Shown here: positions 1 through 64,000 of the stretch, in pieces | Position numbering within the stretch: the first letter of the stretch is position 1 | How the letters are laid out: every line of letters begins with the position of its first letter | Assembly (NCBI GenBank): GCA_034435435.1 | Contig: DAOTXN010000052.1 | Coordinates: 42,927-106,926 of the forward strand | Reading direction: 5' to 3' | DNA length: 64,000 nt | Source: Anaerolineae bacterium | GTDB taxonomy: Bacteria; Chloroflexota; Anaerolineae; S140-20 | Program-made: the position numbers and the translations under genes | The notes under the pieces: generated by a model | Seen by the model: the letters and a program-made list of their open reading frames with translations, nothing else | What the model was told of the DNA's origin: nothing | The model's database searches: none

Positions 1-2019
1 CTGCTCAACCAGCAGTTCGATGTGCCCCAGCACCAATTCCACATCCCCCCGGCCACGTCTTATCTACGGCTACATGCGCTAAATCAGTACGGCGACGATC
101 TGTCATCCTTCCGCTTTACCGTGCTCGCAGCCAACGCGCAAAAACAGCCCGTGAGTGGTTTGGAAATCGGGCGCGGGGGATTGGGGGTGCGCGGTGTAGT
201 GCCTGTTAGCTACCAAGGCCAACACATCGGCAGCGCCGAATTCGGCCTTAACGTGGACCTGACCTTAATACAAGCGTTGAAAGAGCAGTTTGGCGCCGAT
301 TGGCAAATCCTGCTTAGTCGCGGCCCGGCTCAAGTCGCGACCTTTGAAGGTGCTACCGGCGAAGCCGCAGGCCCCATCCCCGACCTGCTCCTCCAGGCCA
401 GCACGCTCGAAACCCCTCTCTTCGGAAGTGATGACAGCTATCGGCGGGCGTTGGGTGGGAACATCAGCATCTCACGTACCGGATCCCGCCAACACAACTA
501 TGCTATCCTCAGTGCGCCTCTTTTGGACTATTCGGACAACGTCATAGGAGTGGTCGATATCATCTCTGAACGCACTGACGTTTTAACAGCCCAAAGCTCT
601 CGTTTTATCCAATCCATGGGCATCGTGTTGCTGACTCTTTTGACTGGCGGCATCGGCGTCGCTGTGTACATCACTCGCACACTACGCCCGATCAGTGCGC
701 TGACCGCAGCCGCCACGGATATCGCGGCTGGCGACCTCCAACGCGCCGCCGAGGTCGAAAGCCAAGACGAGATCGGCATGCTGGCCCGGGCTTTCAACAG
801 CATGACTGCGCAACTGCGCGAGCTGATCAACTCGCTCGAACAACGCGTGACCGAGCGCACACGAGACCTAGAAGAAAGCCACCATCGCATCCAGCGCCGA
901 GCCGCCCAATTGGAAGCCTCGGCCCGGGTGGCCCACGCGGCTGCCTCTGTACTCGACCCGGACGAGCTCTTGCGCCAAATTGTCCATCTCATCTCCGATT
1001 CCTTTGGACACTACCACACGGGCATTTTCACTCTGGACGAGACCGGGCGCTGGGCCGTGTTGCGGGCCGCCAACAGCGCAGGTGGACAGCGCATGTTAGC
1101 CCGTGGACACCGGTTAGAAGTGGGAGTGACGGGTATTGTAGGCAACGTCGCCCACACCGGCCACCCCCGCATCGCTCTCGACGTTGGAGCAGATGCTATT
1201 TACTTCGACAATCCCGATCTGCCAGAAACCCGTTCCGAAATGGCCCTGCCGCTCAAAGCTCGCGGTCAAACCATCGGTGTCCTCGATGTGCAAAGCACTC
1301 ATCCGGATGCTTTTGATCAAGAAGACATTGCCGTATTGAGCACCCTAGCCGACCAGGTCGCCGTTGCCCTGGATAACGCCAGGCTTTACCAAGCCAGCCA
1401 AAACGCCTTGACCCAGGTACAGGCCATCCAGAGCCAATATGCACAGCAGGCCTGGCACACCTACGCCGATCAGCTCAAGCCACAGTTGTACGAATTTCGC
1501 CTCAAACGACCGGACGCCGGTGTATCAGACGACTCGCCTATTGTCACTCTTGACGCCGACAGCCCGACCCAAGATGATCAAGCCACCATGTCCGTCCCGT
1601 TGCACGTTCACGGCCAAGTGATCGGCGCGTTAGGCTTGCAAGATGCGCCTGGCCGCACCTGGACCGACGATGAAATCGCGCTCGTCGAAACCATTGCCGA
1701 TCAGATTTCGCAAGCTATGGAGGCGGCCCGCCTGTTCGAAGAAACCCAACGCCGGGCGCAGCGAGAACAACTCCTCACCGCAATCACCGACAAGATTCGC
1801 TCTGCTCACGACATGGACGGCGTCCTACGCATCGCGGTGCAAGAGATGCGTCGCGCTCTGGGCGTGAGCCACGCCGCCATCCGCTTGGGCACTGAGACGC
1901 ATTTGCAACGCACTTCAAAAACACCCGGCCCCACATCCGCAGTCCCAAAAAACGGTGATGCGTCGGAACCGGCGAGTGCCAAGCCCGAACTAGACGCAGG
2001 AGACGGCCGAGATGATTAA
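1..2019 (+). CDS. Sensor protein (5' end outside window): Cache-like extracytoplasmic domain, TM, HAMP, two GAF domains, no enzymatic output domain
   Basis: The frame is open from base 1, so the GTG at 22 is probably internal. TM IVLLTLLTGGIGVAVYI is followed by HAMP signature DEIGMLARAFNSMTAQL. GAF signatures: YHTGIFTLD, LPETRSEMALPL, GVLDVQST. The stop overlaps the next start by 8 nt. Confidence 0.75.
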   Translation: MLNQQFDVPQHQFHIPPATSYLRLHALNQYGDDLSSFRFTVLAANAQKQPVSGLEIGRGGLGVRGVVPVSYQGQHIGSAEFGLNVDLTLIQALKEQFGADWQILLSRGPAQVATFEGATGEAAGPIPDLLLQASTLETPLFGSDDSYRRALGGNISISRTGSRQHNYAILSAPLLDYSDNVIGVVDIISERTDVLTAQSSRFIQSMGIVLLTLLTGGIGVAVYITRTLRPISALTAAATDIAAGDLQRAAEVESQDEIGMLARAFNSMTAQLRELINSLEQRVTERTRDLEESHHRIQRRAAQLEASARVAHAAASVLDPDELLRQIVHLISDSFGHYHTGIFTLDETGRWAVLRAANSAGGQRMLARGHRLEVGVTGIVGNVAHTGHPRIALDVGADAIYFDNPDLPETRSEMALPLKARGQTIGVLDVQSTHPDAFDQEDIAVLSTLADQVAVALDNARLYQASQNALTQVQAIQSQYAQQAWHTYADQLKPQLYEFRLKRPDAGVSDDSPIVTLDADSPTQDDQATMSVPLHVHGQVIGALGLQDAPGRTWTDDEIALVETIADQISQAMEAARLFEETQRRAQREQLLTAITDKIRSAHDMDGVLRIAVQEMRRALGVSHAAIRLGTETHLQRTSKTPGPTSAVPKNGDASEPASAKPELDAGDGRDD

Positions 2020-5000
2020 CTCACCTCGCAAAACCAAACCAATCAAACCTTTCTCTCTCTTGCAGCGCGTCCACCAAGCCAGCCGGGCCATTGCCGCCGC
2101 GCGCGACGAACCGGCCATCGGCCAGGCGCTTATAGCATTTGCCGCTTCGGGCGACGTACACGCTGCACGTTTGCTCATTTTTACTGACGATCACCCCCCC
2201 TCTATCGAAATGAGGGAAGGCTGGACTATCGATGATCGCCCGGCCCAACCTTATGGCGTTTGTCTGCCTCTGGATGATTATCCATTACTGGAGTATATAA
2301 CGGCAGACGAGCTTCTTATCTGTGAAAACGTCAAAACCGACGAACGACTAAACGAGCCTACTCGCACAATGATGGCTGTTTCCGGCCTGGAATCCTTTGC
2401 CGTCATTCCTCTCACTTCGACCGTAACCGATTCGTGGCTTGGCGCGGTCATCGTGGGACGCGACGATCCCTCCACGTTCGACAAAGAGTTTGTCTACGCC
2501 TGGTGGACGCTGGCCGGTCAGGCCGCTGCTGCGCTAGAAAACCTGCGTCTGTTGGAGCGTGTCGAGCAAGACCGCCAACGCTATTGGGATCTGTACAATC
2601 ACGCTCCCGACTGCTACTTTTCCATTGGACCTGATGGCGACTTGCTTGAATTCAACGACACAGGATTGCTGTGGCTGGGTTACGAACGTCAAGACGTGAT
2701 CGGCAAAATGCGCATGCCCGACATCCTCGCATCACACAGCAAGCCGGCCTTTCTGGCCTTGTTTCCCCAACTCAAAACCCAGGGGCAAATCAGCAACGTT
2801 GAGATCGAATTTCAAAGACGTGATGGTACGATTTTCCCCGTTCTCATCGACGCCACTGCGCTTTACGATTCTGATGGCAAATTCCTACGCGGACGAACTA
2901 TTGCCCGCGACATCACTGCACGCCGCACGACCGAAGCCGCGCTTCGCGAGAGCGAAACAAAACACCGTTTACTGTTGAACAGCATCCTATCGCCCATCTT
3001 GGCCGTGCAAGATGACATGACTATCTTGTACTGTAATCAGACCTACGCCGACCTGGTGTTGCTGCCCGCGCACGCGCTAGAAGGCGCTAATCTATTGAGT
3101 GTGTTCCCGGACTTTGAAAAAACTGAATCGTATGCAGCCTTTATGCAGGCCCTCAGGACCGGGAAAAACCAAATCGCTAGGGGCCCCCTGGGTCATCGCT
3201 ACGTGGAAGCCTACATCTATCGCACTCCGTGGGGCATCCTATCGGTGGCCCAAGACGTGACCGAACGCGAACAGGCCACGGCCGAACGCGAGCGCCTGCT
3301 CACTGACTTGGGCAAACGCGCCCTTCAGCTTCAGACCGCGGCCCAAGTCTCTCGGGTGGCCAGCAGTATCATTGATCTGAACGAACTGCTTCAACAAACC
3401 GTAGACCTGATTCGCGATCGTTTTAATCTGTACTATGCTGGAATTTTCTTGATCGACGAGCAGGGTGATTGGGCTGTTCTACGCGCTGGCACCGGCGAGG
3501 CCGGCCGCACCCAGATCGAACATCAACACAAGCTCCAAGTAGGTGGTGAATCTATGATCGGGCAGTGCGTGATCACCGCCCAAGCACACATCGCTTTAGA
3601 CGTCGGCGAAGAACCACACCGCTTTAACAATCCCTATCTGCCCGCCACACGCTCCGAAATGGCCCTACCGCTGATCAACCGCGGCCAGGTCATTGGCGCA
3701 ATGACGATTCAGAGCACTCAAGAAGCTGCTTTTTCCTCAGAGGACATTTCGGTCCTGCAAACTATGGCCGACCAACTCGCCAACGCAATCCAAAATGCCC
3801 GACTGCATCAAGAGCAACAGCAACACGCTAAAAAACTGGCCGACCTACACGATGTGTCGGTAGAACTGGCCCAGGAGACGCAAGACCTGAACACGGTGTT
3901 CGATATCATCACCCGGCGCACGATGTCGCTGCTGGATGCCGATGGGGCCGGTGTGTGGTGGTGGCACGCGGACGAACAGGAACTAGAGCTTGTTTATACC
4001 TTGCAGGTGGGCGACGTGGCAATGACCGGGCGGAGGCTCAAACCCGGTGAGGGGCTGAGCGGACGCGCTTTTACCGAGGGTAAACTTCAGATTGTAGACG
4101 ACTATCTGGCCTGGACAGGAAGCGCCGCTGCATTTGACGACGCCCCTTTCTTTTCCGCTCTGGCCGCACCGATGATCTGGCGTGGTCAGACCATCGGTGT
4201 TCTAGCTATCACACGCAGCCAACCGGGTTATCCCTTTGCCGCCAACGAGCAACACTTGGCCGAGTTAATGGCTGGCCAAGCCGCTGCCGTTATTCAAAAC
4301 ACCTTTCTTTTCCAACAAACACAACAACAACTCCAAGACCTGACGGTGCTATTAGACACTAGCGCAGCCGTCTCCACCTCGCTGGACACAGACCAAATCC
4401 TGCACACCACGGCCCAGCACATCACCCGCGCCCTGGCAGCCGATGGCTGCGCTATTTCCATCTGGGATCAGGAACAAGACCTCCTCGTCACCCAGCTCGA
4501 TTATGCTTGCCAATCCGACACAACCGTGACCGAAGCCGCCGGAACGACTTACCCTCTGGCCGATTATCCGGCTTCGCGCCAAGTGCTCATCACACGCCAG
4601 CCTCATGTCGTGCAGATCAGCGACCCCAATGCTGACCCAGCCGAAAAAGCATGGATGATCAGCCAAAAAATCGCTTCCGCGCTCATGGTTCCACTGATCG
4701 TACGGGACCAGGTGATTGGCATGTTGGAACTTGTGCAAGCTACGCGAAGCGGAGAACGTCCTTTCACGCCGAATCAGATTGCACTGTGTCAGACCTTGTC
4801 TAACCAGGCGGCAGCTGCTCTGGATAATGCTCAACTGTTCAAGGAACGCTCTCAACGCGTCGAAGAATTGGCCGCTTTGAACACAGTAGCCACCGCCGCC
4901 AGCCGGTCGCTGGAAATTCAGGAACTCTTGGACGCCGCCCTCGATGCGGCCATCACGGCCTTGGGCTATGACGCCGGCCTGATCAGCCTCTACGACGAAC

Positions 5001-7009
5001 CATCGGCCTGTCTTTATCTGACTTCACAACGCCATATTCCCGATCCGATGGTCAGGCACTTTGAACAGCACGGCCTGGGCGGAACCCTGTGTGACGTGGT
5101 TTTTCAAACCGGAAAGGCTCTGCTCATAAGCGACGTCTTGCAGGGTACTCCAGTAGACGTAAGCGGTCTCGTCAAAAATGGTCTGCGGGCGTATGCCGGC
5201 GCTCCCATTGTGCACCAGGACAAAATTCTGGGCACCGTCTGCCTCTTTCACCGCTCGGTCTATGAATTGAGCGCCGCCCGACTCGGCCAACTCGAAGCCA
5301 TCGGGCGACAGCTTGGCGTTGGGGTTGAAAACGCACGCCTATTTGAAAGCGCCCAACGCGCCTCTACAGAACAACAAAGACGCGCCGAAGAGCTGCGCGT
5401 CATCAACGAACTGGGCCAAACCTTGACCGCCATTCTCGACATCGATCAAGTGCTCTATGAAACCTACCAGGGCGTTTCGCGTCTGTTGGATACCACCAAC
5501 TTTTACATTGGCCTGTACGATGCCGAGACCCACTCGGTCACTTTTCGGCTCAACATCACCGAGTCTGAAATCGACAAGGAAATCACCACCATATCCGCCG
5601 ACCGAGGTCTTACCGGGTACATTATCCGCAATCGCACCAGCCTATTGATCCCGGAGAATCTGCGAGATTGGCTCAAACAGCATGGCATGGAAAGCGTAGG
5701 GCAACCGGCTGCCTGCTGGTTGGGTGCACCGTTGATGGTGGGTGAACGGGTCATCGGTGTGATGGCCATACAAGACTACCGCACACCGCTTCTGTACGAC
5801 GAACATGACCGCGACGTATTTTTCACTATTGCCAATCAGGCAGCTGTTGCCATCCAGAACGCTCGATTGTTTGACGAGACGCGCAGACGGATTGAAGAGC
5901 AGACCACGTTGGCTGAAATGGGCCGCACTTTGACAACCATGCTAGACGTAGCAACTATCGTCGAAAACATCTACCAGTACACGGCCCGTCTGATGGACAC
6001 CACCAACTTTTACGTCGCTATGTATGATCCAGAGACCGAGGAAGTATCGTTTCCACTGGCCATCGAAAAAGGAGAACGTGTCCCGTGGCGCTCACGACGG
6101 CTGGGTAAAGGGCTAACCGAGCGTGTCATTCACAGCCGTGAACCAGTGCTGATCGCAGAAAATATTTTCCAATGGCTAGCCAGTCAGGGCATAGAAGCCA
6201 TCGGCGCAGAAGCGCAATCATGGCTAGGCGTGCCGATGATGATAGGTCAACAAGTCATAGGCGTTATTGCCGTTCAGAGCTACACCACACCTCGCCTATA
6301 CAACAAGCGGGATCAAGATGCTCTCATTGCCATTGCTAACCAGGCCGCCATCGCTATCCAAAACGCCCGATTGTTCGAGCAGACCCAAACAGCCCTGGCC
6401 GAAGTAAAAGCCACCCACCGTCGCTACCTGCGCGAGCAATGGGAAGGCATATTAGATGCCACTCCCGACCGCGCCTGGGGTTACGTGGATGGGCCAGCAG
6501 GTCTGTCTCCCGCCGCTACCTTGTGGACAGACGAAATTGAACAGGTTATTGCTACCGGTGAGTTAGTCACCCTCACTGGGCGCCCCAGTCAGGAGTCGAA
6601 CCTATCGGACGGCCCCGCGTCTGACACGCCCCAACGCAGCGCCCTGGCTGCACCCATTCGCCTGCGCGGCCAAACCATTGGCGTGCTAGACTTTTACAAC
6701 GAGGGAGGCCAGCGTCGCTGGACCGACGACGATAAAGCGTTGGTCCAAGCCTTGGCCGACCAGATTGCCCAGGCCCTCGAGACCCAGCGCCTGTTCGAAC
6801 AAACCCAGCGCCGCGCCTACCGTGAGCGCTTGACCAGTGAGATCGCCGGCAAGATCCGCGCCGCAAGTGACGTGCATAGCATATTGGAAACCGCCGCCGA
6901 GGAATTGGGACGGGCGCTGGGCGTGTCGCGCACTCTGGTCCATCTGGGTAGCTCGATAGATGGTTCCCAACTAGCGAGTTCTAGTGACACAGACGATAAA
7001 GAGGTTTGA
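2012..7009 (+). CDS. Soluble 1665-aa multi-domain sensor: N-terminal GAF, two PAS-like domains, about eight further GAF domains, no output domain
   Basis: No TM segment. PAS-like blocks: RRDGTIFPVLIDATALYDSDGKFLRGRTIARDITARR and WGILSVAQDVTERE. GAF ends of type LADQ.A.AIQNARL recur many times. It carries the same YYAGIFLID / LPATRSEMALPL / GAMTIQST GAF type as its neighbours. Confidence 0.75.
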   Translation: MINSPRKTKPIKPFSLLQRVHQASRAIAAARDEPAIGQALIAFAASGDVHAARLLIFTDDHPPSIEMREGWTIDDRPAQPYGVCLPLDDYPLLEYITADELLICENVKTDERLNEPTRTMMAVSGLESFAVIPLTSTVTDSWLGAVIVGRDDPSTFDKEFVYAWWTLAGQAAAALENLRLLERVEQDRQRYWDLYNHAPDCYFSIGPDGDLLEFNDTGLLWLGYERQDVIGKMRMPDILASHSKPAFLALFPQLKTQGQISNVEIEFQRRDGTIFPVLIDATALYDSDGKFLRGRTIARDITARRTTEAALRESETKHRLLLNSILSPILAVQDDMTILYCNQTYADLVLLPAHALEGANLLSVFPDFEKTESYAAFMQALRTGKNQIARGPLGHRYVEAYIYRTPWGILSVAQDVTEREQATAERERLLTDLGKRALQLQTAAQVSRVASSIIDLNELLQQTVDLIRDRFNLYYAGIFLIDEQGDWAVLRAGTGEAGRTQIEHQHKLQVGGESMIGQCVITAQAHIALDVGEEPHRFNNPYLPATRSEMALPLINRGQVIGAMTIQSTQEAAFSSEDISVLQTMADQLANAIQNARLHQEQQQHAKKLADLHDVSVELAQETQDLNTVFDIITRRTMSLLDADGAGVWWWHADEQELELVYTLQVGDVAMTGRRLKPGEGLSGRAFTEGKLQIVDDYLAWTGSAAAFDDAPFFSALAAPMIWRGQTIGVLAITRSQPGYPFAANEQHLAELMAGQAAAVIQNTFLFQQTQQQLQDLTVLLDTSAAVSTSLDTDQILHTTAQHITRALAADGCAISIWDQEQDLLVTQLDYACQSDTTVTEAAGTTYPLADYPASRQVLITRQPHVVQISDPNADPAEKAWMISQKIASALMVPLIVRDQVIGMLELVQATRSGERPFTPNQIALCQTLSNQAAAALDNAQLFKERSQRVEELAALNTVATAASRSLEIQELLDAALDAAITALGYDAGLISLYDEPSACLYLTSQRHIPDPMVRHFEQHGLGGTLCDVVFQTGKALLISDVLQGTPVDVSGLVKNGLRAYAGAPIVHQDKILGTVCLFHRSVYELSAARLGQLEAIGRQLGVGVENARLFESAQRASTEQQRRAEELRVINELGQTLTAILDIDQVLYETYQGVSRLLDTTNFYIGLYDAETHSVTFRLNITESEIDKEITTISADRGLTGYIIRNRTSLLIPENLRDWLKQHGMESVGQPAACWLGAPLMVGERVIGVMAIQDYRTPLLYDEHDRDVFFTIANQAAVAIQNARLFDETRRRIEEQTTLAEMGRTLTTMLDVATIVENIYQYTARLMDTTNFYVAMYDPETEEVSFPLAIEKGERVPWRSRRLGKGLTERVIHSREPVLIAENIFQWLASQGIEAIGAEAQSWLGVPMMIGQQVIGVIAVQSYTTPRLYNKRDQDALIAIANQAAIAIQNARLFEQTQTALAEVKATHRRYLREQWEGILDATPDRAWGYVDGPAGLSPAATLWTDEIEQVIATGELVTLTGRPSQESNLSDGPASDTPQRSALAAPIRLRGQTIGVLDFYNEGGQRRWTDDDKALVQALADQIAQALETQRLFEQTQRRAYRERLTSEIAGKIRAASDVHSILETAAEELGRALGVSRTLVHLGSSIDGSQLASSSDTDDKEV

Positions 7010-7046
7010 ACAGTATCACTTGCTCACTCTGTCAAGCGAGGCATAA

Positions 7047-9176
7047 ATGAAGAAAAGGGCTACCAGACACATCTGGACAGTAAGGCAAAGCATCAGGACA
7101 AGATTGTTGCTCTTGCTATTGAGCCTGACGACGGTATCAGTAGTCGTCATCGCTTATCTTGGCGTCAACTCGATTTCGAGAGCAGGGCAGAGCGCCCAAC
7201 AAACTGCCACTGCGACGCTACGCACTCAAGCTGAGGAATTCCTCGTCCAACTTACGGTAGGCGCCGCAAAGCGAGATGACCTCGTTTTGGAGCGCGCGCG
7301 CCAGGATGCCAAGAACGTGGCAAGCTTTGCCGCAGGCATCTTTGAGCAACCGGATGCTTTTGCCAGCGAGAGATACTGGCGTGCTCAAAACCACATGTTT
7401 GTGGGAGCAGAGGGTCAATATATCAACGGAGAAAATGATATTAGCACGGTCTTTGTGCCTAACAGCATATCGGTTGACCCTGAGCTAATAAGAAACCTGG
7501 AGTTGACGGCGTATCTGGACTTGCTGTTTGCCTCTGTCTATGAAAGCAACCCCAATTCAGTCGCCATTTATATTATCACTAAACAAGGGGTCTCCCGCCT
7601 CTACCCCAACATCAATCTGGGCGACATTCTTCCGGCAGACTTTATGGCTACTGAGGATATTTTTTACACCAGCGGGACGCCGGAAAGTGACCCGGAGCGC
7701 GCGGTGATCTGGACGCCGGTTTATAACGACCCCGCGGGTCAGGGATTACTTGTCACAGCCGTGGCGCCTATTTATTCCAGTCAGCAAGAATTCTTGGGAA
7801 TCATTGGCATTGACGTCAGCCTGACCAAACTCAGCGCCGACATCGAAGCCACTACCCCGATAGCAGGCGGTTACGCTTTCCTCATTAACGAGCAGGGACA
7901 CGCCATTGCGCTACCTGCACAGGGATACTCTGATATCCTGGGGCGCGCACGCGAGAGCGGCGAGTTGGGAACCGATCTTACCGGCGCAGACCCCGCCTTT
8001 GCGCCTGTTATCAGCGAGATGATGGCTGGATCTACCGGCTTTCAGAGCGTCCAAGAAGGCAACAGAGAACTGTTTGTAGCCTATGCCCCTTTGAGTGGCA
8101 CCAACTGGAGTCTGGCCAACGTGGTCGAGGTAGAGAAGATGCTTCAGGCTGTTGCTGCTATGAAGAAAGAAGTCGAATCCTCGACCCAGGAATTGATCTC
8201 GACGCGCATCCTACCGGCTGGTGGGATTATCCTCATCATCGCGGCAGTGGCCGGCCTTTTTTCGACCAATCGTCTGATCAAACCCATCCAGAGCCTGGCG
8301 ACGGCTGCACAACAAATCGGCAGCGGCAGATGGGATACGCCGCTCCCGCCAGTCAGCGACGATGAAATTGGCGTCCTGACCAGAACATTTGGAACAATGT
8401 CCGCACAGATCCGCGAACTGGTTACGGGCCTAGAAGCGCGTATCGCCGAGCGCACCGCCGATCTGGCCGCCCATGGTGAAAAGCTGGAAAGCGCCTATCG
8501 CACGCTTGAAGACACAGTTCACCAAAGTCAGCGTCGCGCCGAACTGCTTCAAGCCAGCGTCCAAGTCAGCCGCGCTGTGGCGCAGATTCACGATCTAGAC
8601 CTACTGCTCCCAAAAATGACCCAACTCATCAGCCAGCACTTTGGCTTTTACCACACCGGTATCTTTCTCATTGACAGGCCTAGCGGTTATGCCGTGCTGC
8701 GCGCCGCCAACAGCCCCGGCGGACGGCGCATGCTGGCTCGCCAGCATAAATTGCGCGTCGGCTCTGAAGGCATCGTAGGCTACGTGACCAGCACAGGGCG
8801 GCCCCGCATCGCCCTGGATGTGGGTATTGACGCTGTACACTTCAAGACGCCCGAACTACCCGAGACCCGCTCCGAGATGGCCGTGCCGCTACGCAGCAGC
8901 GACGAGATCATCGGCGCACTCGATGTGCAGAGCACCCAAGAGGCTGCCTTTGACGAAGAGGATATTGCCGTGCTAACGGGCTTGGCCGACCAAATCGCCA
9001 TCGCCATCCAAAACGCTCAACTTTTCCGACAGACCCAGGCAGCCCTGGCCGAAGCCGAAAAAGCTTATCGCCGCTACTTGCGCGATGAATGGGATAGATT
9101 CCTGGCGGGCGAGGCGCAACGCCCATCTCGTGGCAGCGGCGCGTTTTCACACGTGAGCGAGATCGACCATAACTGA
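7047..9176 (+). CDS. Membrane sensor: N-terminal TM, dCache-like domain, TM, HAMP, single GAF; the shortest paralog (lacks the C-terminal module of its neighbours)
   Basis: TM LLLLLLSLTTVSVVVIAYLGV. Cache-like block: GLLVTAVAPIY...FLGIIGIDVSL. HAMP: DDEIGVLTRTFGTMSAQI. GAF: FGFYHTGIFLID, LPETRSEMAVPL, GALDVQSTQ. It ends shortly after the YRRYLRDEW linker. Confidence 0.75.
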   Translation: MKKRATRHIWTVRQSIRTRLLLLLLSLTTVSVVVIAYLGVNSISRAGQSAQQTATATLRTQAEEFLVQLTVGAAKRDDLVLERARQDAKNVASFAAGIFEQPDAFASERYWRAQNHMFVGAEGQYINGENDISTVFVPNSISVDPELIRNLELTAYLDLLFASVYESNPNSVAIYIITKQGVSRLYPNINLGDILPADFMATEDIFYTSGTPESDPERAVIWTPVYNDPAGQGLLVTAVAPIYSSQQEFLGIIGIDVSLTKLSADIEATTPIAGGYAFLINEQGHAIALPAQGYSDILGRARESGELGTDLTGADPAFAPVISEMMAGSTGFQSVQEGNRELFVAYAPLSGTNWSLANVVEVEKMLQAVAAMKKEVESSTQELISTRILPAGGIILIIAAVAGLFSTNRLIKPIQSLATAAQQIGSGRWDTPLPPVSDDEIGVLTRTFGTMSAQIRELVTGLEARIAERTADLAAHGEKLESAYRTLEDTVHQSQRRAELLQASVQVSRAVAQIHDLDLLLPKMTQLISQHFGFYHTGIFLIDRPSGYAVLRAANSPGGRRMLARQHKLRVGSEGIVGYVTSTGRPRIALDVGIDAVHFKTPELPETRSEMAVPLRSSDEIIGALDVQSTQEAAFDEEDIAVLTGLADQIAIAIQNAQLFRQTQAALAEAEKAYRRYLRDEWDRFLAGEAQRPSRGSGAFSHVSEIDHN

Positions 9177-9226
9177 CAAGCCCGACGGGAACACATTCTT
9201 CCTATCGTCGGGTTGGAGGCAAAACA

Positions 9227-11788
9227 ATGAGCCAATCCAATCACAAACGACCCACCGGCAAGTTACGCCGCCGCATCGCCGGCCTATCGTTGCGGCTCAA
9301 GCTCTTTATCGGTGTAGGCACATTGATCAGCGGTTTGCTCATCGTAGGTAGCATCTCGGTCATCTCCGGTGTGACCACCCAACAACTGGTCAGTCGCACC
9401 CTGGCCCGCCAGCGCCAGTTGGCCGATCTGACCACCCGCATCAATAACACCCTGCTCAACGCCCAAAACCAGGCCTTTGACTTTTATAACACTTGGTCCC
9501 TCACCGGCTTTGAACGTGAAACAAGCGGTTTCGATTATGCGCAGCAGATTTACGTGACCCCTATCCGCGCCAATCTGGATCAGATCCGCACTGACATCGA
9601 GACCATCCGAGAACTCAATCCCGATCAAGCTATGCGCAGCAATCTGGACAAGATTGCCACCAGCGTAGGTGCTTACGAAACCACTCTGATTTCAATGAGC
9701 GACCAGATGGAACGACTGGGGTTTCGTGACACCGGTGAATCCGGACAGCTCTTGCAAATTTTTGACAGCCTGCAGACCGAACTGGGAAAAACAGAGCTGC
9801 AAGCCGCTCAATCTTCCCTCTATGAAATGAAGCAATATGCCGAAAGCTACTTTTTGCGTTCTGAGCTTATCAATGCACGTCTGGTACGCGAGGCAAACAG
9901 AAGGATCCAAGAGCAGATCAGCACTATTCCCGACGCGCAACTCTCGCCCACAACCAAAGTACAATTTGACGGCCTGCTCGAGGACTATTATGACCACTTT
10001 CTAAGAGCGGCCAATCTCTACAATAACCTCCAGACCAGTCGCGCCAACCTGGTTGGTCAAAGCGATTTGACCAGTACTCTGGTACAAGAGTTATATCAAG
10101 AACAGCAAGCCCAGTTCTCCGCCAAAGTCCAAGCACTCCAGAGGCAGCAAGCTCGCACCACCACAGCGACGGGCGTGTTGACCACCATTGTTCTGGTCAG
10201 CGGTACAGTCATTGCTTATTTTGTCATCGGACAAATCATCCAACCCGTGCGGACGCTGGGACAAATCGCCGAACGGTTGGGCGGGGGTGAGCTTGGAGTG
10301 CGAGCCCCAATAGACAGTCGCGACGAAATCGGCGCCACAGCCATCGCGTTTAACTTGATGGCCGACCGGCTCCAGGAATTACTCGCGGAGCTAGAGCAAC
10401 GCGTAGCCGACCGCACCCACGACTTGGAAACCACAGCCGCCGACCTGACCGCGCGTACTGCCGAACTGGAAAAGGTCCATCAAGCCCAGCAACTCATCAA
10501 CCGAGAGCTCGAAGAAACTGTGCGACAGAGTGAGCGCCGCGCAGCCTTGCTCCAAGCCAGCGCAGAGGTTAGCCGCGCCATCACTCAACTTCGTGACCCT
10601 GCCCAAGGTCGCGGGGTGAGCGGTCTGGACCAACTCCTCACCGAGGTGACCCATCTCATCAGTCAACACTTTGGCTTTTACCACGCTGGGGTATTTCTCA
10701 TCGACGAGGCTCGCCGCTTCGCCGTACTGCGCGCAGCTAACAGCCCTGGCGGGCAACGTATGCTGGCCCGACAACACAGACTCGGCGTTGGCTCCGAAGG
10801 CATCGTGGGTTACGTCACTCAGGCTGGCCGTCCACGCATCGCCCTCGACGTCGGTGCTGATGCCTATTATTTCAACAACCCCGACTTGCCCGATACGCGC
10901 TCCGAGATGGCCGTGCCGCTGCACATCGGCGACGAGGTCATTGGCGCCCTGGATGTGCAGAGCACTCAAGAGGCCGCCTTTGACGATCAAGACGTGCGCG
11001 TGTTGACGGCGCTGGCAGCCCAAATCGCCATCGCCATTCAAAACGCCAACCTCTTCCGGCAAACTCAAGAAGCCCTAAGCGAAGCCCAACATGTGCAACA
11101 AAGTTACATTCGCCAGCAATGGACCCAACTCGTCCGCGAACAATCGCCCCTGATTCACGAATATACGTTGAGCGGCGTTCCCCCACTCGGCGACTCCCAA
11201 CTGCCTGAGGTCCAAGAGGCCCTGCGCACCGGGCAGATGATCATCGCCGACGGTAATGGCGACCCAGAACACAGCCCGGTGCGCACGGCTCTGGCGGTCC
11301 CCATTCAAGTGCGCGGGCAAACTATCGGCGTCCTCGACCTGCAAGAAACCGACCACGACCGCCGGTGGACTGCAGACGAACTCGCGCTCATTCAAAGCAT
11401 CGCCGATCAGATGGGCCAGGCGCTCGAGGGGGCGCGCTTGTTTGAAGAAACTCAACGCCGCGCCCAGCGTGAACTCCTCGCCCGCCAGATCACCGAGCGC
11501 ATCCGCGCGGCTGGCGCCGCGGGTGACATCGGCTCTATTTTGCAAACGACTGCCGAGGAGTTGGGCAAAGCCCTGCGCGTCACACGCGCGGTAGCCCGAC
11601 TCCAGGTGCCTACGAGTGGCGACACGCTACAGCGCGTCGAAGCCAGGCAGCCGCAACTGCCTAATGATAAACCCAGCGAAACTGCTCAGCCTCACGCTCC
11701 TGAGCGGGTCTCCCCTAAAGGGGAACCCGCGATTCGGCCCAAATTTGCGCTTTCGACGGCGCAACGCCGGGTCACGGACCCGGCTTGA
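9227..11788 (+). CDS. Membrane sensor: helical extracytoplasmic domain, TM, HAMP, coiled coil, GAF, short second GAF plus conserved C-terminal tail; no output domain
   Basis: TMs LFIGVGTLISGLLIVGSISVISGV and VLTTIVLVSGTVIAYFVIG. HAMP: RDEIGATAIAFNLMADRL. GAF: FGFYHAGVFLID, LPDTRSEMAVPL, GALDVQSTQ. Tail: RWTADELALIQSIADQ...FEETQRRAQRE. Confidence 0.75.
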   Translation: MSQSNHKRPTGKLRRRIAGLSLRLKLFIGVGTLISGLLIVGSISVISGVTTQQLVSRTLARQRQLADLTTRINNTLLNAQNQAFDFYNTWSLTGFERETSGFDYAQQIYVTPIRANLDQIRTDIETIRELNPDQAMRSNLDKIATSVGAYETTLISMSDQMERLGFRDTGESGQLLQIFDSLQTELGKTELQAAQSSLYEMKQYAESYFLRSELINARLVREANRRIQEQISTIPDAQLSPTTKVQFDGLLEDYYDHFLRAANLYNNLQTSRANLVGQSDLTSTLVQELYQEQQAQFSAKVQALQRQQARTTTATGVLTTIVLVSGTVIAYFVIGQIIQPVRTLGQIAERLGGGELGVRAPIDSRDEIGATAIAFNLMADRLQELLAELEQRVADRTHDLETTAADLTARTAELEKVHQAQQLINRELEETVRQSERRAALLQASAEVSRAITQLRDPAQGRGVSGLDQLLTEVTHLISQHFGFYHAGVFLIDEARRFAVLRAANSPGGQRMLARQHRLGVGSEGIVGYVTQAGRPRIALDVGADAYYFNNPDLPDTRSEMAVPLHIGDEVIGALDVQSTQEAAFDDQDVRVLTALAAQIAIAIQNANLFRQTQEALSEAQHVQQSYIRQQWTQLVREQSPLIHEYTLSGVPPLGDSQLPEVQEALRTGQMIIADGNGDPEHSPVRTALAVPIQVRGQTIGVLDLQETDHDRRWTADELALIQSIADQMGQALEGARLFEETQRRAQRELLARQITERIRAAGAAGDIGSILQTTAEELGKALRVTRAVARLQVPTSGDTLQRVEARQPQLPNDKPSETAQPHAPERVSPKGEPAIRPKFALSTAQRRVTDPA

Positions 11789-11836
11789 GCACCAGGCTGA
11801 GCAATTACAAGCCAGCGAAGAATAAGGAGGAAAAAC

Positions 11837-13063
11837 ATGTTCACACGAAATAAATCGAGCATTCTGTTTTTGTTGATCCTCGTGAGCTTGCTCATCCTGC
11901 CGGTCAGTTGTGGGGGCCAAAAGGCCAAAGAGAAGGTCTCAGTCGTGCGCGTCGGCGTTCTCTTTCCGCTCACCGGCGACCTAGCCAGCATCGGTGAAGA
12001 CAACAAGAACGGCGTTGTGCTGGCAGCCGAAGAAATCAACGCCGCTGGAGGCATCAAGGCGTTGGATGGGGCCAAACTCGAGCTAGTCTTTGGCGACACT
12101 CAGGGCAATCCCGACGTCAGCGTCCAGGAGGTCCAGCGGCTCATCGAAGAGGAAAAGGTTGTCGCCATCATCGGCGCTTACCAAAGCAGCGTCACCAAGC
12201 CTGCCACCCAAGAGGCTGAACGCCTTGAAACCCCCTTTATCGTCAGCATGGCAGTCGCCGACGTCATCACCGAACGAGGCTTTCGCTACGTCTTTCGCAT
12301 CTGCCCTAAAGCCAAGTTCTACGGGCGCGATCAGGTGCGCTTTTTTGCCGACCTGGCCGACCTGGCTGGCTATCCGGTGCAGCGGGTGGCCTTGCTGCAC
12401 GAAAACACCGACTTTGGCACCTCCATCGCCCTGGCCCAGAAACAGGCTGCGCAAGAAAGCGGTATGGAGGTGGTAATCGAGGTGAGCTACACGGCCGAAG
12501 GCGCGACAGATCTGAGCGCTGAAGTGGCTCAGGTGCTGGCGGCTCAGCCCGACGCCATCCTGGAGGCCACTTATTTGAATGACAGCATTCTCATTGCCCG
12601 GGCGCTGGCCGCCGCCAACGCACACATACCGCTGTCTGACGCGGCCGGCGGCACCGTCTACCCCGAATACATCCAACAGCTCGGCCCGCTGGCCGAGGGC
12701 ACATTTACCCAGATCGAGTATTCAAAATATGCCCCTGGCGGCAAAGAACTGAACGACCGTTTCCAGGCGCGTTTTGGGGCCGACATCACCGGCAACAGCG
12801 CTTACGCCTATCAGGCCATGCTGGTGCTCCAAGATGCGCTGGAACGCGCCAGGACATTGGACAAGGAGAAATTGCGCGAGGCCCTAGCGGCTACCGATCT
12901 ACCCCGGGGGCCGCAGATGATCATGCCGGCTGAACGGTTACGTTTTGACGCCGAGAATCAGAACGAGTCTGCCACTCTGTTCATGGTTCAGATTCAAGAT
13001 GGCGAACTGGTACCGGTCTGGCCGGCCGAATACGCCACCGCTCCGGTGCGCATGCAGAAATAG
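11837..13063 (+). CDS. Periplasmic/extracytoplasmic substrate-binding lipoprotein, LivJ (branched-chain amino acid binding) type
   Basis: Lipobox LLILPVSCGG. SBP blocks: RVGVLFPLTGDLASIGE and VVAIIGAYQSS. SD AAGGAGG lies 7 nt upstream of the ATG. No permease or ATPase genes are adjacent. Confidence 0.8.
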   Translation: MFTRNKSSILFLLILVSLLILPVSCGGQKAKEKVSVVRVGVLFPLTGDLASIGEDNKNGVVLAAEEINAAGGIKALDGAKLELVFGDTQGNPDVSVQEVQRLIEEEKVVAIIGAYQSSVTKPATQEAERLETPFIVSMAVADVITERGFRYVFRICPKAKFYGRDQVRFFADLADLAGYPVQRVALLHENTDFGTSIALAQKQAAQESGMEVVIEVSYTAEGATDLSAEVAQVLAAQPDAILEATYLNDSILIARALAAANAHIPLSDAAGGTVYPEYIQQLGPLAEGTFTQIEYSKYAPGGKELNDRFQARFGADITGNSAYAYQAMLVLQDALERARTLDKEKLREALAATDLPRGPQMIMPAERLRFDAENQNESATLFMVQIQDGELVPVWPAEYATAPVRMQK

Positions 13064-13074
13064 GGAGTGACATT

Positions 13075-15534
13075 ATGGATCAATCCACGCGCCGGCCTGC
13101 CGAGCCGGCGGGCCCACGGGGCCACCAAACGGTAGGCCCACAACCAGCGCTCCAACTCGCTCGCGTGAGCTGGCGCCGAAGCCTGGCCACCCGCCTGGGA
13201 GGGGTGTTCATCCTCATCGCCGTGCTCTCACTGGCCCTCGTCGGCCTGGTGCTAATACGCACCGCCCGGCAGACCCAGCGCGAGAACATCTTTCGCCTGC
13301 AGGAAAAAAATGGGCGCGAAGTCGTTCTGCAGATTTCAGCCTACCTCAACGACGCCCAGGATGCTCTGAGCCTGTTCGAGCGCACCCAATCACTGACGGC
13401 GCTCGCCGCCGGCGTCCAACAAAAGGCGCTGGAAAACTTGCTCATCCAACGCCGCACCGTGTTCAGCCAGATCACGCTGCTAAACCTGACCGGCAACGAG
13501 CTAGCCAAGGTGTCCGAGTTTCATACCTTTACACCGGCAGAACTGAGCACGATCCGCGAAGCTGACCTGGCAGCCGCCAGCGCAGCATTGAGCGGCCAGT
13601 TCTACGTGAGCGATATCTTTGTCTCGCCAGAGAGTGGGTTGCTATCGGTGCAGATCGGTATGCCGGTCAAGACGTCGGGCGATCAGGTCGCCGGCGCCCT
13701 GCTAGCAGAGGTCAAGGTCACGCGCTTGTGGCAGGATGTATCTCGCATCGAAATCGGTCAAACCGGCTATGCCTACCTGGTAGACCAGAGCGGGCGCTTT
13801 GTCGCCTATCAAGAGCCAGGCGAGGTGTTACAGCGCTACGGTGAAGACATGAGGCACATGCCACCGGTGGCCGAGTTTATCTCCGAGGGAACGGAACACA
13901 CCTTCCACCACCACGAGTATACAGGACTGAACGGCCAAAACGTGATCGGCCTATACACGCCCGTCCCCGGCACGAATTGGGCCGCCATCGTCGAGTTGCC
14001 CACCCAAGAGGCCTTTGCCACCGTCCGACAAATGCAAACGTATCTCGTCGGCCTGACTCTCCTGGGCGCATTCGTCTCCGCCGGGACTGCCTTTGGCGTC
14101 TCTCGTCGCTTTCTGCGCCCCATCCAGCAGTTGACATCCACCGCACAACGCATCGGCGCTGGCGACCTGGAGGCAACAATCCAAGCGCCTTCTCAGGCCG
14201 ACGAAGTGGGTTTGCTGGCTCGTGCATTCCGCCAGATGCAGACGGAGCTAAAACAACTATACAGTGGCCTAGAAACCCAGGTGGCCGAGCGCACCGCCGA
14301 CCTGCAAACGACGGCCTCTGCCCTGGCCAGCCGCAGCCAGGAATTGGAATCGGTTCTGGCTGACTTGCAACGGCGCAGCGAAGAGCTACAAGAAGCTACC
14401 CAACGCCAGGTCCAGATCAACCAGGAACTGCAAAGAGCCAACGAGCTAAGTCAGCGCCGCGCGGCCCGCCTGCAGGCCAGCGCCGAGGTCAGCCACGCAG
14501 CTGCGCAGGTCCGTGACCTGGATAAGCTGTTGCCCCGCGTCACCGAGTTGATCAGCCACTATTTTGGTTACTATCACGCGGGCATCTTTATGATCGACCC
14601 CAACCGCCGTTTTGCCGTGTTGCGCGCCTCCAACAGCCCCGGCGGCCAACGCATGCTGGCCCGGGGCCACAAGCTAGAGATTGGCGTGACCGGCATCGTG
14701 GGGCGCGTCGTGCACACCGGCGAACCCCGCGTGGCCCTGGACGTGGGCGAGGATGCCGTGTACTTTGACAACCCCGATCTGCCCGACACCCGCTCCGAGA
14801 TGGCCGTGCCGTTGCGCGTCGGCGCGGAAGTCATCGGCGCTCTCGACGTACAGAGCACCGAAGCAGGCGCTTTCGACCAGGAAGACGTGGCTGTTCTCTC
14901 CACCCTGGCTGACCAAATTGCCGTCGCCATCGAAAACGCCCGCCTGCTGCGCCAGGCCCAGGAGGCCGTGGAAGAGCTGGAGATGACTCAACGGCTGTAC
15001 TTACAGGAACAGTGGCGCAGCACGACGCGCGGGCCCCAAACCCGCCTGGGCGAGTGGAAAACCGTCGAGACCGGTGTGGAGCAACTGCCGGCCCCGTGCC
15101 TCACCGCGAGCCAGAAAGCTCTGGAGGAAGGGCAGATGGTCGTGCTAGAAAATAACGAACTGGACCAGGCCTTTTCTGTAATGGCCGCTCCGATCAAACT
15201 ACGGGGACAAACCATTGGCGTCCTCGATCTGCAAGAGACCGAGGAACAGCGACATTGGTCCCCCGACGAGATCGCCCTGGTTCAGACAGTCGCCGATCAG
15301 GTGGCCCAGGCGCTGGAAACGGCCCGACTGTTCACAGAGACCCAGCGCCGCGCCGAGCGTGAGCGAATGATTCGCCAAATCACCGACAAAGTGCGCGCCA
15401 GCTCAAACCTGGAGACCATCTTGCAGACAACCGTCCAGGAATTAACCCGCTCAATGGGATTGCCGCGCGCTTTTGTTCGTTTAGGTCTGGAAGAAGACGT
15501 GCGCAACCCAGGTGAATCGAAAGAGTCGCTTTGA
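13075..15534 (+). CDS. Membrane sensor: Cache-like domain, TM, HAMP, coiled coil, GAF, short second GAF plus conserved tail; no output domain
   Basis: TMs VFILIAVLSLALVGLVLI and LVGLTLLGAFVSAGTAFGV. Cache-like: GYAYLVDQSGRFVAY. HAMP: ADEVGLLARAFRQMQTEL. GAF: FGYYHAGIFMID, LPDTRSEMAVPL, GALDVQSTE. Tail: HWSPDEIALVQTVADQ...FTETQRRAERE. Confidence 0.75.
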   Translation: MDQSTRRPAEPAGPRGHQTVGPQPALQLARVSWRRSLATRLGGVFILIAVLSLALVGLVLIRTARQTQRENIFRLQEKNGREVVLQISAYLNDAQDALSLFERTQSLTALAAGVQQKALENLLIQRRTVFSQITLLNLTGNELAKVSEFHTFTPAELSTIREADLAAASAALSGQFYVSDIFVSPESGLLSVQIGMPVKTSGDQVAGALLAEVKVTRLWQDVSRIEIGQTGYAYLVDQSGRFVAYQEPGEVLQRYGEDMRHMPPVAEFISEGTEHTFHHHEYTGLNGQNVIGLYTPVPGTNWAAIVELPTQEAFATVRQMQTYLVGLTLLGAFVSAGTAFGVSRRFLRPIQQLTSTAQRIGAGDLEATIQAPSQADEVGLLARAFRQMQTELKQLYSGLETQVAERTADLQTTASALASRSQELESVLADLQRRSEELQEATQRQVQINQELQRANELSQRRAARLQASAEVSHAAAQVRDLDKLLPRVTELISHYFGYYHAGIFMIDPNRRFAVLRASNSPGGQRMLARGHKLEIGVTGIVGRVVHTGEPRVALDVGEDAVYFDNPDLPDTRSEMAVPLRVGAEVIGALDVQSTEAGAFDQEDVAVLSTLADQIAVAIENARLLRQAQEAVEELEMTQRLYLQEQWRSTTRGPQTRLGEWKTVETGVEQLPAPCLTASQKALEEGQMVVLENNELDQAFSVMAAPIKLRGQTIGVLDLQETEEQRHWSPDEIALVQTVADQVAQALETARLFTETQRRAERERMIRQITDKVRASSNLETILQTTVQELTRSMGLPRAFVRLGLEEDVRNPGESKESL

Positions 15535-15567
15535 TTGGTTTGGTCCCTGTCTATCGAGGGGAATATA

Positions 15568-18500
15568 ATGACCGAAAAACCACCCGCTATGCACCATACG
15601 TACCCACAGCGTGATCCTGCGTCCCAGACCAGACGAGGGGGGCGCGGCGAACGCGATTCAATCCGGCTTCCGACCGACTCGCGGGACAGCGCATCAGAGG
15701 TCTGGAGCACCAGCGCCTTTGTGCAGCTCAGCCAAGCCCTGCTCACGGCCAGCACACTGCAAGAGGTGCTGCACGCCTGTCTGGAGGTGATCGAACCGAC
15801 CGTCGTCAACGGCGTCACCGTCTTGCTCACCGGCGGGCCACCGAGCGACAGCTATTTAGAGATCGCTGCCGTTTGGGAATGCAACGGCCATCCTTACCTC
15901 CCTCTAGGAGCGCGCTTTAGCACCCGCGATTACGCATTTCAACCTTTGTTAACTGGCCAAGACGCCATCGTCATCAACGCTTTGGAAACCGATTTTCGTA
16001 TTCAGGAGCCACTGAGATCGCTGCTCTTGGGCGCCAACGTTCAGGCCCTGGTAGCTCTACCTTTGCGCTCCGGGCGCGAACAGTTTGGCCTCATTATCAT
16101 CGACCGCGACGATCCGCGCGCCTTTGCCCCCGAGCACATCCACATCTACCGAGCCGCCGCCGCATTGGCCGCCGGCGCGGTTGAAAAGCTGCGTCTCATC
16201 CGCGAGGCCAATCGGGCCTTAGCCGAAACCTCTACCCTGTACGAAATCAGCCGGCGACTCTCTCACTCACGTAACGTGAGCGATATCTTGTTCAGCATCC
16301 TCGATAGCCAACTGTTCGGCGCCGCAGGAGGAAGCATTGCTTTACTGGAACCCTCACCCATGGAGGGATCTGGGCAGGATGTTCAAGTCGAGTCAGTTGG
16401 GTCGCAGGTTCAGCCGAACAAACAATTGGTCTTTTGGGCCGCCGCAGGCGTGGGCGCTGAGAGAATTGTCGGTATGCGCATGCCCCTCTCTCAGGGCATT
16501 GTCGGCTGGGTGGTGCGCGAAAACCAGGCCGCCATCGTGCCCGACGCCTACGCCGACGAGCGGTTTTATCCTCAAATTGACGAGGCCACATCTTTCCAGA
16601 CCCAGTCAATCCTGTGTGCTCCCTTGCGCGTCGAAGGACGCGTCATCGGGGCTATCGAACTGGTGGACGTGCCCAACTCCTATCTCAGTCAAGAGGGCGT
16701 GCGCCTGTTGGAACAGATCGCCGATCAGGCCGCCCTGTTCCTCGAAAATCAACGCCTCTTGGCCCAAACTCAGCGCCAGGCCCAAGAACTTTCCACGTTG
16801 CTCAACATCACACAAGAGATGGCTGCAACCCTGGACCGGGAACAAACACTCCGCCTTATCACCTCACGCATTCTCGACTTGGTCAAAGCCGATGGCTGTC
16901 ACGTCTTTCTGCTACAGCCGCGCCCCAACGACAAGCCATTTCTAAAGCCTGTAGCTTCCAGCGACCGCGACGCCGCCTACATCCTCAACACGTCGCTGGA
17001 GTTGGGCCAGGGCATCACCGGAGGGGTAGCCCAGAGTGGTGAGGGTGTCTTGATCAACCGCGTAGATCTGGACCCACGCGGCTTTACCGTCCCTGGAACC
17101 GAGCAAATACCCGAGAGCTTGATCTCGGTGCCACTGGTGTATGAGGGACGCATCAGCGGCGTGATGACCGTCAGTCGGCGGGGCGAGCAGCCCTTTACAT
17201 CGAGTGACTTGAACATTGTTTCTGCGATGGCCAGCCAGGCCGCAACAGTGCTGGAAAACGAGCGCTTGTTCGACGAGGCCCAACAACGCACCCGAGAACT
17301 GGCCGCGTTGAACGCCGTGGTCAGCACCGCCAGTCAGTCGCTGACGTTGGAAGAAATTTTGGACGCCACGTTGCAGCGAGTTGCCGATGTGTTACCCGAC
17401 ACGGCCGGCCTTATCTGTTTGCGTGATGAAAACAGCGGCGAACTACAGATCGCCACCCATCGCAACCTGCCCGCTGCTTTGGTACGCACATTGATCACCA
17501 AAGGTATGCGCGGTACGCTGTGTGAAGTAACAGCCACGCAACGCCAGGCCTACACCGTGGCCGATCTCACTGCTAGCGCGCCCGTGGATACCAGTGGGCT
17601 AGTGAAAGTGGGACTATACGCCTACTTGGGCGCCCCGTTGATCGCTCGCGGGCAGGTTTTGGGCACACTCAGCGTCTTTGGCGCCCAACCCAACTTCTTC
17701 ACTTCCTCCGACGCCGACCTGATGACGGCCATTGGGCAGCAAGTAGGCATTGCCGTGCGCAATGCTCAACTTTATGCACAGACCGAGCGTGCTTTAAAAG
17801 AGTCGCGCAGCCTATATGACACAAGCGCAGCCATGTCCGAAACACTCGACCTGGAGGGTGTGCTACAGATCGCTGTGAACCGCATGGCCGAATACGTCGG
17901 CGCCGATCAATGTCGCCTCGTGCTGTTCGATGAAAGGCTAGGGTACGGCGCTGTGGTAGCCGAATATCGCTCCACGCCGAATGTCGAAACGATACGCATT
18001 CCGATGGCAGATAACCCCTCGTATCAGGTGTTGCGCGACACAGGCCAGGCCATCGCTGTCGAGGACGTGCGCACCCACCCGATCACTGCCGCTATCAAAG
18101 AGATGCTCGCCGAATATGGCGTCAAGTCAATGCTTCTGGTGCCGCTCATCGTCCAGGGGCATCTAATCGGTTCCATTGACCTAGATTCCACCCGCACGCA
18201 TCGCAAATTCACCCAAGCAGAACTTAATTTTTGCCGCACTCTGGCCGACCGCGCTGCGCTGGCCATCCAAAACCGACAACTCTTGGCGCAAACACAATAC
18301 GCCTTGCACGAGACAACCCGGCTCTATCGGGCCAGTCGAGCACTTAACCAAGCTCAAAACCTCTCGGATGTTCTCTACGCCATCACCGACAATTTGCCAA
18401 TTGAACAGATCGACCAATGTTGGATGGCGCTGACCGAATCCGAGTTTGCTGATCAAGACCCTACTCTGCGCAGCTTTCAGATCAAGGCCCTGTGGGATCA

Positions 18501-21312
18501 CGAAGGCGATGCCGGGCTGCAAGACGTCCGCTTCACTGCCCAGGAACTCCCCATGCTGGCTCAACCAGGTCTCGACCGCGTGTGGGTGATCAACGACCTG
18601 GACAGCGAAGCCCGTCTCGACGCTCGTAGCTTGTCTACGTTGCGCGAGATGGGCATCAAATCGGCGCTTATGATTCCCCTCCTCACCGGTGAGTCTCTCC
18701 TGGGTTGGCTGGTCCTCATTACTCACCACCACACGCACATCTTTGATCCCGACCAGGTCCACCCCTACCAGGTTCTGGCCGATCAGGCCGCGGTTGCAAT
18801 ACGCAATCAGCAGTTGCTCGCGCAGGTACAGACCAGTTTGCAGGAGGTTGAGACGGTACACCGCCAATACCTGCGCAGTGAATGGAGCGAATTCTTGCGC
18901 TCGCGCGAAGAATACCATACCGCCTTTGCCTGCGACCGAGGCGCGCTCTTGCCTCTGTCAGAATTCGATCACCCGCTGATCGAACAGGCGATAAATCAAG
19001 GCGATCCCGTGGCCTACGTCGCCCAGTGCGACGACGACAACGGTGATGCAATGCCAAGGGCCAGCCTGGTGGCCCCGCTCAAGGTTCGTGGGCAGGTGCT
19101 AGGTGTGTTAGGCGTCGAAGACCCCGACCAAGCGCACGAATGGACGCCCGAAGAGATCAACACACTCCAAGAAATCGCCGAACGAGTGGCCCAGGCTATC
19201 GAAAGCGCCCGCTTGCTGGACACCACACAGACCAGCCTGGCCGAACAAGCTCGCCTGGCTGTGCAACTCGAGGCCGCCAGCAAGATTAGCCGTGCGGCTA
19301 CGTCGATCCTCGAACTGGATGTGCTACTGCCTAGCGTGGTGGAGTTGATCCGCGATCACTTTAACTACTACCATGCACAGGTGTTTCTGATCGACTCGAC
19401 TCAAAGCTGGGCCGTGCTGCGGGCCAGCACCGGCGAGATCGGACAAAGGCTACTCCAACGGGGTTACGCTCTGGAAGTGGGAGGATCGTCTATCATCGGC
19501 TATGTTACCCACACCGGCCAACCGCGCATCGCTCAAGACGTAGCCACAGATGCGGTTCACCTGAAAGACGAATTGCTGCCCGACACCCGTTCGGAAATGG
19601 CTATCCCGCTACGCACCGGCGAGCGCATTATCGGCGCGCTGGACGTGCAAAGCACCGAATCTGACGCCTTTACACTCGAAGACGTGCAGGTGCTCTCCAC
19701 CCTAGCTGACCAATTAGCTGTGGCTATTGACAACGCTCGGTTGTATCAGGAACAACTAGAGGCCGCTGAAAAACTGCGCGAGGTGGACCGGCTCAAATCG
19801 CAATTCTTGGCCAATATGTCCCACGAATTGCGCACACCGCTCAACTCGATCATCGGCTTTTCGCGGGTCATCCTGAAAGGCATCGACGGCCCGCTGACCG
19901 ATTTGCAGAAACAGGACCTTACGGCCATTTACAACAGTGGACAAAACTTGCTCAAGCTTATCAACGACATTCTGGACCATGCCAAGATCGAAGCTGGCAA
20001 GATGGAAATGGCTTTTGAGGAGACCGATCTGAACGAAGTCATCGCTGGAGCTATGACTACAGCGCAAGCCTTGGTCAAAGATAAACCCCAGGTTGAATTA
20101 CGCTACACTCTCGCGCCAGACTTACCCACCATCATCGCCGACGCCACCCGAGTGCGTCAGGTATTGCTCAATTTGCTCTCCAACGCAGCCAAATTCACCC
20201 AAGAGGGATACATCGAACTGACGGCTACCCACGACGAGCGATCTGTCATCATCAAGGTCAGTGACACAGGCGCAGGCATTCCACCCGACAAATACGACGT
20301 CATCTTTGAGGCCTTTGAGCAAGTAGATGGCTCACCCACACGCCGAGTGGGCGGCACCGGCTTGGGCCTGCCCATCAGCCGGCAGTTCATCGAGATGCAC
20401 GGAGGGCGCATCTGGGTGGAAAGCGAGATTGGCGCCGGATCCACGTTTTTCGTCCAACTGCCCATCCGCGGCCCACACACCGAGCCTGTCGTCCGAGACC
20501 AGCCAGTTGTCAGCACCCACCAGCGCCTGGTCCTGGCCATTGATGACGATGATGATGTGATCCAGATGTACAGACGGTATCTCGAACGGCAAAACTACCA
20601 AGTTCACGGCCTGACAGACAGCGAGCAAGCCGTCGAAATAGCTCGTGAGCTGCGACCTTTTGCCATCTTGCTTGACTTGCTGATGCCGAATAAGGATGGA
20701 TGGGCGATCATCCGCGAGCTTAAAGCCAACCCAGAGACCCAAGATATGCCCATAATTATGTGCAGCATCGTGAACGCTGCAGGACGTGGTTTTAGCCTGG
20801 GCGCCGCCGATTTTCTGGTCAAGCCCATCACGGAGAAGCAATTACTGACCACTTTGGCCCGTCTCCAAGACAGTTCACCGGAGGGGCGGCCCAACCGCCC
20901 TCTGCAAGTGCTCATCATCGACGATACCGCCGACGACCGCAAGCTCTTGCGCCGCACCCTGGAATCGACCGACGGCGCATATCACGTCCTGGAAGCCAGC
21001 AACGGCTATCAAGGTATCGACATGATTCAACAGCAACGACCTGACCTGGTCGTGTTGGACCTGATGATGCCCGAAATGGATGGCTTTGCCGTGCTTGAAT
21101 TGCTCAAACGAGACGAAGAGCTACGCCAGATCCCCATCATTATTGTTACGGCTAAAGAACTCACAGAACAAGAACGTATCCGTATCAACGGACAAGCCGC
21201 CGCCTTATTCCAAAAAGGTCTGTTCAAAGCCGAAGAGTTGCTTCAAGACGTGAATTATGCTCTGCATCAGGTAGGCCGCGTGACCCAGGAAAGCACAAAG
21301 GAAGAGGAATGA
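15568..21312 (+). CDS. Giant hybrid sensor histidine kinase: about nine GAF domains, HisKA, HATPase_c, two receiver domains
   Basis: H-box: MSHELRTPLNSIIGF. N-box: LLSNAAKFT. G-boxes: DTGAGIP and GGTGLGLPISRQF. REC1: ILLDLLMPNKDG. REC2: VVLDLMMPEMDG...TAKELT. The ATG at 15568 follows GAGGGG; an alternative TTG at 15535 directly abuts the upstream stop. Confidence 0.85.
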   Translation: MTEKPPAMHHTYPQRDPASQTRRGGRGERDSIRLPTDSRDSASEVWSTSAFVQLSQALLTASTLQEVLHACLEVIEPTVVNGVTVLLTGGPPSDSYLEIAAVWECNGHPYLPLGARFSTRDYAFQPLLTGQDAIVINALETDFRIQEPLRSLLLGANVQALVALPLRSGREQFGLIIIDRDDPRAFAPEHIHIYRAAAALAAGAVEKLRLIREANRALAETSTLYEISRRLSHSRNVSDILFSILDSQLFGAAGGSIALLEPSPMEGSGQDVQVESVGSQVQPNKQLVFWAAAGVGAERIVGMRMPLSQGIVGWVVRENQAAIVPDAYADERFYPQIDEATSFQTQSILCAPLRVEGRVIGAIELVDVPNSYLSQEGVRLLEQIADQAALFLENQRLLAQTQRQAQELSTLLNITQEMAATLDREQTLRLITSRILDLVKADGCHVFLLQPRPNDKPFLKPVASSDRDAAYILNTSLELGQGITGGVAQSGEGVLINRVDLDPRGFTVPGTEQIPESLISVPLVYEGRISGVMTVSRRGEQPFTSSDLNIVSAMASQAATVLENERLFDEAQQRTRELAALNAVVSTASQSLTLEEILDATLQRVADVLPDTAGLICLRDENSGELQIATHRNLPAALVRTLITKGMRGTLCEVTATQRQAYTVADLTASAPVDTSGLVKVGLYAYLGAPLIARGQVLGTLSVFGAQPNFFTSSDADLMTAIGQQVGIAVRNAQLYAQTERALKESRSLYDTSAAMSETLDLEGVLQIAVNRMAEYVGADQCRLVLFDERLGYGAVVAEYRSTPNVETIRIPMADNPSYQVLRDTGQAIAVEDVRTHPITAAIKEMLAEYGVKSMLLVPLIVQGHLIGSIDLDSTRTHRKFTQAELNFCRTLADRAALAIQNRQLLAQTQYALHETTRLYRASRALNQAQNLSDVLYAITDNLPIEQIDQCWMALTESEFADQDPTLRSFQIKALWDHEGDAGLQDVRFTAQELPMLAQPGLDRVWVINDLDSEARLDARSLSTLREMGIKSALMIPLLTGESLLGWLVLITHHHTHIFDPDQVHPYQVLADQAAVAIRNQQLLAQVQTSLQEVETVHRQYLRSEWSEFLRSREEYHTAFACDRGALLPLSEFDHPLIEQAINQGDPVAYVAQCDDDNGDAMPRASLVAPLKVRGQVLGVLGVEDPDQAHEWTPEEINTLQEIAERVAQAIESARLLDTTQTSLAEQARLAVQLEAASKISRAATSILELDVLLPSVVELIRDHFNYYHAQVFLIDSTQSWAVLRASTGEIGQRLLQRGYALEVGGSSIIGYVTHTGQPRIAQDVATDAVHLKDELLPDTRSEMAIPLRTGERIIGALDVQSTESDAFTLEDVQVLSTLADQLAVAIDNARLYQEQLEAAEKLREVDRLKSQFLANMSHELRTPLNSIIGFSRVILKGIDGPLTDLQKQDLTAIYNSGQNLLKLINDILDHAKIEAGKMEMAFEETDLNEVIAGAMTTAQALVKDKPQVELRYTLAPDLPTIIADATRVRQVLLNLLSNAAKFTQEGYIELTATHDERSVIIKVSDTGAGIPPDKYDVIFEAFEQVDGSPTRRVGGTGLGLPISRQFIEMHGGRIWVESEIGAGSTFFVQLPIRGPHTEPVVRDQPVVSTHQRLVLAIDDDDDVIQMYRRYLERQNYQVHGLTDSEQAVEIARELRPFAILLDLLMPNKDGWAIIRELKANPETQDMPIIMCSIVNAAGRGFSLGAADFLVKPITEKQLLTTLARLQDSSPEGRPNRPLQVLIIDDTADDRKLLRRTLESTDGAYHVLEASNGYQGIDMIQQQRPDLVVLDLMMPEMDGFAVLELLKRDEELRQIPIIIVTAKELTEQERIRINGQAAALFQKGLFKAEELLQDVNYALHQVGRVTQESTKEEE

Positions 21313-23066
21313 CTCGGACATCCACCTCCCTCATGTCATCAGATGCATGGCTCGAATGCGCCGCCTGCGGCCAACGTCACCCGCTGAATGCCCGCATCAC
21401 ACAATGCGAAGCGTGCGGCGAGGACTGGCTCGACGCTCGCTACGACTATGCGGCGCTGGGCGAGTTGTGGCGACGAGAACTGCACCGCCGACCGTTCAAT
21501 AGCATCTGGCGTTATCGCGAATGGTTGCCGCTGCGCCGCGACGAAAACATCGTCTCGATGAACGAAGGCGGCACCCCACTGCTCCACTGCAAAAACCTGG
21601 GTTTGATGCTGGGTTGCCCCAATATTTACATCAAGGATGAGCGTCAAGGCCCCACCGGCTCTTTCAAAGACCGGCAGGCATCGCTGGCTATCTCAGTGAT
21701 GAAAGAAATGGGTCTCTCGGAAGCCGTTTTGGCCTCTACCGGCAACGTCGCCATCTCCTACGCTGCATACGGCGCGCGGGCAGGCATTAAAATCTGGGCC
21801 TTTGTCACCAGCACCGTCCCCGCCGACAAGATGCGCGAAGTGGCGCTGTATGGCGCAGAGGTCGTCAAGGTCACGGCGACGTACGACCAGACCAAACAGG
21901 TAGCGGCCCGCTTTGCCGAGCACAAACAACTGCACCTCGACCGGGGCATCCGCAGCATCGCCGCCAAGGAGAGCATGAAGACGGTGGCGTTCGAGATCGC
22001 CGAACAATTGGGCCTGCTCGCCGGCCGCCCTATGAGCGAGCCGTTTTGGCGGGTGATGCCTGGTCAGGCCTGGCGCGTGCCCGACTGGTACTTTCAGGCC
22101 GTCAGCGGCGGATTGGGACCGGTGGGGGTGTGGAAAGGCTTTGAAGAACTCAAGCGCATGGGGTTGACCGACCACCTTCCCAAACTGGCCTGCATCCAGG
22201 CCGCTGGCTGCGCCCCTATGGTTCACTCGTTCCAGAAGGGATTGGAACACGCCGAGTCGGTGCTCAACCCTCAAACGCTCATCACCACGGTGGCCACCGG
22301 CAGCCCTGGCCCGGCCTACACCTTTTTGCAGCGCGTGGTTCGAGAATATGGAGGTGCCTTTGAGTGTGTGACCGACGAAGAAGCCTTCCGCGCCATGCAC
22401 CTGATGGCTAAACTGGATGGCTTTTCGATGGAGCCAGCCGCGGCGATAGCCTTTGCCGGCCTGTTCAAAATGGTGCGACAAGGGACTATCCAACCTGACG
22501 AGGTGATCGTAGTCAATTGTTCCGGCCACACCTTCCCGGTCGAAAAACACCTGCTCAACGAAGGCTGGGCGCGTAGTCTGGATTTGGGCATTGAGGCGCC
22601 CTTAGCCGAGGCAGTCGCAGCCCCAGAGACCAAAGTGGCTTTTCCACTGCCTCAAGAAGAGGGCCTGCTGGTCTCGTTGGAAAGGCTGGACGACCGCGTC
22701 AAGAGCGTCGCCATCGTCGAAGACGAGCCGGACGCAGCGCGGCTGTTGCGCCGCATCATCCAGGCGCGCGGGGGCTATCAGATTTTCGAGGCTCATAACG
22801 GCCGCGAGGGGCTGGAACTGATCCGCCGCGAACGCCCCGACCTGGTGTTGCTGGACCTAATGATGCCGGAGATGGACGGCTTTACGGTGCTCGGCAAAAT
22901 GAAAGAGCAAAAAGAAACCGCCGACATCCCGGTCATCGTCATCACCGCCAAAGACCTGACCCTACAGGAACGCCGGCGGCTCAGCGGACACGTCGAGTCG
23001 CTGCTGCAAAAAGGCTCCTACATGGACATGGAATTGTTGGACGATCTGATGGATGTGTTGGCGTGA
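21309..23066 (+). CDS. Threonine synthase-like PLP-dependent enzyme with N-terminal zinc ribbon, fused to a C-terminal response-regulator receiver domain
   Basis: Zinc ribbon: CAACGQ...CEACG. PLP-lysine block: GPTGSFKDRQASLAIS. ASTGNVAISYAAYGARAG matches the ThrC family. C-terminal REC: VAIVEDEPD...LLDLMMPEMDGF...VITAKDLT. The ATGA start overlaps the kinase stop. Confidence 0.8.
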   Translation: MTRTSTSLMSSDAWLECAACGQRHPLNARITQCEACGEDWLDARYDYAALGELWRRELHRRPFNSIWRYREWLPLRRDENIVSMNEGGTPLLHCKNLGLMLGCPNIYIKDERQGPTGSFKDRQASLAISVMKEMGLSEAVLASTGNVAISYAAYGARAGIKIWAFVTSTVPADKMREVALYGAEVVKVTATYDQTKQVAARFAEHKQLHLDRGIRSIAAKESMKTVAFEIAEQLGLLAGRPMSEPFWRVMPGQAWRVPDWYFQAVSGGLGPVGVWKGFEELKRMGLTDHLPKLACIQAAGCAPMVHSFQKGLEHAESVLNPQTLITTVATGSPGPAYTFLQRVVREYGGAFECVTDEEAFRAMHLMAKLDGFSMEPAAAIAFAGLFKMVRQGTIQPDEVIVVNCSGHTFPVEKHLLNEGWARSLDLGIEAPLAEAVAAPETKVAFPLPQEEGLLVSLERLDDRVKSVAIVEDEPDAARLLRRIIQARGGYQIFEAHNGREGLELIRRERPDLVLLDLMMPEMDGFTVLGKMKEQKETADIPVIVITAKDLTLQERRRLSGHVESLLQKGSYMDMELLDDLMDVLA

Positions 23067-23110
23067 TGAGTGAAACGTCATGAGTAATGCGTGATTCACG
23101 TTTCACGTTT
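23061..23110. repeat. Intergenic hairpin element, CGTGAAACG / CGTTTCACG family (copy 1), between convergent genes
   Basis: GTGAAACGT pairs with ACGTTTCAC (9 bp). Tandem TTCACG-type heptamers (ATTCACG TTTCACG TTTTGCG) are present. A related copy lies at 41230-41295. Confidence 0.5.
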
Positions 23111-24053
23111 TGCGCTCTGCCTCTGCCTCCAGCGCAGCCATCCACTCTTCGGCCGTAAAATCGGCGCGCGAATCGCGCCGCACCAACAGCCCGGCGGTGA
23201 TGATGAACGCGCCGCCCAGCCACTGCCACGGCGTCAGGCGCTCGCCCAGTAACACAAAAGCCACCAACAGCGTGACAAACATCTCGCTCAGGCCCAAGAG
23301 CGCCGTTTGAATCCCGCCCAACATGCTCAGTCCCAAAAACATGAACAGGCGCGACAGCGCCGTGACGGTCCCCAGGCCCAGCACCGCCCCCCAGCCCGCC
23401 GCCGAAATGGGCTCCAGGGGCGCGCCTCGGGCCAGCCGCGCCACGCACACCACCGCCGCCATCGTCGTCAACACGTATAACGCCACCGAGCGCGGCGCCA
23501 CGTCTGCCGTGACCCATTGCCCCAGCACCAGATGCCAGCCATAAAAAGCTGCTGCGGCCATCATAAGCATGATTCCCATAGGGTCGGCCGCCCCGTGGGT
23601 CTGGGTCAACAACAGCACACCGCCGCCGGCCAACATCAGCCCCACTACTGTAAAGCGGCTCAACGGTTGGCCCGACGCCGCCAAAAATACCACCACCCAC
23701 AGCGTATACGTGGTGTTGATGAGCGAAACCAGCGAGGCGTCAATGCGTGACAGGGCATTATAATAGAACAGCGAACCGATCCCATTGACCAACCCCACTG
23801 CCACACAACCCACCAGATCGGACCGCGAAACGCGAATGTAGCGCCGCCAGAATATGAAATAAAACAACCACAACAATCCCGCCGCCAGCGCCGTGCGCAT
23901 GGCCACGACGGTGTAGGCGCTTAGCCCCTCGCCATAGGCCAGCTTGCCAAAAATGGGCGCCCAGCCCAAAAATACCGTGGAGAACAGCGCCGCCCCCACT
24001 CCCCACACCTGCCGGCGATCCATAGCGTGGCGGCCCAACCGATATGTGCTCAT
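23103..24053 (-). CDS. DMT-superfamily (EamA-like) transporter, about 10 TM
   Basis: Polytopic hydrophobic protein with the two-EamA-repeat style (FLGWAPIFGKLAY...; LLGERLTPWQWLGGAFIITAGLL). Start chosen at the ATG preceded by GGAGGAAG; the ORF extends to 24173. Confidence 0.75.
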   Translation of the reverse strand: MSTYRLGRHAMDRRQVWGVGAALFSTVFLGWAPIFGKLAYGEGLSAYTVVAMRTALAAGLLWLFYFIFWRRYIRVSRSDLVGCVAVGLVNGIGSLFYYNALSRIDASLVSLINTTYTLWVVVFLAASGQPLSRFTVVGLMLAGGGVLLLTQTHGAADPMGIMLMMAAAAFYGWHLVLGQWVTADVAPRSVALYVLTTMAAVVCVARLARGAPLEPISAAGWGAVLGLGTVTALSRLFMFLGLSMLGGIQTALLGLSEMFVTLLVAFVLLGERLTPWQWLGGAFIITAGLLVRRDSRADFTAEEWMAALEAEAERKT

Positions 24054-24163
24054 TTCACTTCCTCCAGCTGCCCCCGAGAAAAGCCCAAGACGAGCCAGTT
24101 GCCATCCTGCTACAATGATGCTACACTGTCTGGCGTACAACGTCTTCAGAACGCGGCGCCAGG

Positions 24164-24739
24164 ATGAAAACACTTGCTCGTAAAATAAAAACGGTGTGGC
24201 AAAGACTCAACCGCTCGCAGCGTCGCGCATTGGCCTTACTGGGGATGATCAACCTGATAGTTCTGGGTATCCTCGCGTTATTGCTGCTGCGGCCGCCCAT
24301 GGCACAAATCGCACTCTTGCAGTCGCCGCTCGCCGCGTCCCAGGTAGAAACCTGTCGTCAATCGGTGAGTCGGGCGCTGCTCCAGCGCGGGTCCAGCGGC
24401 CTGGTCCAAGCTTTGGCCGACGGCAGCCTCCTCATCCAGTTGGAGCGTCCAACGGCCAACCCTGGTCCTTCGGTTGGAACTGGCTCAAACCACCTGCGCA
24501 GCGCCGCCGACGCCGCCGTTTGGCTGGCGTTTGAGGCGCTTTCTGGGGCCGGGCGCGACGCCTGCCAGGGTTTTCGGACCGTTCACGTCACGGTCGTGAT
24601 TCAGATCGCCGATTCGCAGCCTGTGCGGGTGACAGCGCGCGCCGCGCTATCCGACGTGCTAACCTGGTCGCAGGGCCGATTCGACGACGCCGAACTGGCC
24701 CGGCGTGTGGAATACCATGCGCCCGACGCCAGCCCTTGA
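24164..24739 (+). CDS. Hypothetical membrane-anchored protein
   Basis: 191-aa ORF with a single N-terminal TM (ALALLGMINLIVLGILALLLL). No family recognised. Confidence 0.45.
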   Translation: MKTLARKIKTVWQRLNRSQRRALALLGMINLIVLGILALLLLRPPMAQIALLQSPLAASQVETCRQSVSRALLQRGSSGLVQALADGSLLIQLERPTANPGPSVGTGSNHLRSAADAAVWLAFEALSGAGRDACQGFRTVHVTVVIQIADSQPVRVTARAALSDVLTWSQGRFDDAELARRVEYHAPDASP

Positions 24740-24768
24740 GCAGCCATCGCTCAACCTTTCGAGGGCGT

Positions 24769-27381
24769 TCAGGGCAAGTTCCTCAGAACAAGCGGCAAGT
24801 AAAGCCGGCCCTTGAACACCTGCGTGACCACCGGCGGGCCGCTGCGCGTGTTCACGCCCTGGTCAGTGCGCACGACCCGGTAACGCGCGTTGGTCATCGT
24901 GTGCGTCGCCGTGACCACAAAGCTGACTTGGGCCGAGCCCTCGTTGGGAGCAATTTGAGCCACCGTCCAGCTCACGACCCCGCCCAGCCACAACGTGCCC
25001 TCTTGTTGCGCGCCGATCCAGGTTGCGCCAACCGGCAGCGCGTCGGTGATCCACACGTTCGTCACCGTAACTTCCAGGTGATTGGTGAGCGTCAAGGTGT
25101 ACGTGATCGGCTCACCCGGTTCGGCAAAAGCCGGAGCGGTCTTGACCAGACTCACCGTCGGCAGCTCATCGGCCCCAATGTCCGTCTCACCAAAGCGCGC
25201 ATCTCCCTCCCAATCTACCAGCGACGCGAGAGATGTTAACCCCGCGCCCACACACGGCGACCCAAAGCGCAAATGGTAATCCCGGCCGGCCGCGTCGCGG
25301 AATAGCGGGGCTTGCCCAATGCTGCCTGCGCCGCTGACCACCCCCTGATAATCGACGCCGTTGCTCCACACATCGTCGTAGGTGGTCACCACATTCGCAC
25401 CCACGACCACCGAAATGCCGGTCGTGTAACTGACCAGGATGTTATTGGCCGAGGTCAACGTCACCGCCGGGTCGAGCACGTGCAAACCTACCCCCGTGCG
25501 GATGGTCGGGTGGCCGACCAGCGTGTTATTGACCAGTGTGCCCGCAGACATGCCCACCGCCTGCACACCGCCGGCCGTATTTTCGCCGATCAGGTTGTTG
25601 AACGCCGAAAAATCGGTCGCCCGCTCTAACTCCAAGCCAAAGCCAGCGTTGCCAAAAAGATGATTGGCCGAAATGGTCACCGTTTCACCGTCCACGTCGA
25701 TGCCGCTGCCCGCATTGTTGTAGAGGGTGTTGTCTTGAATGATTCCGGTTGTCCCATTAAAGGCAATGCCATCGTCGGCGGCGCTATAAACCGTGTTGGC
25801 GATGATCGTCGCCGTCGCGTTCGGCTCCACGTGGATACCATCCGCTGCCGCTCCCAACGTGTTGTAAATCGTGTTCTCTTGCAGCACGACCGTGCTGCCG
25901 CCCCGCACGCGCACCCCCTCGTTCTGGGTGTCGTACACGGTGTTGCCCAACACCGTGGCCTCGTCGGCGTTCACGTTGATGCCCTGACCGCCGGTCTGGT
26001 GCACGATATTGTCGCGCATCAGGCCGCTCGAACCTTGAAAGTTGATGCCGTCGGCAGCGGCGCTGTATACCGAGTTATACTCTATCGTCGCCGACACACC
26101 TGGGCCGACGTAGATGGCATTGGCCGTATCGGCGAGGGTGTGCGTGATGGCATTGCCGCGCACCCAGATTTCGGAGGCGTTTTCCACCTGGATGCCGACG
26201 TCGAAGGCCCCAACCACCACATTGTCCTCGATTGCGCCCGCCGCGCCTTTGAAATCAATGCCGTCATCGGTCACGTCAAAGACAAGGTTGCCCTCGATGG
26301 TCGCCAGGGCGTCAGTGATGACGTAAATGCCATCTTCTCCCGGCGTGGCGCTGCTATAGACCGTGTTGTTTTGAATCAGCGCAAATCCGCCCGCGTTTTC
26401 TGCCCGAATGCCGGTCCCCCCGGCGCGATAGATTTCGTTCGTCTCGACGGTCACGACGCCGCTGCCCGCAAGCTGCACGCCTTCGTTGTCCACGTCGTAC
26501 ACGGTATTGCCTGCGGCCCAGGCCGTCCCTGCCGTATCAATCTGCAGGCCGTCGCCGCCGCTGGAATAGACACGATTACCGATCAAAGAGATTTCGGCGG
26601 CCTCGCGGGCGCGTATCCCATCGTCGGCAGTGTTGTACACAAGCGTGGCGCTGACCGTGTAGGGTCCGCCGTCGCGCAGATAAATGCCGCGCCGGCTGTC
26701 AAACGCCACGACCTGTCCGGCGTCGTGCACCGTGACGCTGTAAATCTCGGCGCTGCCGGCCTCGACGAGGATACCGTTATCCCCCGTATCATAAACCAGC
26801 GTGTTCGACGCCACCAGCCACGCGCCGTTGGACTCGATGCCGTCGTCATCGGCGGCGTGCACTCGTAGATTGATCAGCCTGGCTCCGGCAGCGGCGTACA
26901 AGTGGACGCCATCTTCACCCTGGAAAATCGTCAGGCCATCCAACACCACGCTGGCGCTGGCGGCCACGGCCACGGCGTACACCCCCACGCCTGTCTCGCC
27001 GGCGATGACCGTCTCGTATGCGAGCGGGTCCCAAAGCGTGAAATTCGCGTCCCAACCACCCTGTACGGTCACGTCGCGGTCGATCACGATTGACTCGGCA
27101 TAGTCGCCAGCAGCCACCTGGATCGTGTCGCCATTCTGGGCCTCATACGTGATCGCGTATTGGATCGTCTGGCAGGCCTGGTTTAGCGGGCCGACGCCGC
27201 AACCGGGACCATCTGCGCCGTAAAGTCCGTCCACCTTGATGTTTTTGGCCGCCGGCGCGGCCACGAGTGGCCTGCTCAACGCACTCGTCAGCGCCCAAAG
27301 CGCCGTCGCACTCAAGAACAGCGCCGCCAACACCGCGCTGCCTCTGGCAATCCATTCACAAAGGCTTCCCCTCGAATTCAT
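24769..27381 (-). CDS. Secreted right-handed parallel beta-helix repeat protein with C-terminal DUF11-like domains
   Basis: N-terminal signal/TM AVLAALFLSATALWALTSAL. About 20 repeats of the type N.VY......DGI.... (PbH1-like). C-terminal block LVKTAPAFAEPGEPITYTLTLTN is DUF11-style. Confidence 0.75.
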   Translation of the reverse strand: MNSRGSLCEWIARGSAVLAALFLSATALWALTSALSRPLVAAPAAKNIKVDGLYGADGPGCGVGPLNQACQTIQYAITYEAQNGDTIQVAAGDYAESIVIDRDVTVQGGWDANFTLWDPLAYETVIAGETGVGVYAVAVAASASVVLDGLTIFQGEDGVHLYAAAGARLINLRVHAADDDGIESNGAWLVASNTLVYDTGDNGILVEAGSAEIYSVTVHDAGQVVAFDSRRGIYLRDGGPYTVSATLVYNTADDGIRAREAAEISLIGNRVYSSGGDGLQIDTAGTAWAAGNTVYDVDNEGVQLAGSGVVTVETNEIYRAGGTGIRAENAGGFALIQNNTVYSSATPGEDGIYVITDALATIEGNLVFDVTDDGIDFKGAAGAIEDNVVVGAFDVGIQVENASEIWVRGNAITHTLADTANAIYVGPGVSATIEYNSVYSAAADGINFQGSSGLMRDNIVHQTGGQGINVNADEATVLGNTVYDTQNEGVRVRGGSTVVLQENTIYNTLGAAADGIHVEPNATATIIANTVYSAADDGIAFNGTTGIIQDNTLYNNAGSGIDVDGETVTISANHLFGNAGFGLELERATDFSAFNNLIGENTAGGVQAVGMSAGTLVNNTLVGHPTIRTGVGLHVLDPAVTLTSANNILVSYTTGISVVVGANVVTTYDDVWSNGVDYQGVVSGAGSIGQAPLFRDAAGRDYHLRFGSPCVGAGLTSLASLVDWEGDARFGETDIGADELPTVSLVKTAPAFAEPGEPITYTLTLTNHLEVTVTNVWITDALPVGATWIGAQQEGTLWLGGVVSWTVAQIAPNEGSAQVSFVVTATHTMTNARYRVVRTDQGVNTRSGPPVVTQVFKGRLYLPLVLRNLP

Positions 27382-27575
27382 CTTGGCGTCCCTTCAACCA
27401 CCTGTTGTCAAAATATCTCAACGCATTCTATCACAAGCTCTACTTGACGGCAAAATTATCAGACAGCCGCCGCCACGCGCGCCGCGCCAAGCCCCGGCGG
27501 AAAAAAAGACCCACACTGCCAGGTCTCAAGCCGAATCTTGCGGTCAGTGAGCACATCCTTACAGAACACGGAGGC

Positions 27576-27740
27576 GCTCGGGTTCCGCTCGTGTTCCGAA
27601 AATCGGAACACGGGGGTGTACTGTGTCCTATCCTCTATCGAGAGACGATACGAAATGCAGAGTTGCTGCTGGTCGAGGGGCAGTTGCAGCGCGAAGGGGG
27701 TGCGCTCAATGTGATAGTAAAGAGAGCAATGCTCGAATTC
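27576..27740 (+). pseudogene. Remnant of the C-terminal OB-fold region of a DnaE/DnaE2-type DNA polymerase III alpha subunit
   Basis: The translation ...ILYRETIRNAELLLVEGQLQREGGALNVIVKRAMLEF matches the conserved C-terminal ...LLV.G.LQRE.GV..VIA.R... block of DnaE2/DnaE. No upstream polymerase body is present. Confidence 0.45.
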
Positions 27741-27819
27741 GCTCTGGACGAGAAAGATGACAAAGAGAATTCGGTCGCACAGCTATGTGAGCTTGTCTGT
27801 TTCACGCCGCTAAATGGCA

Positions 27820-27843
27820 GGCTACCCCAGGGCAATCGCATCT
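27820..27843. repeat. Left terminal inverted repeat of the ISAs1-family element
   Basis: ggctaccccagggcaatcgcatct is the reverse complement of the right end except for a 1-nt indel plus one adjacent mismatch. Confidence 0.75.
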
Positions 27844-27890
27844 AATTTCCCTCCGGGGCGGAAAGGGGGGATAATAGCGACACGATTCCT

Positions 27891-29046
27891 ATGACGCTCC
27901 GGAGGATACCAATGGAAAAGGCATCTGTCGCTATCTGTGATCACTTTGCTGACCTGGAAGACCCCAGGATTGATCGCACCAAGCGGCATAAACTCCTCGA
28001 CATCGTAACGCTCGCCATCTGTGCGGTGATCTGTGGTGCGGATACGTGGGTCGACGTGGAGGGGTTCGGCCAGGCTAAACTGGACTGGTTTCGCACGTTT
28101 CTGGAAGTGCCCAATGGCATCCCTTCTCATGACACCTTTGGACGGGTGTTTGCGCGGCTGGACCCCGACCAGTTCCGGGAGAGCTTCGTCAGTTGGGTAC
28201 AGGCGATCAGTCAGCGGGTCAGGGGCGAAGTCGTGGCGCTGGATGGCAAGACCTTGCGTGGTTCGCACGACGGCGGACTGGGCCGAGCGGCCATCCACAT
28301 GGTCAGCGCCTGGGCCACAACTCACCACTTGGTGCTGGGGCAATTGAAGGTGGACGCCAAGTCGAACGAAATCACGGCCATCCCTGAATTGCTGCGGCTG
28401 TTGGTGTTGGAAGGCTGTATCGTCACCATCGACGCCATGGGCTGCCAGACCGAGATCGCTCAGACCATCGTGGATGCAGAAGCAGACTATGTGCTGGCGC
28501 TCAAGGGCAACCAAGGCACGTTGCATCGGGACGTGCAAGAGATGTTCGCCCTTGCGCAGGCCAGCCACTTTGAGCATGTGGCGCACGACGCGTACCAGAC
28601 GACGGAGAAAAACCACGGCCGGATCGAGACCCGCCGCCATTGGACCATCTCCGAACCAGAGTTGATCGCCTATTTGGACCCCGATGGTGCGTGGGCCGGC
28701 TTGCAGAGCATCGGCATGGTCGAAGCCGAGCGGCGCATCGGCGATGAAACGACGCGCGAAACGCGCTACTACATCTCCACTCTCGGGAAAGGCACGCGAA
28801 CTGGGTCAGGCCGTGCGCGCCCACTGGGGCATCGAAAACCGTGTTCATTGGGTGCTCGATGTAGCCTTTCGCGAAGATGACAGTCGCGTGCGCCAAGGCA
28901 ACGCAGCCCAGAACTTTGCCATCTTGCGCCACATCGCCCTCAACCTGCTGCGGCAGGAAAAGTCAGCCAAGTGCGGCATCAAGGCCAAGCGTCTGAAAGC
29001 GGGTTGGAGCGAAGCCTATCTGTCCAAGGTGCTCACCGGTGGTTAA
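27891..29046 (+). pseudogene. ISAs1-family (DDE_Tnp_1-associated) transposase, interrupted by a frameshift near 28785-28792
   Basis: N-terminal part: FADLEDPRIDRTKRHKLLDIV...TIDAMGCQTEIA...RYYISTL. It continues in another frame as [55 protein letters not shown]. Confidence 0.75.
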
Positions 29047-29068
29047 GATGCGATTGCCCTGAGTAGCC
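29046..29068. repeat. Right terminal inverted repeat of the ISAs1-family element
   Basis: agatgcgattgccctgagtagcc; see the left IR. Confidence 0.75.
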
Positions 29069-29394
29069 GACGGTTGCGGCGATCGAACCATTGCCAGGGT
29101 TGCCCGACCAACGTCAGGGTGTAATGTTTGCAGCCCGGCGATAACATAAGATAGGAAACGGGTCAGGTCGTTGTCGCTTTCTTCCAACGTGACCCAGCCT
29201 ACGGGGGTCTGACACTGGTTGGCCCATTCGCTTAGCAAAGTGGTTTTGCCAAAGCCGGCCGGAGCCGAGAGGAGTGTCAGCTTGCGGCACGCTTTTATAC
29301 CTTTGCTCAGGCGCTGGGTCAATCGGGGACGCGGCAGGAATTCGGGTCGAACCGGTGGAATATAGAGCTTGGTTGCCAGCAGGGGAACGGACAT
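29069..29394 (-). pseudogene. N-terminal fragment (about 110 codons) of a MalT/LuxR-type large ATP-dependent transcriptional regulator, truncated by the IS
   Basis: LLATKLYIPPVRPEFLPRPRL...LTLLSAPAGFGKTTLLSEW...WVTLEESDNDLTRFLSYVIAGLQ is the typical N-terminus plus Walker A of this family. The reading frame runs straight into the IS right end. Confidence 0.7.
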
Positions 29395-29616
29395 TTCAGA
29401 TCTCAGGCTAGCATATCTCGATCAACGACAATACCAGTATCTTATCACATCTCGTCATCTCCCACAATGGTGCTGGTCGGTCATGACTGTTCGACAAGTG
29501 GTAAAAGTGGATGATACGCCCTAATCGAATTTCGTCAAGCCATATACGAGAGTGGAAGACAAAAACCCTGCCGTGGCAGAAGCCGCAGCAGCTTCGAGTG
29601 GATCTAGCATCACCGC

Positions 29617-29645
29617 TTGCGCGCGTTCGCCGGTCCGAGTACAAT
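29617..29645 (+). promoter_or_regulatory. Candidate sigma70-type promoter P1 upstream of nuoA (TTGCGC-17-TACAAT)
   Basis: The -35 TTGCGC (29617-29622) and -10 TACAAT (29640-29645) are spaced by 17 nt. The distal 16 nt, ccggtccgagtacaat, are repeated exactly in P2. Confidence 0.4.
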
Positions 29646-29779
29646 TCGGGCCGTGAAGAAAAGCGCCAGTTGTATATCGCATTCTGCGCCGCGCAAATCG
29701 CTCGTATTCCCAAAGAGAACTCTCATCGGCTTTCCTTCATCATTCTATATTCACTTGTGTTTACTTTCACCTCCATACC

Positions 29780-29808
29780 TTGCCGTTTCGTACCGGTCCG
29801 AGTACAAT
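29780..29808 (+). promoter_or_regulatory. Candidate sigma70-type promoter P2 upstream of nuoA (TTGCCG-17-TACAAT)
   Basis: The -35 TTGCCG (29780-29785) and -10 TACAAT (29803-29808) are spaced by 17 nt, 54 nt upstream of the nuoA ATG. It shares the 16-mer ccggtccgagtacaat with P1. Confidence 0.45.
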
Positions 29809-29861
29809 ATGGATGGTTAGAACAAGGGTTTTATTGCGCAAAGTCCAAGGGGAACGGTTCG

Positions 29862-30224
29862 ATGCTCGACAACTATGTCAACATTCTCATATTGCTGGTC
29901 GTCTCGGTGCTCGTCCCGACGCTGGCAATCTTGGTCGGCCACCGTTTAGGCCCGCGCCGCCCCACGGCCCGCAAGGCCGAGCCTTACGAGTCGGGTATGA
30001 CCGCCATCGGCCCAGCCCAGCGCCGCGTGCCGGTCAAGTTCTACCGTATCGCCGTGTTGTTCATCCTGTTCGACATAGAAGTCGTGTTTATGTACCCGTG
30101 GGCGGTGTTGTTTCTGAACGCAGATAATCAGGTCTTTTTGTTCTTCGAGATGCTGATATTTGTCGCGATTCTACTGGTGGGATACGTGTACGCCTGGAAA
30201 TCGGGAGCGTTGGAATGGGATTAG
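29862..30224 (+). CDS. nuoA: NADH-quinone oxidoreductase subunit A
   Basis: 120 aa with 3 TM. Contains PYESGM and [12 protein letters not shown] motifs. First gene of the nuo cluster. The ATG at 29862 sits inside a longer ORF. Confidence 0.9.
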
Positions 30225-30697
30225 AGCAGAAATTGGGGGGCATGGGGATAGTTACCCTCAAGCTGGAGCAGGCGGTCAACTGGGCGCGCAGCAATGCTCT
30301 GTGGCCGATGCTATTCGGGTTAGCCTGTTGCGCCATCGAGATGATGTCGGCCCAGGCCGCCAATTACGACATGTCGCGTTTTGGGATGGAGCTAATGCGC
30401 GCTTCGCCCCGCCAGTCGGACCTGATGATCGTGGCCGGGCGGGTCACACACAAGATGGCCCCGGTGTTGCGCCGCCTATACGATCAGATGCCCGATCCCA
30501 AGTGGGTGATTGCCATGGGCGACTGTGCGTCGTGCGGCGGCGTGTTCAACAACTATGCCATTGTGCAGGGCGTTGACGAAGTGGTGCCGGTAGACATTTA
30601 TGTGGCCGGCTGTCCGCCCCGCCCAGAGGCGCTGATCCACGGCATCATGCAGTTGCAGGAAAAAATCAAGGGCGAGAAACTGGCAAACTGGAAATAG
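30215..30697 (+). CDS. nuoB: NADH-quinone oxidoreductase subunit B
   Basis: Motifs: [29 protein letters not shown] (N2 cluster ligands). Confidence 0.95.
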
Positions 30698-30703
30698 CAG
30701 ATA

Positions 30704-31261
30704 ATGACCACAACCGACCAACTCACAAACCAACTAACCAGCAAACTCGAACGCGTATTTCCAGACGCAGTCCAGGAGATAATCTCTTTCCTCGACGAGA
30801 CCACCGTCGTCGTGAATCGGGCGGCGGTGGTGGATATGTGCACGTTCCTGCGCGACGATCCGGACCTGGCCTTCAACTATTTGTCGGACCTGAGCGCCGT
30901 GGATATGTGGCCGGAGCAGCCGCGCTTTGAGGTCAACATCCAACTGCTGGCGATGACCAGACGTCCCCAACCGGGGCAGGGCGCGCGGCGGCTACGGGTG
31001 AAGATTCAACTGGAAGAACAAGACGCCAGAATGCCTACCTTGAGCGGCGTATGGCCCTCGGCAAACTGGTACGAGCGCGAGGCTCATGACCTGTTCGGCA
31101 TCGAATTCGAGGGACACCCTGACTTGCGCCCGCTGCTCCTACCTGACGATTGGGACGAGCCGCCGCCGCTGCGCCGCGACATCCCTGTGCACGTCGAAGA
31201 AGTCGCTTTTTCGTTCAACCAGGAGCGCATCTATCGCAACAAACGCTTTGCCAAAGAGTAA
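30704..31261 (+). CDS. nuoC: NADH-quinone oxidoreductase subunit C
   Basis: ANWYEREAHDLFGIEFEGHPDLR motif. Confidence 0.9.
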   Translation: MTTTDQLTNQLTSKLERVFPDAVQEIISFLDETTVVVNRAAVVDMCTFLRDDPDLAFNYLSDLSAVDMWPEQPRFEVNIQLLAMTRRPQPGQGARRLRVKIQLEEQDARMPTLSGVWPSANWYEREAHDLFGIEFEGHPDLRPLLLPDDWDEPPPLRRDIPVHVEEVAFSFNQERIYRNKRFAKE

Positions 31262-31329
31262 ACGCTCACCGCAGAGACGCGGAGAGCGCAGAGAAAAACG
31301 AAAAACTCTGCGGCGAAAGAGTAGTTAAA

Positions 31330-32583
31330 ATGGTCGCCACGGACACACAAACCCTCGTCTCGATCGAAGACGAGGAGCTAGAAAAAATCAAGCATCTGGT
31401 CTCGCCGCGCGCGCTGACCGGCGAGACCATGCTGCTCAATATGGGCCCGCAGCATCCCAGCACCCACGGCGTGTTGCGCTTGCTGCTCGAGCTAGACGGT
31501 GAAAACGTCGTCAGTTGCATTCCGCACATCGGTTATTTGCACACCGGCATCGAAAAAAGCTGCGAAGACAAAACCTACACCAAGGTCATCCCGCTCACCG
31601 ACCGTATGGACTATCTCTCACCGCTGTCCAACAACCTGGGCTACGTGATGGCGGTGGAGAAGCTGATGGGGGTGGAGGTTCCCATTCGCGCCCAATATCT
31701 GCGCGTTATCTTGACCGAGCTTTCGCGCATCGCCAGCCACATGGTGTGGTTGGGCACCAGCGGCCTCGACCTGGGCGCGATGAGCACATTCCTATACGCC
31801 TTGCGCGAGCGCGAGTATATTCTGGACATCCTGGAAATGTGCTCCGGGCAACGCATGATGACCAGCTATTTCCGCGTCGGCGGCCTGTGGCGCGACGTGC
31901 CCGCAGATTTTGAGCCGGCCGTGCGCCAATTCCTGGCCTATTATCCCGACCGGGTGCGCGAGTATGAGCGATTGCTCAAAGAAAATCCGATCTGGAAAGA
32001 GCGCACGGTCGGGGTGGGCGTGATCAGCGCCGAACAGGCCATCCAATGGAGTTTGGGCGGGCCGTGTCTGCGCGGCTCCGGCGTGGATTGGGACCTGCGC
32101 AAGGTCGCGCCTTACTCGTGTTACGAGCATTTCGAGTTCGACGTGCCGCTGGGTGAACACGGCGACGTGTACGACCGCTATCGCTGCCGCATGTTGGAGC
32201 TGTGGGAGAGTCTGCGCATCGTTCAGCAAGCATTGGATAGACTACCTGGCGGCCCGGTGATGACGAACGACCGCAAGGTCGCCCCGCCGCCCAAAGAAGA
32301 GTTGGCGTACAGTATGGAAGCGGTCATCCATCACTTTAAGCTGTGGACCGAGGGCTTTCGCCCGCCCAAAGGCGAGGTTTACCACGCTATCGAGTCGCCG
32401 CGCGGCGAGTTCGGCGTGTACATCAACAGCGACGGCAGCGGCAAGCCGCGCCGCGTGCACTTTCGCACGCCGACTTTTGCTAACTTGCAAGCCCTGCCCA
32501 TCATGGCCAAGGGCCTGTTCGTATCCGACTTGATCGCCATCATCGGCAGCATCGACCTGTTGCTCGGAGATGTGGATCGGTAA
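31330..32583 (+). CDS. nuoD: NADH-quinone oxidoreductase subunit D
   Basis: LNMGPQHPSTHGVLRL, RMDYLSP and ESPRGEFGVY motifs. Start taken at the ATG at 31330 (MVATD...); the ORF is open from 31150. Confidence 0.9.
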   Translation: MVATDTQTLVSIEDEELEKIKHLVSPRALTGETMLLNMGPQHPSTHGVLRLLLELDGENVVSCIPHIGYLHTGIEKSCEDKTYTKVIPLTDRMDYLSPLSNNLGYVMAVEKLMGVEVPIRAQYLRVILTELSRIASHMVWLGTSGLDLGAMSTFLYALREREYILDILEMCSGQRMMTSYFRVGGLWRDVPADFEPAVRQFLAYYPDRVREYERLLKENPIWKERTVGVGVISAEQAIQWSLGGPCLRGSGVDWDLRKVAPYSCYEHFEFDVPLGEHGDVYDRYRCRMLELWESLRIVQQALDRLPGGPVMTNDRKVAPPPKEELAYSMEAVIHHFKLWTEGFRPPKGEVYHAIESPRGEFGVYINSDGSGKPRRVHFRTPTFANLQALPIMAKGLFVSDLIAIIGSIDLLLGDVDR

Positions 32584-32623
32584 TTGGCAGATCGGCAAAC
32601 TGGGAAACAGCAAGGAGCCAACG

Positions 32624-33109
32624 TTGACCAATTTGGGTGACATTGCACAAGACAAAATTGATACCATTCTAGCCAAGTACCCTACCAAGCGCTCGGCCGT
32701 GTTGCCGCTGTGCCAATTGGCGCAAAAAGAATACGGCTATATGAGCGCCGAGGCCATTCGTCAAGTAGCCGATGTCCTGGAACTGGATCCGACTGAAGTG
32801 CAGGGGATCGTCGGTTTCTATACGTTGCTACGCGAATACCCTACCGGCAAGTATGTCATTGAGGTGTGTAACGACCTGCCCTGCGCCCTGCGCGGCGCGG
32901 ACGATTTCGTAGAGCACGTGTGCCAAAAACTGGGTGTGCGCCCCGGCGAGACGAGCGCCGATGGCAAGTTCACCCTCGAAACGGTGATGTGCGTGGCGGC
33001 GTGCGACAAGGCGCCCGTGGCCCAGATCAACCTGGAATACTATGAGAATTTAGACCCCGTCAGGTTTGACGAGATCGTGGAGCGGCTGCGAAATGCCAGT
33101 GACGATTAG
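32624..33109 (+). CDS. nuoE: NADH-quinone oxidoreductase subunit E
   Basis: 2Fe-2S ligand blocks: VCNDLPCALRGA and MCVAACDKAP. The TTG at 32624 is preceded by AAGGAG; the ORF is open from 32570. Confidence 0.85.
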   Translation: MTNLGDIAQDKIDTILAKYPTKRSAVLPLCQLAQKEYGYMSAEAIRQVADVLELDPTEVQGIVGFYTLLREYPTGKYVIEVCNDLPCALRGADDFVEHVCQKLGVRPGETSADGKFTLETVMCVAACDKAPVAQINLEYYENLDPVRFDEIVERLRNASDD

Positions 33110-33527
33110 ACCGCTCGAACTGGCCGACTATGATGCGCTGGTCGCGCTATGGCAGCGGGCAGAATTGACTTCGTTGCGCTTGCACGGGCGCGACAGCCGG
33201 GAGGCCTTTGTCCGGCAACTGGAGAGCGGCTTGCAGACGGCGCTGGGCCTCGAACAGGACGGCCAGCTCATCGGCGCGGTGCTTGCCACGCACGACGGGC
33301 GCAAGGGCTGGATTAACCGATTGGTCGTAGACCCGCAGCACCGCCGCCAAGGGCACGCCCGGCGTCTCATCGCCGCCGCCGAAGAGGCGCTCAAGGCGCA
33401 GGGGATGCACATCATCGCCTGTCTGATCGAGGACTGGAACGAAGGGTCGCTGGCGCTGTTTCAAAGTGAGGGATACGTGCGGGGCGACGTGGTTTACCTG
33501 AGCAAGCGCGACAGCAACGAAGCATAA
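33093..33527 (+). CDS. GNAT-family N-acetyltransferase embedded between nuoE and nuoF
   Basis: GNAT motif A: WINRLVVDPQHRRQGHARRLIAAAE. The ATG at 33093 overlaps the nuoE 3' end by 17 nt. Confidence 0.8.
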   Translation: MPVTIRPLELADYDALVALWQRAELTSLRLHGRDSREAFVRQLESGLQTALGLEQDGQLIGAVLATHDGRKGWINRLVVDPQHRRQGHARRLIAAAEEALKAQGMHIIACLIEDWNEGSLALFQSEGYVRGDVVYLSKRDSNEA

Positions 33528-33537
33528 TCACCGAGAT

Positions 33538-34830
33538 ATGGCAAAAAAGAAACCTGAGAAAACAACACATCTGCTGCTACGCGACCTGGATGTACCAAAC
33601 GTCCGCGAGATGGCCGTCTATGTTGAGCACGGCGGCTATAAAGCGCTGCGCCAGGCCGTCGAAAGCGGCAATCCGGCGGCCGTGCTGGCCGAGGTGCGCA
33701 AGAGCAACCTGCGCGGGCGCGGCGGCGCGGGCTTTCCGACCGGCGTCAAGTGGGGCTTTGTGCCCAAGGACGTATTCCCCAAATACGTGGTGGTCAACGC
33801 CGACGAGAGCGAGCCGGGCACGTTCAAAGATCGCCAACTGCTGGAGGGCAACCCGCATCAGGTGATCGAAGGGGCGGCCATCGCCGCTTACGCCATCCAG
33901 GCCGAGACGGTGTATTTTTACTGCCGGGGCGAGTTTTATCAGCCCGCCCAAACCCTGCAAAAGGCGATTGACGAGGCTTACGCCGCCGGATACCTGGGGC
34001 AAAATCTGTTCGGTATCGCGGGCGCAGGCAAGCCGCGCCCCTACAGACTGGATATGTACGTTCACCTGGGCGCGGGGGCGTACATCTGCGGCGAAGAGAC
34101 GGCGCTGCTGGAATCGCTGGAAGGCAAACTGGGCCAGCCCCGGCTGCGCCCGCCCTTCCCAGCCAACAAAGGACTGTACGGCCAACCGACCGTCATCAAC
34201 AACGTCGAGACTCTGGCCAATGTGCCGCTCATCCTCCAGCGCGGCGCCGACTGGTATTTGACCTTGGGAACCGCCCAAAGCCCTGGCCCGAAAATCTTTT
34301 GCCTCAGCGGGTGCGTGAACAAGCCGGGCAACTATGAGGCCATTCTAGGCCAGATCACCTTCCGGCAACTGATTTACGAACACGGCGGCGGTGTGCTGGG
34401 CGGGCGGGCGCTCAAGGCCATCCTGCCGGCGGGCGCGTCGGCCCCGATTTTGCCCGCCAGTGACGAGGTGTTGGACACACCGCTGGATTACGAGTCGCTC
34501 AAGCCATTCGGCTCGGCGCTGGGTTCGGCGTCGGTGATCGTGCTGGACGAGACGGTGGACATTTTCCAGGCCGCGCACCGCATGACGCGCTTTTTCAAGC
34601 ACGAATCGTGCGGCAAGTGCACTCCCTGCCGCGAGGGGACGTACTGGATGCTCAAGATTTACGACAAAATCGCCGCCGGGCGCGGGGGTCAAGCCGACCT
34701 GCTCACGCTTGAAGACGTGGCCCGGCAGATGCAGGGCAAGTGCCTGTGCGCGCTGGGTGAGTTTTCCACCCAGCCGGTGTTGAGCACGCTGCGGCACTTT
34801 CGGGGAGAGTACGAAAGGCAACTCGAATAA
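33538..34830 (+). CDS. nuoF: NADH-quinone oxidoreductase subunit F
   Basis: GRGGAGFPTGVKW (FMN/NADH site), ICGEETALLESLEG, and ESCGKCTPCREG (N3 cluster). Confidence 0.95.
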   Translation: MAKKKPEKTTHLLLRDLDVPNVREMAVYVEHGGYKALRQAVESGNPAAVLAEVRKSNLRGRGGAGFPTGVKWGFVPKDVFPKYVVVNADESEPGTFKDRQLLEGNPHQVIEGAAIAAYAIQAETVYFYCRGEFYQPAQTLQKAIDEAYAAGYLGQNLFGIAGAGKPRPYRLDMYVHLGAGAYICGEETALLESLEGKLGQPRLRPPFPANKGLYGQPTVINNVETLANVPLILQRGADWYLTLGTAQSPGPKIFCLSGCVNKPGNYEAILGQITFRQLIYEHGGGVLGGRALKAILPAGASAPILPASDEVLDTPLDYESLKPFGSALGSASVIVLDETVDIFQAAHRMTRFFKHESCGKCTPCREGTYWMLKIYDKIAAGRGGQADLLTLEDVARQMQGKCLCALGEFSTQPVLSTLRHFRGEYERQLE

Positions 34831-34850
34831 TCGGTCGAGCCAAAAGAACT

Positions 34851-35315
34851 ATGTCCCAAAAACGAGTATTGCTAATTACAGATGACAATCGTTCCTTTGA
34901 ACCCCTGTACGAACTCCTTGTGGAACAAGGTTACGAACTGCGGGTATCCAACACAGACAGCCAAGTCCTGCAAATCGTGTCAGAATTTGCACCTCAGACC
35001 ATTCTTCTTGATTGGCCCAACCTGGAGGTCTCGGAGAAATTCGCATCTCTTGAGCAGGCCCTCAACGCAAATCGTCACCGTGCTCTCGAAAACCACATTC
35101 CCGTCGTATATCTGTTCGACAGAGGCATAGTAGAGAACTGGCAGGAAAAAAGAGTTTTGCATATCAATTTTGGACCAAACCGTTGGGCGATTCGTTCCGA
35201 CGAGAGATGGGTTCTTGGCGAAGTTGGGCGCAGTATTTCGCTTTACCATCAGTTGAGAAACTCATTCCAAACACACACAACCACCGCCCCTACTGTATCT
35301 GGAACGCCGACCTGA
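34851..35315 (+). CDS. Orphan receiver-like (CheY-fold) protein, atypical
   Basis: RVLLITDDN...QTILLD... follows the beta1/acidic pair and beta3 Asp pattern of REC domains. The downstream T/S and K positions are not evident. There is no output domain. Its 3' end overlaps a duplicated segment. Confidence 0.45.
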   Translation: MSQKRVLLITDDNRSFEPLYELLVEQGYELRVSNTDSQVLQIVSEFAPQTILLDWPNLEVSEKFASLEQALNANRHRALENHIPVVYLFDRGIVENWQEKRVLHINFGPNRWAIRSDERWVLGEVGRSISLYHQLRNSFQTHTTTAPTVSGTPT

Positions 35316-35330
35316 CCGAGCGTCACGTGA
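35281..35330. repeat. Left copy of an imperfect direct repeat flanking the vapC-phd cassette
   Basis: 35281-35320 matches 36055-36094 at 37 of 40 positions (ccaccgcccctactgtatctggaacgccgacctgaccgag vs ccagcgcccctactttatctggaacgccgacctgagcgag). Weaker similarity extends on both sides. Confidence 0.7.
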
Positions 35331-35338
35331 TGGTTCCC

Positions 35339-35384
35339 TTGCATAACAGACAACGCGCTAGTATAATAGATGTACAATTGTACA
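35339..35384 (+). promoter_or_regulatory. Near-consensus promoter (TTGCAT-17-TATAAT) followed by a perfect 14-bp palindrome (candidate TA operator)
   Basis: -35 at 35339-35344 and -10 at 35362-35367. The palindrome tgtacaattgtaca lies at 35371-35384, 20 nt upstream of the vapC ATG. Confidence 0.55.
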
Positions 35385-35403
35385 TCCACAAACGAGTGTG
35401 CTT

Positions 35404-35802
35404 ATGGACATTGTGGTAGACACATCGGTCATCATCGCCGTAATTGCGAACGAACCGGAAAAAGCCCGGCTCATCGAGCTGACCCAAGACGCCGATTTGA
35501 TCGCCCCGCCCTCCATACACTGGGAGATCGGAAACGCCTTTTCAGCCATGCTCAAACGAAAACGCATCACTTTGCACGACGCGCTTCAGGCCATTGAAAT
35601 CTATCGGCGTATCCCGGTGCGTTGGGCGGAGGTAGAGTTGGCCGATGCGCTGCGGCTTGCGGCAGAACGTAACATCTATGCCTATGATGCCTATCTCGTC
35701 AGATGTGCTATCAAGTACAACGCGCCATTGATTTCGTTGGATAAAAACCTGACACGAGTTGCACGCGAAAGCGGTGCAAAGGTACTCGAGGTGGCCCAAT
35801 GA
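35404..35802 (+). CDS. vapC: PIN-domain toxin (VapC family)
   Basis: The PIN acidic residues sit in the expected contexts: VVDTSVII, HWEIGNA, YAYDAYLV, ISLDKNL. Confidence 0.8.
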   Translation: MDIVVDTSVIIAVIANEPEKARLIELTQDADLIAPPSIHWEIGNAFSAMLKRKRITLHDALQAIEIYRRIPVRWAEVELADALRLAAERNIYAYDAYLVRCAIKYNAPLISLDKNLTRVARESGAKVLEVAQ

Positions 35803-36023
35803 TTGTTTACACCTATACAGAAGCAAGACAAAAACTGGCAACTCTGCTCGAACAGGCCGCGCAAAAGGGAGAAGTGAGAATCAAGCGCAAAGATGGCCGT
35901 GTCTTTGTGGTCAAGCCAGAATCCCGCGCCGACTCACCCTTGAACGTAGAAGGCATTAACCTCGGGGTGACAACCCCAGAAATCATTGAATTTATTCAAG
36001 AAGGCCGAGCGCGTTACCTGTGA
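35799..36023 (+). CDS. Phd/YefM-type antitoxin-like protein, encoded downstream of the toxin
   Basis: The N-terminus MIVYTYTEARQKLATLLEQAAQKGEVRIKRKDGRVFVV is typical of the Phd/YefM fold. The ATGA overlaps the vapC stop. Confidence 0.65.
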   Translation: MIVYTYTEARQKLATLLEQAAQKGEVRIKRKDGRVFVVKPESRADSPLNVEGINLGVTTPEIIEFIQEGRARYL

Positions 36024-36343
36024 TGAACACTCAGACAAGTTCACCGGGTTCCAACCAGCGCCCCTACTTTATCTGGAACGCCGACCTGAGCGAGGCCGAC
36101 GTGCGGCGCATCCTGGCCGAGGGCAGCGATTACTCGCGCGTGCAAATGATGAGCACCATCCTGCATTATGCGCGCTTCAAAGACATTTGGCAATACGTCA
36201 CTGCGCAGGATGTGCAAAAGTGGTTCTGGCAGATTCCCTGGCGCGACCCCGAGTTGCGCGATCATTGGCAGTGGGCCTTGACCCGCTGGGGATTTCCACC
36301 GCATGAATGTACTGACCCCGTTGCAGCGCGACTTTTTATATAG
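36020..36343 (+). CDS. Trp-rich 107-aa hypothetical protein, candidate partner (antitoxin?) of the downstream AbiEii-like nucleotidyltransferase
   Basis: The start (GTG 36020 / ATG 36023) overlaps the phd stop, and the 3' end overlaps the next ORF by 41 nt. No family recognised. Confidence 0.5.
   Translation: MMNTQTSSPGSNQRPYFIWNADLSEADVRRILAEGSDYSRVQMMSTILHYARFKDIWQYVTAQDVQKWFWQIPWRDPELRDHWQWALTRWGFPPHECTDPVAARLFI
36055..36104. repeat. Right copy of the direct repeat flanking the vapC-phd cassette (lies inside the 5' end of the next ORF)
   Basis: See the left copy. It encodes RPYFIWNADLSE; the left copy would encode RPYCIWNADLTE in a non-coding context. Confidence 0.7.
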
Positions 36344-36995
36344 CTTTTTCGCCCAACCGGCCGCCGCGCCTTTTGCCCTGACCGGCGGCACGGCCCTGGC
36401 CGCCTACTACCTGCACCATCGGTTGAGCGACGACATTGACCTGTTTGCCGTCGCGCCCATCAAAGATTTGCAAGATACGTCTATCCTCGATGCGGGACGG
36501 CTGGCTGCCACCGCGGCAGCAGAGGCCATCGGCGCCGCCTCTGAGACACGTGCCCTCTCCACAACACTGCATCAGGTATTCCTCACCCGCGCCGAGGAAC
36601 CACGCCTCAAAATTGACATTGTGCGCGACCCCGGACCGTCATTCGGTGAGATACAAACAGTTGAGGGCATTCGCGTGGATTCTCAACTCAACATTGCGGT
36701 TGGCAAGGTGAATGCTATCTTTGGCCGCACCACCGCCCGCGATTTCATTGATCTGTACACACTGTTGCACGCCGGCTTTAACTTTGATGAATTGTTCGTC
36801 CTGGCTCAGCAAAAGGATCCCGGTCTGGAAGAGTTCTACCTGAGCCGGATGATGCGTCTGGTTAGCCGTCTAGGTCCAGATGACATGCCCACAATACTCA
36901 AACCCATTGATCTGGAAGAGATGAAACGCTTCTTTCTCGATTTGGCCAACCAGTTAGCGGACCGGGCAAACCCAGCCCAATGGACACAAGCATGA
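36303..36995 (+). CDS. Nucleotidyltransferase of the AbiEii/AbiGii (DUF1814) toxin family
   Basis: The N-terminal block FALTGGTALAAYYLHHRLSDDIDLF matches the family signature GG.AL...Y..R.S.D.D.F. Confidence 0.65.
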   Translation: MNVLTPLQRDFLYSFFAQPAAAPFALTGGTALAAYYLHHRLSDDIDLFAVAPIKDLQDTSILDAGRLAATAAAEAIGAASETRALSTTLHQVFLTRAEEPRLKIDIVRDPGPSFGEIQTVEGIRVDSQLNIAVGKVNAIFGRTTARDFIDLYTLLHAGFNFDELFVLAQQKDPGLEEFYLSRMMRLVSRLGPDDMPTILKPIDLEEMKRFFLDLANQLADRANPAQWTQA

Positions 36996-39625
36996 CTGAC
37001 CACGTAACCCTGACCATGGACGACCGCCAAATCACCGCCCCCCCCGGCACGCTCATCGTAGACGCCGCCAAGCAGGCCGGCATAGACATCCCGGTCTTTT
37101 GCTACCATCCCAAGCTCTCGCCGGTGGGTATGTGCCGCATGTGTCTGGTCGAGGTCGGCACACCTGCGATTGACCGGGCCACCGGCGAGGTGCAGCGCGA
37201 TGAACACGGCCAACCTGTCATCCGCTGGTTCCCCACGCTGCAAACCGCCTGCACCACGGCCGTCTCCGAGGGCATGGTCGTGCGCACGCAGACCGAACAG
37301 GTGATCCGCGCCCGTAAAGACATCATCGAGTTCCTGCTCACCAGTCACCCGCTGGATTGCCCCGTGTGCGACAAGGGCGGCGAGTGCCCGCTGCAAAACT
37401 TGACCATGGCTCACGGTGTGGGCGTCAGTCGCTTCGATTTCGACGATAAACAACACCTGGCCAAGCGCGTCCCGCTGGGCGATCTGATCATCCTGGACCG
37501 CGAGCGCTGCATCCAGTGCGGGCGCTGCGTGCGCTTCCAAGACGAGATCGCCGGCGACCCGGTGCTGGGCTTTACCCACCGCGGCCGTCAATTGGAAATC
37601 ACCACCTTTTCCGACCCGCCCTTTGACTCTTACTTTGGCGGCAACACCACCGACGTCTGCCCGGTCGGCGCGCTGACCACCACCGATTTTCACTTCGGCG
37701 CCCGCCCCTGGGAGCTGACCCGCCACGCCAGCGTGTGTAACCACTGTCCCGTCGGCTGCAACATCACGCTAGACACCCGCGCCGACGGGCGCACGGGCGA
37801 ATGGGTCATCAAACGGGTCATGCCCCGACAGAACGAACAGGTCAATGAAATCTGGATTTGCGACAGAGGGCGCTACGGCCATCACCACACCCGAGCTGCC
37901 GACCGACTGACCACGCCCCTCGTTCGGCGCAATAACGAGCTGGTCGAAGCCACGTGGGATGAGGCATTGGCCGCCATCGTCAAGCGCCTCAAAGCTCTGC
38001 CCCCGCCCCAGGCCGCTGGCGTGGCCGGCGACCGGCTGGCCAACGAAGACCTGTTCCTGTTCCAGGCCCTGCTGGCCGACGTGATCGGCACGCCGCACAT
38101 CGACACCTATCCTGCCGCGCCCGGCGCCCACCTCGTCGCCCGCTATGGCGTCGGATCCACTACCGATTGGGCGCAACTAGGACCAGAAAGCGTCATTCTG
38201 GTCGTCGCAGGCGACGTGGAAGAGCAAGCGCCAATCTGGTATCTGAGACTCAAGGCCGCCGCTCAACGCGGCGCGAAGCTCATCACCATCAACGGGCGCA
38301 AAACCAGGCTAGATCGCTACACCAACCACCACCTGCAGGCCCGCTATGGCAGCGCCGCGCACCTGCTGCTAGGGTTGACTCGCCTGCTCCTGCCTGACGA
38401 CTGCGGCGTCAAAGGTGTGGATAGACTCCGCGCCAACCTGTCCGGTCTGGATCCGGTCGCCGTTCAACGTCTGACCGGCGTCGCGCCCGATGACTTGAGC
38501 GCCGTGGCCGCCGTCGTTGGCAAGGCCGAAAACCTCATCGTCGTCTTTGGCCGAGAGGGACTGAACGATTATGGCGCGCAGGCGCTGGCCCAGGCCGCGA
38601 CCAACCTGCTGCTGGCGACCGGTCACGTGGGCCGGACCAACACCGGCCTGTTGCCTCTGTGGCCCCACGCCAACACCCAGGGCGCAGCCGACATGGGTGT
38701 GCGGCCCAACGCTGGCCCCGGCTATCAGGCTATCCTCGAACACGGCTGGGATTTCGACAGCATGCTGAGCACCGCCGCCAACGGCAGTATGAAGCTAATG
38801 TGGATCGTCGGGGCCGATCCAGCAGGCGACGATCCGTCCATCACGCCGGCGCTGGACGGTTTGGACTTTCTCATCGTCCAGGAGCTATTCTTGACCGACA
38901 CAGCCCGTCAGGCCGACGTGGTCTTGCCTGCCCTGAGCTTTGCCGAGCGCGACGGCACATTCACCAGCGCCGACCGGCGCGTACAACGTTTCGAGCGCGC
39001 CCTGCCGCCGCTCGGCCAGGCCCGGGCCGACTGGGCCATCTTTACCGAGGTCGCCCGGAGGCTAGGAGCCGAATGGAGTTACGCGTCGGCGGGCGACGTT
39101 TTAGCTGCCATAAACAGAGCCATCCCCCAATATGCCGACCTCACGTTGGCCGCCCTGCGCGCCAGCGCACCCCAGTGGCCGCCCGTAGGCTATGATTCGC
39201 TGTATTTTGGGGGTACCGTCTACCAGAACAATGGCGGCCTGGGTTTGCGCTGGCGAGCCGCCGCCGAAAACGACGATTTCGAGCCTGCCTTCGACTGGGT
39301 CGAGCTGCCCACGCTGCACGAGACCGACATGATCGCCGTGCCCGTGCGCTGGCTGTATCAATCAGGCGCGCTCATCAACCGATCTGAGGTGCTCCGGGGC
39401 CGGCTGCGCGGAGCCGTAGCCGAGTTTAACCCGACCGACGCCGAAAGGTTAGAGCTTGTGGCAGGGAGTCCGGCCAGTCTAAGTTTGGGTGGGCGCGCGG
39501 TCGAGTTGGTCGTCAAAGTCAACGCCAGAGCGCCCGTGGGAGTGGCGCTGGTACCAAGCAACCTACCCCCAGGACCGCTCACTATCGAGTACGTGCCCGG
39601 CACTTTGAAAGTGCCGGGCACATGA
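36980..39625 (+). CDS. nuoG: NADH-quinone oxidoreductase subunit G
   Basis: 2Fe-2S and 4Fe-4S ligand blocks: CYHPKLSPVGMCRMCLVEV, HPLDCPVCDKGGECPLQ, CIQCGRCVRF. Followed by a molybdopterin-oxidoreductase-like body. An alternative ATG lies at 36992. Confidence 0.9.
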   Translation: MDTSMTDHVTLTMDDRQITAPPGTLIVDAAKQAGIDIPVFCYHPKLSPVGMCRMCLVEVGTPAIDRATGEVQRDEHGQPVIRWFPTLQTACTTAVSEGMVVRTQTEQVIRARKDIIEFLLTSHPLDCPVCDKGGECPLQNLTMAHGVGVSRFDFDDKQHLAKRVPLGDLIILDRERCIQCGRCVRFQDEIAGDPVLGFTHRGRQLEITTFSDPPFDSYFGGNTTDVCPVGALTTTDFHFGARPWELTRHASVCNHCPVGCNITLDTRADGRTGEWVIKRVMPRQNEQVNEIWICDRGRYGHHHTRAADRLTTPLVRRNNELVEATWDEALAAIVKRLKALPPPQAAGVAGDRLANEDLFLFQALLADVIGTPHIDTYPAAPGAHLVARYGVGSTTDWAQLGPESVILVVAGDVEEQAPIWYLRLKAAAQRGAKLITINGRKTRLDRYTNHHLQARYGSAAHLLLGLTRLLLPDDCGVKGVDRLRANLSGLDPVAVQRLTGVAPDDLSAVAAVVGKAENLIVVFGREGLNDYGAQALAQAATNLLLATGHVGRTNTGLLPLWPHANTQGAADMGVRPNAGPGYQAILEHGWDFDSMLSTAANGSMKLMWIVGADPAGDDPSITPALDGLDFLIVQELFLTDTARQADVVLPALSFAERDGTFTSADRRVQRFERALPPLGQARADWAIFTEVARRLGAEWSYASAGDVLAAINRAIPQYADLTLAALRASAPQWPPVGYDSLYFGGTVYQNNGGLGLRWRAAAENDDFEPAFDWVELPTLHETDMIAVPVRWLYQSGALINRSEVLRGRLRGAVAEFNPTDAERLELVAGSPASLSLGGRAVELVVKVNARAPVGVALVPSNLPPGPLTIEYVPGTLKVPGT

Positions 39626-39635
39626 GGAGACCGGT

Positions 39636-40655
39636 ATGCTTGAAGCATTGATCAAAAGCCTGGTTATCGTCGCCACCATGCTGACCGGGTTCGCCTATAT
39701 GACCTGGGTCGAGCGCAAAGTGGTGGCGCGGCTGCAAACCCGCTACGGCCCCAACCGGGTCGGGCGGTTCGGGCTGTTGCAACCCCTGGCCGATGGCATC
39801 AAGCTCATTTTCAAAGAAGAGCTGATCCCCGCCCAAGCCGACCGGGTCATTTTTGTGCTGGCTCCCATCATCACGGTCGTCCCGGCGCTGCTCATCTTTG
39901 CAGTTATTCCGATGGGCGGCGCGCTGCGCATTGGCGGGACCGAGATTGCGCTCGGCTTGGCCGATATTAACGTGGCTGTGTTGTACGTCCTGGCGATCAC
40001 ATCCATCGCCGTATACGGCATTGCCCTGGCCGGATGGGCCTCGAACAACAAATATGCACTCCTGGGCGGGGTGCGCTCGACGGCGCAGATGATCAGTTAC
40101 GAACTGCCGCTGGCGCTGGCTATCGTCGGCGTGCTGCTGCTCAGCGGCAGCATGAGCCTGAACGACGTGGTGGGGCGGCAAGAAAAAACCGGCGTGTGGT
40201 TCATCTTTGTGCAACCCATCGCCGGGTTCATCTTTTTGATCACCGCCCTGGCAGAGACGAATCGCGCCCCCTTTGACTTGCCCGAAGCCGAACAGGAATT
40301 GACCGCCGGTTATCACACCGAATACAGCGGGATGAAATTCGCGTTGTTCTTTATGGCCGAGTATATTAAAATGATCGCCGTCAGCGCGCTGGCCGTGACC
40401 TTTTTTTTCGGCGGGTGGCTGCCCCCCTTTCCCAATCTGTTGCGCGGGCTGTGGGAGGCGGCCGGCGGATTTACCTGGCTCTCGCCGGTCTGGTTCGGCG
40501 CCAAAGTGCTGCTCTTGTTGATGATGATGGTGTGGATTCGGGCCACGCTGCCCCGCTTGCGCTATGACCAGTTGATGCACTTTGGGTGGAAGTTTTTGCT
40601 GCCGCTGGCGCTGCTCAACGTAGTGCTGACGGCGGGGGTGTTGGTAATTTGGTAA
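39636..40655 (+). CDS. nuoH: NADH-quinone oxidoreductase subunit H
   Basis: ERKVVARLQTRYGPNRVG, LADGIKL and ETNRAPFDLPEAEQELTAGYHTEYSG motifs. Confidence 0.95.
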   Translation: MLEALIKSLVIVATMLTGFAYMTWVERKVVARLQTRYGPNRVGRFGLLQPLADGIKLIFKEELIPAQADRVIFVLAPIITVVPALLIFAVIPMGGALRIGGTEIALGLADINVAVLYVLAITSIAVYGIALAGWASNNKYALLGGVRSTAQMISYELPLALAIVGVLLLSGSMSLNDVVGRQEKTGVWFIFVQPIAGFIFLITALAETNRAPFDLPEAEQELTAGYHTEYSGMKFALFFMAEYIKMIAVSALAVTFFFGGWLPPFPNLLRGLWEAAGGFTWLSPVWFGAKVLLLLMMMVWIRATLPRLRYDQLMHFGWKFLLPLALLNVVLTAGVLVIW

Positions 40656-40677
40656 GTTGGTAAATTGGGGAAGAAAG

Positions 40678-41244
40678 ATGTCGGAAAAGTCGAGAGACGG
40701 ATGGATCGAAACGATAAAAGCGCCGTTGCGCATCGCCGAAGGCATGCTCACAGTGTTGAGCCAGGCCTTCCGCAAGCCGGTGACAATTGAATACCCAGAA
40801 GTCAAGCGCCCGATGCACCAGCGCTTCAAGGGCCTGCACGAGCTCAAGCGATACGAAAATGGGCTGGAACGCTGTATCGGTTGTGCGCTGTGCGCGGCGG
40901 CCTGCCCCGCTGACGCTATTTTCGTCGAAGCCGCCGACAACACTGACGCGGAGCGCTATTCGCCCGGCGAGCGTTACGCCCGAGTCTACGAGATCAATAT
41001 GATCCGCTGTATCTTTTGCGGCTACTGTGAAGACGCCTGTCCCACCAACGCCATCGTGTTGGAGCGCAAGTACGAGCTTTCTGGCCCGACCCGCGAAGGG
41101 CTAATACATACTAAAGAAATGTTGCTGGTTCCGCCGCCGACGGCCGGGCTAGATACACCCCGCCAGGTCGAGCCGGGTAGCCACGACCAGGCGATTTTGC
41201 CGCTGGTGACCCGCTTCGGCAGCCCGATGGACCGTGAAACGTGA
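40678..41244 (+). CDS. nuoI: NADH-quinone oxidoreductase subunit I
   Basis: Two ferredoxin motifs: CIGCALCAAACP and CIFCGYCEDACP. The ORF is open from 40657. Confidence 0.9.
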   Translation: MSEKSRDGWIETIKAPLRIAEGMLTVLSQAFRKPVTIEYPEVKRPMHQRFKGLHELKRYENGLERCIGCALCAAACPADAIFVEAADNTDAERYSPGERYARVYEINMIRCIFCGYCEDACPTNAIVLERKYELSGPTREGLIHTKEMLLVPPPTAGLDTPRQVEPGSHDQAILPLVTRFGSPMDRET

Positions 41245-41295
41245 TGCGTAAAACATAACCGGCGCGTTTCACGCTTCACGCTTTGCGTTTTACGA
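41230..41295. repeat. Intergenic hairpin element, CGTGAAACG / CGTTTCACG family (copy 2), at the nuoI-nuoJ junction
   Basis: cgtgaaacgtga pairs with tcacgcttcacg at 11 of 12 positions. It is followed by heptamer series TTTCACG CTTCACG CTTTGCG TTTTACG. Compare 23061-23110. Confidence 0.5.
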
Positions 41296-41313
41296 GCACA
41301 GGAGAGCAATGTC

Positions 41314-41829
41314 GTGATCCTTGACACCATACCATTCTTAATCCTCGCTGCCATCGCCGTGGCGGCGGCCCTGGCAATGATTTTCAGCCGCAACGCCATT
41401 CACGCGGCGCTGTTCCTGGTCATCAATTTCAGCGTCATCGCCGTGTTTTACCTGGCGCTCAATGCTCCGTTTCTGGCGATGGTCCAGGTGGCTGTATACG
41501 CCGGAGCCATCATGGTGTTGTTCCTGTTCGTGATTATGTTGCTGGGAGCCGAGCGATTGGATTACAAAAGCAAGCTAGAGTGGCAACGCCCGCTGGCCTT
41601 TGTGTTGGCGTTGGCCCTGTTGGCCGAAGGAGGATACCTGTTATTCGAGGGCCTGGGTAGCCCGCCTGAAATGGCTCAGGCCATCACCGACAGCAGCCCA
41701 CAGGCGGTCGGCGCGGTGCTGTTCGACAGCTATCTGTTCCCTTTCGAGGTCACGTCAGTGCTGCTGCTGGTAGCGATGATTGGGGCCATCGTGCTGACGC
41801 TTGACACTAAAAAGGAGAAAAGGGGATGA
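41314..41829 (+). CDS. nuoJ: NADH-quinone oxidoreductase subunit J
   Basis: 5-TM protein; position in the operon; [16 protein letters not shown] motif. The GTG start follows AGGAGA. Confidence 0.85.
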
Positions 41830-42128
41830 TCACCGTCACGCATTACGTTGGCTTGAGCGTGATCCTGTTCATCATCGGCGTGCTGGGCGTGCTTATCCGG
41901 CGCAACGCAATACTCATTTTTATGTCGGTGGAGTTGATGCTTAACGCAGCCAATCTGGCCTTTGTGGCCTTTGCCCGCCACTATGACCACCTGGATGGGC
42001 AGCTCATCTCGTTTTTCGTGATGACGGTGGCGGCGGCCGAGGTCGCTGTGGGCTTGGCGCTGATCGTGACCATTTTCAAGACTAGACGCAGCATTGACGT
42101 GGATGAGATCCACGCGATGAAAGGATAA
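41826..42128 (+). CDS. nuoK: NADH-quinone oxidoreductase subunit K
   Basis: 100 aa with 3 TM. Motifs [11 protein letters not shown] and [14 protein letters not shown] overlap with nuoJ. Confidence 0.9.
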
Positions 42129-42129
42129 A

Positions 42130-42441
42130 TCATTCGAGAGCAATTCTGCCGGCGCTCACATCGCGCACAAGCTGTTCATAGACATCGTCCCGCGAGCCGG
42201 CCCGGCGTATGCCAACACTGACCACCCACACAACATCGGCGTCAGGTTCATGGTGATAGATAATGCGATAGCGGCCCAGGCGAACCGTCCGATATGTTTC
42301 TAATTCGCCGCTCAGGGGCTTGCCGAACGCGGGATTGGCGCTCAAAACTTGCAACTTTTTGATAAAACCGGAGCGGAGCGACTTGGGCAAATGGGGGAGC
42401 CGATTTTGGTGACAGTGCTGCGTAATACGGACCTGACTCAC
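42130..42441 (-). CDS. RelE/ParE-family toxin, antisense to the nuo operon
   Basis: The C-terminal core YRTVRLGRYRIIYHHEPDADVVWVVSVGIRRAGSRDDVY matches the family. The GTG start forms a GTGA overlap with the antitoxin stop. The toxin stop is 1 nt from the nuoK stop. Confidence 0.75.
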   Translation of the reverse strand: MSQVRITQHCHQNRLPHLPKSLRSGFIKKLQVLSANPAFGKPLSGELETYRTVRLGRYRIIYHHEPDADVVWVVSVGIRRAGSRDDVYEQLVRDVSAGRIALE

Positions 42442-42752
42442 TCGACACCCCACTCAGCTCGGAGTTGGTCGAGTGCGACGTACCGACCGGCAGCGATGTC
42501 ATCAGCGCTGCGGCGGAGGTCGTCCATCGTCTCAGAATCGGCCAGGATTTCCAGGGTTTCGACCCAGCTTTCCAGCCGGTCAACGAGGTTTAATAGCCGC
42601 GCCATCTCATCCCGGCCGACCAGGACGACGTCGGCCCGGTTGCCCTGCATGATCGAAATCGGCGTGCCGGCGCGGGCTTTGTCCAGGTAATACGAAAGGT
42701 TTTTGCGCAAATCAGACACCAGCACGACTTGATCGGAAAACACGACGCTCAT
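42438..42752 (-). CDS. Phd/YefM-family antitoxin
   Basis: N-terminus VLVSDLRKNLSYYLDKARAGTPISIMQGNRADVVLV. It lies upstream of, and overlaps, the RelE/ParE toxin. SD CAGGAGG. Confidence 0.75.
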   Translation of the reverse strand: MSVVFSDQVVLVSDLRKNLSYYLDKARAGTPISIMQGNRADVVLVGRDEMARLLNLVDRLESWVETLEILADSETMDDLRRSADDIAAGRYVALDQLRAEWGVE

Positions 42753-42780
42753 CCTGGCCTCCTGGAAAGGTTGTGCTATT

Positions 42781-42813
42781 ATTTTATCACAAATAACGTA
42801 CTGTGAAAAGTAC
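42781..42813 (-). promoter_or_regulatory. Candidate promoter/operator of the phd-relE module
   Basis: On the minus strand there is an extended -10, TGATAAAAT. Upstream of it lies the inverted repeat GTACTTTTCACAGTAC (42798-42813), overlapping the -35 region. Confidence 0.35.
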
Positions 42814-42851
42814 CATTTCAGACTAACTCAAACGTACATAGTGGAGTCATT

Positions 42852-44909
42852 ATGGATTGGATTTTCGATTACGCCTTTCTGGCCATCCTTTTTCCCATCT
42901 TGGGGCTACTGATCAACACCTTTCTGGGTCAACGCCTGCGTGAAAAAGGCGTCGGATTGGTGGCGTGCCTCGCCGCCGGTTCGGCGTTTGTCATTTCGGC
43001 CCTGACGCTTTTCGCCTTGATCGAGATGGACGCGCACGGCGGGCGCGCCGTCGAGCGCGTGTTGTACGAGTGGGCCGCCGTCGGAACGTTGCGCATCCCC
43101 ATCGCCCTGCGCCTCGACCCGCTCTCCGTGACCATGATGCTGGTGGTCAGCGGCGTCGGCTCGCTGATTCACATTTACGCCGTGGGCTATATGCACGGCG
43201 ACCCGCGTTTCCAACGCTTTTTCGTCTACTTTAACCTATTCCTGGCCTCCATGCTGGCGCTGGTGATGGCTAACAACTACCTGCTGATGTTCGTGGGCTG
43301 GGAATTGGTGGGGCTGTGCTCGTACCTGCTGATCGGTTTCTGGTTCGAGAAACTCGACAATTCGATAGCCGGGAAAAAGGCCTTTGTCGTCAACCGGGTG
43401 GGCGATTTTGGCTTTATCCTGGGCATTTTCTTGATGACCGTCGCCTTTGGCACACTGGAATTCACCGGCGTGTTCCAAGCGGTCGAGCATGGCCACGCGC
43501 TGCACCTGTGGGGCCTGACCTTCACGATGAAAGAGGTGGTCACCGCCATCACGCTGCTGTTGTTCGTCGGCGCGACGGGCAAGAGCGCCCAGATACCGTT
43601 GTTCGTGTGGCTACCCGACGCCATGGCCGGCCCCACGCCGGTGTCCGCGCTCATCCACGCCGCCACGATGGTCACGGCGGGCATTTATATGATCACCCGC
43701 AGCGCCCCGCTATACGAGCTGGCGACGTTCAGCTCGGACGTGGTCGCGCTCGTCGGCGGGCTGACGGCGCTGCTGGCTGCGAGCATTGCCGTGGCCCAGT
43801 TCGACATCAAGCGCGTGCTGGCCTATAGCACCATCAGCCAATTGGGCTTTATGGTCGCGGCGGTTGGGTTGGGCGGTTACGTGGCCGGGATGTTCCACCT
43901 GGTGACGCACGCCTTTTTCAAGGCGCTACTCTTTCTTGGCTCCGGCTCGGTCATCCACGGCGTTGAGCACGGCATGCACGGGGAGGGAGAGATAGAGAAT
44001 GCAGAAAGCCATTCGCCAGACGGCCCTGATCCGCACGACGCGCAGGATATGCGCAATATGGGTGGGCTGCGCCAGCGGATGAAGTGGACCTTTGCCACCT
44101 ACGCGGTGGGTTGGCTAGCGCTGGCGGGCGTTTTCCCCTTGGCCGGCTTTTGGAGCAAGGACGAAATTCTGGTGGATGCCTGGAACCATAATTTCATCGT
44201 GTGGGCGCTGCTGACGGCGGCGGCCTTTCTCACCGCGTTTTATATGACCCGCCAGATGATCCTGGTCTTTGACGGCGACCCACGCACTCCTGCCGCGTTG
44301 CGCGCTCACGAAAGCGGTGGGCTGATGGTCGCGCCGCTGGTCGCGCTGGCAGGGCTGGCGCTGGTCGGCGGGATGCTCAATCTGCCTGGCGTGCACACAC
44401 TTGGTCATTTCATCGAGCACCACAGCGCCGAATTCAACCTGAATATCGCCATAACCTCGACCGTCGTCGCCTTGCTGGGCATCGTGTGCGCCTGGGCAGT
44501 ATACAGCCGGGGGCGCATTGATGCGCACGCCCCCGACCGGCTGGCGGGGCTGCCGCTCAACCTCTTTCGTCACCTGCACCGCAAGTGGTACTGGGATGAG
44601 TTTTACACCCTGAGCGCCGTGCGACCTTTTTACTGGCTGTCCGATAGATTGGCCTACGTCGTAGACGGGCAATTCTTGCACGACTTTTTGCACGACAATG
44701 TCCTGGCCGAACCGTTCAAGGCCACGGCGCGCTTTCTGGCAAATCCGGTAGACCTGGGCCTGGTAGACGGCGCGGCCAATGGCCTGGCCGCAGCGATTCA
44801 GCGCGGCGCGGGCGAGTTGCGCAAGACGCAAACGGGTTACGTGCGCAACTATGCGCTTTCGATTTTGCTGGGTGTGGCGGCCATTGTGGCCTGGTTTGTG
44901 TTTAGATAG
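42852..44909 (+). CDS. nuoL: NADH-quinone oxidoreductase subunit L
   Basis: 685-aa polytopic antiporter-like subunit. Motifs WELVGLCSYLLIGFW and GKSAQIPLFVWLPDAMAGPTPVSALIHAATMV. Confidence 0.95.
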   Translation: MDWIFDYAFLAILFPILGLLINTFLGQRLREKGVGLVACLAAGSAFVISALTLFALIEMDAHGGRAVERVLYEWAAVGTLRIPIALRLDPLSVTMMLVVSGVGSLIHIYAVGYMHGDPRFQRFFVYFNLFLASMLALVMANNYLLMFVGWELVGLCSYLLIGFWFEKLDNSIAGKKAFVVNRVGDFGFILGIFLMTVAFGTLEFTGVFQAVEHGHALHLWGLTFTMKEVVTAITLLLFVGATGKSAQIPLFVWLPDAMAGPTPVSALIHAATMVTAGIYMITRSAPLYELATFSSDVVALVGGLTALLAASIAVAQFDIKRVLAYSTISQLGFMVAAVGLGGYVAGMFHLVTHAFFKALLFLGSGSVIHGVEHGMHGEGEIENAESHSPDGPDPHDAQDMRNMGGLRQRMKWTFATYAVGWLALAGVFPLAGFWSKDEILVDAWNHNFIVWALLTAAAFLTAFYMTRQMILVFDGDPRTPAALRAHESGGLMVAPLVALAGLALVGGMLNLPGVHTLGHFIEHHSAEFNLNIAITSTVVALLGIVCAWAVYSRGRIDAHAPDRLAGLPLNLFRHLHRKWYWDEFYTLSAVRPFYWLSDRLAYVVDGQFLHDFLHDNVLAEPFKATARFLANPVDLGLVDGAANGLAAAIQRGAGELRKTQTGYVRNYALSILLGVAAIVAWFVFR

Positions 44910-44920
44910 AGGAGACCTGC

Positions 44921-46411
44921 ATGGACTATAACATTCTGGACTTGCCCATCCTATCTCTGGTGACGTTTGCGCCGCTGCTCGGCGCGGCGATCATCCTATT
45001 TCTGAAAAGAGAGCGCCACGAACCCATCAGGTGGGTCGCGTTCGTCACGTCGGCGGCCACGTTCGTGCTATCGCTGGTGGTCGTGTTCAACTTTCAGTCT
45101 GGCCAGAGCCAGGCCCAACTGGTCGAGCGGGCGTTCTGGATCAAGGCGTGGAACATCCGCTACTACCTGGGCGTGGACGGCGTGAGCTTGTGGCTGTTGA
45201 TGCTGACGACGCTCATCAGCCCTATCGCCATCGTCTCCTCTTTCAGCGCCATTCAGGAGCGGGTGAAGGAATATTATGTGTTCATGCTGCTGTTACAGAC
45301 GGCCATGACCGGCGTCTTTTTGGCGCTGGATATGTTCCTGTTTTACGTCTTTTGGGAGTTCACGTTGGTGCCCATGTATTTCCTGATCGGCATCTGGGGC
45401 GGACCACGCCGGGTCTACGCCGCCGTCAAGTTCTTTTTGTACACTATGGCCGGCAGCATCTTGATGCTACTCGCCATCTTGTATTTGGGCCTGCAAGGCG
45501 ACACGTTCGCCATCCCCGACCTGATCGCGCAGAACGCCAAATGGGTCGGCACGGGCGCGGAAATCTGGCTGTTCCTGGCCTTCGCTGCCGCCTTTGCCAT
45601 CAAGGTCCCGTTGTGGCCGTTCCACTCCTGGCTGCCCGACGCTCACGTCGAAGCGCCCACCGCCGGTTCGGTCATCCTGGCCGGCGTGTTGCTCAAGATG
45701 GGCACGTATGGTTTTGTGCGCTTTAACCTGCCGCTGTTCCCGCAGGCCTCGCGCGACGCGGCCCCCTATATTGCCGTGCTGGCTATCATCGGCATCATCT
45801 ACGGGGCCATCGTCAGCTTTGCCCAGACCGACGTGAAAAAGCTGGTGGCCTATTCCAGCGTCAGCCACCTGGGCTTTGTGATGTTGGGCATCTTTTCGCT
45901 GAACGCCCAGGGTTTACAGGGCGGTCTCCTGCAGATGGTCAATCACGGACTGAGCACGGGGGCGCTGTTCTTGCTCGTGGGCGTGCTCTACGAGCGCCGC
46001 CACACCCGCGAGATGGACCAGTTTGGCGGGGTGTGGAAGCTCATGCCGCTGTACGGCACGATCACGCTGATCGTCTCGCTGTCGTCGATGGGCCTGCCCG
46101 GACTGAACGGCTTTGTAGGCGAGTTTGTCATTTTACAGGGCGCCTTCGCCCACAACTGGATCTGGGCCGCCTTTGCCGCCAGCGGGGTCATCCTGGCCGC
46201 GATCTATATTCTGATGATGTTTCAGAAAATCTTTCTGGGTGAAAGCCGCGACTCGGCCAACGCAAAGCTGGCCGGGCAGCCGCTGCGCTGGCACGAGCTG
46301 CTCGCACTGTCGCCGCTGTTGCTGCTTATCTTTTGGATCGGCCTCTACCCCGCGCCATTCTTTGACGCCATGCACGCGGCGGTGAACAACGTTTTGACCG
46401 TGTTGCAGTGA
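44921..46411 (+). CDS. nuoM: NADH-quinone oxidoreductase subunit M
   Basis: Antiporter-like subunit. Motifs FYVFWEFTLVPMYFLIGIWGG and KVPLWPFHSWLPDAHVEAPTAGSVILAGVLLK. Confidence 0.95.
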   Translation: MDYNILDLPILSLVTFAPLLGAAIILFLKRERHEPIRWVAFVTSAATFVLSLVVVFNFQSGQSQAQLVERAFWIKAWNIRYYLGVDGVSLWLLMLTTLISPIAIVSSFSAIQERVKEYYVFMLLLQTAMTGVFLALDMFLFYVFWEFTLVPMYFLIGIWGGPRRVYAAVKFFLYTMAGSILMLLAILYLGLQGDTFAIPDLIAQNAKWVGTGAEIWLFLAFAAAFAIKVPLWPFHSWLPDAHVEAPTAGSVILAGVLLKMGTYGFVRFNLPLFPQASRDAAPYIAVLAIIGIIYGAIVSFAQTDVKKLVAYSSVSHLGFVMLGIFSLNAQGLQGGLLQMVNHGLSTGALFLLVGVLYERRHTREMDQFGGVWKLMPLYGTITLIVSLSSMGLPGLNGFVGEFVILQGAFAHNWIWAAFAASGVILAAIYILMMFQKIFLGESRDSANAKLAGQPLRWHELLALSPLLLLIFWIGLYPAPFFDAMHAAVNNVLTVLQ

Positions 46412-46437
46412 TTCGTCTTTCGCCACAAGGACCGCTT

Positions 46438-47916
46438 ATGCACACATCCATCACCACCGACTTGAGCGCCATCCTGCCCACCCTCATTTTGATGGTGTGG
46501 GGTATGGCGCTGCTGTTGATCGCGCTCGTCGCGCCGCGTGAACGGCGCACGACCCTGCCGGGGCTGGCCCTGGCCGGATTGGCCGCCGCCTTTCTGGCCG
46601 CCGTGTGGCGTTGGGACCGCCCCATAAGCGGGTTTGGGAACGCCGTGGTCCTCGACAACTATGGCCTGTTCCTGACCTTCGTCTTGACCATCGCCGGAGC
46701 TTTGACCGTCTTGCTCTCGTGCCACTATCTGCACGACCGGGGCATTGCGCGCGGCGAATACTATCCACTGCTGCTGTTTAGCCTCAGCGGGATGACGCTG
46801 ATGGCGACGGTGAACGACCTGACCGTGCTGTTCATCGCGCTGGAATTGCTCTCTATTCCCCTGTACGTGCTGGCGGCGATGGCCCGCCCCGACGCCAAGT
46901 CGGAGGAGGCCGGCCTCAAATACTTCCTGCTGGGCGCTTTTACGTCGGCTTTTCTCATCTATGGCATCGCGCTGGTCTATGGCGGCAGCGGCACAACGGC
47001 GCTGCCGCAGCTTCACGAAGGCGCACAGGGCGGTAATCTGGCCCTGACGCTGGCCGGCGCGGGGTTGATTTTGGTCGGCCTGGCCTTCAAAGTGGCCGCC
47101 GCGCCTTTTCATATGTGGACGCCCGACGTGTATGAGGGCGCACCCACGCCCGTCACGGCCTTTATGTCGGTGGGGGCCAAGACGGCCGGCTTTGCCGCCT
47201 TGGGGCGGGTTTTTCTCCTGGCGCTGCCCGCGCTCGGCGACGACTGGGCGCCCGCCGTGGCCGTTCTATCGGCGTTGACGATGATTTTGGGCAACGTGGT
47301 CGCGTTGGTTCAGACCGACATCAAGCGTATGCTGGCCTACTCCAGCATCGCCCACGCCGGATATGTGCTGATGGGCGTGGCCGCCCACAACGAGCGCGGA
47401 CTGGCTGGGATGCTGTTCTACCTGCTGGCCTATACCTTGACCAACCTGGGCGCGTTCGCCGTGCTTACCATGATGGCGCGGGAGGACGAAGACACCAGCT
47501 TTAGGCCCTACGCCGGCCTGGCCAAACGCCAACCATGGGCGGCGGCGGCGATGGCGTTATTTATGTTCTCGCTCACCGGCATCCCCCCCACCGGCGGCTT
47601 TGCGGGCAAATACTATCTCTTTTGGGCCGCCGTCGAAGCAGACCTCACTTGGCTGGCCGTGGTGGGAGTGCTCACCAGCCTGATCTCGGCCTTTTTTTAT
47701 CTGCGTGTCGTAGTGGCAATGTATTTTAACGACCCGGCGGGCCAGGCTCCGGCCTCAGTTTATCCCACCTTGATCACCGCGCTGGCCCTCACCGCCGCAG
47801 CGACCCTGGCCCTCGGACTTTCACCCGGGCCGTTGCTTACCCTGGCTCAAGATTCCGGGTGGCCCAATCTGATGAGCAGCGCCGGAATATTCGCGACGCT
47901 CTTCATCACCCGTTGA
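46438..47916 (+). CDS. nuoN: NADH-quinone oxidoreductase subunit N
   Basis: Antiporter-like subunit. Motifs LELLSIPLYVL and KVAAAPFHMWTPDVYEGAPTPVTAFMS. The ATG at 46438 follows AAGGA; an alternative GTG at 46408 overlaps the nuoM stop. Confidence 0.9.
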   Translation: MHTSITTDLSAILPTLILMVWGMALLLIALVAPRERRTTLPGLALAGLAAAFLAAVWRWDRPISGFGNAVVLDNYGLFLTFVLTIAGALTVLLSCHYLHDRGIARGEYYPLLLFSLSGMTLMATVNDLTVLFIALELLSIPLYVLAAMARPDAKSEEAGLKYFLLGAFTSAFLIYGIALVYGGSGTTALPQLHEGAQGGNLALTLAGAGLILVGLAFKVAAAPFHMWTPDVYEGAPTPVTAFMSVGAKTAGFAALGRVFLLALPALGDDWAPAVAVLSALTMILGNVVALVQTDIKRMLAYSSIAHAGYVLMGVAAHNERGLAGMLFYLLAYTLTNLGAFAVLTMMAREDEDTSFRPYAGLAKRQPWAAAAMALFMFSLTGIPPTGGFAGKYYLFWAAVEADLTWLAVVGVLTSLISAFFYLRVVVAMYFNDPAGQAPASVYPTLITALALTAAATLALGLSPGPLLTLAQDSGWPNLMSSAGIFATLFITR

Positions 47917-47988
47917 CAAAAACCAGTCCTTGAGTTATAAACGGCTCTCAAGATGGTTCTGTGATTTTACCTCTGCGCGGGAGGCCTT

Positions 47989-48483
47989 ATGTTTGAACAG
48001 AAAACGATTCCTCGTTGGCTTATTCTGTCCCTGCTTCTGGTCATTCTCATCTCGAGCGGCTGTGTACGCGTGGACGTTGTGGATCAGACGGGTAGCTTGC
48101 GCCCCACCGAGCCGCTCCAGCACAACCTGACCGCCCTGGATATTTCCTTCGACCCTCCGCTAGACGAGATCGGCCGCTCCGTCTTGCGGCAAGGGGTGAA
48201 CCTTTACCTCACCGTGGAGAATACCGGCTTGGAAGACGAAGCCAGCGTCCGCGTCCAAGTGACACTGGAAACCGAAGAGCAAAACAATCCCCTGGCGACA
48301 CAAGAATTCGTCATTGCCGCCATCGGCGCAGGAGAGACAAAACAAGCGCACTTTCGCCTAACAGAATTTGTAGATCAATACCCCCACTACGTTCTGCACA
48401 TCGCCGTGGATCCATGCAGTGGGGAAACCTTTCTCGCCGACAATCAGCGCACCTTTGACCTTTACGTTTCACCCATTCGATAA
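47989..48483 (+). CDS. Small lipoprotein with CARDB-like beta-sandwich region
   Basis: Lipobox LVILISSGC. The pattern LYLTVENTGLEDEASVRVQVTLE is typical of CARDB-like domains. Confidence 0.5.
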   Translation: MFEQKTIPRWLILSLLLVILISSGCVRVDVVDQTGSLRPTEPLQHNLTALDISFDPPLDEIGRSVLRQGVNLYLTVENTGLEDEASVRVQVTLETEEQNNPLATQEFVIAAIGAGETKQAHFRLTEFVDQYPHYVLHIAVDPCSGETFLADNQRTFDLYVSPIR

Positions 48484-48501
48484 AGATTCGGGAGCGTCCA
48501 C

Positions 48502-48534
48502 AAAAAAACCGCCGTCCGAAAACTCGGCGGCGGT
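48502..48534 (-). terminator. Rho-independent terminator for the minus-strand zinc-ribbon gene (also a hairpin at the end of the convergent plus-strand gene)
   Basis: The minus strand reads ACCGCCGCCGAGTTTTCGGACGGCGGTTTTTTTG: a 10-bp stem with one bulge, followed by a T7 run. Confidence 0.65.
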
Positions 48535-48556
48535 CAGCAGCAGTTTAACAATCGAA

Positions 48557-48787
48557 CTAATGAGAGCGACAAGTCGCACAAGCGCCCGACGGCGCGCATC
48601 CGGCGCACCCGCCGCCGCTCCCGGCCACGACCTTTCCATCGCTGTGAGCTGCAAAGAGCGAAATCGCCCGGCTGGTGTGCGCCCCGTGGCAATTCTTGCA
48701 CGTGGGAGGCTCATCAGCCTGGCTGCGCGGGCGTAGCATCTCGAATTTGGTCTGGCAGTCGCGGCAATAATACTCGAAAAGCGGCAT
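48557..48787 (-). CDS. FmdB-family zinc-ribbon protein
   Basis: MPLFEYYCRDCQTKFE...CKNCHG is the canonical FmdB CxxC...CxxC N-terminus, with a Gly/Cys-rich tail. SD GAGGTG lies 6 nt upstream. Confidence 0.75.
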   Translation of the reverse strand: MPLFEYYCRDCQTKFEMLRPRSQADEPPTCKNCHGAHTSRAISLFAAHSDGKVVAGSGGGCAGCAPSGACATCRSH

Positions 48788-48879
48788 CCCACTCACCTCA
48801 GTTTCTTACCCGCCAGGCAGGTATGGAAACCTGCCCTACGATTCAACGCCGTGCATTGTATCTCGATTCAACTCGCAGG

Positions 48880-50061
48880 TCAAGAAATTAGATGCGCCTC
48901 GCGGCCCACGCGCGCCATAATCTCTAGCACTTGATCCAATTGCTCGTCGGTATGGGTGGCCATATAGCTGGTGCGCAACAGCGACATACTGGGCGGGACG
49001 CCTGGCGGGATAAAGACGTTGGTGTACACACCTTCATCGTACAAACGCTTCCACACGAGCAACGTGCGCAGGTCGTCTCCGATGATGATGGGGATAATCG
49101 GCGTCTGGCTGGGGCCGACGTTGAAACCCAGCTCACGATAGGCCTGGCGCATCCGATTGCCGATCTCGCTCAGGCGGGCGATGCGGTCCGGCTCTGTCAG
49201 CATAATCTCCAGCGCGGCCAGGGCCGCCGCCGTGTTAGGGGGTGTGAGGGCGGCGCTAAAGATAAACGCCCGGGCGTGGTGCTGGATAAAATGAATGATG
49301 TCGTGGTCGCCGGCGACAAAACCACCCATCGAGGCAAACGACTTGCTAAACGTGCCCATAATCAGATCTACCTGATCGGTGAGGCCAAAGTGAGCACTGG
49401 TCCCCCGTCCACCGGCCACCACACCGATGGCGTGCGCGTCATCCACCATCAGTCGGGCTTGATACCGCCGGCACAAGGCCACGATTTCGGGCAACGGCGC
49501 GATGTCACCCTGCACACTGAACACGCCATCCACGACGACCAGCTTGCCGCTCTGCAATGGCGTCGAGGCCAACACGCGCTCCAGGTCCTCCATATCGCTG
49601 TGCCGGAAACGCTTCATCGCGCCGCGTGCGAGCATACAGCCATCCACGATGCTGGCGTGGTCTTCTTTGTCGGTAATAACATAATCGCCTTTGGTGACCA
49701 GCGCCGAGATGACGCCCAGGTTGACCTGGAAGCCGGTGCTAAAGACCAGCGCATCTTGCTTGCCCACGTACGCAGCCAGGCGACGCTCCAGTTCGCGGTG
49801 CAGCTCCAGCGTGCCGTTCGCCAGGCGCGAACCGGTACAACTGGTGCCAAACTCGTGAATAGCGTCTATGGCGGCCTGCCGGACGCGCGGATGGGTGGTC
49901 AGTCCCAAATAGTTGTTCGCGCCGCACATAATGATGCGGTGATCGCCCACGTATGCCTCGGCGCCTTCCGAGTGAGTCAAGGGGACAAAAAACGGATAAA
50001 TACCCGCTTCCTGCGCGGTACGGGCATCGGTAAACTGATGACACTTGACAAATAAATCCAT
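48880..50061 (-). CDS. PLP-dependent alpha-oxoamine synthase family acyltransferase (serine palmitoyltransferase / Kbl / BioF-like)
   Basis: NNYLGL, HASIVDG and DDAHAIGV blocks, plus the PLP-lysine block GTFSKSFASMGGFVAG. Start taken at the ATG at 50061 (MDLFVK...). Confidence 0.8.
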   Translation of the reverse strand: MDLFVKCHQFTDARTAQEAGIYPFFVPLTHSEGAEAYVGDHRIIMCGANNYLGLTTHPRVRQAAIDAIHEFGTSCTGSRLANGTLELHRELERRLAAYVGKQDALVFSTGFQVNLGVISALVTKGDYVITDKEDHASIVDGCMLARGAMKRFRHSDMEDLERVLASTPLQSGKLVVVDGVFSVQGDIAPLPEIVALCRRYQARLMVDDAHAIGVVAGGRGTSAHFGLTDQVDLIMGTFSKSFASMGGFVAGDHDIIHFIQHHARAFIFSAALTPPNTAAALAALEIMLTEPDRIARLSEIGNRMRQAYRELGFNVGPSQTPIIPIIIGDDLRTLLVWKRLYDEGVYTNVFIPPGVPPSMSLLRTSYMATHTDEQLDQVLEIMARVGREAHLIS

Positions 50062-50231
50062 CGAATCGCTCCCTTTGCAGATAGTATATTGAACAAATCG
50101 GACGGATGGTGCGATCGCCCGATCGGAGGTCATTTTACTGGTCTTTATGAGTTTGGTCAAGAACAGCAATCGGCGGTCGGCCTGAAAGCTGATAGTTGAT
50201 GGCTGATAACTGAAAAGAAAGGAGTCAACCC

Positions 50232-51680
50232 TTGAAGAGCTTTACCGATCGTGCGTTAAATACTGCCGAGTCTCTTGGCGCTACCTACGCCGACATACGC
50301 ATTGTAACCCACACCACCCAGACAGTCGCGGTAAAGAACGGCGTGGTTGAAACGGTAGGTCAGAGCCAGGATCACGGCTTTGGTTTGCGTGTGGTCGCGG
50401 ACGGTGCGTGGGGCTTTGCCTCCAGCGCTCTGTTGACGGCAGAAGAGATCGACCGCGTCACTGCGCTGGCGGTGCGCATCGCCCGGGCCAGCGCGTTGGT
50501 CCAAAGGAACGGTGGAGTGAATCTCGGCCCACGCGTGTCCAATGTCGGAAAATACACCACCCCGGTCGTAATCGAACCCTTTAGCATCCCGCTGGAGCAA
50601 AAAATCGACGTGTTGCTCCAGGCCGACGCTGCCATGCGCCGTGTGCCTGGCGTGCGCATCACGCAAGGCGGCATCGTTTGCGAGCGAGAAAACAAAGTCT
50701 TTGCCAGCAGCGAAGGCAGCTTTGTCGAACAAGTGATCATCGAAACAGGCTGCGGCATCACTGCCACTGCGGTGCAAGGCGGCGAGATCCAAAAACGTTC
50801 TTTTCCCAACGCCTTCGGGCGGCACCAGATGACCCGTGGCTGGGAGTTCGTGGTCGAGATGGACCTGCCCGGCCACGCCGAGCAGGTCGCCAGCGAAGCG
50901 GTCGCCCTGCTCAGCGCCGAGCAGTGCCCCAGCGGCGTGACCACCCTCATTCTGGGCGGCGCCCAGCTTGCGCTGCAAATCCACGAATCGTGCGGCCACC
51001 CCATCGAACTGGACCGGGTGTTCGGGACTGAGGCCGCCTATGCCGGGACGAGTTTTCTCACCCCCGAAAAACTCAACTCTTGGCGCTACGGTTCAGAAAT
51101 CGTCAACCTGACTGCCGACGCCACCCTCCCCGGTGGGTTGGGCACGTTTGGTTTCGACGACGAAGGCGTGCCGGCCCAGCGCGTGCCCATTGTGCGCGAC
51201 GGAATCTTTGTGGGCTATCTCAGCTCACGCGAGACGGCGGCTCAACTGGGCCTGCCGGGCAGCGGCGGCGCAATGCGCGCCTCCGGCTGGAACCGCATCC
51301 CCCTCATTCGGATGACCAACGTGAGCCTGGAACCGGGCGCGTGGACTTTTGAAGACCTGATCGCCGACACCGACGACGGCATCTATATGGAGATGAACCG
51401 CAGTTGGAGCATTGACGACAAACGACTCAACTTTCAATTCGGCGTCGAGCTGGCCTACGAGATCAAAAACGGCAAAATGGGCCGTCTGCTCAAAAACGCC
51501 ACCTATACCGGCATCACGCCCGAATTCTGGGGTTCGTGCGACGCTATCTGTAACGCCGACCACTGGACAGTGTGGGGCACGCCCAACTGCGGCAAAGGCC
51601 AGCCCAGCCAGGTGGCGCATACCGGGCACGGCGCCGCCCCAGCGCGTTTTCGCAACGTGCAGGTGGGGGTGATGAAGTAG
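50232..51680 (+). CDS. tldD: TldD-family metalloprotease
   Basis: Metal-binding block HESCGHPIELDR and a Gly-rich C-terminal region. The TTG start follows AAAGGAG. Confidence 0.85.
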   Translation: MKSFTDRALNTAESLGATYADIRIVTHTTQTVAVKNGVVETVGQSQDHGFGLRVVADGAWGFASSALLTAEEIDRVTALAVRIARASALVQRNGGVNLGPRVSNVGKYTTPVVIEPFSIPLEQKIDVLLQADAAMRRVPGVRITQGGIVCERENKVFASSEGSFVEQVIIETGCGITATAVQGGEIQKRSFPNAFGRHQMTRGWEFVVEMDLPGHAEQVASEAVALLSAEQCPSGVTTLILGGAQLALQIHESCGHPIELDRVFGTEAAYAGTSFLTPEKLNSWRYGSEIVNLTADATLPGGLGTFGFDDEGVPAQRVPIVRDGIFVGYLSSRETAAQLGLPGSGGAMRASGWNRIPLIRMTNVSLEPGAWTFEDLIADTDDGIYMEMNRSWSIDDKRLNFQFGVELAYEIKNGKMGRLLKNATYTGITPEFWGSCDAICNADHWTVWGTPNCGKGQPSQVAHTGHGAAPARFRNVQVGVMK

Positions 51681-51731
51681 ATCGGTAATTGGGAAATTGT
51701 GAAATTGGGAATTGCCAGCAAGGAGTGAAAA

Positions 51732-52448
51732 ATGCCTGAACCATTGTGGAAGATTCGGCAACGTAAAGGACTGAATATTAACCAATTGGCATCCAAGTCG
51801 GGCGTGCCAGCCATCTCGATTCAGGAGTACGAGTCGGGGCGGGCCATTCGCGGGGCCGACTTGCCCAAGCTGGCCAAAGCGTTGTTTGTGGAAGAATGGG
51901 ACATCGAAATCCAGGGCAAACCGCCCGCTAAGAAAAAGCCTGCCACACCCGCCCCAGCGCCCAAGCCTACACCGGCGGCTAAACCGCCAGCAGTCTCACC
52001 GCCCGCTCGCCCCTCTCAGATCGAACACTTGCTCAACCTGACTATAGCGCGCTTTGGCAAAGATCGCGCTGCATTGGAAGCAGAAATCGGCAAGCCGTTG
52101 GAGCAAATGACAAAACTCCAAGCCGGCCAGTTGCTCAACAAATACCAGAAGCTTCTGGCCGAGTCGCAAGAGACCCGCTCACCTGAAGAGAGAGAAGCCA
52201 AACGCAAACGAGCTTACCTGCCCGAAGGAGTGGACGGGTTTGAGCTGCAATACCTCACCGCTCAACAAGAGCAGAACGCGCTGCTTACCTTTACTCTCTT
52301 TGACGGTCAGCAATTCAGCGGACGCATCGTCGGCTTTAGCCCTTACAGCATCACCATCCGCGAAGAGCAAACCCAAGCCGAAGTGACGCTACAGAAATTG
52401 GCCGTGGCCTACTATCGGGCCGCGCGCGCCGAAGGGGGAGAACCGTGA
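51732..52448 (+). CDS. HTH-XRE domain protein with Pro/Ala/Lys-rich linker, helical middle region and C-terminal Hfq-like (Sm-fold) segment
   Basis: HTH: IRQRKGLNINQLASKSGVPAISIQEYESGR. C-terminus LLTFTLFDGQQFSGRIVGFSPYSITIREE..AEVTLQKLAVAYY follows the Hfq pattern V.i.L.nG..l.G.I..fD.f.i.l......v.KHAI. Confidence 0.6.
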   Translation: MPEPLWKIRQRKGLNINQLASKSGVPAISIQEYESGRAIRGADLPKLAKALFVEEWDIEIQGKPPAKKKPATPAPAPKPTPAAKPPAVSPPARPSQIEHLLNLTIARFGKDRAALEAEIGKPLEQMTKLQAGQLLNKYQKLLAESQETRSPEEREAKRKRAYLPEGVDGFELQYLTAQQEQNALLTFTLFDGQQFSGRIVGFSPYSITIREEQTQAEVTLQKLAVAYYRAARAEGGEP

Positions 52449-52840
52449 GCCTGGGCGACGAATTGCGCTATCTGCGAGCTCAAGCTGGCGGCCCCACACC
52501 TCTGGACATCGCCGAGGCCGTGGGCATAGACGCCGGACTTTATCGCCAGCTCGAACAGCGTTATCGCGAGTTGGGCGACGACGAAACCATTAACAAGCTG
52601 GCCGCCTATTTTGGCTGTGACCCCGAAATGCTCAAACAAGCCCGGCCGCGCTCGCGCAAGGCCCTCAGCCAGTTTCTCGCGCAGGCGACAAAGCAAGACC
52701 GACCAGTGCAGCTTCACGTGCGCACCGGCGAAAGCTTGAACGGGCGAGTGATCTGGTGGGACTTGGGCGCGTTGGGTCTGCAACCGCAAGATGGCGGGCC
52801 TATCATCGTCGTGCAAAGACACGCTGTAGTAGGCTGGTAG
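52445..52840 (+). CDS. Short HTH-like / Hfq-like (Sm-fold) fusion protein, paralogous in architecture to the upstream gene
   Basis: N-terminus: LRYLRAQAGGPTPLDIAEAVGIDAGLYRQLE. C-terminus SQFLAQATKQDRPVQLHVRTGESLNGRVIWWDLGALGLQ...IIVVQRHAVV aligns with E. coli Hfq [36 protein letters not shown]...MVYKHAIS. GTGA overlap with the upstream stop. Confidence 0.6.
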   Translation: MSLGDELRYLRAQAGGPTPLDIAEAVGIDAGLYRQLEQRYRELGDDETINKLAAYFGCDPEMLKQARPRSRKALSQFLAQATKQDRPVQLHVRTGESLNGRVIWWDLGALGLQPQDGGPIIVVQRHAVVGW

Positions 52841-52852
52841 AAAGGACAAACC

Positions 52853-54199
52853 GTGCTAGGAGAACAAAAAATAAAACAGCTACTCGACAGCATCCTTCAA
52901 CGCTCTGATGCTGATCAGACCGAAGTGCTGGTGATGGGGCAGGATGAACAATTGACCCGTTTTGCCAACAATATCATCCACCAAAACGTCGCCGAGACCA
53001 ACACTATCCTTACCGTGCGCGTGGCATTCGGCCAGCGGGTGGGAATGGCTACCACCAATGATTTGAGCGCCGCCGGGCTAGACCGTGCGGTCGAGACGGC
53101 TACGACTGTGGCGAAACTTCAACCCGAGAACCCCAACTTTGCCGGATTTCCAGAGCCGCGGGCGTTGCGCTTGGTACAGGCATTCGACGCCGCCACCGCC
53201 GCCTATAGCCCTCAAGACCGCGCTGAGCAAGTAGGGAGCGTGTGCCGCCGCGCTGCCGAAAAGAAACTGACCGCCTCGGGCGCGTTCACCACGACGACTC
53301 AAGAGTTGGCCGTCGCCAACTCGCACGGGGTATCGGCCTATTTTCCATCCACCGGGGCTGACCTGGTTACGGTCGTGATGAGCGACGACAGCGCCGGGTA
53401 CGCTGCCGAAAAATCCTGGCGCGTCGCTCAGGTCAATGTGCCGGCCCTGGGCGACGAAGCCATTGCCAAGGCTCTGCAAAGCCGCCATCCCCGCGATTTC
53501 GAGCCGGGTGCTTACACCGTCGTGCTGGAACCCTACGCCACCCAAGACCTGGTCGCCATGCTGGCCTACACCGGCATGGGCGCGTTGGCAGTTCAAGAGG
53601 GGCGCAGTTGGATGAATGACCGCATCGGTCAACAGATTATGGCCCCCTCGGTCTCTATTTGGGACGACGGTCTCGACCTCGGCGGCGCACCGCTGCCTTT
53701 TGATTTTGAGGGCACACCCAAACAGCGGGTGGACATGGTGAAGAAAGGCATCCCCCTGGAGGTCGTTTACGATACGGCGACCGCCCGAAAACAAGACGGC
53801 CAAGAAAGCACCGGTCACGCCCTGCCCCCGGCGCTGGCGACCACCTATGGTCCCATGCCAACCAACCTTTTTATGGCCGCCGGCGACGCCACGCTCGACG
53901 AGATGATCGCCAGCACCGAACACGGCTTGCTCATCACCCGCTTCAATTACACCCGTCCGGTGCACCCGCGCGACGCTGTCATCACCGGCCTCACGCGCGA
54001 TGGCACTTTTTTGATCGAAAACGGCGCCATTGCCTACCCGGTGAAAAACCTGCGCTACACCCAGAGCTACGTGGCAGCCCTGGCGCAGGTCGAGATGATC
54101 GGCAAGGAACTCAAAACATTGGAGAGCTACATCGGCGCCCAGCGCGTGCCGGCGGTCAAAATCCGCGAGTTTAACTTTACGGGCAAGACCCAATTTTAG
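52853..54199 (+). CDS. pmbA: TldD/PmbA-family protein (PmbA/TldE-like partner subunit)
   Basis: Family-typical length and blocks (FANN.IHQN, GLLITRFNYT, FLIENGAIAYPVKNLR). It lacks the HExxxH of TldD. Confidence 0.8.
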   Translation: MLGEQKIKQLLDSILQRSDADQTEVLVMGQDEQLTRFANNIIHQNVAETNTILTVRVAFGQRVGMATTNDLSAAGLDRAVETATTVAKLQPENPNFAGFPEPRALRLVQAFDAATAAYSPQDRAEQVGSVCRRAAEKKLTASGAFTTTTQELAVANSHGVSAYFPSTGADLVTVVMSDDSAGYAAEKSWRVAQVNVPALGDEAIAKALQSRHPRDFEPGAYTVVLEPYATQDLVAMLAYTGMGALAVQEGRSWMNDRIGQQIMAPSVSIWDDGLDLGGAPLPFDFEGTPKQRVDMVKKGIPLEVVYDTATARKQDGQESTGHALPPALATTYGPMPTNLFMAAGDATLDEMIASTEHGLLITRFNYTRPVHPRDAVITGLTRDGTFLIENGAIAYPVKNLRYTQSYVAALAQVEMIGKELKTLESYIGAQRVPAVKIREFNFTGKTQF

Positions 54200-54202
54200 C
54201 CT

Positions 54203-54255
54203 ACCACCAAGGCGCCAAGACGCCAAGACACTAAACAACTTTGTGTCTTGGTGGT
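54203..54255 (+). other. Stem-loop after pmbA whose 5' arm contains a tandem duplication
   Basis: accaccaag[gcgccaagac gccaagacac]taaacaactttgtgtcttggtggt. ccaagacac pairs with gtgtcttgg, and accac with gtggt. There is no T-run. Confidence 0.4.
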
Positions 54256-54273
54256 GAAAAAAAGGAAGTGACG

Positions 54274-55482
54274 ATGGCAAATTTCGAGCTGATGAAAAAA
54301 CTGACCCAAAAATCTGACAAGCGTATCGTGTTGCTGGTGATGGACGGTCTGGGCGGCCTGCCCCGCCTCGAAGACGGCAAAACCGAGCTAGAGGCCGCCC
54401 ACACGCCGAACCTGGACCGGCTGGCCCGCAAGGGCATCACCGGCCTCAGCGCGCCCATCGGGCCGGGCATTACTCCCGGCAGCGGCCCGGCCCACCTGGC
54501 CCTGTTTGGCTACGATCCACTCAAATACGACATCGGTCGAGGCGTGTTAGAGGCATTGGGCATCGGCTTTGAGCTAGGCCCCACCGACGTGGCTATCCGG
54601 GGCAACTTTTGCACGGTGGACCAAAACGGCTTTATCACCGACCGCCGCGCCGGGCGCATCCCCACCGAAAAATGCGTCGAGCTATGCGCTATGCTCAACC
54701 AGATCGAGATCGAGGGCGCCGAAACTTTCGTGCGCCCGGTCAAAGAATATCGCTTTGCGCTGGTGTTGCGCAGCCTGGGCCTCTCGCCGCGCATTCCCGA
54801 TACTGACCCTCAGCAAGTCGGCCTGCGTCCCCTGCCCGCGCTGGCCGAAGCGCCCGAAGCCCAACGCACCGCCGACTTGGTAAACCAGTGGATCGCCAAG
54901 GCCAAAGCGGCCCTGGCCGGCCAGTACCCGGCCAACATGGTCACGCTGCGCGGCTTTTCGCAGGACCCGGCTCTGCCTAAATTCCAGGAGGTGTACAAGC
55001 TCAACCCGGCCGCGGTAGCCGTGTATCCGATGTACCGGGGCGTGGCCCGGCTGGTGGGGATGGACGTGATCCCGGTCGATCACCCCATCAGCAACGAGTT
55101 CCAGACCGTGGCTGAGCACTGGCGCAGCTATGATTTTTTCTTCGTGCACGTCAAATACACCGACAGCCGGGGTGAAGACGGCGACTTTGAAGCCAAAAAA
55201 GCCGTCATCGAAGAAGTGGACGCCGCGCTGCCCATTTTGCTGGACCTCCAGCCCGAGGTGCTCATCGTCACCGGCGACCACTCAACGCCCAGCCAGCTCA
55301 AGAGCCACAGTTGGCACCCCGTCCCAACGCTGATTTTTGCGCCGGAGGCCGCCCGCTCCGACGGAGCGATGGCTTTCGGCGAGACCGAGTGTAGCCGGGG
55401 CGGGCTGGGCACGTTCCCGGCCACCGACCTGCTGCCTCTGGCCCTGGCCCACGCGGGACGCCTGGCTAAATACGGCGCATAA
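54274..55482 (+). CDS. apgM: Cofactor-independent phosphoglycerate mutase, archaeal-type (ApgM family)
   Basis: [17 protein letters not shown] and TGDHSTP motifs. The ATG follows AAGGAAG. Confidence 0.8.
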
Positions 55483-55489
55483 CGCGGGC

Positions 55490-57262
55490 GTGAGCGAATT
55501 CGCCATCCCCCAGACCTGGCACCCCGACCGACGCGGAGCGACGCGCTGGGTCGTCTCGCACGTCGCCCGGCACAAGCTATTCATCGCCGGCCTGTTGATC
55601 GGCGCTCTGGGCAACGCGCTGCTCGCCGCCGCCGTGCCGGTGCTCACCGGGCGCGCCTTTGACGCCGTCGCGCATACGCCGCCCAACCTGCGCGGGCTTG
55701 GCGCTGCCGCCGGGTTGATCGTCGCGTCGCAAGTGGTGCGCGGCGCGCTGCAACTAGCGCGTAACTTTTCCAGCGAAATCATCGGCCAGCGCCTGGAGCG
55801 CGACATCCGCGCCGAGCTGTACGTTCAATTACTGGGCAAAAGTATGTCGTTCCACGATATGCAGCCCGCCGGCGACGTGATGGCCCGCGCCACCAACGAC
55901 GTGCGCGAGATCAACTTGATGATGAATCCCGGCGCCAACCTGGTCATCGGCTCGGCCAACTTTTTGTTCATGCCCATCCTGGTCGCGCCGGGCATTCATC
56001 CCCACCTGATCCTGGCCCCGGCGTCCTACCTGCTGGTCTATTTTATCGCCGTGCGCAGCTACTTGCGCCAACTGCAACCCGCCACCGAGCGCGTGCGGCG
56101 CACATTCGGCCAGATGAACACGACGCTGGCCGAAGCCATTGACGGCATCGAAACGGTCAAAGGAGCGGCCCAAGAGGAACAGGAGATCACGCGCTTTATT
56201 GACCGCGTCACCCGCTGGCGCGACGCCTACGTGACCCAGGGTGACATCGAAGCCCGTTTTATCCCCCTGTTGCTGATGGGGTTGGTCCAGGCCGCCGGCC
56301 TGCTCCACAGTCTGCTCTTGTTTCGCGCCGGGGCCATCAGCGTAGGCGACGTGGTCTCGTTCAACGGCCTGCTGCTGCTGTTTGGATTTCCGACCTTTAC
56401 CGCCCAATTCGCCTACTCGCAAATGGCCTCCGGCCTGTCCAGCGCCCGCCGCGTGCTAGAGCTGATCAACGCCCAGACGGACTTGGACCAGAACCTTGGC
56501 GGCTACGACGCCCCCATACAAGGTCAAGTGGTCTTTGAAAACGTGAGTTTCGACTACCAGGCCGGTTCCATTCCGTGCGACGACGGCCTGGCGGCGCTGA
56601 CAGACGTCAGCTTTGGCGTGAAGCCCGGTCAGACAGTGGCCATCGTCGGCCAGACCGGTACAGGCAAAAGCACGATTGCCAAGCTCATCAACCGCACGTA
56701 TGACGTGGACTGCGGACACGTGCTGATTGACGGCGTGGACGTGCGCGATTGGAATTTGGAGGCGCTGCGGCGGCAGATCTCGATCATCGAGCAAGACATC
56801 TTTTTATTTTCGCGCACGGTGGCCGAAAACATCGCCTTTGGCTGCCCCGGCGCGACCCGCGAACAGATCGAGGCCGCCGCCCGCGCGGCCCAGGCCCACG
56901 AATTCATCGCTGGCTTTCAAGACGGTTACAACACCGTCATCGGCGAACGCGGCGTGACGCTTTCGGGCGGCCAACGGCAGCGCTTGGCGCTGGCCCGCGC
57001 CTTCCTCACAGATCCGCGCATCCTCATCCTGGACGACTCGACCAGCGCCATTGACAGCGCCACCGAAGACCACATCCAACGAGCCATCGAACACGCCGCC
57101 GCGAACCGCACCACCTTTCTGATCACCCACCGCCTGTCGCAGATTCGGTGGGCCGACCTGATCATCGTGATGCGCCAGGGACGGGTGGCAGCCATCGGGA
57201 CGCACGACGACTTGATGCGCGAATCGCAGGCGTATCGGAACATCTTTGAAAGGTATCGGTAG
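55490..57262 (+). CDS. ABC exporter, fused permease/ATPase half-transporter (subunit 1 of a heterodimer)
   Basis: Six-TM domain, then Walker [10 protein letters not shown], signature [14 protein letters not shown] and Walker [13 protein letters not shown]. The GTG at 55490 is chosen because upstream ORF sequence overlaps apgM. Confidence 0.85.
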
Positions 57263-57304
57263 ACGGTAGACAAGATACAGGGAGAGGCCCTGTCTACCGT
57301 CTAC
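57259..57304 (+). other. Perfect 14-bp stem-loop spanning the stop codon of the first ABC gene
   Basis: gtagacggtagaca (57259-57272) pairs with tgtctaccgtctac (57291-57304). There is an inner caggg/ccctg stem. The next start codon is 13 nt downstream. Confidence 0.6.
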
Positions 57305-57317
57305 TCTGGAGAATCTT

Positions 57318-59126
57318 ATGTCGTTGTTCTATGGCCTCAACACAGAGGCTTATGACCGAGAATACACCGACCGCGAGCTGGTTTATCGCGTGCTGGGCTA
57401 TTTCGCGCCGCACCGCCGACATGTGATCATCGTCGGCTTGCTTATCACCGGTATCGCCATCATCGGCGCGGCGCAGCCTTTTGTCGTGGCGTGGGGACTC
57501 GACCGCTTGATTGCGTCGCCCTCACTGGGCGTGCTGTGGGGGTTGGTAGCCGTGGTGTTGACCATTGGCGTCTTGAACTGGGCCGGCAACTGGCTGCGCC
57601 GCCGCCTCACCGCGCGCATCATCGGCGACGTGGTGCTGGCGCTGCGCCGGGACGCCTTTCAAGCCTCAATGCGCCACGATATGTCCTTTTTTGACCAGTT
57701 TCGCTCCGGGCGCATTATCAGCCGCATCACCTCCGACACTCAGGAATTTTCCCAGGTGGCGCTGCTGGTCACAGACTTGCTAGGACAACTGATGTTAGTC
57801 GCCATTATGATCGTGGCGTTGTTCGCAGTCTCGTGGCAACTGACGCTCATGCTGCTGGCGCTGTCGCCGGTGGTGATCCTGCTGGCGACGGCTTTTCGGC
57901 GCGTCGCCCGCTACGTCACGCGCCGGGGCTTTCGCGCCATCGCCGAGGTCAACAGCGCCATTCAAGAAGCCGTCACCGGCATCGCCGTGGCCAAGAACTT
58001 TCGCCAGGAGCGCGCCATCTATGACGCTTTTGCCGACGTGAACGCGCAATCCTATCGCATCAACCTGTTGCGCGGCTTTGTCCTGTCGAACATCTTTCCG
58101 ACGCTCAATGTGCTGTCCGGGATCGGCACGGCGGCGCTGGTGTATTGGGGCGGGCTGACGGCCTCGACGGGAGGCATCTCGGTCGGCAGTTGGTACCTGT
58201 TTATCATGAGCGTGGACCGTTTCTGGTTCCCGCTGATCAACGTGGCGGCTTTTTGGAGCCAGTTCCAGGCCGGTCTGGCGGCCGCCGAGCGCATTTTCGC
58301 GCTCACCGACGCCGAGCCGACTGTGCGGCAAACCGATCAACGCCCGGTCCCGCCGCTGCGCGGGGACATCCGTTTCGAGCAGGTGCGCTTTCGCTACGGC
58401 GAGCAGGAACAGGTGTTGAACGATTTTAGACTGCACATCGCGCCCGGCGAGAGCGTGGCGCTGGTGGGGCACACCGGCGCCGGCAAGAGCAGTATCGCCA
58501 AGCTCATCGCCCGCTTTTACGAGTTTCAAGGGGGAATCATCACCATCGACGGCCGGGACTTGCGCACGCTCGATCTGCACGCCTATCGCCGGCAACTGGG
58601 TATCGTGTCGCAGAACCCTTTCCTCTTTTCCGGCACGGTGGCCGATAATATCCGCTACGGCGCCCCCCACCTGAGCGACGCCCAGATCGAGCAGGTGGCC
58701 CGGCGCATCGGCGGAGGCGAATGGCTGGAGACGCTCCCCGACGGCCTGCGTACAGACGCCGGCGAGCGAGGGACGCACCTGTCGATGGGGCAGCGGCAAC
58801 TGGTGGCGCTCACGCGCGTGCTGGCCCAGTCGCCCGCCATCTTTATCCTGGATGAAGCCACCGCCAGCATCGACCCCTTTACCGAGTCGCAGATTCAAGA
58901 AGCGATGGACCTGATCCTGGCGCACAGTACCTCGATTCTGATCGCCCACCGGCTCTCCACCGTGCGGGCCGTGGATCGCATCGTCGTGCTGGACCACGGG
59001 ACGATCATCGAGCAGGGCAACCACGCGGCGCTGATGGCCCGCGGCGGGCATTACGCCGAACTGTACGACACCTACTTTCGGCACCAGTCGCCGGATTTCC
59101 GATATGCGGAACGTCTTCGAGAGTAA
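57318..59126 (+). CDS. ABC exporter, fused permease/ATPase half-transporter (subunit 2)
   Basis: Walker A GHTGAGKSS, signature LSMGQRQLVALTRV, Walker B IFILDEATASID. Confidence 0.9.
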   Translation: MSLFYGLNTEAYDREYTDRELVYRVLGYFAPHRRHVIIVGLLITGIAIIGAAQPFVVAWGLDRLIASPSLGVLWGLVAVVLTIGVLNWAGNWLRRRLTARIIGDVVLALRRDAFQASMRHDMSFFDQFRSGRIISRITSDTQEFSQVALLVTDLLGQLMLVAIMIVALFAVSWQLTLMLLALSPVVILLATAFRRVARYVTRRGFRAIAEVNSAIQEAVTGIAVAKNFRQERAIYDAFADVNAQSYRINLLRGFVLSNIFPTLNVLSGIGTAALVYWGGLTASTGGISVGSWYLFIMSVDRFWFPLINVAAFWSQFQAGLAAAERIFALTDAEPTVRQTDQRPVPPLRGDIRFEQVRFRYGEQEQVLNDFRLHIAPGESVALVGHTGAGKSSIAKLIARFYEFQGGIITIDGRDLRTLDLHAYRRQLGIVSQNPFLFSGTVADNIRYGAPHLSDAQIEQVARRIGGGEWLETLPDGLRTDAGERGTHLSMGQRQLVALTRVLAQSPAIFILDEATASIDPFTESQIQEAMDLILAHSTSILIAHRLSTVRAVDRIVVLDHGTIIEQGNHAALMARGGHYAELYDTYFRHQSPDFRYAERLRE

Positions 59127-59297
59127 AGCCGCACAACTCAATCATCCGTAAGTGTAAACGACCATCTGTACTCCAGGACTTGCCCCGATGTCTTGCGCAC
59201 TTTTAAATGCGCCGTGTGTTTGCCGACACCCAGGTCACGATTCCAAAGACATGGGTGTGTTTCATTAAAGCGCAGCGGAGGCGCGTCAGCGCCGCCG

Positions 59298-59370
59298 CGC
59301 TAACACCAGTTTAAGCCGCAAAAATTGCCGTTTGCGGCGATTTTTGCCGGACTCTAAACATCTGTTATGT
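59298..59370. repeat. attC-like imperfect palindrome A, 6 nt downstream of the DUF1801 gene stop
   Basis: Read in the minus (gene) orientation: ACATAAC-agatgTTTAg...[13-bp hairpin GGCAAAAATCGCCG/CGGCAATTTTTGC with one mismatch]...cTTAAActggtGTTAGCG. The outer AACA/TGTT and inner GTTTA/TAAAC segments pair around an unpaired spacer. Confidence 0.4.
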
Positions 59371-59376
59371 TCATTC

Positions 59377-59754
59377 TCACTGCTTTTTATTAACCTCTGC
59401 CCATCTATATTTAACCATCCTGATAATCAATTCTTTGGGTAGTGGCTTATTAACCGGAAATTGGACTGAACCTTTTGCTGTTTTAAAGTCTTTTAACTCA
59501 TCCGCGAATCTTTCAATAGTGCTTGGGTGAGGGTAAAAACCAACATGTGTTTTATATCCGGCGATCATAATTTGTTGGTCTCGTTTACCACCTTCAATCA
59601 GTGAAAACGCCGGGATTTGATAATTTATCATTTCTTTAGCTTCTGGAGCGGCTATTTTGATATATGAACGTATTTCTTGAAGCGCACGTTGCACTGCTTC
59701 AGGTTGCTTTATGATATAGTTATCAATTTCATTTTGAGTTTCTTTGTTTTTCAT
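59377..59754 (-). CDS. DUF1801 (YdhG-like) domain protein, strongly AT-rich gene
   Basis: IDNYIIKQPEAVQRALQEIRSYIKIAAPEAKEMINYQIPAF...KGSVQFPVNKPLP is the typical DUF1801 layout. Its GC content is visibly far below the surrounding DNA. Confidence 0.75.
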   Translation of the reverse strand: MKNKETQNEIDNYIIKQPEAVQRALQEIRSYIKIAAPEAKEMINYQIPAFSLIEGGKRDQQIMIAGYKTHVGFYPHPSTIERFADELKDFKTAKGSVQFPVNKPLPKELIIRMVKYRWAEVNKKQ

Positions 59755-59847
59755 TTTTCTTCTCCTTACAACCGCATGATAGCCGCGTCAGGTGCAGCCG
59801 CAGGTTGGGCATTTCCGCTCCTTGCTGCCTGCTTCTGGATACCCTGC

Positions 59848-60195
59848 CTACCCGCTCAACAAAACGCCAAGCTTTTGCAACACCTCGTTCACCGTCCGCA
59901 CAGGCAACCGGCAGATCTTTTCCGCTTCGCGAACCCGCCAGTCCAGACTCTTGACCTGATCCGCCAGGATCGCCCCTCGGACTTCCAGCCCGTCAGGTAT
60001 CAACACCTCGAACGGATAACCCTTCACCTGGCTCGTCACCGGGCACAGTATCGCTAACCCTACCTTCCCATTGTACGCCGCCGGCGACAACACCACCGCC
60101 GGTCGGCGCTCTGCCTGCTCATGCCCTGCCTGCGGATTCAGTGTGATCCACACCACCTCCCCGCGTTCGGGAACGTACCCCGCTCCGCCTACCAT
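59848..60195 (-). CDS. mazF: MazF/PemK-family endoribonuclease toxin
   Basis: YVPERGEVVWITLNPQAGHEQAERRPAVVLS...LCPVTSQVKGYPFEV matches the family consensus. Confidence 0.85.
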   Translation of the reverse strand: MVGGAGYVPERGEVVWITLNPQAGHEQAERRPAVVLSPAAYNGKVGLAILCPVTSQVKGYPFEVLIPDGLEVRGAILADQVKSLDWRVREAEKICRLPVRTVNEVLQKLGVLLSG

Positions 60196-60431
60196 GCTTC
60201 ACTCCCTACCGCCGGACCCGTATCGACTTCGCTGTGCAGGTTCGCTTCGTTCACCTGCGCCAACAGCTGCGCCAGAGTCAGTCGCGGCTCAGCAATGGGC
60301 GTGATGACCAGCTTCCCATCTACCAGGGCGATTTCGACCGATGAATTGGGTTCAATCCCGACTTCTGTGGCGAACGGCTTGGGGATACGCAGGGCCAGGC
60401 TATGCCCCCACTTCTGCACTCGGGTTTCCAT
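60189..60431 (-). CDS. mazE: AbrB/MazE/SpoVT-family antitoxin
   Basis: METRVQKWGHSLALRIPKPFATEVGI is a swapped-hairpin (SpoVT/AbrB) N-terminus. It overlaps the mazF start by 7 nt. SD GGAGGAGG. Confidence 0.8.
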   Translation of the reverse strand: METRVQKWGHSLALRIPKPFATEVGIEPNSSVEIALVDGKLVITPIAEPRLTLAQLLAQVNEANLHSEVDTGPAVGSEAW

Positions 60432-60462
60432 GGTCAACACCTCCTCCGTAGTGTCTACAAAG

Positions 60463-60491
60463 AAGATACATCAGTTTCAACTTCTTGTCAA
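60463..60491 (-). promoter_or_regulatory. Candidate mazEF promoter (TTGACA-17-TATCTT on the minus strand)
   Basis: -35 TTGACA is the complement of 60486-60491. -10 TATCTT is the complement of 60463-60468. Spacing is 17 nt. Confidence 0.45.
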
Positions 60492-60755
60492 GAGCGTTCG
60501 ATGTCAGCCTTCAATGCCTTCTTCAGTTTCTCAAAGGGTTTATCCGCGCCCAGGAAATAGGCGTGGGTGACAAAGAATGCTTCGCCTCTTTTTCAACAAA
60601 TCGCCCATCGAAAGGTCGGGGTTGATTTTGACTTTCACCACTTGTAAATCGTCCGCTTTGGACGGAACAGAGTGAGCGGAAGCGTCGAAGGATGTGGCGG
60701 CGACCACCAGCAAATCGGCGAAGCGTTGGGCGACCTGCGCCGCGCAAACACTCAT
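60489..60755 (-). pseudogene. Small ORF translationally coupled to the upstream DUF1801 gene; apparently frameshifted at an A5 run
   Basis: The ATGA overlaps the DUF1801 stop. Frame 1 ends ...NPDLSMGDLLKKRRSILCHPRLFPGRG. An alternative frame continues with the protein-like GEAFFVTHAYFLGADKPFEKLKKALKADIERS. Family not recognised. Confidence 0.3.
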
Positions 60756-61177
60756 TTCCAACCGCGCGCGCGCCTTGCCTGCTGGATCCACTTCCGTATC
60801 AAGGGCTCCTGCGCCTCCTCAAGCGTCTTCAGCTTCACGTAGCGGCTCCTTCCAACGGTTCCAAGCGGGGGTGGAGGATCAAAGTCCGCCCCGCCGAAGA
60901 ACACGATGTTCACGGAGACGTCGTAGGCGACCATCTCGATGATCCACCCCTGGTCCGGCAATCCGTAGTACGCCTTCTTCCACTTGACGGCGTATTGAAG
61001 CCCAGGAATCGTCTCGCAGATCAATTCGTCCAGTCGCTCGACGATGGGATGCAGATCCGGCATCACACGCCGAATCCAATCGTCGATGTCCGCGTGGCTG
61101 TCCGTGGCCTCGGGTACCTTCTTGGTGGTGAGTGGCTTGAGTGACTTTGCTTTGCTTTGGCTTTTCTTGGCCTTCAT
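60752..61177 (-). CDS. DUF1801 (YdhG-like) domain protein, second copy, Lys-rich N-terminus
   Basis: IDDWIRRVMPDLHPIVERLDELICETIPGLQYAVKWKKAYYG...RYVKLKTLEE is the DUF1801 layout. Confidence 0.7.
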   Translation of the reverse strand: MKAKKSQSKAKSLKPLTTKKVPEATDSHADIDDWIRRVMPDLHPIVERLDELICETIPGLQYAVKWKKAYYGLPDQGWIIEMVAYDVSVNIVFFGGADFDPPPPLGTVGRSRYVKLKTLEEAQEPLIRKWIQQARRARGWK

Positions 61178-61323
61178 ATCAGTTACCTCTTCTTCCTCAA
61201 TGCCTTCCGAGCCTCGCCGAGTCGGACTTTAATGCCCCCACTGGCGTTCAATGCTGATATTTGCTCAATTCTTTCGGTAATTTATACAAGTCTTGGTCTG
61301 AATCGAACAGTTGTGGATAAGCA

Positions 61324-62190
61324 TCAAAATCGCGGAATTAATACAGGCGTTCTCTTTTTGTAAGATTCATAATCTTCCTGCCCGCCCCATTTTTTATCCG
61401 CTTTTTTCTCAAGTAAAGGAATTCCACTGACGCGAGTAAGAAGCAATGTGACAAAAATGGGAGAAATCAAAGCAACCCATTGCCAGCCTTGCAGAACGGG
61501 TAAAGCGATGACAGCTACGCCGATCCAGAGAACGATTTCGCCAAAGTAATTGGGGTGGCGGGATCGAGACCATAAACCAGTTTGAATAAACTTGCCTTTG
61601 TTGTCTGGATTTGAACTGAAGCGACTTTTTTGGAAGTCGGCTACAACTTCAATGGCAAAGCCAAAAGCCCATACCAGAAAACCGACCAGGGCAAATAAAT
61701 CCAATTCTTTTCTGTTGGCAGTTGTAATGGCGACCAGCGCAGCGGCCATTGTGAACGTGATCCACAAGCCCTGGATCGTCCAAACGTTTAGGAAACGAAC
61801 AAAGGAAGGTTTGATTTCGTCGAACCGATCATCCCTCCCTGCTTTTTTGATGCGACCGAACAAAAAAGTTCCCAAACGGATTGCCCAGATTACTACCAAA
61901 GCCCATAGAAGGATTGATCTGCTATCAGCACCTGTGCTAAAAAAAACTGCAAGTGTGATTATAAAAATATAAGTGATGCTTCCCGTCAGATCAAAGAATT
62001 TTTCGGTCTGTAACAAATATGCGGGGATAAAGGCCAACCACTGGATCAGAAAAGCCAGTCCGACCGACAAAGCAAATAATGGAACTCCAACAATCAAGGT
62101 TCCGCCTTGACTACCCGCCAAAGCAAGCAAGAGACCAATCAATATCAAGATGGGTAATGCAATTAATGTGTTGCGATCTGTTGTTTTCAT
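61324..62190 (-). CDS. DUF1295 / steroid 5-alpha-reductase-like membrane protein
   Basis: Polytopic protein. Contains the family signature GLWSRSRHPNYFGEIVLWIG. Confidence 0.8.
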   Translation of the reverse strand: MKTTDRNTLIALPILILIGLLLALAGSQGGTLIVGVPLFALSVGLAFLIQWLAFIPAYLLQTEKFFDLTGSITYIFIITLAVFFSTGADSRSILLWALVVIWAIRLGTFLFGRIKKAGRDDRFDEIKPSFVRFLNVWTIQGLWITFTMAAALVAITTANRKELDLFALVGFLVWAFGFAIEVVADFQKSRFSSNPDNKGKFIQTGLWSRSRHPNYFGEIVLWIGVAVIALPVLQGWQWVALISPIFVTLLLTRVSGIPLLEKKADKKWGGQEDYESYKKRTPVLIPRF

Positions 62191-62245
62191 GGAATTTTGT
62201 CCCTGTATAAACTTGTGTCGGATGTAGATTAAAACCCGCGTCGTT

Positions 62246-62335
62246 GACCTTGGGGCTGGGTGTCGTTATGGCATGTTGTCTAACAATCTCTTCGGGCAGA
62301 TCGCAAGTGCTGTCGGTAACAATGCGAATGTTCAT
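62246..62335 (-). pseudogene. Remnant of the N-terminus of a DegV-family (fatty-acid binding) gene
   Basis: MNIRIVTDSTCDLPEEIVRQHAIT matches the DegV N-terminal consensus (I.TDST.DLP.E....I). The similarity ends after about 30 codons and the ORF runs into the DUF1295 gene. Confidence 0.5.
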
Positions 62336-62393
62336 TTTTCCCTTTTATGTTCCTGGCTGGCTTGTGTTTTCAAGCCATCTTTTGCAAAGAACG

Positions 62394-62489
62394 GCCTAAC
62401 GGCGCGACGGCTTCATCCGCTGGTTAGCCGGAGGCGAGCGTCAGCGAGCCGAAGGCTAGCCAGCGGAGGCCTCCGCTGCGCCGTTAGCG
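62394..62489. repeat. attC-like imperfect palindrome B (96 bp), bounded by GCCTAAC ... GTTAGCG
   Basis: The arm ctaacggcgcgacggcttcatccgctggttagcc pairs imperfectly with ggctagccagcggaggcctccgctgcgccgttag, around a 24-nt centre containing gcgtcagcg. Confidence 0.45.
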
Positions 62490-62513
62490 CGGATGCGCAG
62501 CGTCCGCGCTAAC
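62483..62513. repeat. Perfect 11-bp-arm palindrome, GTTAGCGCGGA-n9-TCCGCGCTAAC
   Basis: Seen directly. It overlaps the right end of element B and contains the 10-mer ccgcgctaac, which is also present at 59295-59304 and 63326-63335. Confidence 0.6.
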
Positions 62514-62568
62514 GGTCACATTCAGCCGCGCCGCGTGTGCGACGTGACACCTTTGATTGAAGACACCT

Positions 62569-62632
62569 GGTAACGTGCAACCGACGCCGCCAGCAGGCCG
62601 CGAAGCGGCGTCGGCTGCAATGGATGTTAGCC
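62569..62632. repeat. attC-like imperfect palindrome C (64 bp), 9 nt downstream of the 62642 ORF stop
   Basis: GGTAAC-g-tgcaaccgacgccgc ... gcggcgtcggctgca-atggat-GTTAGCC. The stem is 15 bp with one mismatch, and the unpaired spacers are asymmetric. Confidence 0.45.
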
Positions 62633-62641
62633 CGCTTTATC

Positions 62642-63196
62642 TTATAAAGACTTCAAAATTTCTTCGTGTCCTACTCGAATCATCTTCGGTGCTGGTATAG
62701 CAACTGCCTGCACGGGTTCGCCTTGCTTACGTCTGAGAATATTCAGTGCTTCACCTATCGGTAATCTTGTCATAAGTGAAACGATTGGCGACTTTACAAT
62801 TAGGACATTTTTCTTTGCGTATGGCACATCGCCAGATTGCAAAACCCATTTGCCTGTTTGTCTTTTTTGTTCGATTAGTTCCCATACACCTTCTATGCTC
62901 ACGTCCATAACGTCTAAAAGGCGGCTTCCATATTCAAAGAATTGTCCCTCTTCGGCCATACGGCCTTGTGGTGTAAATAGGATTGGGATACCTTCTTGCC
63001 CTTTGAATTGTTTGTAAAGTTCGAGGGCTTCTACTGTGGAAGTGAAGTTTTTATGCGCCTCATAGGGTTGAATAACTACGGCTTCGGCTTCGGGTGCTTC
63101 CCTTAATGCTTCTACTGCTCCACCGATGTATACGTATGAGTACGCAATAAACAAGCGGTCCAAATTGGTCTTGACATATTGTTTGGGAATGGTCAT
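62642..63196 (-). CDS. Hypothetical protein (184 aa), lower-GC cassette-like gene
   Basis: Clean ORF with SD AAGGAGAAAG. No family recognised. Confidence 0.5.
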   Translation of the reverse strand: MTIPKQYVKTNLDRLFIAYSYVYIGGAVEALREAPEAEAVVIQPYEAHKNFTSTVEALELYKQFKGQEGIPILFTPQGRMAEEGQFFEYGSRLLDVMDVSIEGVWELIEQKRQTGKWVLQSGDVPYAKKNVLIVKSPIVSLMTRLPIGEALNILRRKQGEPVQAVAIPAPKMIRVGHEEILKSL

Positions 63197-63239
63197 TGCT
63201 TTCTCCTTATTTCACAAACCCTCGCTCCCAAGTACATCT

Positions 63240-63335
63240 GGCTAACGACGGAGCGGGCTAACGGCGCGGCGGATAAGCCGCGCGCAGCGGAGGCGCGTCA
63301 GCGCCGACGCGAGCGTCGGCATCCGCCGCGCTAAC
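63240..63335. repeat. GC-rich multi-hairpin element sharing a 24-mer with the element at 59270-59304
   Basis: gcgcagcggaggcgcgtcagcgcc occurs at 63282-63305 and 59270-59293. Three local hairpins are present: gcgcggc/gccgcgc, ggcgc/gcgcc and gccgacgc/gcgtcggc. It is flanked by ctaac repeats. Confidence 0.6.
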
Positions 63336-63434
63336 GGCCTCGGCTTCACCCGCCGCCACCCACCCAACTGCCGATGGTCAGCCGAAACCCTCAACTCCGG
63401 CATGATCGGCGGTCGGGTGCAAGCCGTGTTAGGC
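63329..63434. repeat. attC-like imperfect palindrome D (106 bp), bounded by CGCTAAC ... GTTAGGC
   Basis: The arms cggcttcacccgccgcc and ggcggtcgggtgcaagccg pair with single-nt bulges. The terminal taac/gtta also pair. The centre contains ggtcagcc. Confidence 0.45.
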
Positions 63435-63529
63435 GGCCGCCTGCGGAACAAGTGCTTTGCCTGCCAACCTTAGCCCCAATCTACAAAGCACCAGTCGAGC
63501 GCACAAACGTCACATAGTTTTTCTGCCAA

Positions 63530-63994
63530 CTACGGGGTTGGCCGTTTTTTCCAATTGAGGCGCTGCCGATCAATTAAGTGCGTAAGAGTCCGATCTGCCA
63601 GTAACAGTTTAACCTGCTCAAGCACATCCGTTATATCAAAGACCCGACCAAAGCAGGCATTCGCACCTGCATCAAATGCCTGTTGATAGGCCGCCTCCCA
63701 GCCTTGAGCTTGACCGTGAGGAAAAATATCTGCCCAGCCCATGATGATCGGCAGAGTTGCCAATCTTGTGGATGACTCGCGCAATTGTTGGCACAGCCTC
63801 AGCCCGTCCTCTGATGTTTTGATTAGTCGCAGTGTAATCAACAGGTCGGGTGGATCAGTTAGGCAAACTTGCAGACCCACTTCTGTTGAACACACACCTT
63901 GAACCGTAAAGCCGTGACTGGTGAAGAAGAAGGTGAACAGGTTGATGTCATCTTGATCTTGGAGTACGCAAAGGATTCTCTGAGATGAATTCAT
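63530..63994 (-). CDS. Orphan pseudo-receiver (CheY-fold-like) protein
   Basis: RILCVLQDQDD...PDLLITLRL...LPIIMGW follows REC beta1/beta3/beta4 spacing. The phospho-acceptor position appears to be Thr rather than Asp. Confidence 0.4.
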   Translation of the reverse strand: MNSSQRILCVLQDQDDINLFTFFFTSHGFTVQGVCSTEVGLQVCLTDPPDLLITLRLIKTSEDGLRLCQQLRESSTRLATLPIIMGWADIFPHGQAQGWEAAYQQAFDAGANACFGRVFDITDVLEQVKLLLADRTLTHLIDRQRLNWKKRPTP

Positions 63995-64000
63995 ACCAAT

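Follow-up and report, generated by a model that had tools for sequence, protein, structure and literature searches.

In two-component signalling, one sensor is normally fused to one kinase. In the stressosome (RsbR paralogs-RsbS-RsbT), several paralogs have variable N-terminal sensors and one conserved C-terminal domain, and jointly control one kinase. Kinases of the NarX/NarQ type are composed of a periplasmic sensor, TM, HAMP, signalling helix, GAF-like domain, DHp and CA (PMC8199190). In the NreA-NreB-NreC system of Staphylococcus carnosus, NreA is a single soluble nitrate-binding GAF that modulates the kinase by contact (PMC12423327, PMC8139620). The cytoplasmic chemosensory clusters of Rhodobacter sphaeroides are positioned by the ParA-like ATPase PpfA (PMC3964821, PMC6829392).

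We analyzed a 64,000-nt stretch of DNA from an Anaerolineae contig (the window) and found that its positions 1-23066 hold eight genes (g1-g8), which encode four membrane sensors, a soluble PAS/GAF protein, a binding protein, a hybrid kinase and a PALP-receiver enzyme. On the source contig, this array continues for 14 kb upstream of the window, the edge of which cuts it, and the whole operon comprises 16 co-directional genes over about 37 kb (contig C52, 28919-65992). The window genes are thus best explained as the 3' two-thirds of a single long signalling operon. It encodes a pair of CheY-like receivers, a HAMP-GAF histidine kinase in the membrane, a ParA-like ATPase, nine receptors that lack a kinase, a single binding protein, a soluble hybrid kinase with multiple GAFs and a threonine-synthase-like enzyme-receiver fusion. 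The nine output-less sensors probably feed the two GAF histidine kinases, which would control the threonine-synthase-like enzyme. The operon is conserved in Anaerolineae (Chloroflexota) and apparently undescribed so far; a literature search found no published description of such a system.

As in the chemosensory arrays (MCP-CheW-CheA-CheY), numerous receptors of this operon differ in their sensor domains but share a conserved membrane-distal module in the cytoplasm, and their genes stand together with those for one or two kinases, CheY-like single-domain receivers and a ParA-like ATPase. Unlike those arrays, the operon has GAF-GAF-tail as the shared module, a kinase of the HisKA class and, as its likely output, a PLP enzyme instead of a motor; no MCPsignal, CheA, CheW, CheB or CheR domain was found by Pfam in the 16 products. 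The order of sensor, TM, HAMP, helix and GAF, with the GAF as the presumed transmission module, is that of NarX/NarQ, and the upstream kinase of the operon and the fused orthologs (P0010) show exactly that layout, whereas the nine receptors stop after the GAFs, with the tail (in eight of nine) in place of DHp-CA and the kinase encoded separately. As with NreA, an output-less GAF protein is encoded beside a histidine kinase, but the GAFs here mostly stand behind membrane sensors and HAMP, many receptors are present per kinase, and a specific tail is added. Several paralogs with variable N-terminal sensors and one conserved C-terminal part also recall the stressosome, but the receptors are mostly membrane proteins, and Pfam found neither a STAS match nor an RsbT-type serine kinase among the operon products. 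The binding-protein gene g5 lies directly upstream of the Cache-type membrane sensor gene g6, as in LuxP-LuxQ and TorT-TorS; unlike in those systems, g6 has no kinase domain and g5 is of the LivJ/Peripla_BP_6 type.

Gene content of the array

The genes of the window and the convergent gene next to them were assigned as follows (window positions).

g1, 1..2019, + strand: membrane sensor, dCache_3-HAMP-GAF-GAF-tail (Pfam, TM segments, tail match)
g2, 2012..7009, + strand: soluble protein of 1665 aa, N-terminal GAF, two PAS, about 6 further GAFs (7 GAF stretches), tail (Pfam; no TM segment)
g3, 7047..9176, + strand: membrane dCache_1-HAMP-GAF protein, 709 aa (Pfam)
g4, 9227..11788, + strand: membrane sensor, unannotated periplasmic domain followed by HAMP-GAF-GAF-tail, 853 aa (Pfam, TM segments)
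g5, 11837..13063, + strand: LivJ-type (Peripla_BP_6) periplasmic binding protein (Pfam, NCBIfam)
g6, 13075..15534, + strand: membrane dCache_1-HAMP-GAF-GAF-tail protein, 819 aa (Pfam, homologs, AF2 models)
g7, 15568..21312, + strand: soluble hybrid histidine kinase, 8 GAF stretches, HisKA-HATPase_c-REC-REC, 1914 aa from ATG 15568 (Pfam, NCBIfam)
g8, 21309..23066, + strand: zinc ribbon, threonine-synthase-like PLP enzyme (PALP), C-terminal receiver (Pfam, NCBIfam, PDB)
EamA-family transporter, 23103..24173, - strand: convergent to g8 (Pfam)

All reading frames in the array are intact. The first gene, g1, is truncated by the window edge, as had been noted before; the complete gene encodes 770 aa and starts 293 nt upstream of the window. 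The ORF check bore out the junctions given in the preliminary description (overlaps, or gaps of at most 50 nt): g1 and g2 overlap by 8 nt (2012-2019), g7 and g8 by ATGA (21309-21312), and the remaining intergenic gaps in the window are 37, 50, 48, 11 and 33 nt, the last of which presumes that g7 starts at ATG 15568 with the ribosome-binding site GAGGGG. Promoter-like or terminator-like sites were sought in the + strand gaps, and none was found. As g6 and g7 are in the same frame with one TGA between them, a read-through or a broken single gene was considered and rejected, because g7 has its own ATG and ribosome-binding site, and g6, like its paralogs, has the conserved tail at its end.

Pfam analysis of the upstream 14 kb added two REC proteins, a HAMP-GAF-HisKA-HATPase kinase, a ParA-like ATPase and four output-less sensors (u4-u7). 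The small receivers are response regulators (Response_reg 93 bits in a 125-aa protein). The ParA-like protein is a ParA/MinD P-loop ATPase with a deviant Walker A (AAA_31 178 bits, CbiA 70 bits), and its score of 99.5 lies below the NCBIfam cut-off of 180 for ParA partition proteins. Both kinases belong to the HisKA class, with HisKA and HATPase_c scores of 59 and 93 bits for the upstream membrane kinase and 70 and 102 bits for g7, the H-box of which is SHELRTPL. No HPt relay, which hybrid kinases with two receivers usually require, was detected among the operon products, and this counts against the signal route proposed below.

The nine sensors (g1-g4, g6, u4-u7) share a general plan of a variable sensor (dCache, 7TM, helical or PAS), HAMP, coiled coil, GAF, usually a small second GAF, and the tail (eight of nine); the extracytoplasmic domain has diverged and is different in each. 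Only g3 has no tail, its C-terminus lying in the linker past its GAF. The first GAF after HAMP has the GAF fold according to Pfam (GAF/GAF_2, E 1e-16 to 1e-35) and AF2 (pLDDT >90; Foldseek TM-score 0.86 to the PtsP GAF 3trc). No output domain was detected by Pfam in the nine sensors, including leftover pieces at E<=1: there was no HisKA or other DHp and no HATPase_c match, and the five window sensors contained no kinase, cyclase, phosphodiesterase or DNA-binding domain. The NCBIfam scan also covered g6. The N-terminus of g5 is signal-peptide/lipoprotein-like, suggesting that g5 is probably a lipoprotein, and the pairing of a g5-type gene upstream of a g6-type dCache sensor was kept in six fetched loci (L002-L007). 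The highest DNA identity between GAF modules was 78% over 446 nt (g3 and g4), too modest for recent gene conversion, which was rejected.

The last gene, g8, encodes a fold-type II PLP enzyme (PALP 211.7 bits against a cut-off of 35), whose SFKDR lysine and STGN loop are invariant in six orthologs. Its closest solved structures are threonine synthases (PDB, E 3e-47), and its NCBIfam scores stay below those of ThrC equivalogs (256.8 vs 303 for NF006050, 159.4 vs 167.1 for TIGR00260); receiver-free ThrC-like genes are present separately in the same genome. The C-terminal domain is a response-regulator receiver (Response_reg 77 bits), with the Asp of LLDLMMP and the Lys of QKG invariant across the six-ortholog alignment. 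No fewer than 584 species genomes and over 7,000 protein clusters contain the PALP-REC fusion, which existing annotation names only 'threonine synthase' or 'pyridoxal-phosphate dependent enzyme'. The g8 product is the probable cognate response regulator of the system and, as a receiver-fused PLP enzyme, its likely terminal output.

The preliminary description had listed four membrane sensors with different extracytoplasmic domains on a HAMP-GAF core, a soluble PAS/multi-GAF protein of 1665 aa, and no output domain in these five; the domain scans and TM predictions agreed on every one of these points, and no cryptic output domain emerged. For g7, the HisKA/HATPase and two receivers were found as described, with 8 GAF stretches where about nine had been counted, but its position as the last gene and only catalytic protein was wrong, since g8, which had been overlooked, follows it. 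Because the array extends upstream with a second kinase, one catalytic output is true of the window's sensors and false for the whole cluster.

The C-terminal tail of the sensors

The same tail of about 55 residues ends eight of the nine output-less sensors. Within the window, the tail profile located it at the following positions.

g1 tail ('GAF stub'), 1708..1896, + strand: E 9e-29
g2 tail, 6767..6952, + strand: E 3.7e-27
g4 tail, 11414..11608, + strand: E 1e-24
g6 tail, 15304..15492, + strand: E 2.3e-29, with AF2 model

Over the 5.35-Mb assembly, the profile reached E<1e-26 on these eight sensors only. Inter-GAF junctions were matched weakly, aligning to the start of internal GAFs, and in g7 the match at the GAF/HisKA junction was confined to the shared GAF helix. 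A set of 137 distinct tails from many families keeps the motif TQRRAxRE...IT.[RK].R...D..[IV]L.TA..EL...L, with a Glu in 89%, and the distance from the tail end to the stop codon has a median of 11 residues. In sequence, the tail resembles the beginning of a GAF domain, its first helix and strand; it is not a complete GAF, as the g6 tail matches only positions 1-26 of 133 of Pfam GAF (E 0.03). AF2 monomer models of g6, made with no partner, show the tail as a predicted helical hairpin that extends the last GAF helix, helix-turn-helix and then coil. Foldseek with the tail model gave partial GAF matches only and none over the tail, and a search of protein representatives with a GAF-plus-tail profile was dominated by giant multi-GAF proteins.

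Two other origins of the tail were considered. A degenerate HisKA/DHp helix with the His replaced has some local likeness (LLTAITDKIRSA vs FLANMSHELRTP), but the register counted from the GAF helix is off by 8 residues, and the profile fails on the HisKA junction and matches GAF starts; this origin was rejected. A circular permutation, in which the tail would supply the first helix and strand that the small second GAF lacks, is unlikely as a general rule, because the tail directly follows a complete GAF in u4 and in the 605-aa class P0016/P0022, g7 holds the same small GAF without a tail, and AF2 gives the small GAF five strands of its own.

Conservation, co-occurrence and fusion of sensor and kinase

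The gene order REC-REC, (kinase), ParA, N tail-sensors, GAF kinase, PALP-REC was found again in several Anaerolineae families, for example in G005 (about 20 tails), G002, G012, G038 and the closed genome G119. Of 66 evaluable loci from different species, 62 have a GAF kinase gene directly upstream of PALP-REC, and 40 have one or more tail genes in the 10 kb upstream. Class-wide, tails were detected in 69 of 301 genomes (46 of 176 genera), PALP-REC in 82 and both in 60, an odds ratio of 64 that carries no phylogeny correction and rests on counts inflated by shared ancestry. PALP-REC was undetected in 9 genomes with tails and tails in 22 genomes with PALP-REC, and part of this discordance is undercounting. 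This conserved operon, which is common in an abundant, little-studied bacterial class, splits up to about 20 sensors from the kinase.

The homologs of g6 take two forms, tail-bearing without a kinase or a full hybrid kinase, the latter with 40-43% identity over about 90% of g6. Loci L006 and L007 contain, in order, a binding protein, a fused dCache-HAMP-GAFx3-HisKA-HATPase-REC protein (1250 aa), PALP-REC and EamA. The orthologous locus L003 contains a binding protein, the same sensor with a tail (932 aa), two small genes, a separate GAF-GAF-HisKA-HATPase-REC protein (840 aa), PALP-REC and EamA. The flanks of L003 and L006/L007 are 83-88% identical at the DNA level, and an indel of about 3 kb is anchored in the last GAF helix. 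This is a natural fusion/fission, in which a tail sensor plus a separate GAF kinase replaces the fused sensor-kinase at an orthologous locus.

The conservation of gene order that the preliminary description had asked for was looked for and found in many related genomes, and gene order, co-occurrence and fusion/fission support its view that these genes are neither independent two-component systems nor a paralog pile-up.

Proposed signal route and its alternatives

Functional coupling of sensors and kinase is well supported on comparative grounds, because the operon layout recurs, tails co-occur with PALP-REC (60 of 69) and the locus exists in fused and split forms. We propose that each receptor senses its own ligand, g6 probably via the binding protein g5, and that the signal would pass from HAMP to the GAF modules, which would serve for transmission like the GAF-like domain of NarX/NarQ. 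The receptor would then work in trans on the co-encoded GAF kinases by protein-protein contact, not through a kinase domain of its own, and the kinases would transfer phosphate to the PLP enzyme's receiver, and probably to the small receivers too, so that the output would be direct enzyme control rather than transcription. Physical contact between sensor and kinase, the phosphotransfer route and the regulation of the enzyme are what we infer, and GAF-GAF hetero-oligomerisation is hypothesized. The whole chain, from receptors in trans through GAF kinases to the PLP-enzyme receiver, seems to us somewhat favored. The earlier idea of several inputs into one transmitter holds for the input modules of one system and fails for the transmitter, as there are two kinases. 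Should the sensors indeed converge on the kinase, the operon would represent a new means by which bacteria integrate numerous signals, the tail would be a new module for docking or transmission that could help to rewire sensors, and g8 would be a rare response regulator with a PLP enzyme as output.

A bolder version, which we regard as unlikely, is that the tail receptors form a mixed higher-order receptor complex placed or partitioned by the ParA-like ATPase, with the GAF-stub tail docked on the GAF-rich kinase and phosphorylation control of a PLP enzyme, possibly one making an exported amino-acid-derived product, as output. Such a complex would join chemosensory arrays and stressosomes as a third machine of the 'many receptors, one kinase' kind, and it would control neither motility nor transcription.

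The kinase-less receptors may instead be a functional conserved family with another target, which may be the ParA-like ATPase, a small molecule in the GAF pocket or, by direct action, the PLP enzyme; they would then share the operon with the kinases by co-regulation alone. GAF domains of other proteins bind small ligands, and the solved structures nearest in fold to the first GAF are GAFs of the ligand-binding kind. In five well-assembled genomes, the ParA-like gene lies inside the array. Comparison of the N-termini, which differ between the terminal kinases of different genomes and include no common docking domain, revealed no contact surface. On the other hand, the sensors have no enzyme domain to make a messenger, the fused L006 and split L003 loci show that the same sensor-GAF module is able to drive HisKA directly, and the GAFs downstream of HAMP are in the transmitter position, as in NarX/NarQ (PMC8199190). 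Another target is doubtful in our judgment.

It is more doubtful still that the tail proteins are negative regulators, decoys that form inactive mixed dimers or complexes with kinases of the same HAMP-GAF core and damp signalling. The HAMP/coiled-coil/GAF core is indeed common to the sensors, the upstream membrane kinase and the fused orthologs, and the tail stands in place of HisKA at the same junction, but a diverged extracytoplasmic domain in each sensor and one dedicated binding protein fit signal input better than damping, and in several genomes (G119) the only kinase is soluble without HAMP, so mixed dimers via a shared membrane core could not form there. That paralogs, or truncated and decaying histidine-kinase genes, piled up here at random without any joint function is highly improbable and already contradicted by the conservation data: although the genes are tandem-duplication paralogs (witness the g3/g4 GAF regions) and the tail resembles a domain cut short, all frames are intact, the tail keeps its own motif across its 137 proteins and is present in 46 of 176 genera, gene order is conserved and tail genes track the PALP-REC module.

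The EamA gene adjoins PALP-REC in L003, L006 and L007 and in 19 of 76 loci overall, and the transporter is possibly an accessory gene in part of the family only.

Organization of the operon

ORF listing and translation gave eight co-directional genes (g1-g8) in window 1-23066, not the seven of the preliminary description, whose domain calls for g1-g7 were upheld by Pfam. The junctions also stood as described, with an 8-nt overlap at 2012 and an ATGA at 21309, and the remaining gaps are 11-50 nt.

Genes of window 1-23066 (domains from Pfam)
g1, 1-2019, +, dCache_3-HAMP-GAF-GAF; the window edge cuts its 5' end
g2, 2012-7009, +, PAS and seven GAF stretches
g3, 7047-9176, +, dCache_1-HAMP-GAF
g4, 9227-11788, +, unannotated periplasmic domain-HAMP-GAF-GAF
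g5, 11837-13063, +, Peripla_BP_6 binding protein; N-terminus signal-peptide-like
g6, 13075-15534, +, dCache_1-HAMP-GAF-GAF
g7, 15568-21312, +, eight GAF stretches-HisKA-HATPase_c-two receivers
g8, 21309-23066, +, PALP enzyme with a receiver at the C-terminus

From the hydrophobicity profiles, two membrane segments flank the sensor domain in g1, g3, g4 and g6, and no membrane segment was found in g2, g7 or g8. The genes g6 and g7 lie in one frame with a single TGA between them, and g7 has its own start, ATG 15568, preceded by a GAGGGG site. The sensors had been described as lacking outputs, and this held even when the unassigned parts of the products were scanned with Pfam at permissive settings: all matches were weak ones to GAF or PAS, and none was to a catalytic domain. 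Within the cluster, the longest repeat at the DNA level is the GAF-coding DNA shared by g3 and g4 (window 8617-9056 and 10647-11086; 78% identity over 446 nt), which fits an old tandem duplication and not recent gene conversion.

The assembly comprises 5.35 Mb in 184 contigs, the window being C52:42927-106926, and the array extends upstream of the window on the same strand.

Genes upstream of g1, in order
First, +, 125-aa receiver, the first gene of the operon
Second, +, 136-aa receiver
Third, +, membrane HAMP-GAF-HisKA-HATPase kinase
Fourth, +, ParA-like ATPase (AAA_31, 178 bits)
Fifth, +, dCache-HAMP-GAF, 731 aa
Sixth, +, 7TM-GAF-GAF, 653 aa
Seventh, +, dCache-HAMP-GAF-GAF, 847 aa
Eighth, +, dCache-HAMP-GAF-GAF, 979 aa, followed by the start of g1

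Since these genes share the strand, and every gap among them is small or replaced by an overlap, the operon is about 37 kb long; nine of its 16 genes encode output-less sensors and two encode kinases. The earlier view of a single catalytic gene, last in the array, was right about the hybrid kinase g7; it had overlooked g8, and a second kinase lies upstream of the window. A consensus match of the + strand gaps in 5000-24500 gave no promoter- or terminator-like site, although the promoter consensus may not fit Chloroflexota. A V4R-domain gene (L001:2955-3575, - strand, in the upstream stretch of the same contig) and the first receiver gene point away from each other, and the 344-nt gap between them is the likeliest promoter region for the whole array.

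The conserved tail of the output-less sensors

Of the nine output-less proteins, eight (g3 is the exception) have in common a C-terminal segment of about 55 residues, here called the tail (consensus TQRRAxRExLxxxITxKIRxxxDxxxILQTAxxELxxxLGxxxAxVRLG). Across the whole genome, a tail profile matched these eight proteins with E values of 1e-26 to 1e-33 and nothing else at that level; its matches to the junctions of consecutive GAFs in multi-GAF proteins were weak (E 1e-3 to 1e-8). The Pfam GAF model covers the tail at positions 1-26 of 133 only. AF2 modelling gave a canonical fold for the first GAF (pLDDT >90; Foldseek TM 0.86 to the PtsP GAF 3trc) and a small, five-stranded, GAF-like domain for the second. 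With a 79-sequence alignment, the tail was modelled as prolonging the last GAF helix to 46 residues altogether, beyond which come a turn, a helix of 16 residues (pLDDT ~88) and coil, a pattern that matches the helix-turn-helix-strand ahead of the sheet in the first GAF. This likeness, together with the coverage of GAF positions 1-26, suggests that the tail consists of the linker helix and the opening helix and strand of a GAF domain whose remainder is missing.

The tail's own motif is kept across 137 distinct tails; its Glu is present in 89% of them, the equivalent place in complete GAFs being variable, and the protein stops at a median of 11 residues beyond the tail. By these sequences, the tail is a conserved module and not debris.

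Conservation of the operon and its fused and split forms

The same co-directional trains of tail sensors, with binding proteins interspersed, were found in fetched loci of other assemblies, and in 41 relatives the strong tail matches of a genome lay together on a single contig, all on the same strand. Domain maps bore out the expected conservation of gene order: genomes from different families share an order that begins with the receivers, in some cases followed by a membrane HAMP-GAF kinase, and continues with a ParA-like ATPase, a varying number of tail sensors, a soluble tail protein with multiple GAFs, a GAF kinase and finally PALP-REC, the threonine-synthase-like PLP enzyme fused to a receiver of which g8 is the copy in the window. 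In the closed genome G119 the array comprises two receivers, 12 proteins with the tail, ParA, GAF-HisKA-REC-REC and PALP-REC; genome G005 has ~20 tails over 50 kb, and G002, G012 and G038 are further examples. These conservation data contradict the alternative, raised in the preliminary description, that the array is a random and functionless paralog pile-up.

PALP-REC occurs in at least 584 species genomes, and its best 80 loci are all from Chloroflexota (Anaerolineales, Thermoflexia, Ardenticatenaceae, Promineifilaceae and Caldilineae). A GAF kinase lies directly upstream of it in 62 of 66 evaluable loci, and at least one tail gene is inside the 10-kb flank in 40 of the 66. Among 301 genomes sampled from the class, tails were found in 69 (46/176 genera), PALP-REC in 82 and both in 60, corresponding to an odds ratio of 64 not corrected for phylogeny. 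Because at least two of the 22 genomes counted as having PALP-REC only do have tail genes nearby, this overlap is an underestimate.

Homologs of g6, from Anaerolineae/Chloroflexota metagenome-assembled genomes, fell into two classes: tail-bearing proteins of 605-932 aa without a kinase, and full hybrid kinases of 1143-1433 aa with 40-43% identity over ~90% of g6. The clearest case is a single orthologous locus that is found in both forms.

Fused and split forms of one locus
L006/L007, fused: binding protein; dCache-HAMP-GAFx3-HisKA-HATPase-REC (1250 aa); PALP-REC
L003, split: binding protein; tail-bearing form of that sensor (932 aa); methyltransferase; small protein; separate GAF-GAF-HisKA-HATPase-REC kinase (840 aa); PALP-REC

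Past PALP-REC, the order in L006/L007 is EamA, TrkA, SpoIIE, sigma factor and DegV, and L003 has the same flanking neighbours. The DNA is 83-88% identical either side of a ~3-kb difference, both ends of which fall among codons for the C-terminal helix of a GAF. The comparison therefore shows that a tail sensor plus a soluble GAF kinase is the split equivalent of one sensor kinase.

L003 encodes two copies (5827-6279 and 6336-6770; 37% identity) of a helical domain of ~145 residues that has no match in Pfam, one as a stand-alone 151-aa protein and the other at the N-terminus of the split GAF kinase; the kinase of genome G049 begins with a similar domain. The terminal kinase of G119:C1 (L106 6670-9819, -) begins with a small GAF that is incomplete at the N-terminus (…ATLRLLDETQQRRWTDDEQLLIKQVTDQLSLALENARLF), with just its two final strands and last helix present. 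A second, paralogous module of the source genome (C136:4000-23999, locus L021) has no tail-bearing sensors. In order, it comprises a 1358-aa kinase of the fused type (dCache-HAMP-GAFx3-HisKA), a receiver protein, a 738-aa PALP enzyme that carries two receivers and is 49% identical to g8, and two small receivers.

The enzyme-receiver fusion and the proposed signalling route

The g8 product has a four-Cys ribbon at the N-terminus, a PLP domain nearest to threonine synthases (PDB 2zsj, E 3e-47) and an intact receiver, and falls under the ThrC equivalog cut-offs of NCBIfam. Six orthologs show no variation in the PLP lysine (SFKDR), the STGN loop or the Asp of the receiver. Further ThrC-like genes, lacking a receiver, occur in the source genome. 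The fusion is common to >7,000 protein clusters, whose names are limited to 'threonine synthase' and 'pyridoxal-phosphate dependent enzyme'. We consider g8 the likeliest cognate response regulator of g7. An EamA-family transporter gene (window 23103-24173, -) is convergent with g8, the stop codons being 36 nt apart; EamA also neighbours PALP-REC in L003 and L006/L007, and lies at most 600 nt downstream of it in only 19 of 76 loci.

The best-supported reading is that g1-g8 and the upstream genes form a multi-receptor system. Each receptor would sense its own cue, g6 probably via the binding protein g5; six of the fetched loci preserve this pairing. The signal would travel via the HAMP and GAF modules, and the receptors would act in trans on the GAF kinases; we infer physical contact between sensor and kinase, and a role for the tail. 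The GAF kinases would then phosphorylate g8, and probably the small receivers too, with the enzyme presumably regulated in this way. Alternatively, the sensors may act on a different target, or may damp signalling as decoys. The terminal kinases have no docking domain in common and no HPt domain was found, both of which count against the multi-receptor reading; the equivalence of fused and split loci is the strongest argument that sensor and kinase act together.

We rate the operon as two-component signalling with separate accessory sensors. Its module order resembles that of NarX/NarQ (PMC8199190), but here the kinase is removed from the receptor. Its logic is like that of stressosomes and of chemosensory arrays positioned by a ParA-like ATPase (PMC3964821, PMC6829392); however, no MCPsignal, CheA, CheW or STAS domain was found in the operon, so it is not a member of these families. 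A GAF protein that lacks an output and modulates an adjacent kinase has a precedent in NreA-NreB (PMC12423327). We found no published description of the operon, the tail or the enzyme-receiver fusion in the literature.

Elsewhere in the window, an AbiEii-type toxin gene (36303-36995, +; type IV toxin-antitoxin nucleotidyltransferase) sits within the complex I (nuo) gene row, between NuoF-like and NuoG-like genes, and overlaps the NuoG-like start at 36980. An IS-type DDE transposase gene (27891-28880, +; DDE_Tnp_1 and associated N-terminal domain) lies between the nuo genes and a large beta-helix/NosD/DUF11 surface protein gene (24769-27381, -).

Follow-up and report, generated by a model that had tools for sequence, protein, structure and literature searches.

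Response regulators are known to act on transcription, on the turnover of second messengers, on chemotaxis proteins and on protein phosphatases. Those whose output is an enzyme (CheB, PleD/WspR, RpfG and the PP2C type) consist of an intact receiver joined to that enzyme and are encoded beside a kinase. The gene described here, a fusion of a ThrC-like enzyme with a receiver (REC) domain, follows the same plan; however, its candidate output is a PLP-dependent enzyme of amino-acid type rather than a signalling, nucleotide or protein-modifying one, and its receiver is C-terminal.

The catalytic core has well-studied relatives. The fusion protein has the fold of class-I threonine synthases (Thermus 1UIM/1V7C, M. 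tuberculosis 2D1F, Aquifex 2ZSJ and B. subtilis 6CGQ; target-normalised TM ∼0.8, 28–33% identity) along with their SFKDR lysine motif, S-T-G-N loop and the Ser/Thr facing the pyridine nitrogen. It differs from them by an added N-terminal zinc ribbon and C-terminal receiver, and by replacement of the NSxNPxR and GNAGN motifs and of T88. The zinc-ribbon plus PALP layout is shared with the NF006050/PRK08197 family, whose members lack a receiver and carry the signature KARG/TAGNA/GGGTGL where the fusion has KDRQ/STGNV/SGGLGP. Cysteate synthase (CapA2, PDB 9K3C), a ThrC-derived paralog with altered specificity, also has a similar fold (target-normalised TM 0.74).

Enzymes of the ThrC fold have repeatedly been fused to regulatory domains. 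In plants, SAM activates threonine synthase via an appended domain. The structure of the plant enzyme (2C2B) was among the matches of the AF2 model of the fusion protein, and ThrC-LeuA_dimer fusions (PALP plus LeuA_dimer) were seen as well. In both cases, as in the fusion, the ThrC-fold core bears an added regulatory module; there the regulation is by small molecules, whereas in the fusion it would be by phosphorylation. A divergent Microcystis ThrC (a ‘unique ThrC lineage’) has an extra N-terminal domain, falls outside the canonical clade and is reported to have both threonine synthase and threonine deaminase activities (PMC12172450); unlike the fusion, it has no receiver. The only standalone relative found in a cyanobacterial context (P0122/P0281, locus L086) shares 56% identity with the fusion protein studied here.

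The fusion gene and its domains

The gene is located in a 64-kb stretch of Anaerolineae DNA (hereafter, the window); feature coordinates are given in Table 1. An ATG opens the ORF for the 585-aa product, and this ATG overlaps by 4 nt (ATGA) the TGA of the upstream 1925-aa kinase ORF (...GGAAGAGGAATGACTCGG), as the preliminary description of the locus had stated. The true start may instead be M9 (nt 21333), since more than half of the orthologs lack residues 1–8; the overlap would then turn into a 20-nt gap, with spacing still operon-like. A scan for promoters and terminators around the gene gave nothing informative, and no sigma70-like promoter was seen between the kinase and fusion genes. An identical protein (P0001) is present on two contigs.

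Table 1. Features of the fusion locus (positions in the window)
Feature	Position	Strand	Basis
Co-directional sensor array upstream of kinase	22..15534	+	Pfam; TM-like segments
LivJ-like solute-binding protein, within sensor array	11837-13063	+	Pfam
Presumed cognate hybrid histidine kinase: multi-GAF, HisKA, HATPase_c, REC1, REC2	15535..21312	+	Pfam
ThrC-like-REC gene, 585 aa	21309..23066	+	ORF call; Pfam PALP and Response_reg
N-terminal 4-Cys zinc ribbon (C17, C20, C33, C36)	21351..21422	+	Cys conservation, alignments A1 and A2
Fold-type-II PLP domain (PALP, residues 82-406)	21552..22526	+	Pfam; alignments; AF2 model
PLP lysine K120, in GSFKDRQ	21666-21668	+	Aligns with K61 of Thermus threonine synthase
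Inter-domain linker (residues 416-463), motif E451-G-L-L-x-S-L457 directly before receiver	22554..22697	+	Alignment A1, conservation profile
Receiver domain (residues 464-585)	22698..23063	+	Pfam; key-residue conservation
Phospho-acceptor D516, in LLDLMMP	22854-22856	+	Alignments
EamA/DMT-family transporter, convergent with fusion gene	23103..24173	-	Pfam EamA; gene caller 23103-24053 (316 aa)

The domain calls made from motifs in the preliminary description were borne out by profile searches and alignments. The four zinc-ribbon cysteines are present and invariant across 39–49 orthologs (alignments A1 and A2); the region matched DUF7129 in Pfam weakly and below the cut-off (E 0.0015). The PLP domain covers the whole PALP profile (PF00291, positions 1–295 of 295; E 1.9e-62, 211.7 bits versus a cut-off of 35), and fused to it in frame is a receiver matching Response_reg (PF00072) over residues 467–568 (E 2e-21, 76.6 bits versus a cut-off of 30.2). 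Both matches exceed by a wide margin what chance would give. The receiver is complete, with the acidic pair E471-D472, D516, T546-A547 and K568: D472, D516, A547 and K568 are invariant in both alignments, and position 546 is T/S (T in at least 90% of alignment A2). As claimed, the receiver is a paralog of the second receiver of the kinase (48% identity to REC2, E 5e-35; 33% to REC1). The linker, earlier put at ∼40 aa, proved longer, about 50–60 aa; G452, L453 and L457 of its terminal motif are invariant in alignment A1.

Within the PLP domain, the carboxylate loop is ASTGN (residues 142–146, with S143–N146 aligned to Thermus S84–N87) and the loop for the PLP phosphate is S266-G-G-L-G-P271. The loss of catalytic residues, which the preliminary description had raised as a possibility, was not observed: K120 and S143-T144-G145-N146 are unchanged in all 42 fusions compared, and S266-G-G-x-G-P and position 405 (T/S) are likewise invariant. 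Among the 42 sequences (46–100% identity) 107 of 585 positions are invariant, and conservation is highest in the PLP domain. In the conservation profile no part of the active-site constellation varies; its conservation exceeds that of the receiver, as catalysis would lead one to expect.

The best PDB matches of the AF2 model (pLDDT 74.7) were threonine synthases (target-normalised TM 0.78–0.82, Foldseek). Apart from its conserved motif the linker has low pLDDT, the C-terminus of the receiver is poorly modelled and no confident inter-domain packing was predicted; with the linker and receiver C-terminus at low confidence, domain geometry cannot be read from the model.

Distribution and gene neighbourhood

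Database searches for PALP plus Response_reg fusions found at least 120 clusters at 64–100% identity and more than 100 further clusters, over 200 altogether; the fusion is carried at 35 Chloroflexota genome loci, nearly always beside a GAF histidine kinase. The sequences come from hundreds of independent assemblies (JGI, ENA, NCBI and Logan). The concern that a thrC-like gene and an independent receiver gene had been joined by an assembly or frameshift error can be dismissed with near certainty, given that the same in-frame fusion recurs across these assemblies and the 35 genomes, is syntenic with a histidine kinase and has a conserved motif inside the linker.

The fused architecture is under selection and arose once; it is common in Anaerolineae-type Chloroflexota, where it is the conserved last component of a large sensor-kinase array. 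Its architecture had been presented as possibly uncharacterised. This holds for the literature, where a search on threonine-synthase or PLP receiver fusions found no description or characterised example; however, the architecture is not rare, and orthologs are auto-annotated by NCBI and JGI as ‘threonine synthase’ or ‘pyridoxal-phosphate dependent enzyme’, with no role attached.

Of the 33 loci that extend upstream of the fusion gene, ∼30 have the gene for a GAF histidine kinase ending 0–210 nt before it; loci L033 and L090 have a small kinase gene after it instead. The window kinase has eight GAF stretches followed by HisKA, HATPase_c and two receivers (Pfam); the gene caller starts it at 15568, which gives 1914 aa. 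The array upstream of the kinase includes four membrane proteins of Cache/HAMP/GAF type, none of them with a transmitter domain, and a 1665-aa PAS + 7xGAF protein. Homologous sensor arrays are located upstream in related loci. The amino-acid-sensing dCache motif RxW[YF] was not found in the upstream Cache proteins, so an amino-acid input gains no support from them.

Downstream, two types of modules were seen. Type A modules, including the one in the window, have an EamA transporter gene beside the fusion gene. This adjacency holds for 15 of the 35 genome loci, as well as for L081–L083, L089 and L090; EamA is convergent in the clade of the window and co-directional elsewhere. In L014, L033 and L090 a kinase gene sits between the fusion and EamA genes, and L090 is a minimal triad without the GAF array. 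EamA adjacency thus survives rearrangements. Type B modules have one or two single receiver genes after the fusion gene, often together with a PRK08197-type ‘threonine synthase’ gene. Since type B loci lack EamA, and many have PRK08197 instead, the transporter link is not universal.

The PRK08197-type gene is one or two genes downstream in eight loci (L018, L023, L025, L026, L029, L034, L091 and L092), and the neighbours in type B loci score 575–578 bits against NF006050 (cut-off 303). Threonine synthases are dimers. This arrangement would suit a regulatory role in which the fusion protein forms a heterodimer with the catalytic PRK08197 protein, making that enzyme phosphorylation-dependent. 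We consider such pairing very unlikely: the two proteins are deep paralogs with ∼30% identity, the module type of the window has no PRK08197 neighbour (none occurs in the 64 kb), and the fusion retains the PLP lysine and the active site, for which a purely regulatory subunit would have no need.

Some relatives are ThrC-REC-REC proteins. The gene neighbourhoods of standalone relatives do not point to threonine: they are glycan clusters with NeuB/DegT and a cluster with radical-SAM/TauE. No other ThrC homolog is present in the window, and in 1.4 Mb of related loci no second ThrC or canonical threonine synthase was found save the PRK08197 neighbours. Neither hom nor thrB was present in any neighbourhood examined.

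Relation to threonine synthases

The window protein missed all seven NCBIfam threonine-synthase cut-offs. The best-scoring model was NF006050 (PRK08197; 256.8 bits versus a cut-off of 303), and TIGR00260 fell just short (159.4 versus 167.1); NF004170 (174.1 versus 421), NF006205 (132.1 versus 358), NF005035 (123.8 versus 301) and NF004996 (112.7 versus 266) were further away. Cysteate synthase, which the preliminary description had named for comparison, did not fit either: TIGR03844 gave 116.6 bits versus a cut-off of 324.9, with residues 256–407 alone aligned.

We compared Thermus residues T88, N154, S155, R160 and N188, which we take to be the ligands of the O-phosphohomoserine phosphate in structure 1V7C. 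Canonical threonine synthases, zinc-ribbon ones included, retain all five (three solved enzymes and representatives P0153, P0167, P0176, P0260 and P0266). In 42 of 42 fusions, in contrast, they are replaced by V/A, G, A/I, A/S and G, respectively (V147, G213, I214, A219 and G267 in the window protein). The remodelled loop of the window protein keeps basic, though non-invariant, residues R212, R215 and K220, so the substrate may still be anionic. In the phylogenetic tree the fusion clade branches apart from canonical threonine synthases (77/100 bootstrap) and from PRK08197 (100/100).

On the replaced phosphate-site residues and the scores below all NCBIfam threonine-synthase cut-offs, the fusion protein is a ThrC-like paralog and probably not a threonine synthase; the database name ‘threonine synthase’ is doubtful for its orthologs. 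Could it still be a genuine threonine synthase gated by phosphorylation, with threonine supply under direct two-component control? Threonine synthases are its top HMM and structure matches, TIGR00260 is barely missed and many orthologs bear that name in NCBI and JGI annotation. Type B modules contain a PRK08197 gene of threonine-synthase type, and the threonine/homoserine exporter RhtA is a distant relative of EamA, although the window EamA reaches only 26.7 bits against the RhtA model. The divergent cyanobacterial ThrC, too, reportedly keeps threonine synthase and deaminase activity (PMC12172450). Still, we regard a gated threonine synthase as quite unlikely in view of the missed curated cut-offs, the five replaced positions and the separate clade, and because hom and thrB are missing from the neighbourhoods examined and type B genomes encode a PRK08197-type enzyme of their own beside the fusion.

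A candidate output of the sensor-kinase array

Among the related loci compared, the module has no conserved effector, whether DNA-binding or of another kind, apart from the PLP domain, which is therefore the sole candidate output. The preliminary description had proposed a direct phosphorylation-to-metabolism output. It is consistent with this proposal that, within the conserved module, the fusion protein alone has a domain from outside signalling; the enzymatic character of the output we still infer. The reading we favour, by a modest degree of confidence, is that of an atypical response regulator of Anaerolineae-type Chloroflexota with a phosphorylation-controlled zinc-ribbon + ThrC-like PLP enzyme as output. 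Against it counts the C-terminal position of the receiver, unusual among response regulators joined to an effector.

That position is better accommodated if the PLP domain is a ligand sensor: an amino acid bound as external aldimine would tune gain or loss of the receiver phosphate, making the protein a metabolite-gated phosphate sink or connector in a branched multi-receiver pathway. An N-terminal sensor and C-terminal receiver suit an input-then-receiver order better than the usual receiver-then-output one. The pathway has three or four receivers and no Hpt (kinase REC1 and REC2, or separate receiver genes, and in some cases ThrC-REC-REC proteins). There is also a precedent, as MocR/GabR regulators use PLP-fold domains as effector sensors that bind an amino acid as external aldimine. 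We nevertheless hold the sensor role to be unlikely: it would leave the module without any output, the full conservation of the active site, beyond that of the receiver, is what catalysis would predict, and the genes conserved beside the fusion gene, for a transporter or for a second ThrC-like enzyme, point to a flux of metabolites.

For the favoured reading, a phosphorylation-controlled enzyme, the following mechanism can be proposed. The adjacent GAF-rich histidine kinase would integrate the inputs of the upstream Cache/HAMP/GAF proteins and, as we infer, pass phosphate to D516 of the fusion receiver; the two receivers of the kinase (single-domain receivers in other lineages) may compete as alternative acceptors or phosphate sinks. 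Phosphorylation of D516 would act through the conserved linker on the PLP domain, altering its oligomeric state or its conformation and thereby switching a PLP-dependent amino-acid reaction on or off. Conversion of O-phosphohomoserine to threonine is improbable because small, apolar residues have taken the place of the canonical phosphate pocket; a β/γ-replacement or elimination on another amino-acid-like substrate would be likelier. In type A modules the neighbouring EamA would probably carry the substrate or product, probably an amino-acid-like metabolite, across the membrane. Catalytic activity, phospho-regulation, chemistry and transport link are all predicted properties of the fusion protein.

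A more specific version appears rather unlikely to us: a ‘sense-and-secrete’ module, in which phosphorylation, at the end of a multi-input two-component array, gates synthesis by the ThrC-like domain of a non-proteinogenic amino acid or amino-acid-derived small molecule that is exported by EamA, in place of a transcriptional response.

The annotation of this family deserves attention: on the residue roles assumed above, hundreds of ‘threonine synthase’ entries lack the canonical substrate-binding residues and would be systematically mis-annotated. In sludge, sediments and digesters, Anaerolineae are among the major filamentous bacteria. The fusion family is abundant in this group, where it closes a sensor array that ranks with the largest conserved ones of the genome. 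A sense-and-secrete module, if real, would provide filamentous Chloroflexota with a post-translationally controlled extracellular metabolite or signal. More generally, phospho-control of a PLP enzyme of amino-acid type, if true, would be a new class of response-regulator output, linking sensing to metabolism without transcription.

Fusion gene and its spread in Chloroflexota

The fusion ORF codes for a 585-aa protein in which Pfam assigned residues 82-406 to a full-length fold-type-II PLP domain (PALP, E 1.9e-62) and residues 467-568 to a receiver domain (E 2e-21); all the motifs named in the preliminary description were found. The upstream kinase ORF contains eight GAF stretches, HisKA, HATPase_c and two receivers (Pfam). 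The receiver of the fusion protein had been described as a paralog of the second of these, which agrees with the observed identity of 48% (E 5e-35) vs 33% for the first. The ATG of the fusion gene does overlap the TGA of the kinase ORF, within GGAAGAGGAATGACTCGG. Still, residues 1-8 are missing from most orthologs, so translation may start instead at M9 (ATG at nt 21333). With either start codon the two genes are operon-spaced, and a scan of the intergenic region revealed no sigma70-like promoter between them.

A search of 5.8 billion proteins produced at least 120 full-coverage clusters with 64-100% identity, each of which has PALP and Response_reg domains; a second search, with a standalone relative as query, produced >100 more fusion clusters at 57-64% identity. 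The fusions are named ‘threonine synthase’ or ‘pyridoxal-phosphate dependent enzyme’ and originate from Anaerolineae, Aggregatilineales or Chloroflexota. Scanning one genome per species, we detected 35 full-length copies, 35/35 in Chloroflexota (Anaerolineales, Bellilinea, Caldilineaceae, Thermoflexales and Ca. Villigracilis). Presence of the fusion in so many clusters and genomes excludes an assembly artefact joining two genes. Two-receiver variants were observed as well (database proteins P0123 and P0124).

The neighbour-joining tree (a simple distance tree built on 312 PLP-domain columns) placed all fusions and one standalone protein (P0122) in a single clade with 96/100 bootstrap; canonical threonine synthases (77/100) and the zinc-ribbon PRK08197 family (100/100) fell outside it. 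This topology indicates a single gain of the receiver in the fusion lineage.

PALP was also seen in other combinations. One representative-library protein, P0180 (611 aa), carries PALP and a C-terminal LeuA allosteric domain (LeuA_dimer; Pfam); six similar proteins of ∼611-627 aa (P0184, P0194, P0205, P0217, P0230 and P0240) are grouped with it, the Pfam domains having been determined for P0180 alone. P0248 is a 718-aa protein with inositol-monophosphatase-family and PALP parts.

Relation of the PLP domain to threonine synthase

In sequence and fold alike, class-I threonine synthases are the solved structures closest to the domain (E 1e-47 to 1e-40, target-normalised TM ∼0.8). Loss of catalytic residues, raised earlier as a possible objection, was not observed: the PLP lysine K120, the carboxylate loop S143-T-G-N146, the glycine-rich loop S266-G-G-[LM]-G-P and T/S405 are conserved in 42 fusion proteins.

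We take T88, N154, S155, R160 and N188 of Thermus threonine synthase to be the phosphate ligands of O-phosphohomoserine. All five are replaced in 42/42 fusion proteins: by V or A (position 147 of the window protein), G (213), A or I (214), A or S (219) and G (267), respectively; Thermus G64 corresponds to an invariant Q (123). The three solved enzymes retain the canonical residues, as do representatives that combine a zinc ribbon with the canonical signature (P0153, P0167, P0176, P0260 and P0266); the remodelled loop of the fusion clade still carries variable basic residues. The fusion protein scored under all NCBIfam threonine-synthase cut-offs; cysteate synthase was rejected as well, with a score far under its NCBIfam cut-off. 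Standalone proteins that belong to the same broad ‘SGGxGP’ group as the fusions are encoded in a NeuB/DegT glycan cluster and in a cluster of the radical-SAM/TauE kind rather than in threonine operons.

We conclude that this domain is, very probably, an active PLP enzyme whose specificity differs from that of threonine synthase. We keep as an alternative a true threonine synthase under phospho-control: its TIGR00260 score is borderline and a divergent cyanobacterial ThrC is reported to retain threonine synthase activity (PMC12172450), while the residue and HMM evidence is contrary.

Standalone relatives with 40-56% identity (P0141 in loci L093/L094, P0135 in L095 and P0281 in L086) occur in three kinds of context: beside NeuB, glycosyltransferase and DegT aminotransferase genes; with a radical-SAM/SPASM enzyme and TauE-family exporter as neighbours; and, in a cyanobacterial context with a phycobilisome linker gene nearby, convergent with a GAF-PAS sensor gene.

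Receiver, linker and two types of module

Four receiver residues, D472, D516, A547 and K568, do not vary, and position 546 holds either T or S; by these residues the domain is predicted to be a competent phospho-acceptor, not a pseudo-receiver. Just 5′ of it, the motif E451-G-L-L-x-S-L457 (G452, L453 and L457 invariant) is the sole conserved part of the linker and a candidate coupling element. The AF2 model of the fusion protein contained no confident inter-domain packing. The motif is present also in the two-receiver variants.

To compare contexts, ORFs of 37 related loci were matched to the window proteins and Pfam-annotated neighbourhoods were read. A GAF-rich histidine kinase gene is nearly always located directly 5′ of the fusion gene (gap of 0 to ∼210 nt, often overlapping), and several genes of Cache/HAMP/GAF proteins precede it. 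The output-less array proteins (see table) look like split sensor subunits and may act via GAF-GAF contacts with the multi-GAF kinase. Similar output-less genes were seen 5′ of the kinase in most related loci.

Positions of features in the window
Feature	Position (nt)	Strand	Description
Sensor array	22-15534	+	six co-directional genes 5′ of kinase: four membrane proteins, TM-Cache-TM-HAMP-GAF(-GAF), without transmitter or other output domain; one 1665-aa cytoplasmic PAS plus 7xGAF protein without output domain; one LivJ-like protein
LivJ-like solute-binding protein	11837-13063		member of the array
Kinase	15535-21312	+	multi-GAF hybrid histidine kinase
Kinase-fused receivers	20500-21312		
Fusion gene	21309-23066	+	PALP plus receiver
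Linker motif E-G-L-L-x-S/A-L	22659-22679		residues 451-457; linker otherwise variable, low pLDDT
EamA	23103-24173	-	DMT-family transporter
Single-TM protein	24164-24739	+	191 aa, no Pfam or NCBIfam match
Beta-helix/NosD/DUF11 protein	24769-27381	-	870 aa, N-terminal hydrophobic segment
IS-type transposase	27891-28880	+	DDE_Tnp_1 with DDE_Tnp_1_assoc; ∼4 kb 3′ of module
Complex I (nuo) operon	∼29500-47900	+	NuoB, NuoF, NuoG, NuoL-type subunits (Pfam)
ORF	33066-33527		matches GNAT gene of relative L082 in size and position

Type A modules (those of the window, of its relatives at 73-79% and of the 52-58% clade) run from the kinase gene, which may or may not include two fused receivers, through the fusion gene to an EamA transporter gene; the last is convergent within the window clade, elsewhere co-directional. 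A small kinase gene lies between the fusion gene and EamA in loci L014, L033 and L090; L090 is a minimal triad of fusion gene, kinase and EamA with no GAF array. In type B modules (the 46-49% clade) the kinase and fusion genes are followed by one or two single-domain receiver genes, and in eight loci (L018, L023, L025, L026, L029, L034, L091 and L092) by a PRK08197-type ‘threonine synthase’ (575-578 bits vs a cut-off of 303). As an alternative reading, and in type B only, the fusion could be a regulatory subunit of this PRK08197 enzyme.

The PRK08197-type gene is located one or two genes 3′ of the fusion gene, at ∼12.0-13.3 kb in loci with 10-kb flanks. The best 120 database clusters for its product are all at least 79% identical, and both homologues selected for their long contigs sit in the same fusion module. 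The kinase-fused receivers of the window lineage correspond to the separate receiver genes of the 46-49% clade (L018-L031, L087, L091 and L092), where no receiver is fused to the kinase; both lineages have the same components in different fusions.

Conservation of the 191-aa protein after EamA is limited to close relatives of the window (32-34% identity). In L089, from an unrelated Chloroflexota genome, EamA is directly followed by a transposase (12855-14018) with the Pfam domains of the window transposase. Relative L082 carries an inserted GNAT acetyltransferase gene between nuoE and nuoF.

Proposed regulation of the enzyme

We propose that the kinase would phosphorylate D516 of the fusion protein, with the remaining receivers (kinase-fused in type A, free-standing in type B) as competing phosphate acceptors; phosphorylation would change the activity of the ThrC-like domain by shifting its oligomeric state or its conformation. 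Addition of regulatory domains to the ThrC fold has precedents in the PALP plus LeuA_dimer fusions found here and in plant threonine synthase, which is SAM-activated. A PLP domain acting as a ligand sensor that gates a phosphate sink would also fit the domain order and the large number of receivers. Against such a role, the active site is strictly conserved and the module has no other output; among the related loci and annotated neighbourhoods compared, neither a DNA-binding regulator nor an Hpt protein was a conserved member. For the phospho-regulated enzyme, conservation of EamA as a neighbour suggests a substrate or product that may be carried across the membrane; the EamA protein scored just 26.7 bits against the model of the threonine/homoserine exporter RhtA.

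Receiver-controlled enzymes are of an already known kind. The literature searched contained no characterised receiver on a PLP-dependent amino-acid-type enzyme; in this respect the novelty suggested in the preliminary description stood. Though lacking a characterised example there, the fusion architecture itself is common in databases, probably under a wrong name.

Follow-up and report, generated by a model that had tools for sequence, protein, structure and literature searches.

Overlapping genes encoding two XRE helix-turn-helix–Hfq-fold fusion proteins form a conserved pair in filamentous Chloroflexota

Two overlapping genes located between tldD and pmbA in DNA from an Anaerolineae bacterium encode anciently diverged paralogues, here called A and B, each of which consists of an XRE-type helix-turn-helix (HTH) domain tethered to a genuine Hfq-fold Sm domain. 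Filamentous Chloroflexota have inherited the pair vertically, as a module found throughout the lineage, and the conserved unit is A-B, not the four-gene arrangement tldD-A-B-pmbA. Hfq is usually regarded as a stand-alone, homohexameric RNA chaperone, and to our knowledge bacterial fusions of an Sm-fold to a DNA-binding domain are known solely through the distantly related WYL domain. In A and B, genuine Hfq-family domains are joined to XRE HTHs, with the domain of A lying nearer to canonical Hfq and that of B being of the cyanobacterial type, and the genes have been kept as an apparently translationally coupled pair over four or more classes of a phylum that has received little study. The original prediction held that this architecture could not be mapped to a described system. 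That statement stands for the fusion itself, as a search of the literature and databases turned up neither a publication nor a curated family in which an XRE-HTH is fused to Hfq and the pair is so far undescribed, but not for its logic, which is precedented by WYL factors and PafBC.

Organization of the locus

The window, by which we mean the entire 64-kb stretch of DNA that was analyzed, carries tldD, A, B and pmbA consecutively on the plus strand with gaps of 51, -4 and 12 bp. The tldD-type metalloprotease gene (positions 50232-51680) encodes a protein of 482 residues whose translation contains an HExxxH motif (HESCGH) and matches all three PmbA_TldD Pfam domains (E values of 1e-41, 1e-15 and 2e-14). 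It is followed by a 51-bp spacer (51681-51731) that holds an AAGGAG Shine-Dalgarno sequence and a tandem array of 3.1 copies of AATTGGGA (51687-51711). Gene A (51732-52448) encodes 238 residues and gene B (52445-52840) encodes 131; their junction reads ...GAACCGTGAGCC..., such that the GTG start codon of B shares four base pairs (GTGA, 52445-52448) with the TGA stop codon of A. The pmbA (tldE)-type gene (52853-54199, 448 residues) begins 12 bp past the stop codon of B, and its product matches PmbA_TldD_3rd with an E value of 8.6e-49 in addition to the first and second domains. The HExxxH motif is present in TldD and absent from PmbA, and all three PmbA_TldD domains are found in both, which identifies the two products as a TldD/PmbA pair. 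The coordinates and the GTGA junction are those given in the earlier description of two overlapping genes between tldD and pmbA. Upstream of tldD, a region on the same strand (50170-50231) comprises a leader with an AAAGGAG Shine-Dalgarno sequence and a putative promoter, beyond which lies a divergent aminotransferase gene; a tandem array of 4.6 copies of CTGATAG was located here by TRF (50182-50213). No Rfam family was found in or around the operon at E<=0.1.

Domain architecture of protein A

The N-terminal domain of A (residues 1-60, 51732-51911) is an XRE-type HTH that matches HTH_3 with 33.2 bits (cutoff 23), passing the XRE / Cro-C1 family threshold, and its four helices (residues 5-12, 16-23, 27-34 and 44-51) are modeled by AF2 with pLDDT values above 90. 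The profile of the A family matches a 434-repressor-derived protein (dh434), C.BclI, ClgR and DdrO. The domain is followed by a disordered Pro/Ala/Lys-rich tether of roughly 30-40 residues (residues 61-92, 51912-52007; pLDDT 53-74), whose length differs among species by up to about 70 additional residues in the family alignment. A three-helix module then spans residues 93-148 (52008-52175), with helices at residues 94-108, 112-119 and 128-148 in the AF2 model (pLDDT about 91), so that both the linker and the helical middle domain proposed at the outset are borne out. Alignment of the family reveals conserved A-R-x-x-Q-I-x-H-L-L and G-K-P-L motifs within the module, which is present twice in one homologue (P0055). 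Profile searches of PDB and Pfam returned no significant relative of the module; matches to T4 lysozyme (E of 0.02) and DUF3072 (E of about 0.1) are at chance level and were dismissed.

The remainder of A is an Hfq-fold Sm domain with its lead-in (residues 160-231, 52209-52424), the latter containing a largely invariant R-A-Y-L-P-E-G-V-D-x-F-E sequence. In the AF2 model of A (pLDDT 84 overall) this region forms one helix (residues 165-180) and five β-strands (residues 184-230), and the best 50 Foldseek matches of the model in the PDB are all Hfq; the C-terminus superimposes on E. coli Hfq (3rer) with a TM score of 0.94 and an rmsd of 0.9 Å over 62 residues. At the level of sequence profiles the relationship is weak: full-length A matches Pfam Hfq (PF17209) with 17.2 bits (E of 4e-3) and its isolated Sm domain with 20.4 bits, both against a cutoff of 27, and its score to TIGR02383 is below threshold (14.3 bits, cutoff 61.7). 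Pfam Hfq is nonetheless matched by the A-type Sm domains of 15 of 16 family members, and A is not a member of Hfq_1 (PF21979; 12-15.5 bits, cutoff 27). Three residues that are invariant in A, F202, Y205 and K222, appear by alignment to correspond to F39, F42 and K56 of E. coli Hfq. On this mapping the Sm2 motif of A, Q-K-L-A-V, would retain K56 and carry leucine in place of H57, with F42 replaced by tyrosine and Y25 lost (T188).

Domain architecture of protein B

B begins with an XRE-like domain of five helices (residues 1-66, 52445-52642; AF2 pLDDT 84-95) that scores 25.2 bits against HTH_31, slightly under the cutoff of 27, and its XRE membership is thus borderline. This agrees with the view that the HTH is clear in the first protein and weaker in the second. 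An E-Q-R-Y-R motif is invariant in the domain across the family alignment, and the B-family profile matches ImmR of ICEBs1 (7t8i) with an E value of 2.6e-3. The domain is joined to a cyanobacterial-type Hfq_1 Sm domain (residues 68-131, 52646-52837), which matches PF21979 above its cutoff of 27 (32.6 bits for the full-length protein, rising to 35 bits when the Sm domain is scored by itself), as do the Sm domains of all 17 family members; scores to NCBIfam Hfq_rel_Cyano (NF047718; 31.7 bits, cutoff 52) and PF17209 (14.5 bits, cutoff 27) are below threshold. The AF2 model of B (pLDDT 91) again contains one helix (residues 73-84) followed by five β-strands (residues 87-130), and its best 50 Foldseek matches in the PDB are all Hfq, headed by the Synechocystis (3hfo), Caulobacter and Aquifex proteins. 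The Hfq-like C-termini originally proposed for both proteins are thus confirmed in fold, with B in addition passing the Hfq_1 cutoff and A giving its weak match to PF17209.

Invariant positions in B include W-D-L-G (residues 105-108), Q124-R125-H126 and a terminal tryptophan. In the alignment, W105-D106 and the R-H dipeptide would occupy the positions of F39/D40 and K56/H57 of Hfq, respectively, and the profile segment 'vvvqrhav' is matched to 'LVYKHAIT' of Aquifex Hfq, that is, to the Sm2 motif. The Sm2 sequence of B, Q-R-H-A-V, would accordingly retain a K/R residue and the histidine, while F42, Q8 and Y25 map to glycine, leucine and histidine, and the rim would read T-K-D. Giant proteins that matched the B Sm profile (P0263, P0266 and P0287) are Ig-like repeat proteins and were set aside as spurious. 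Among other relatives, a stand-alone Hfq-like protein (P0279) was found on a phage-like contig, and on one cyanobacterial contig two Hfq_1 genes lie side by side in tandem.

Paralogy, distribution and linkage to tldD and pmbA

Searches identified 365 homologues of A and 397 of B, and with hundreds of conserved homologues the two proteins are far beyond chance. Comparison of their Sm domains by hhalign (probability 88%, E of 2.8e-6) shows that A and B are distant paralogues, in accord with the proposal that the gene had been duplicated. A lies upstream of B in all 58 Chloroflexota loci, which represent four NCBI classes; the genes are directly adjacent in 57 of them and the 4-bp overlap is retained in 48. 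Among the homologues found, the A-B pair is confined to this one phylum, and flanking genes recur beside it in several lineages. Apart from TldD/PmbA, no recurrent neighbor is general, as a trio of ECF sigma, anti-sigma and NUDIX genes accompanies the pair in just 7-8 loci.

The arrangement tldD-A-B-pmbA does recur in relatives, but it is not general. With this recurrence and an Sm fold predicted for both C-termini, neither of the outcomes that had been named as refuting the original proposal was observed. tldD is located upstream of A in 15 of the 46 assessable loci, 14 of which also have pmbA downstream, and the tldD-linked loci belong to a single clade of the A+B tree, where they are interleaved with unlinked ones. 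In the other 31 loci, which include whole classes, both tldD and pmbA are missing within 6 kb of the pair, and three loci (L005, L008 and L017) have kept A-B together with its upstream neighbors, with tldD and pmbA gone. With linkage at 15 of 46 loci, all in a single clade, the setting among protease genes is a trait of that lineage and not a defining feature of the module. The order A-B, by comparison, is found at 58 of 58 loci, and an obligate role of A-B as substrate or adaptor of TldD/PmbA, one of the functions first suggested for it, is therefore unlikely.

Proposed function and relationship to PafBC

The reading that we favor, tentatively and at somewhat less than even confidence, is that A and B are translationally coupled paralogues that probably hetero-oligomerize via their Sm domains to form a nucleic-acid-binding regulator with PafBC-like logic. 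The strict pairing and 4-bp overlap fit the co-production of two partners in a fixed ratio. In such a mechanism, overlapping genes with coupled translation would yield A and B, whose Sm domains would serve as an oligomerization platform that most likely brings both into a single hetero-oligomeric complex. The HTH domains would contact DNA, and single-stranded nucleic acid or some other ligand would probably bind at the Sm2 loop, which is conserved as Q-K-L in A and as Q-R-H in B, enabling the complex to regulate the operon. In the clade of the window, A-B would be co-transcribed with tldD/pmbA, probably from the pair's own promoter, making the coupling to TldD/PmbA a secondary and clade-specific feature. 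The oligomeric state and ligand that we infer may differ from this scheme. Homo-oligomers (A6 and B6) or simple dimers may form instead of a heteromer. The ligand may also not be a nucleic acid, since several RNA-contact residues of Hfq are lost in one or both proteins when mapped by alignment (Q8, the rim arginines and F42 in B, H57 in A, and Y25 in both). Further points against the scheme are the variation of the recognition helices between clades, with no operator common to the family, the score of the HTH of B under the Pfam cutoff, and the action of the nearest relatives, cyanobacterial Hfq_1 proteins, through a protein partner.

By analogy, the system that A-B is best read as resembling is PafBC, a DNA-damage regulator of mycobacteria and other actinobacteria; the resemblance is one of logic. 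Like A-B, PafBC and other WYL factors (DriD, CapW and BrxR) combine a DNA-binding HTH with an Hfq-like domain of Sm fold. PafB and PafC, neighboring HTH and Sm-fold (WYL) paralogues encoded in a proteasome-associated operon, form a heterodimer, and residues of their conserved Sm2 loop (β4/β5), which binds the ligand, are required for function (PMC6789036). Single-stranded DNA is reported as the PafBC ligand (PMC11804915). In both cases two paralogous genes stand side by side in a protease-linked operon, that of the Pup-proteasome for PafBC and of TldD/PmbA for A-B; for the latter, adjacent paralogues with flanking protease genes are seen in the window as well as at 14 of the 46 assessable related loci, and the correspondence is by analogy only, as the protease neighbors of A-B, unlike those of PafBC, are restricted to one clade. 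The two systems are also built differently. WYL factors contain a winged HTH and WYL plus WCX domains, whereas A and B contain an XRE-type HTH and an Hfq or Hfq_1 domain at the extreme C-terminus with no WCX, and A has an additional tether and helical module. Neither protein matches the WYL family of Pfam (PF13280) at E<=1, and there is no WYL structure among their top 50 Foldseek matches. Hfq-fold domains normally form closed hexameric rings and WYL proteins are dimers, and the analogy may for this reason fail at the level of geometry.

Alternative explanations

True Hfq resembles the Sm domains of A and B far more closely (TM of up to 0.94) than WYL and other Sm-like folds do, which raises the alternative that the pair is an RNA chaperone that functionally replaces Hfq, its hexameric Sm ring binding sRNAs and mRNAs and its HTHs making accessory contacts without reading specific DNA sequences. 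The canonical proteins (PF17209; E. coli, S. aureus and Listeria) share their fold with the C-terminus of A at about 1 Å rmsd, the Sm1 glycines and aromatic core are retained, and the Sm2 motif Y-K-H would be retained in part, as Q-K-L in A and Q-R-H in B; B would have R-H at the K56-H57 pore position of Hfq and A tyrosine at F42 and lysine at K56. No other Hfq-like ORF and no canonical hfq was found in the 64-kb window, and the pair, present throughout the lineage, is apparently a core module. Yet canonical Hfq is a homohexamer specified by one gene that lacks a fused DNA-binding domain, and by alignment most RNA-contact residues of Hfq, whether at its proximal, distal or rim site, are replaced (Q8 and Y25; the rim arginines and F42 in B; H57 in A). 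Among the nearest relatives, cyanobacterial Hfq (PF21979; Synechocystis Ssr3341, 3HFO, and Anabaena Asl2047, 3HFN) has L-x-T-G-[DE] and W-x-D motifs in common with B, but it is a stand-alone protein of about 70 residues without an HTH, compared with the 131 residues and N-terminal HTH of B, and a cyanobacterial-type sequence (P0267) has R-R where B has R-H. These relatives are without a demonstrated sRNA-chaperone role, and their function runs via a protein partner, the pilus ATPase PilB1 (PMC4390875). A well-formed XRE HTH that scores 33 bits against HTH_3 would, in addition, be hard to account for without DNA binding, and we regard replacement of Hfq as unlikely. A second alternative is that A and B are ordinary XRE repressors that act independently, with the Sm barrel just homo-oligomerizing and the pairing reflecting co-regulation instead of physical association. 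C-terminal oligomerization domains are common among XRE repressors, and the N-termini of both proteins match phage- and ICE-type repressors (ImmR, the 434-repressor-derived protein, C proteins, ClgR and DdrO). Against this, the Sm2-loop residues are invariant across four classes, which is more than a scaffold requires, and divergence has made the two Sm domains complementary, with the tyrosine retained by A and the histidine by B. Coupling as tight as that observed, with both genes at 58 of 58 loci and the overlap in 48, is rare for independent regulators, and this explanation too has a low probability in our view.

The resemblance to ImmR (profile of B) and DdrO (profile of A) bears also on the possibility that the function of A-B is dedicated to TldD/PmbA, the pair being a substrate, an adaptor or a specific regulator of the protease, by analogy with the ImmR/ImmA (ICEBs1) and DdrO/IrrE (Deinococcus) systems, where an XRE-family HTH gene likewise sits beside a metalloprotease gene and the repressor is cleaved by that protease. 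The four genes are closely packed on one strand with no terminator between them, the arrangement recurs in 14 further species and has evidently been retained from an ancestor of one clade, and the long disordered linker of A could provide a cleavage site. However, TldD/PmbA are not of the ImmA/IrrE (COG2856) type, most pair-bearing lineages are unlinked (31 of 46 loci, with L005, L008 and L017 keeping the pair and its upstream neighbors but neither tldD nor pmbA), and the conserved motifs of A and B are just as invariant in those lineages. E. coli TldD/E degrades unfolded peptides that are fed in from a free end, whereas the N-termini of A and B are folded. We consider a dedicated role very unlikely. 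The reading of A-B as a mobile, defense or toxin-antitoxin-like cassette that was inserted by chance between tldD and pmbA is disfavored and its probability is close to negligible, even though two small overlapping HTH genes superficially resemble toxin-antitoxin or controller cassettes and the stand-alone Hfq-like P0279 is on a phage-like contig. PADLOC and PHROGs returned nothing for A or B except generic matches to the HTH region, and membership in a defense, toxin-antitoxin or phage system was dismissed accordingly. The GC content of A+B is close to that of the flanks, no integrase or repeats flanking the pair were found at the locus, and the distribution in a single phylum with recurring flanking genes likewise argues against mobility.

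A bolder reading would be an A3B3-type hetero-oligomeric Hfq ring whose tethered HTHs link DNA sites to single-stranded RNA or DNA, acting as a global Hfq-like regulator of filamentous Chloroflexota. Bacteria would then have an equivalent of the eukaryotic Sm/LSm hetero-rings, a reading that we judge quite improbable. If a hetero-ring or a PafBC-like sensor proves true, the repertoire of bacterial Sm proteins would be widened, and A-B would be a candidate global regulator in Anaerolineae and related bacteria, which abound in hot springs, sediments and wastewater sludge. It would also constitute a second, independent HTH–Sm regulator pair tied to a protease operon, a link that is experimentally testable.

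Upstream DNA and candidate operators

In the window, no promoter consensus was found in the upstream region, scans for promoter and terminator consensus sequences inside the operon gave nothing over background, and the tldD-A spacer contains no inverted repeat or terminator; upstream of tldD there is just one weak 12-nt palindrome. The AATTGGGA array (three copies in the window) was considered as an operator or Hfq-binding array, but the repeat units upstream of A vary by locus. Arrays with a period of 7-8 are not enriched there (0.99 per kb upstream of A vs 1.24 per kb in the remaining intergenic sequence of those loci, p=0.77), and the array was for this reason not taken as an operator; similar short tandem arrays are present elsewhere in the window. 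An inverted-repeat operator common to the family was likewise dismissed, as the window spacer has none and a perfect palindrome is confined to one clade. The recognition helices of the HTHs of A and B differ from clade to clade. In related loci, a promoter-like box, CTGGACAAAyTGGC...GTGGCATAATC, precedes tldD in two cases (L018 and L019) and lies directly before gene A in four that are unlinked to tldD (L012, L014, L016 and L024), a pattern that favors a promoter shared by the two arrangements. The perfect palindrome, GCGATTTTGAAAATCGC, occurs in three Ardenticatenia-type loci, where it is flanked by a -10-like box on one side and the gene A Shine-Dalgarno sequence on the other, and as a candidate operator it is compatible with autoregulation by the HTH domains.

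Organization of the gene cluster

Four genes on the same strand make up the cluster: a tldD-like gene (50232-51680, 482 aa), gene A (51732-52448, 238 aa), gene B (52445-52840, 131 aa, GTG start) and a pmbA-like gene (52853-54199, 448 aa). This ORF listing bears out the original prediction that two overlapping genes with a GTGA junction separate tldD from pmbA; the junction reads GAACC-GTGA-GCC, so that A and B overlap by 4 bp, and the tldD-A and B-pmbA spacers measure 51 and 12 bp, respectively. Both the tldD-like and the pmbA-like product contain all three PmbA_TldD Pfam domains, and in the translations TldD carries the sequence HESCGH and PmbA is without any HExxxH motif. The GC content of the cluster is continuous with its flanks, and its composition is unremarkable. 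Divergently oriented upstream of the cluster are a Zn-ribbon (FmdB-like) gene (48557-48796, minus strand) and a KBL/AONS-type aminotransferase gene (48880-50169, minus strand).

A and B are paralogous HTH proteins with Hfq-fold C-termini

Pfam searches, AlphaFold2 models, Foldseek comparisons and profile matches agree that both products join a helix-turn-helix (HTH) domain to an Hfq-like Sm domain, as had been proposed from the sequence. In Pfam, A matches HTH_3 (33.2 bits, cutoff 23) and, at its C-terminus, weakly matches Hfq (PF17209, E 4e-3), while B matches Hfq_1 (PF21979, 32.6 bits, cutoff 27) and scores below the cutoffs for HTH_31 (25.2 bits, cutoff 27) and NCBIfam Hfq_rel_Cyano (31.7 bits, cutoff 52). 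When Sm domains from family members were isolated, 15 of 16 A-type domains matched Hfq (best E 3.8e-5) and all 17 B-type domains matched Hfq_1 (best E 1.5e-10). Monomers were then modeled with AlphaFold2 from the family alignments. The A model (pLDDT 84) consists of a four-helix HTH (residues 5-51), a disordered tether (about 61-92), a three-helix module (94-148), a short low-confidence linker, and a helix (165-180) followed by five strands (184-230). The B model (pLDDT 91, pTM 0.75) contains five helices (3-66), a sixth (73-84) and five strands (87-130). For each model, the top 50 Foldseek matches in the PDB are exclusively Hfq. The A model superimposes on E. coli 3rer (TM 0.94, rmsd 0.9 Å, 62 residues) and also matches S. 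aureus 1kq2 and Listeria 4noy, and the B model best matches Synechocystis 3hfo, then Caulobacter and Aquifex Hfq. The B family profile also matches Aquifex Hfq (E 1.3e-3, with the B sequence VVVQRHAV opposite the Sm2 motif LVYKHAIT), two cyanobacterial Hfq structures and, through its N-terminus, ICEBs1 ImmR; the N-terminus of A matches the HTHs of a 434-repressor-derived protein, C-protein, ClgR and DdrO. The Sm domains of A and B are mutually related (hhalign probability 88%, E 2.8e-6) and strongly diverged (16% identity). The middle module of A has no detectable relatives in the PDB or Pfam. In P0055, a homologue of 285 aa, it occurs as a tandem duplicate (residues about 85-135), and it is thus a discrete, independent domain.

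Residues in the Sm2 loop and core are invariant across four classes. They were mapped to E. coli Hfq using low-identity profile and pairwise alignments together with invariant columns. On this mapping, B appears to retain Hfq G29, G34, D40 and F39 (as W105), the Hfq K56-H57 pair probably corresponds to the invariant R125-H126, and F42 (G108), Q8, Y25 and the rim arginines would be replaced. A appears to retain F39 (F202), F42 (as the invariant Y205) and K56 (K222), with H57 (L223) and D40 replaced, and the paralogues would therefore hold partly complementary subsets of the proximal site.

A and B are strictly paired within Chloroflexota

A collection of 5.8 billion proteins yielded 365 homologues of A and 397 of B, and all that are named belong to Chloroflexota, mainly Anaerolineae MAGs. 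The fused family is narrow, as an exhaustive HMM search of 1.84 billion representatives with the B Sm domain returned only 48 clusters at E<=1e-3, comprising B orthologues, gene fragments, a few stand-alone Hfq_1 proteins and giant Ig-repeat proteins, the last being spurious. A scan with one genome per species gave 58 loci from Anaerolineae, Ardenticatenia, Thermoflexia and Ca. Thermofontia (NCBI taxonomy). Pairing is strict and translational coupling is conserved: A lies upstream of B at every locus, directly adjoins it in 57/58, and shares a 4-bp start/stop overlap with it in 48/58. The sole split pair is separated by a 377-aa zinc alcohol-dehydrogenase-like gene (L010, 485-1618).

Paired Hfq_1 paralogues beside an HTH protein also exist unfused in a cyanobacterium, since on contig JBRCNH010000152.1 (L065, 3367-3965) a GntR-type HTH gene has directly downstream of it two Hfq_1 genes in tandem, both stand-alone, which encode 82 and 114 aa and are separated by 5 bp. 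Another stand-alone protein, Hfq-like, of 84 aa and with an R-W-W-D motif like that of B (P0279; L066, 2433-2687), is encoded on a phage-like contig that also carries RusA and numerous small ORFs.

Linkage to the protease genes is clade-limited

The original prediction also placed the pair within a TldD/PmbA operon, which holds for the window and a minority of relatives. Among 46 loci with flanks long enough to judge both sides, tldD and pmbA both lie within 6 kb in 14, tldD alone in one and neither in 31. In a neighbour-joining tree of concatenated A and B, the linked state is limited to one large clade, where it is interleaved with unlinked loci; the Ardenticatenia-like and Thermoflexales-like clades lack it. 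Such a distribution is consistent with a linkage that arose once, in an ancestor, and was lost repeatedly afterwards. At L005, L008 and L017, tldD and pmbA are gone, and what remains is the pair with the aminotransferase and Zn-ribbon genes upstream of it. One or both of these neighbours adjoin the pair at L003, L005, L007, L017, L029, L035 and L051, at linked and unlinked loci alike. Clustering of all flanking ORFs revealed no other general neighbour. In 7-8 loci of one clade, a trio that reads as NUDIX-like, anti-sigma-like and ECF-sigma-like genes lies downstream (L031, 6404-9066, opposite strand).

A pair dedicated to TldD/PmbA, as substrate, adaptor or regulator in the manner of ImmR/ImmA or DdrO/IrrE, is an explanation weakened by the 31/46 unlinked loci, at which all motifs are equally conserved. 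The idea of a mobile or defence cassette is similarly weakened by PADLOC and PHROGs results, by restriction to one phylum and by the unremarkable composition. Two further rivals are that the pair is an Hfq-replacement RNA chaperone, or that A and B are two XRE repressors acting independently, with the barrel serving solely for oligomerization. A search of the 64-kb window for a canonical hfq found none.

Promoter-like and operator-like elements

A strongly conserved promoter-like element, CTGGACAAAyTGGC-N6-8-GTGGCATAATC, lies upstream of tldD at linked loci L018 and L019 and directly upstream of A at unlinked loci L012, L014, L016 and L024, in species that share only about 50-55% identity with the window in their A and B proteins. 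As it precedes either tldD or A, one promoter would serve A-B or tldD-A-B-pmbA, and the sequence argues that the four genes at linked loci form one operon. The spacer between its -35-like and -10-like parts is also conserved, suggesting a bound regulator. At L052, L054 and L063, the region about 35-55 nt upstream of A contains a perfect 17-bp palindrome, GCGATTTTGAAAATCGC, placed just past a TAGATT -10-like box and before the Shine-Dalgarno sequence, with near-palindromic variants at L053, L056 and L061. It is a candidate autoregulatory HTH operator of the Ardenticatenia-like clade only, and the window contains no counterpart. In the Thermoflexales / Roseilinea clade (L023, L026, L027, L040), GTGGCATACTG lies 5-6 nt before the ATG of A, which is without a Shine-Dalgarno sequence, suggesting a leaderless transcript.

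Intergenic leaders of these Chloroflexota also contain tandem arrays (3-5 copies, period 7-8 nt, a different unit at each site), as in the window at 50182-50213, 51687-51711, 54207-54229 and 40641-40668, and elsewhere at L011 5214-5251, L020 5199-5227, L028 3084-3109 and L052 5040-5066. Units include CTGATAG, AATTGGGA, CCAAGACG, TTGGTAAA and GCTGACG. Intergenic DNA of the 58 loci has about 1.2 such arrays per kb. The arrays are not specific to A and are reminiscent of the heptameric STRR repeats found in filamentous cyanobacteria.

A possible mechanism and its relation to known regulators

We propose that A and B associate via their Sm domains, that their HTHs would bind DNA, and that the Sm2-loop region may serve as a ligand site, with single-stranded nucleic acid as the most plausible ligand. 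The best-characterized analogue is PafBC. PafB and PafC are close homologues whose genes lie together in one operon with a tight link to the proteasome locus; the two proteins form a heterodimer, the Sm fold of their WYL domains closely resembles Hfq, and conserved residues of the β4/β5 (Sm2) loop are essential (PMC6789036). A further report describes ssDNA as the activating ligand (PMC11804915). Unlike PafBC, A and B are not members of the WYL family, having no WYL or WCX domain and an HTH of another type. Since their Sm domains are truly related to Hfq, A and B are no less likely to form a closed ring than a dimer of the WYL type, and such a ring could be heteromeric. The nearest relatives of B, the cyanobacterial Hfq_1 proteins, work via the pilus ATPase PilB1, with a role as sRNA chaperone unproven (PMC4390875), so the ligand may also be a protein.

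HTH plus Sm-fold regulators are thus known, with PafBC as the exemplar; what is new is the presence of genuine Hfq-family domains in a coupled pair conserved across filamentous Chloroflexota. In full-text searches of the literature, no paper was found to describe a fusion of XRE-HTH and Hfq, the occurrence of Hfq in Anaerolineae, or a link of this kind between an HTH and TldD/TldE. Source annotations read 'XRE-family transcriptional regulator' or 'hypothetical', supplemented in two JGI entries by 'sRNA-binding regulator protein Hfq'.
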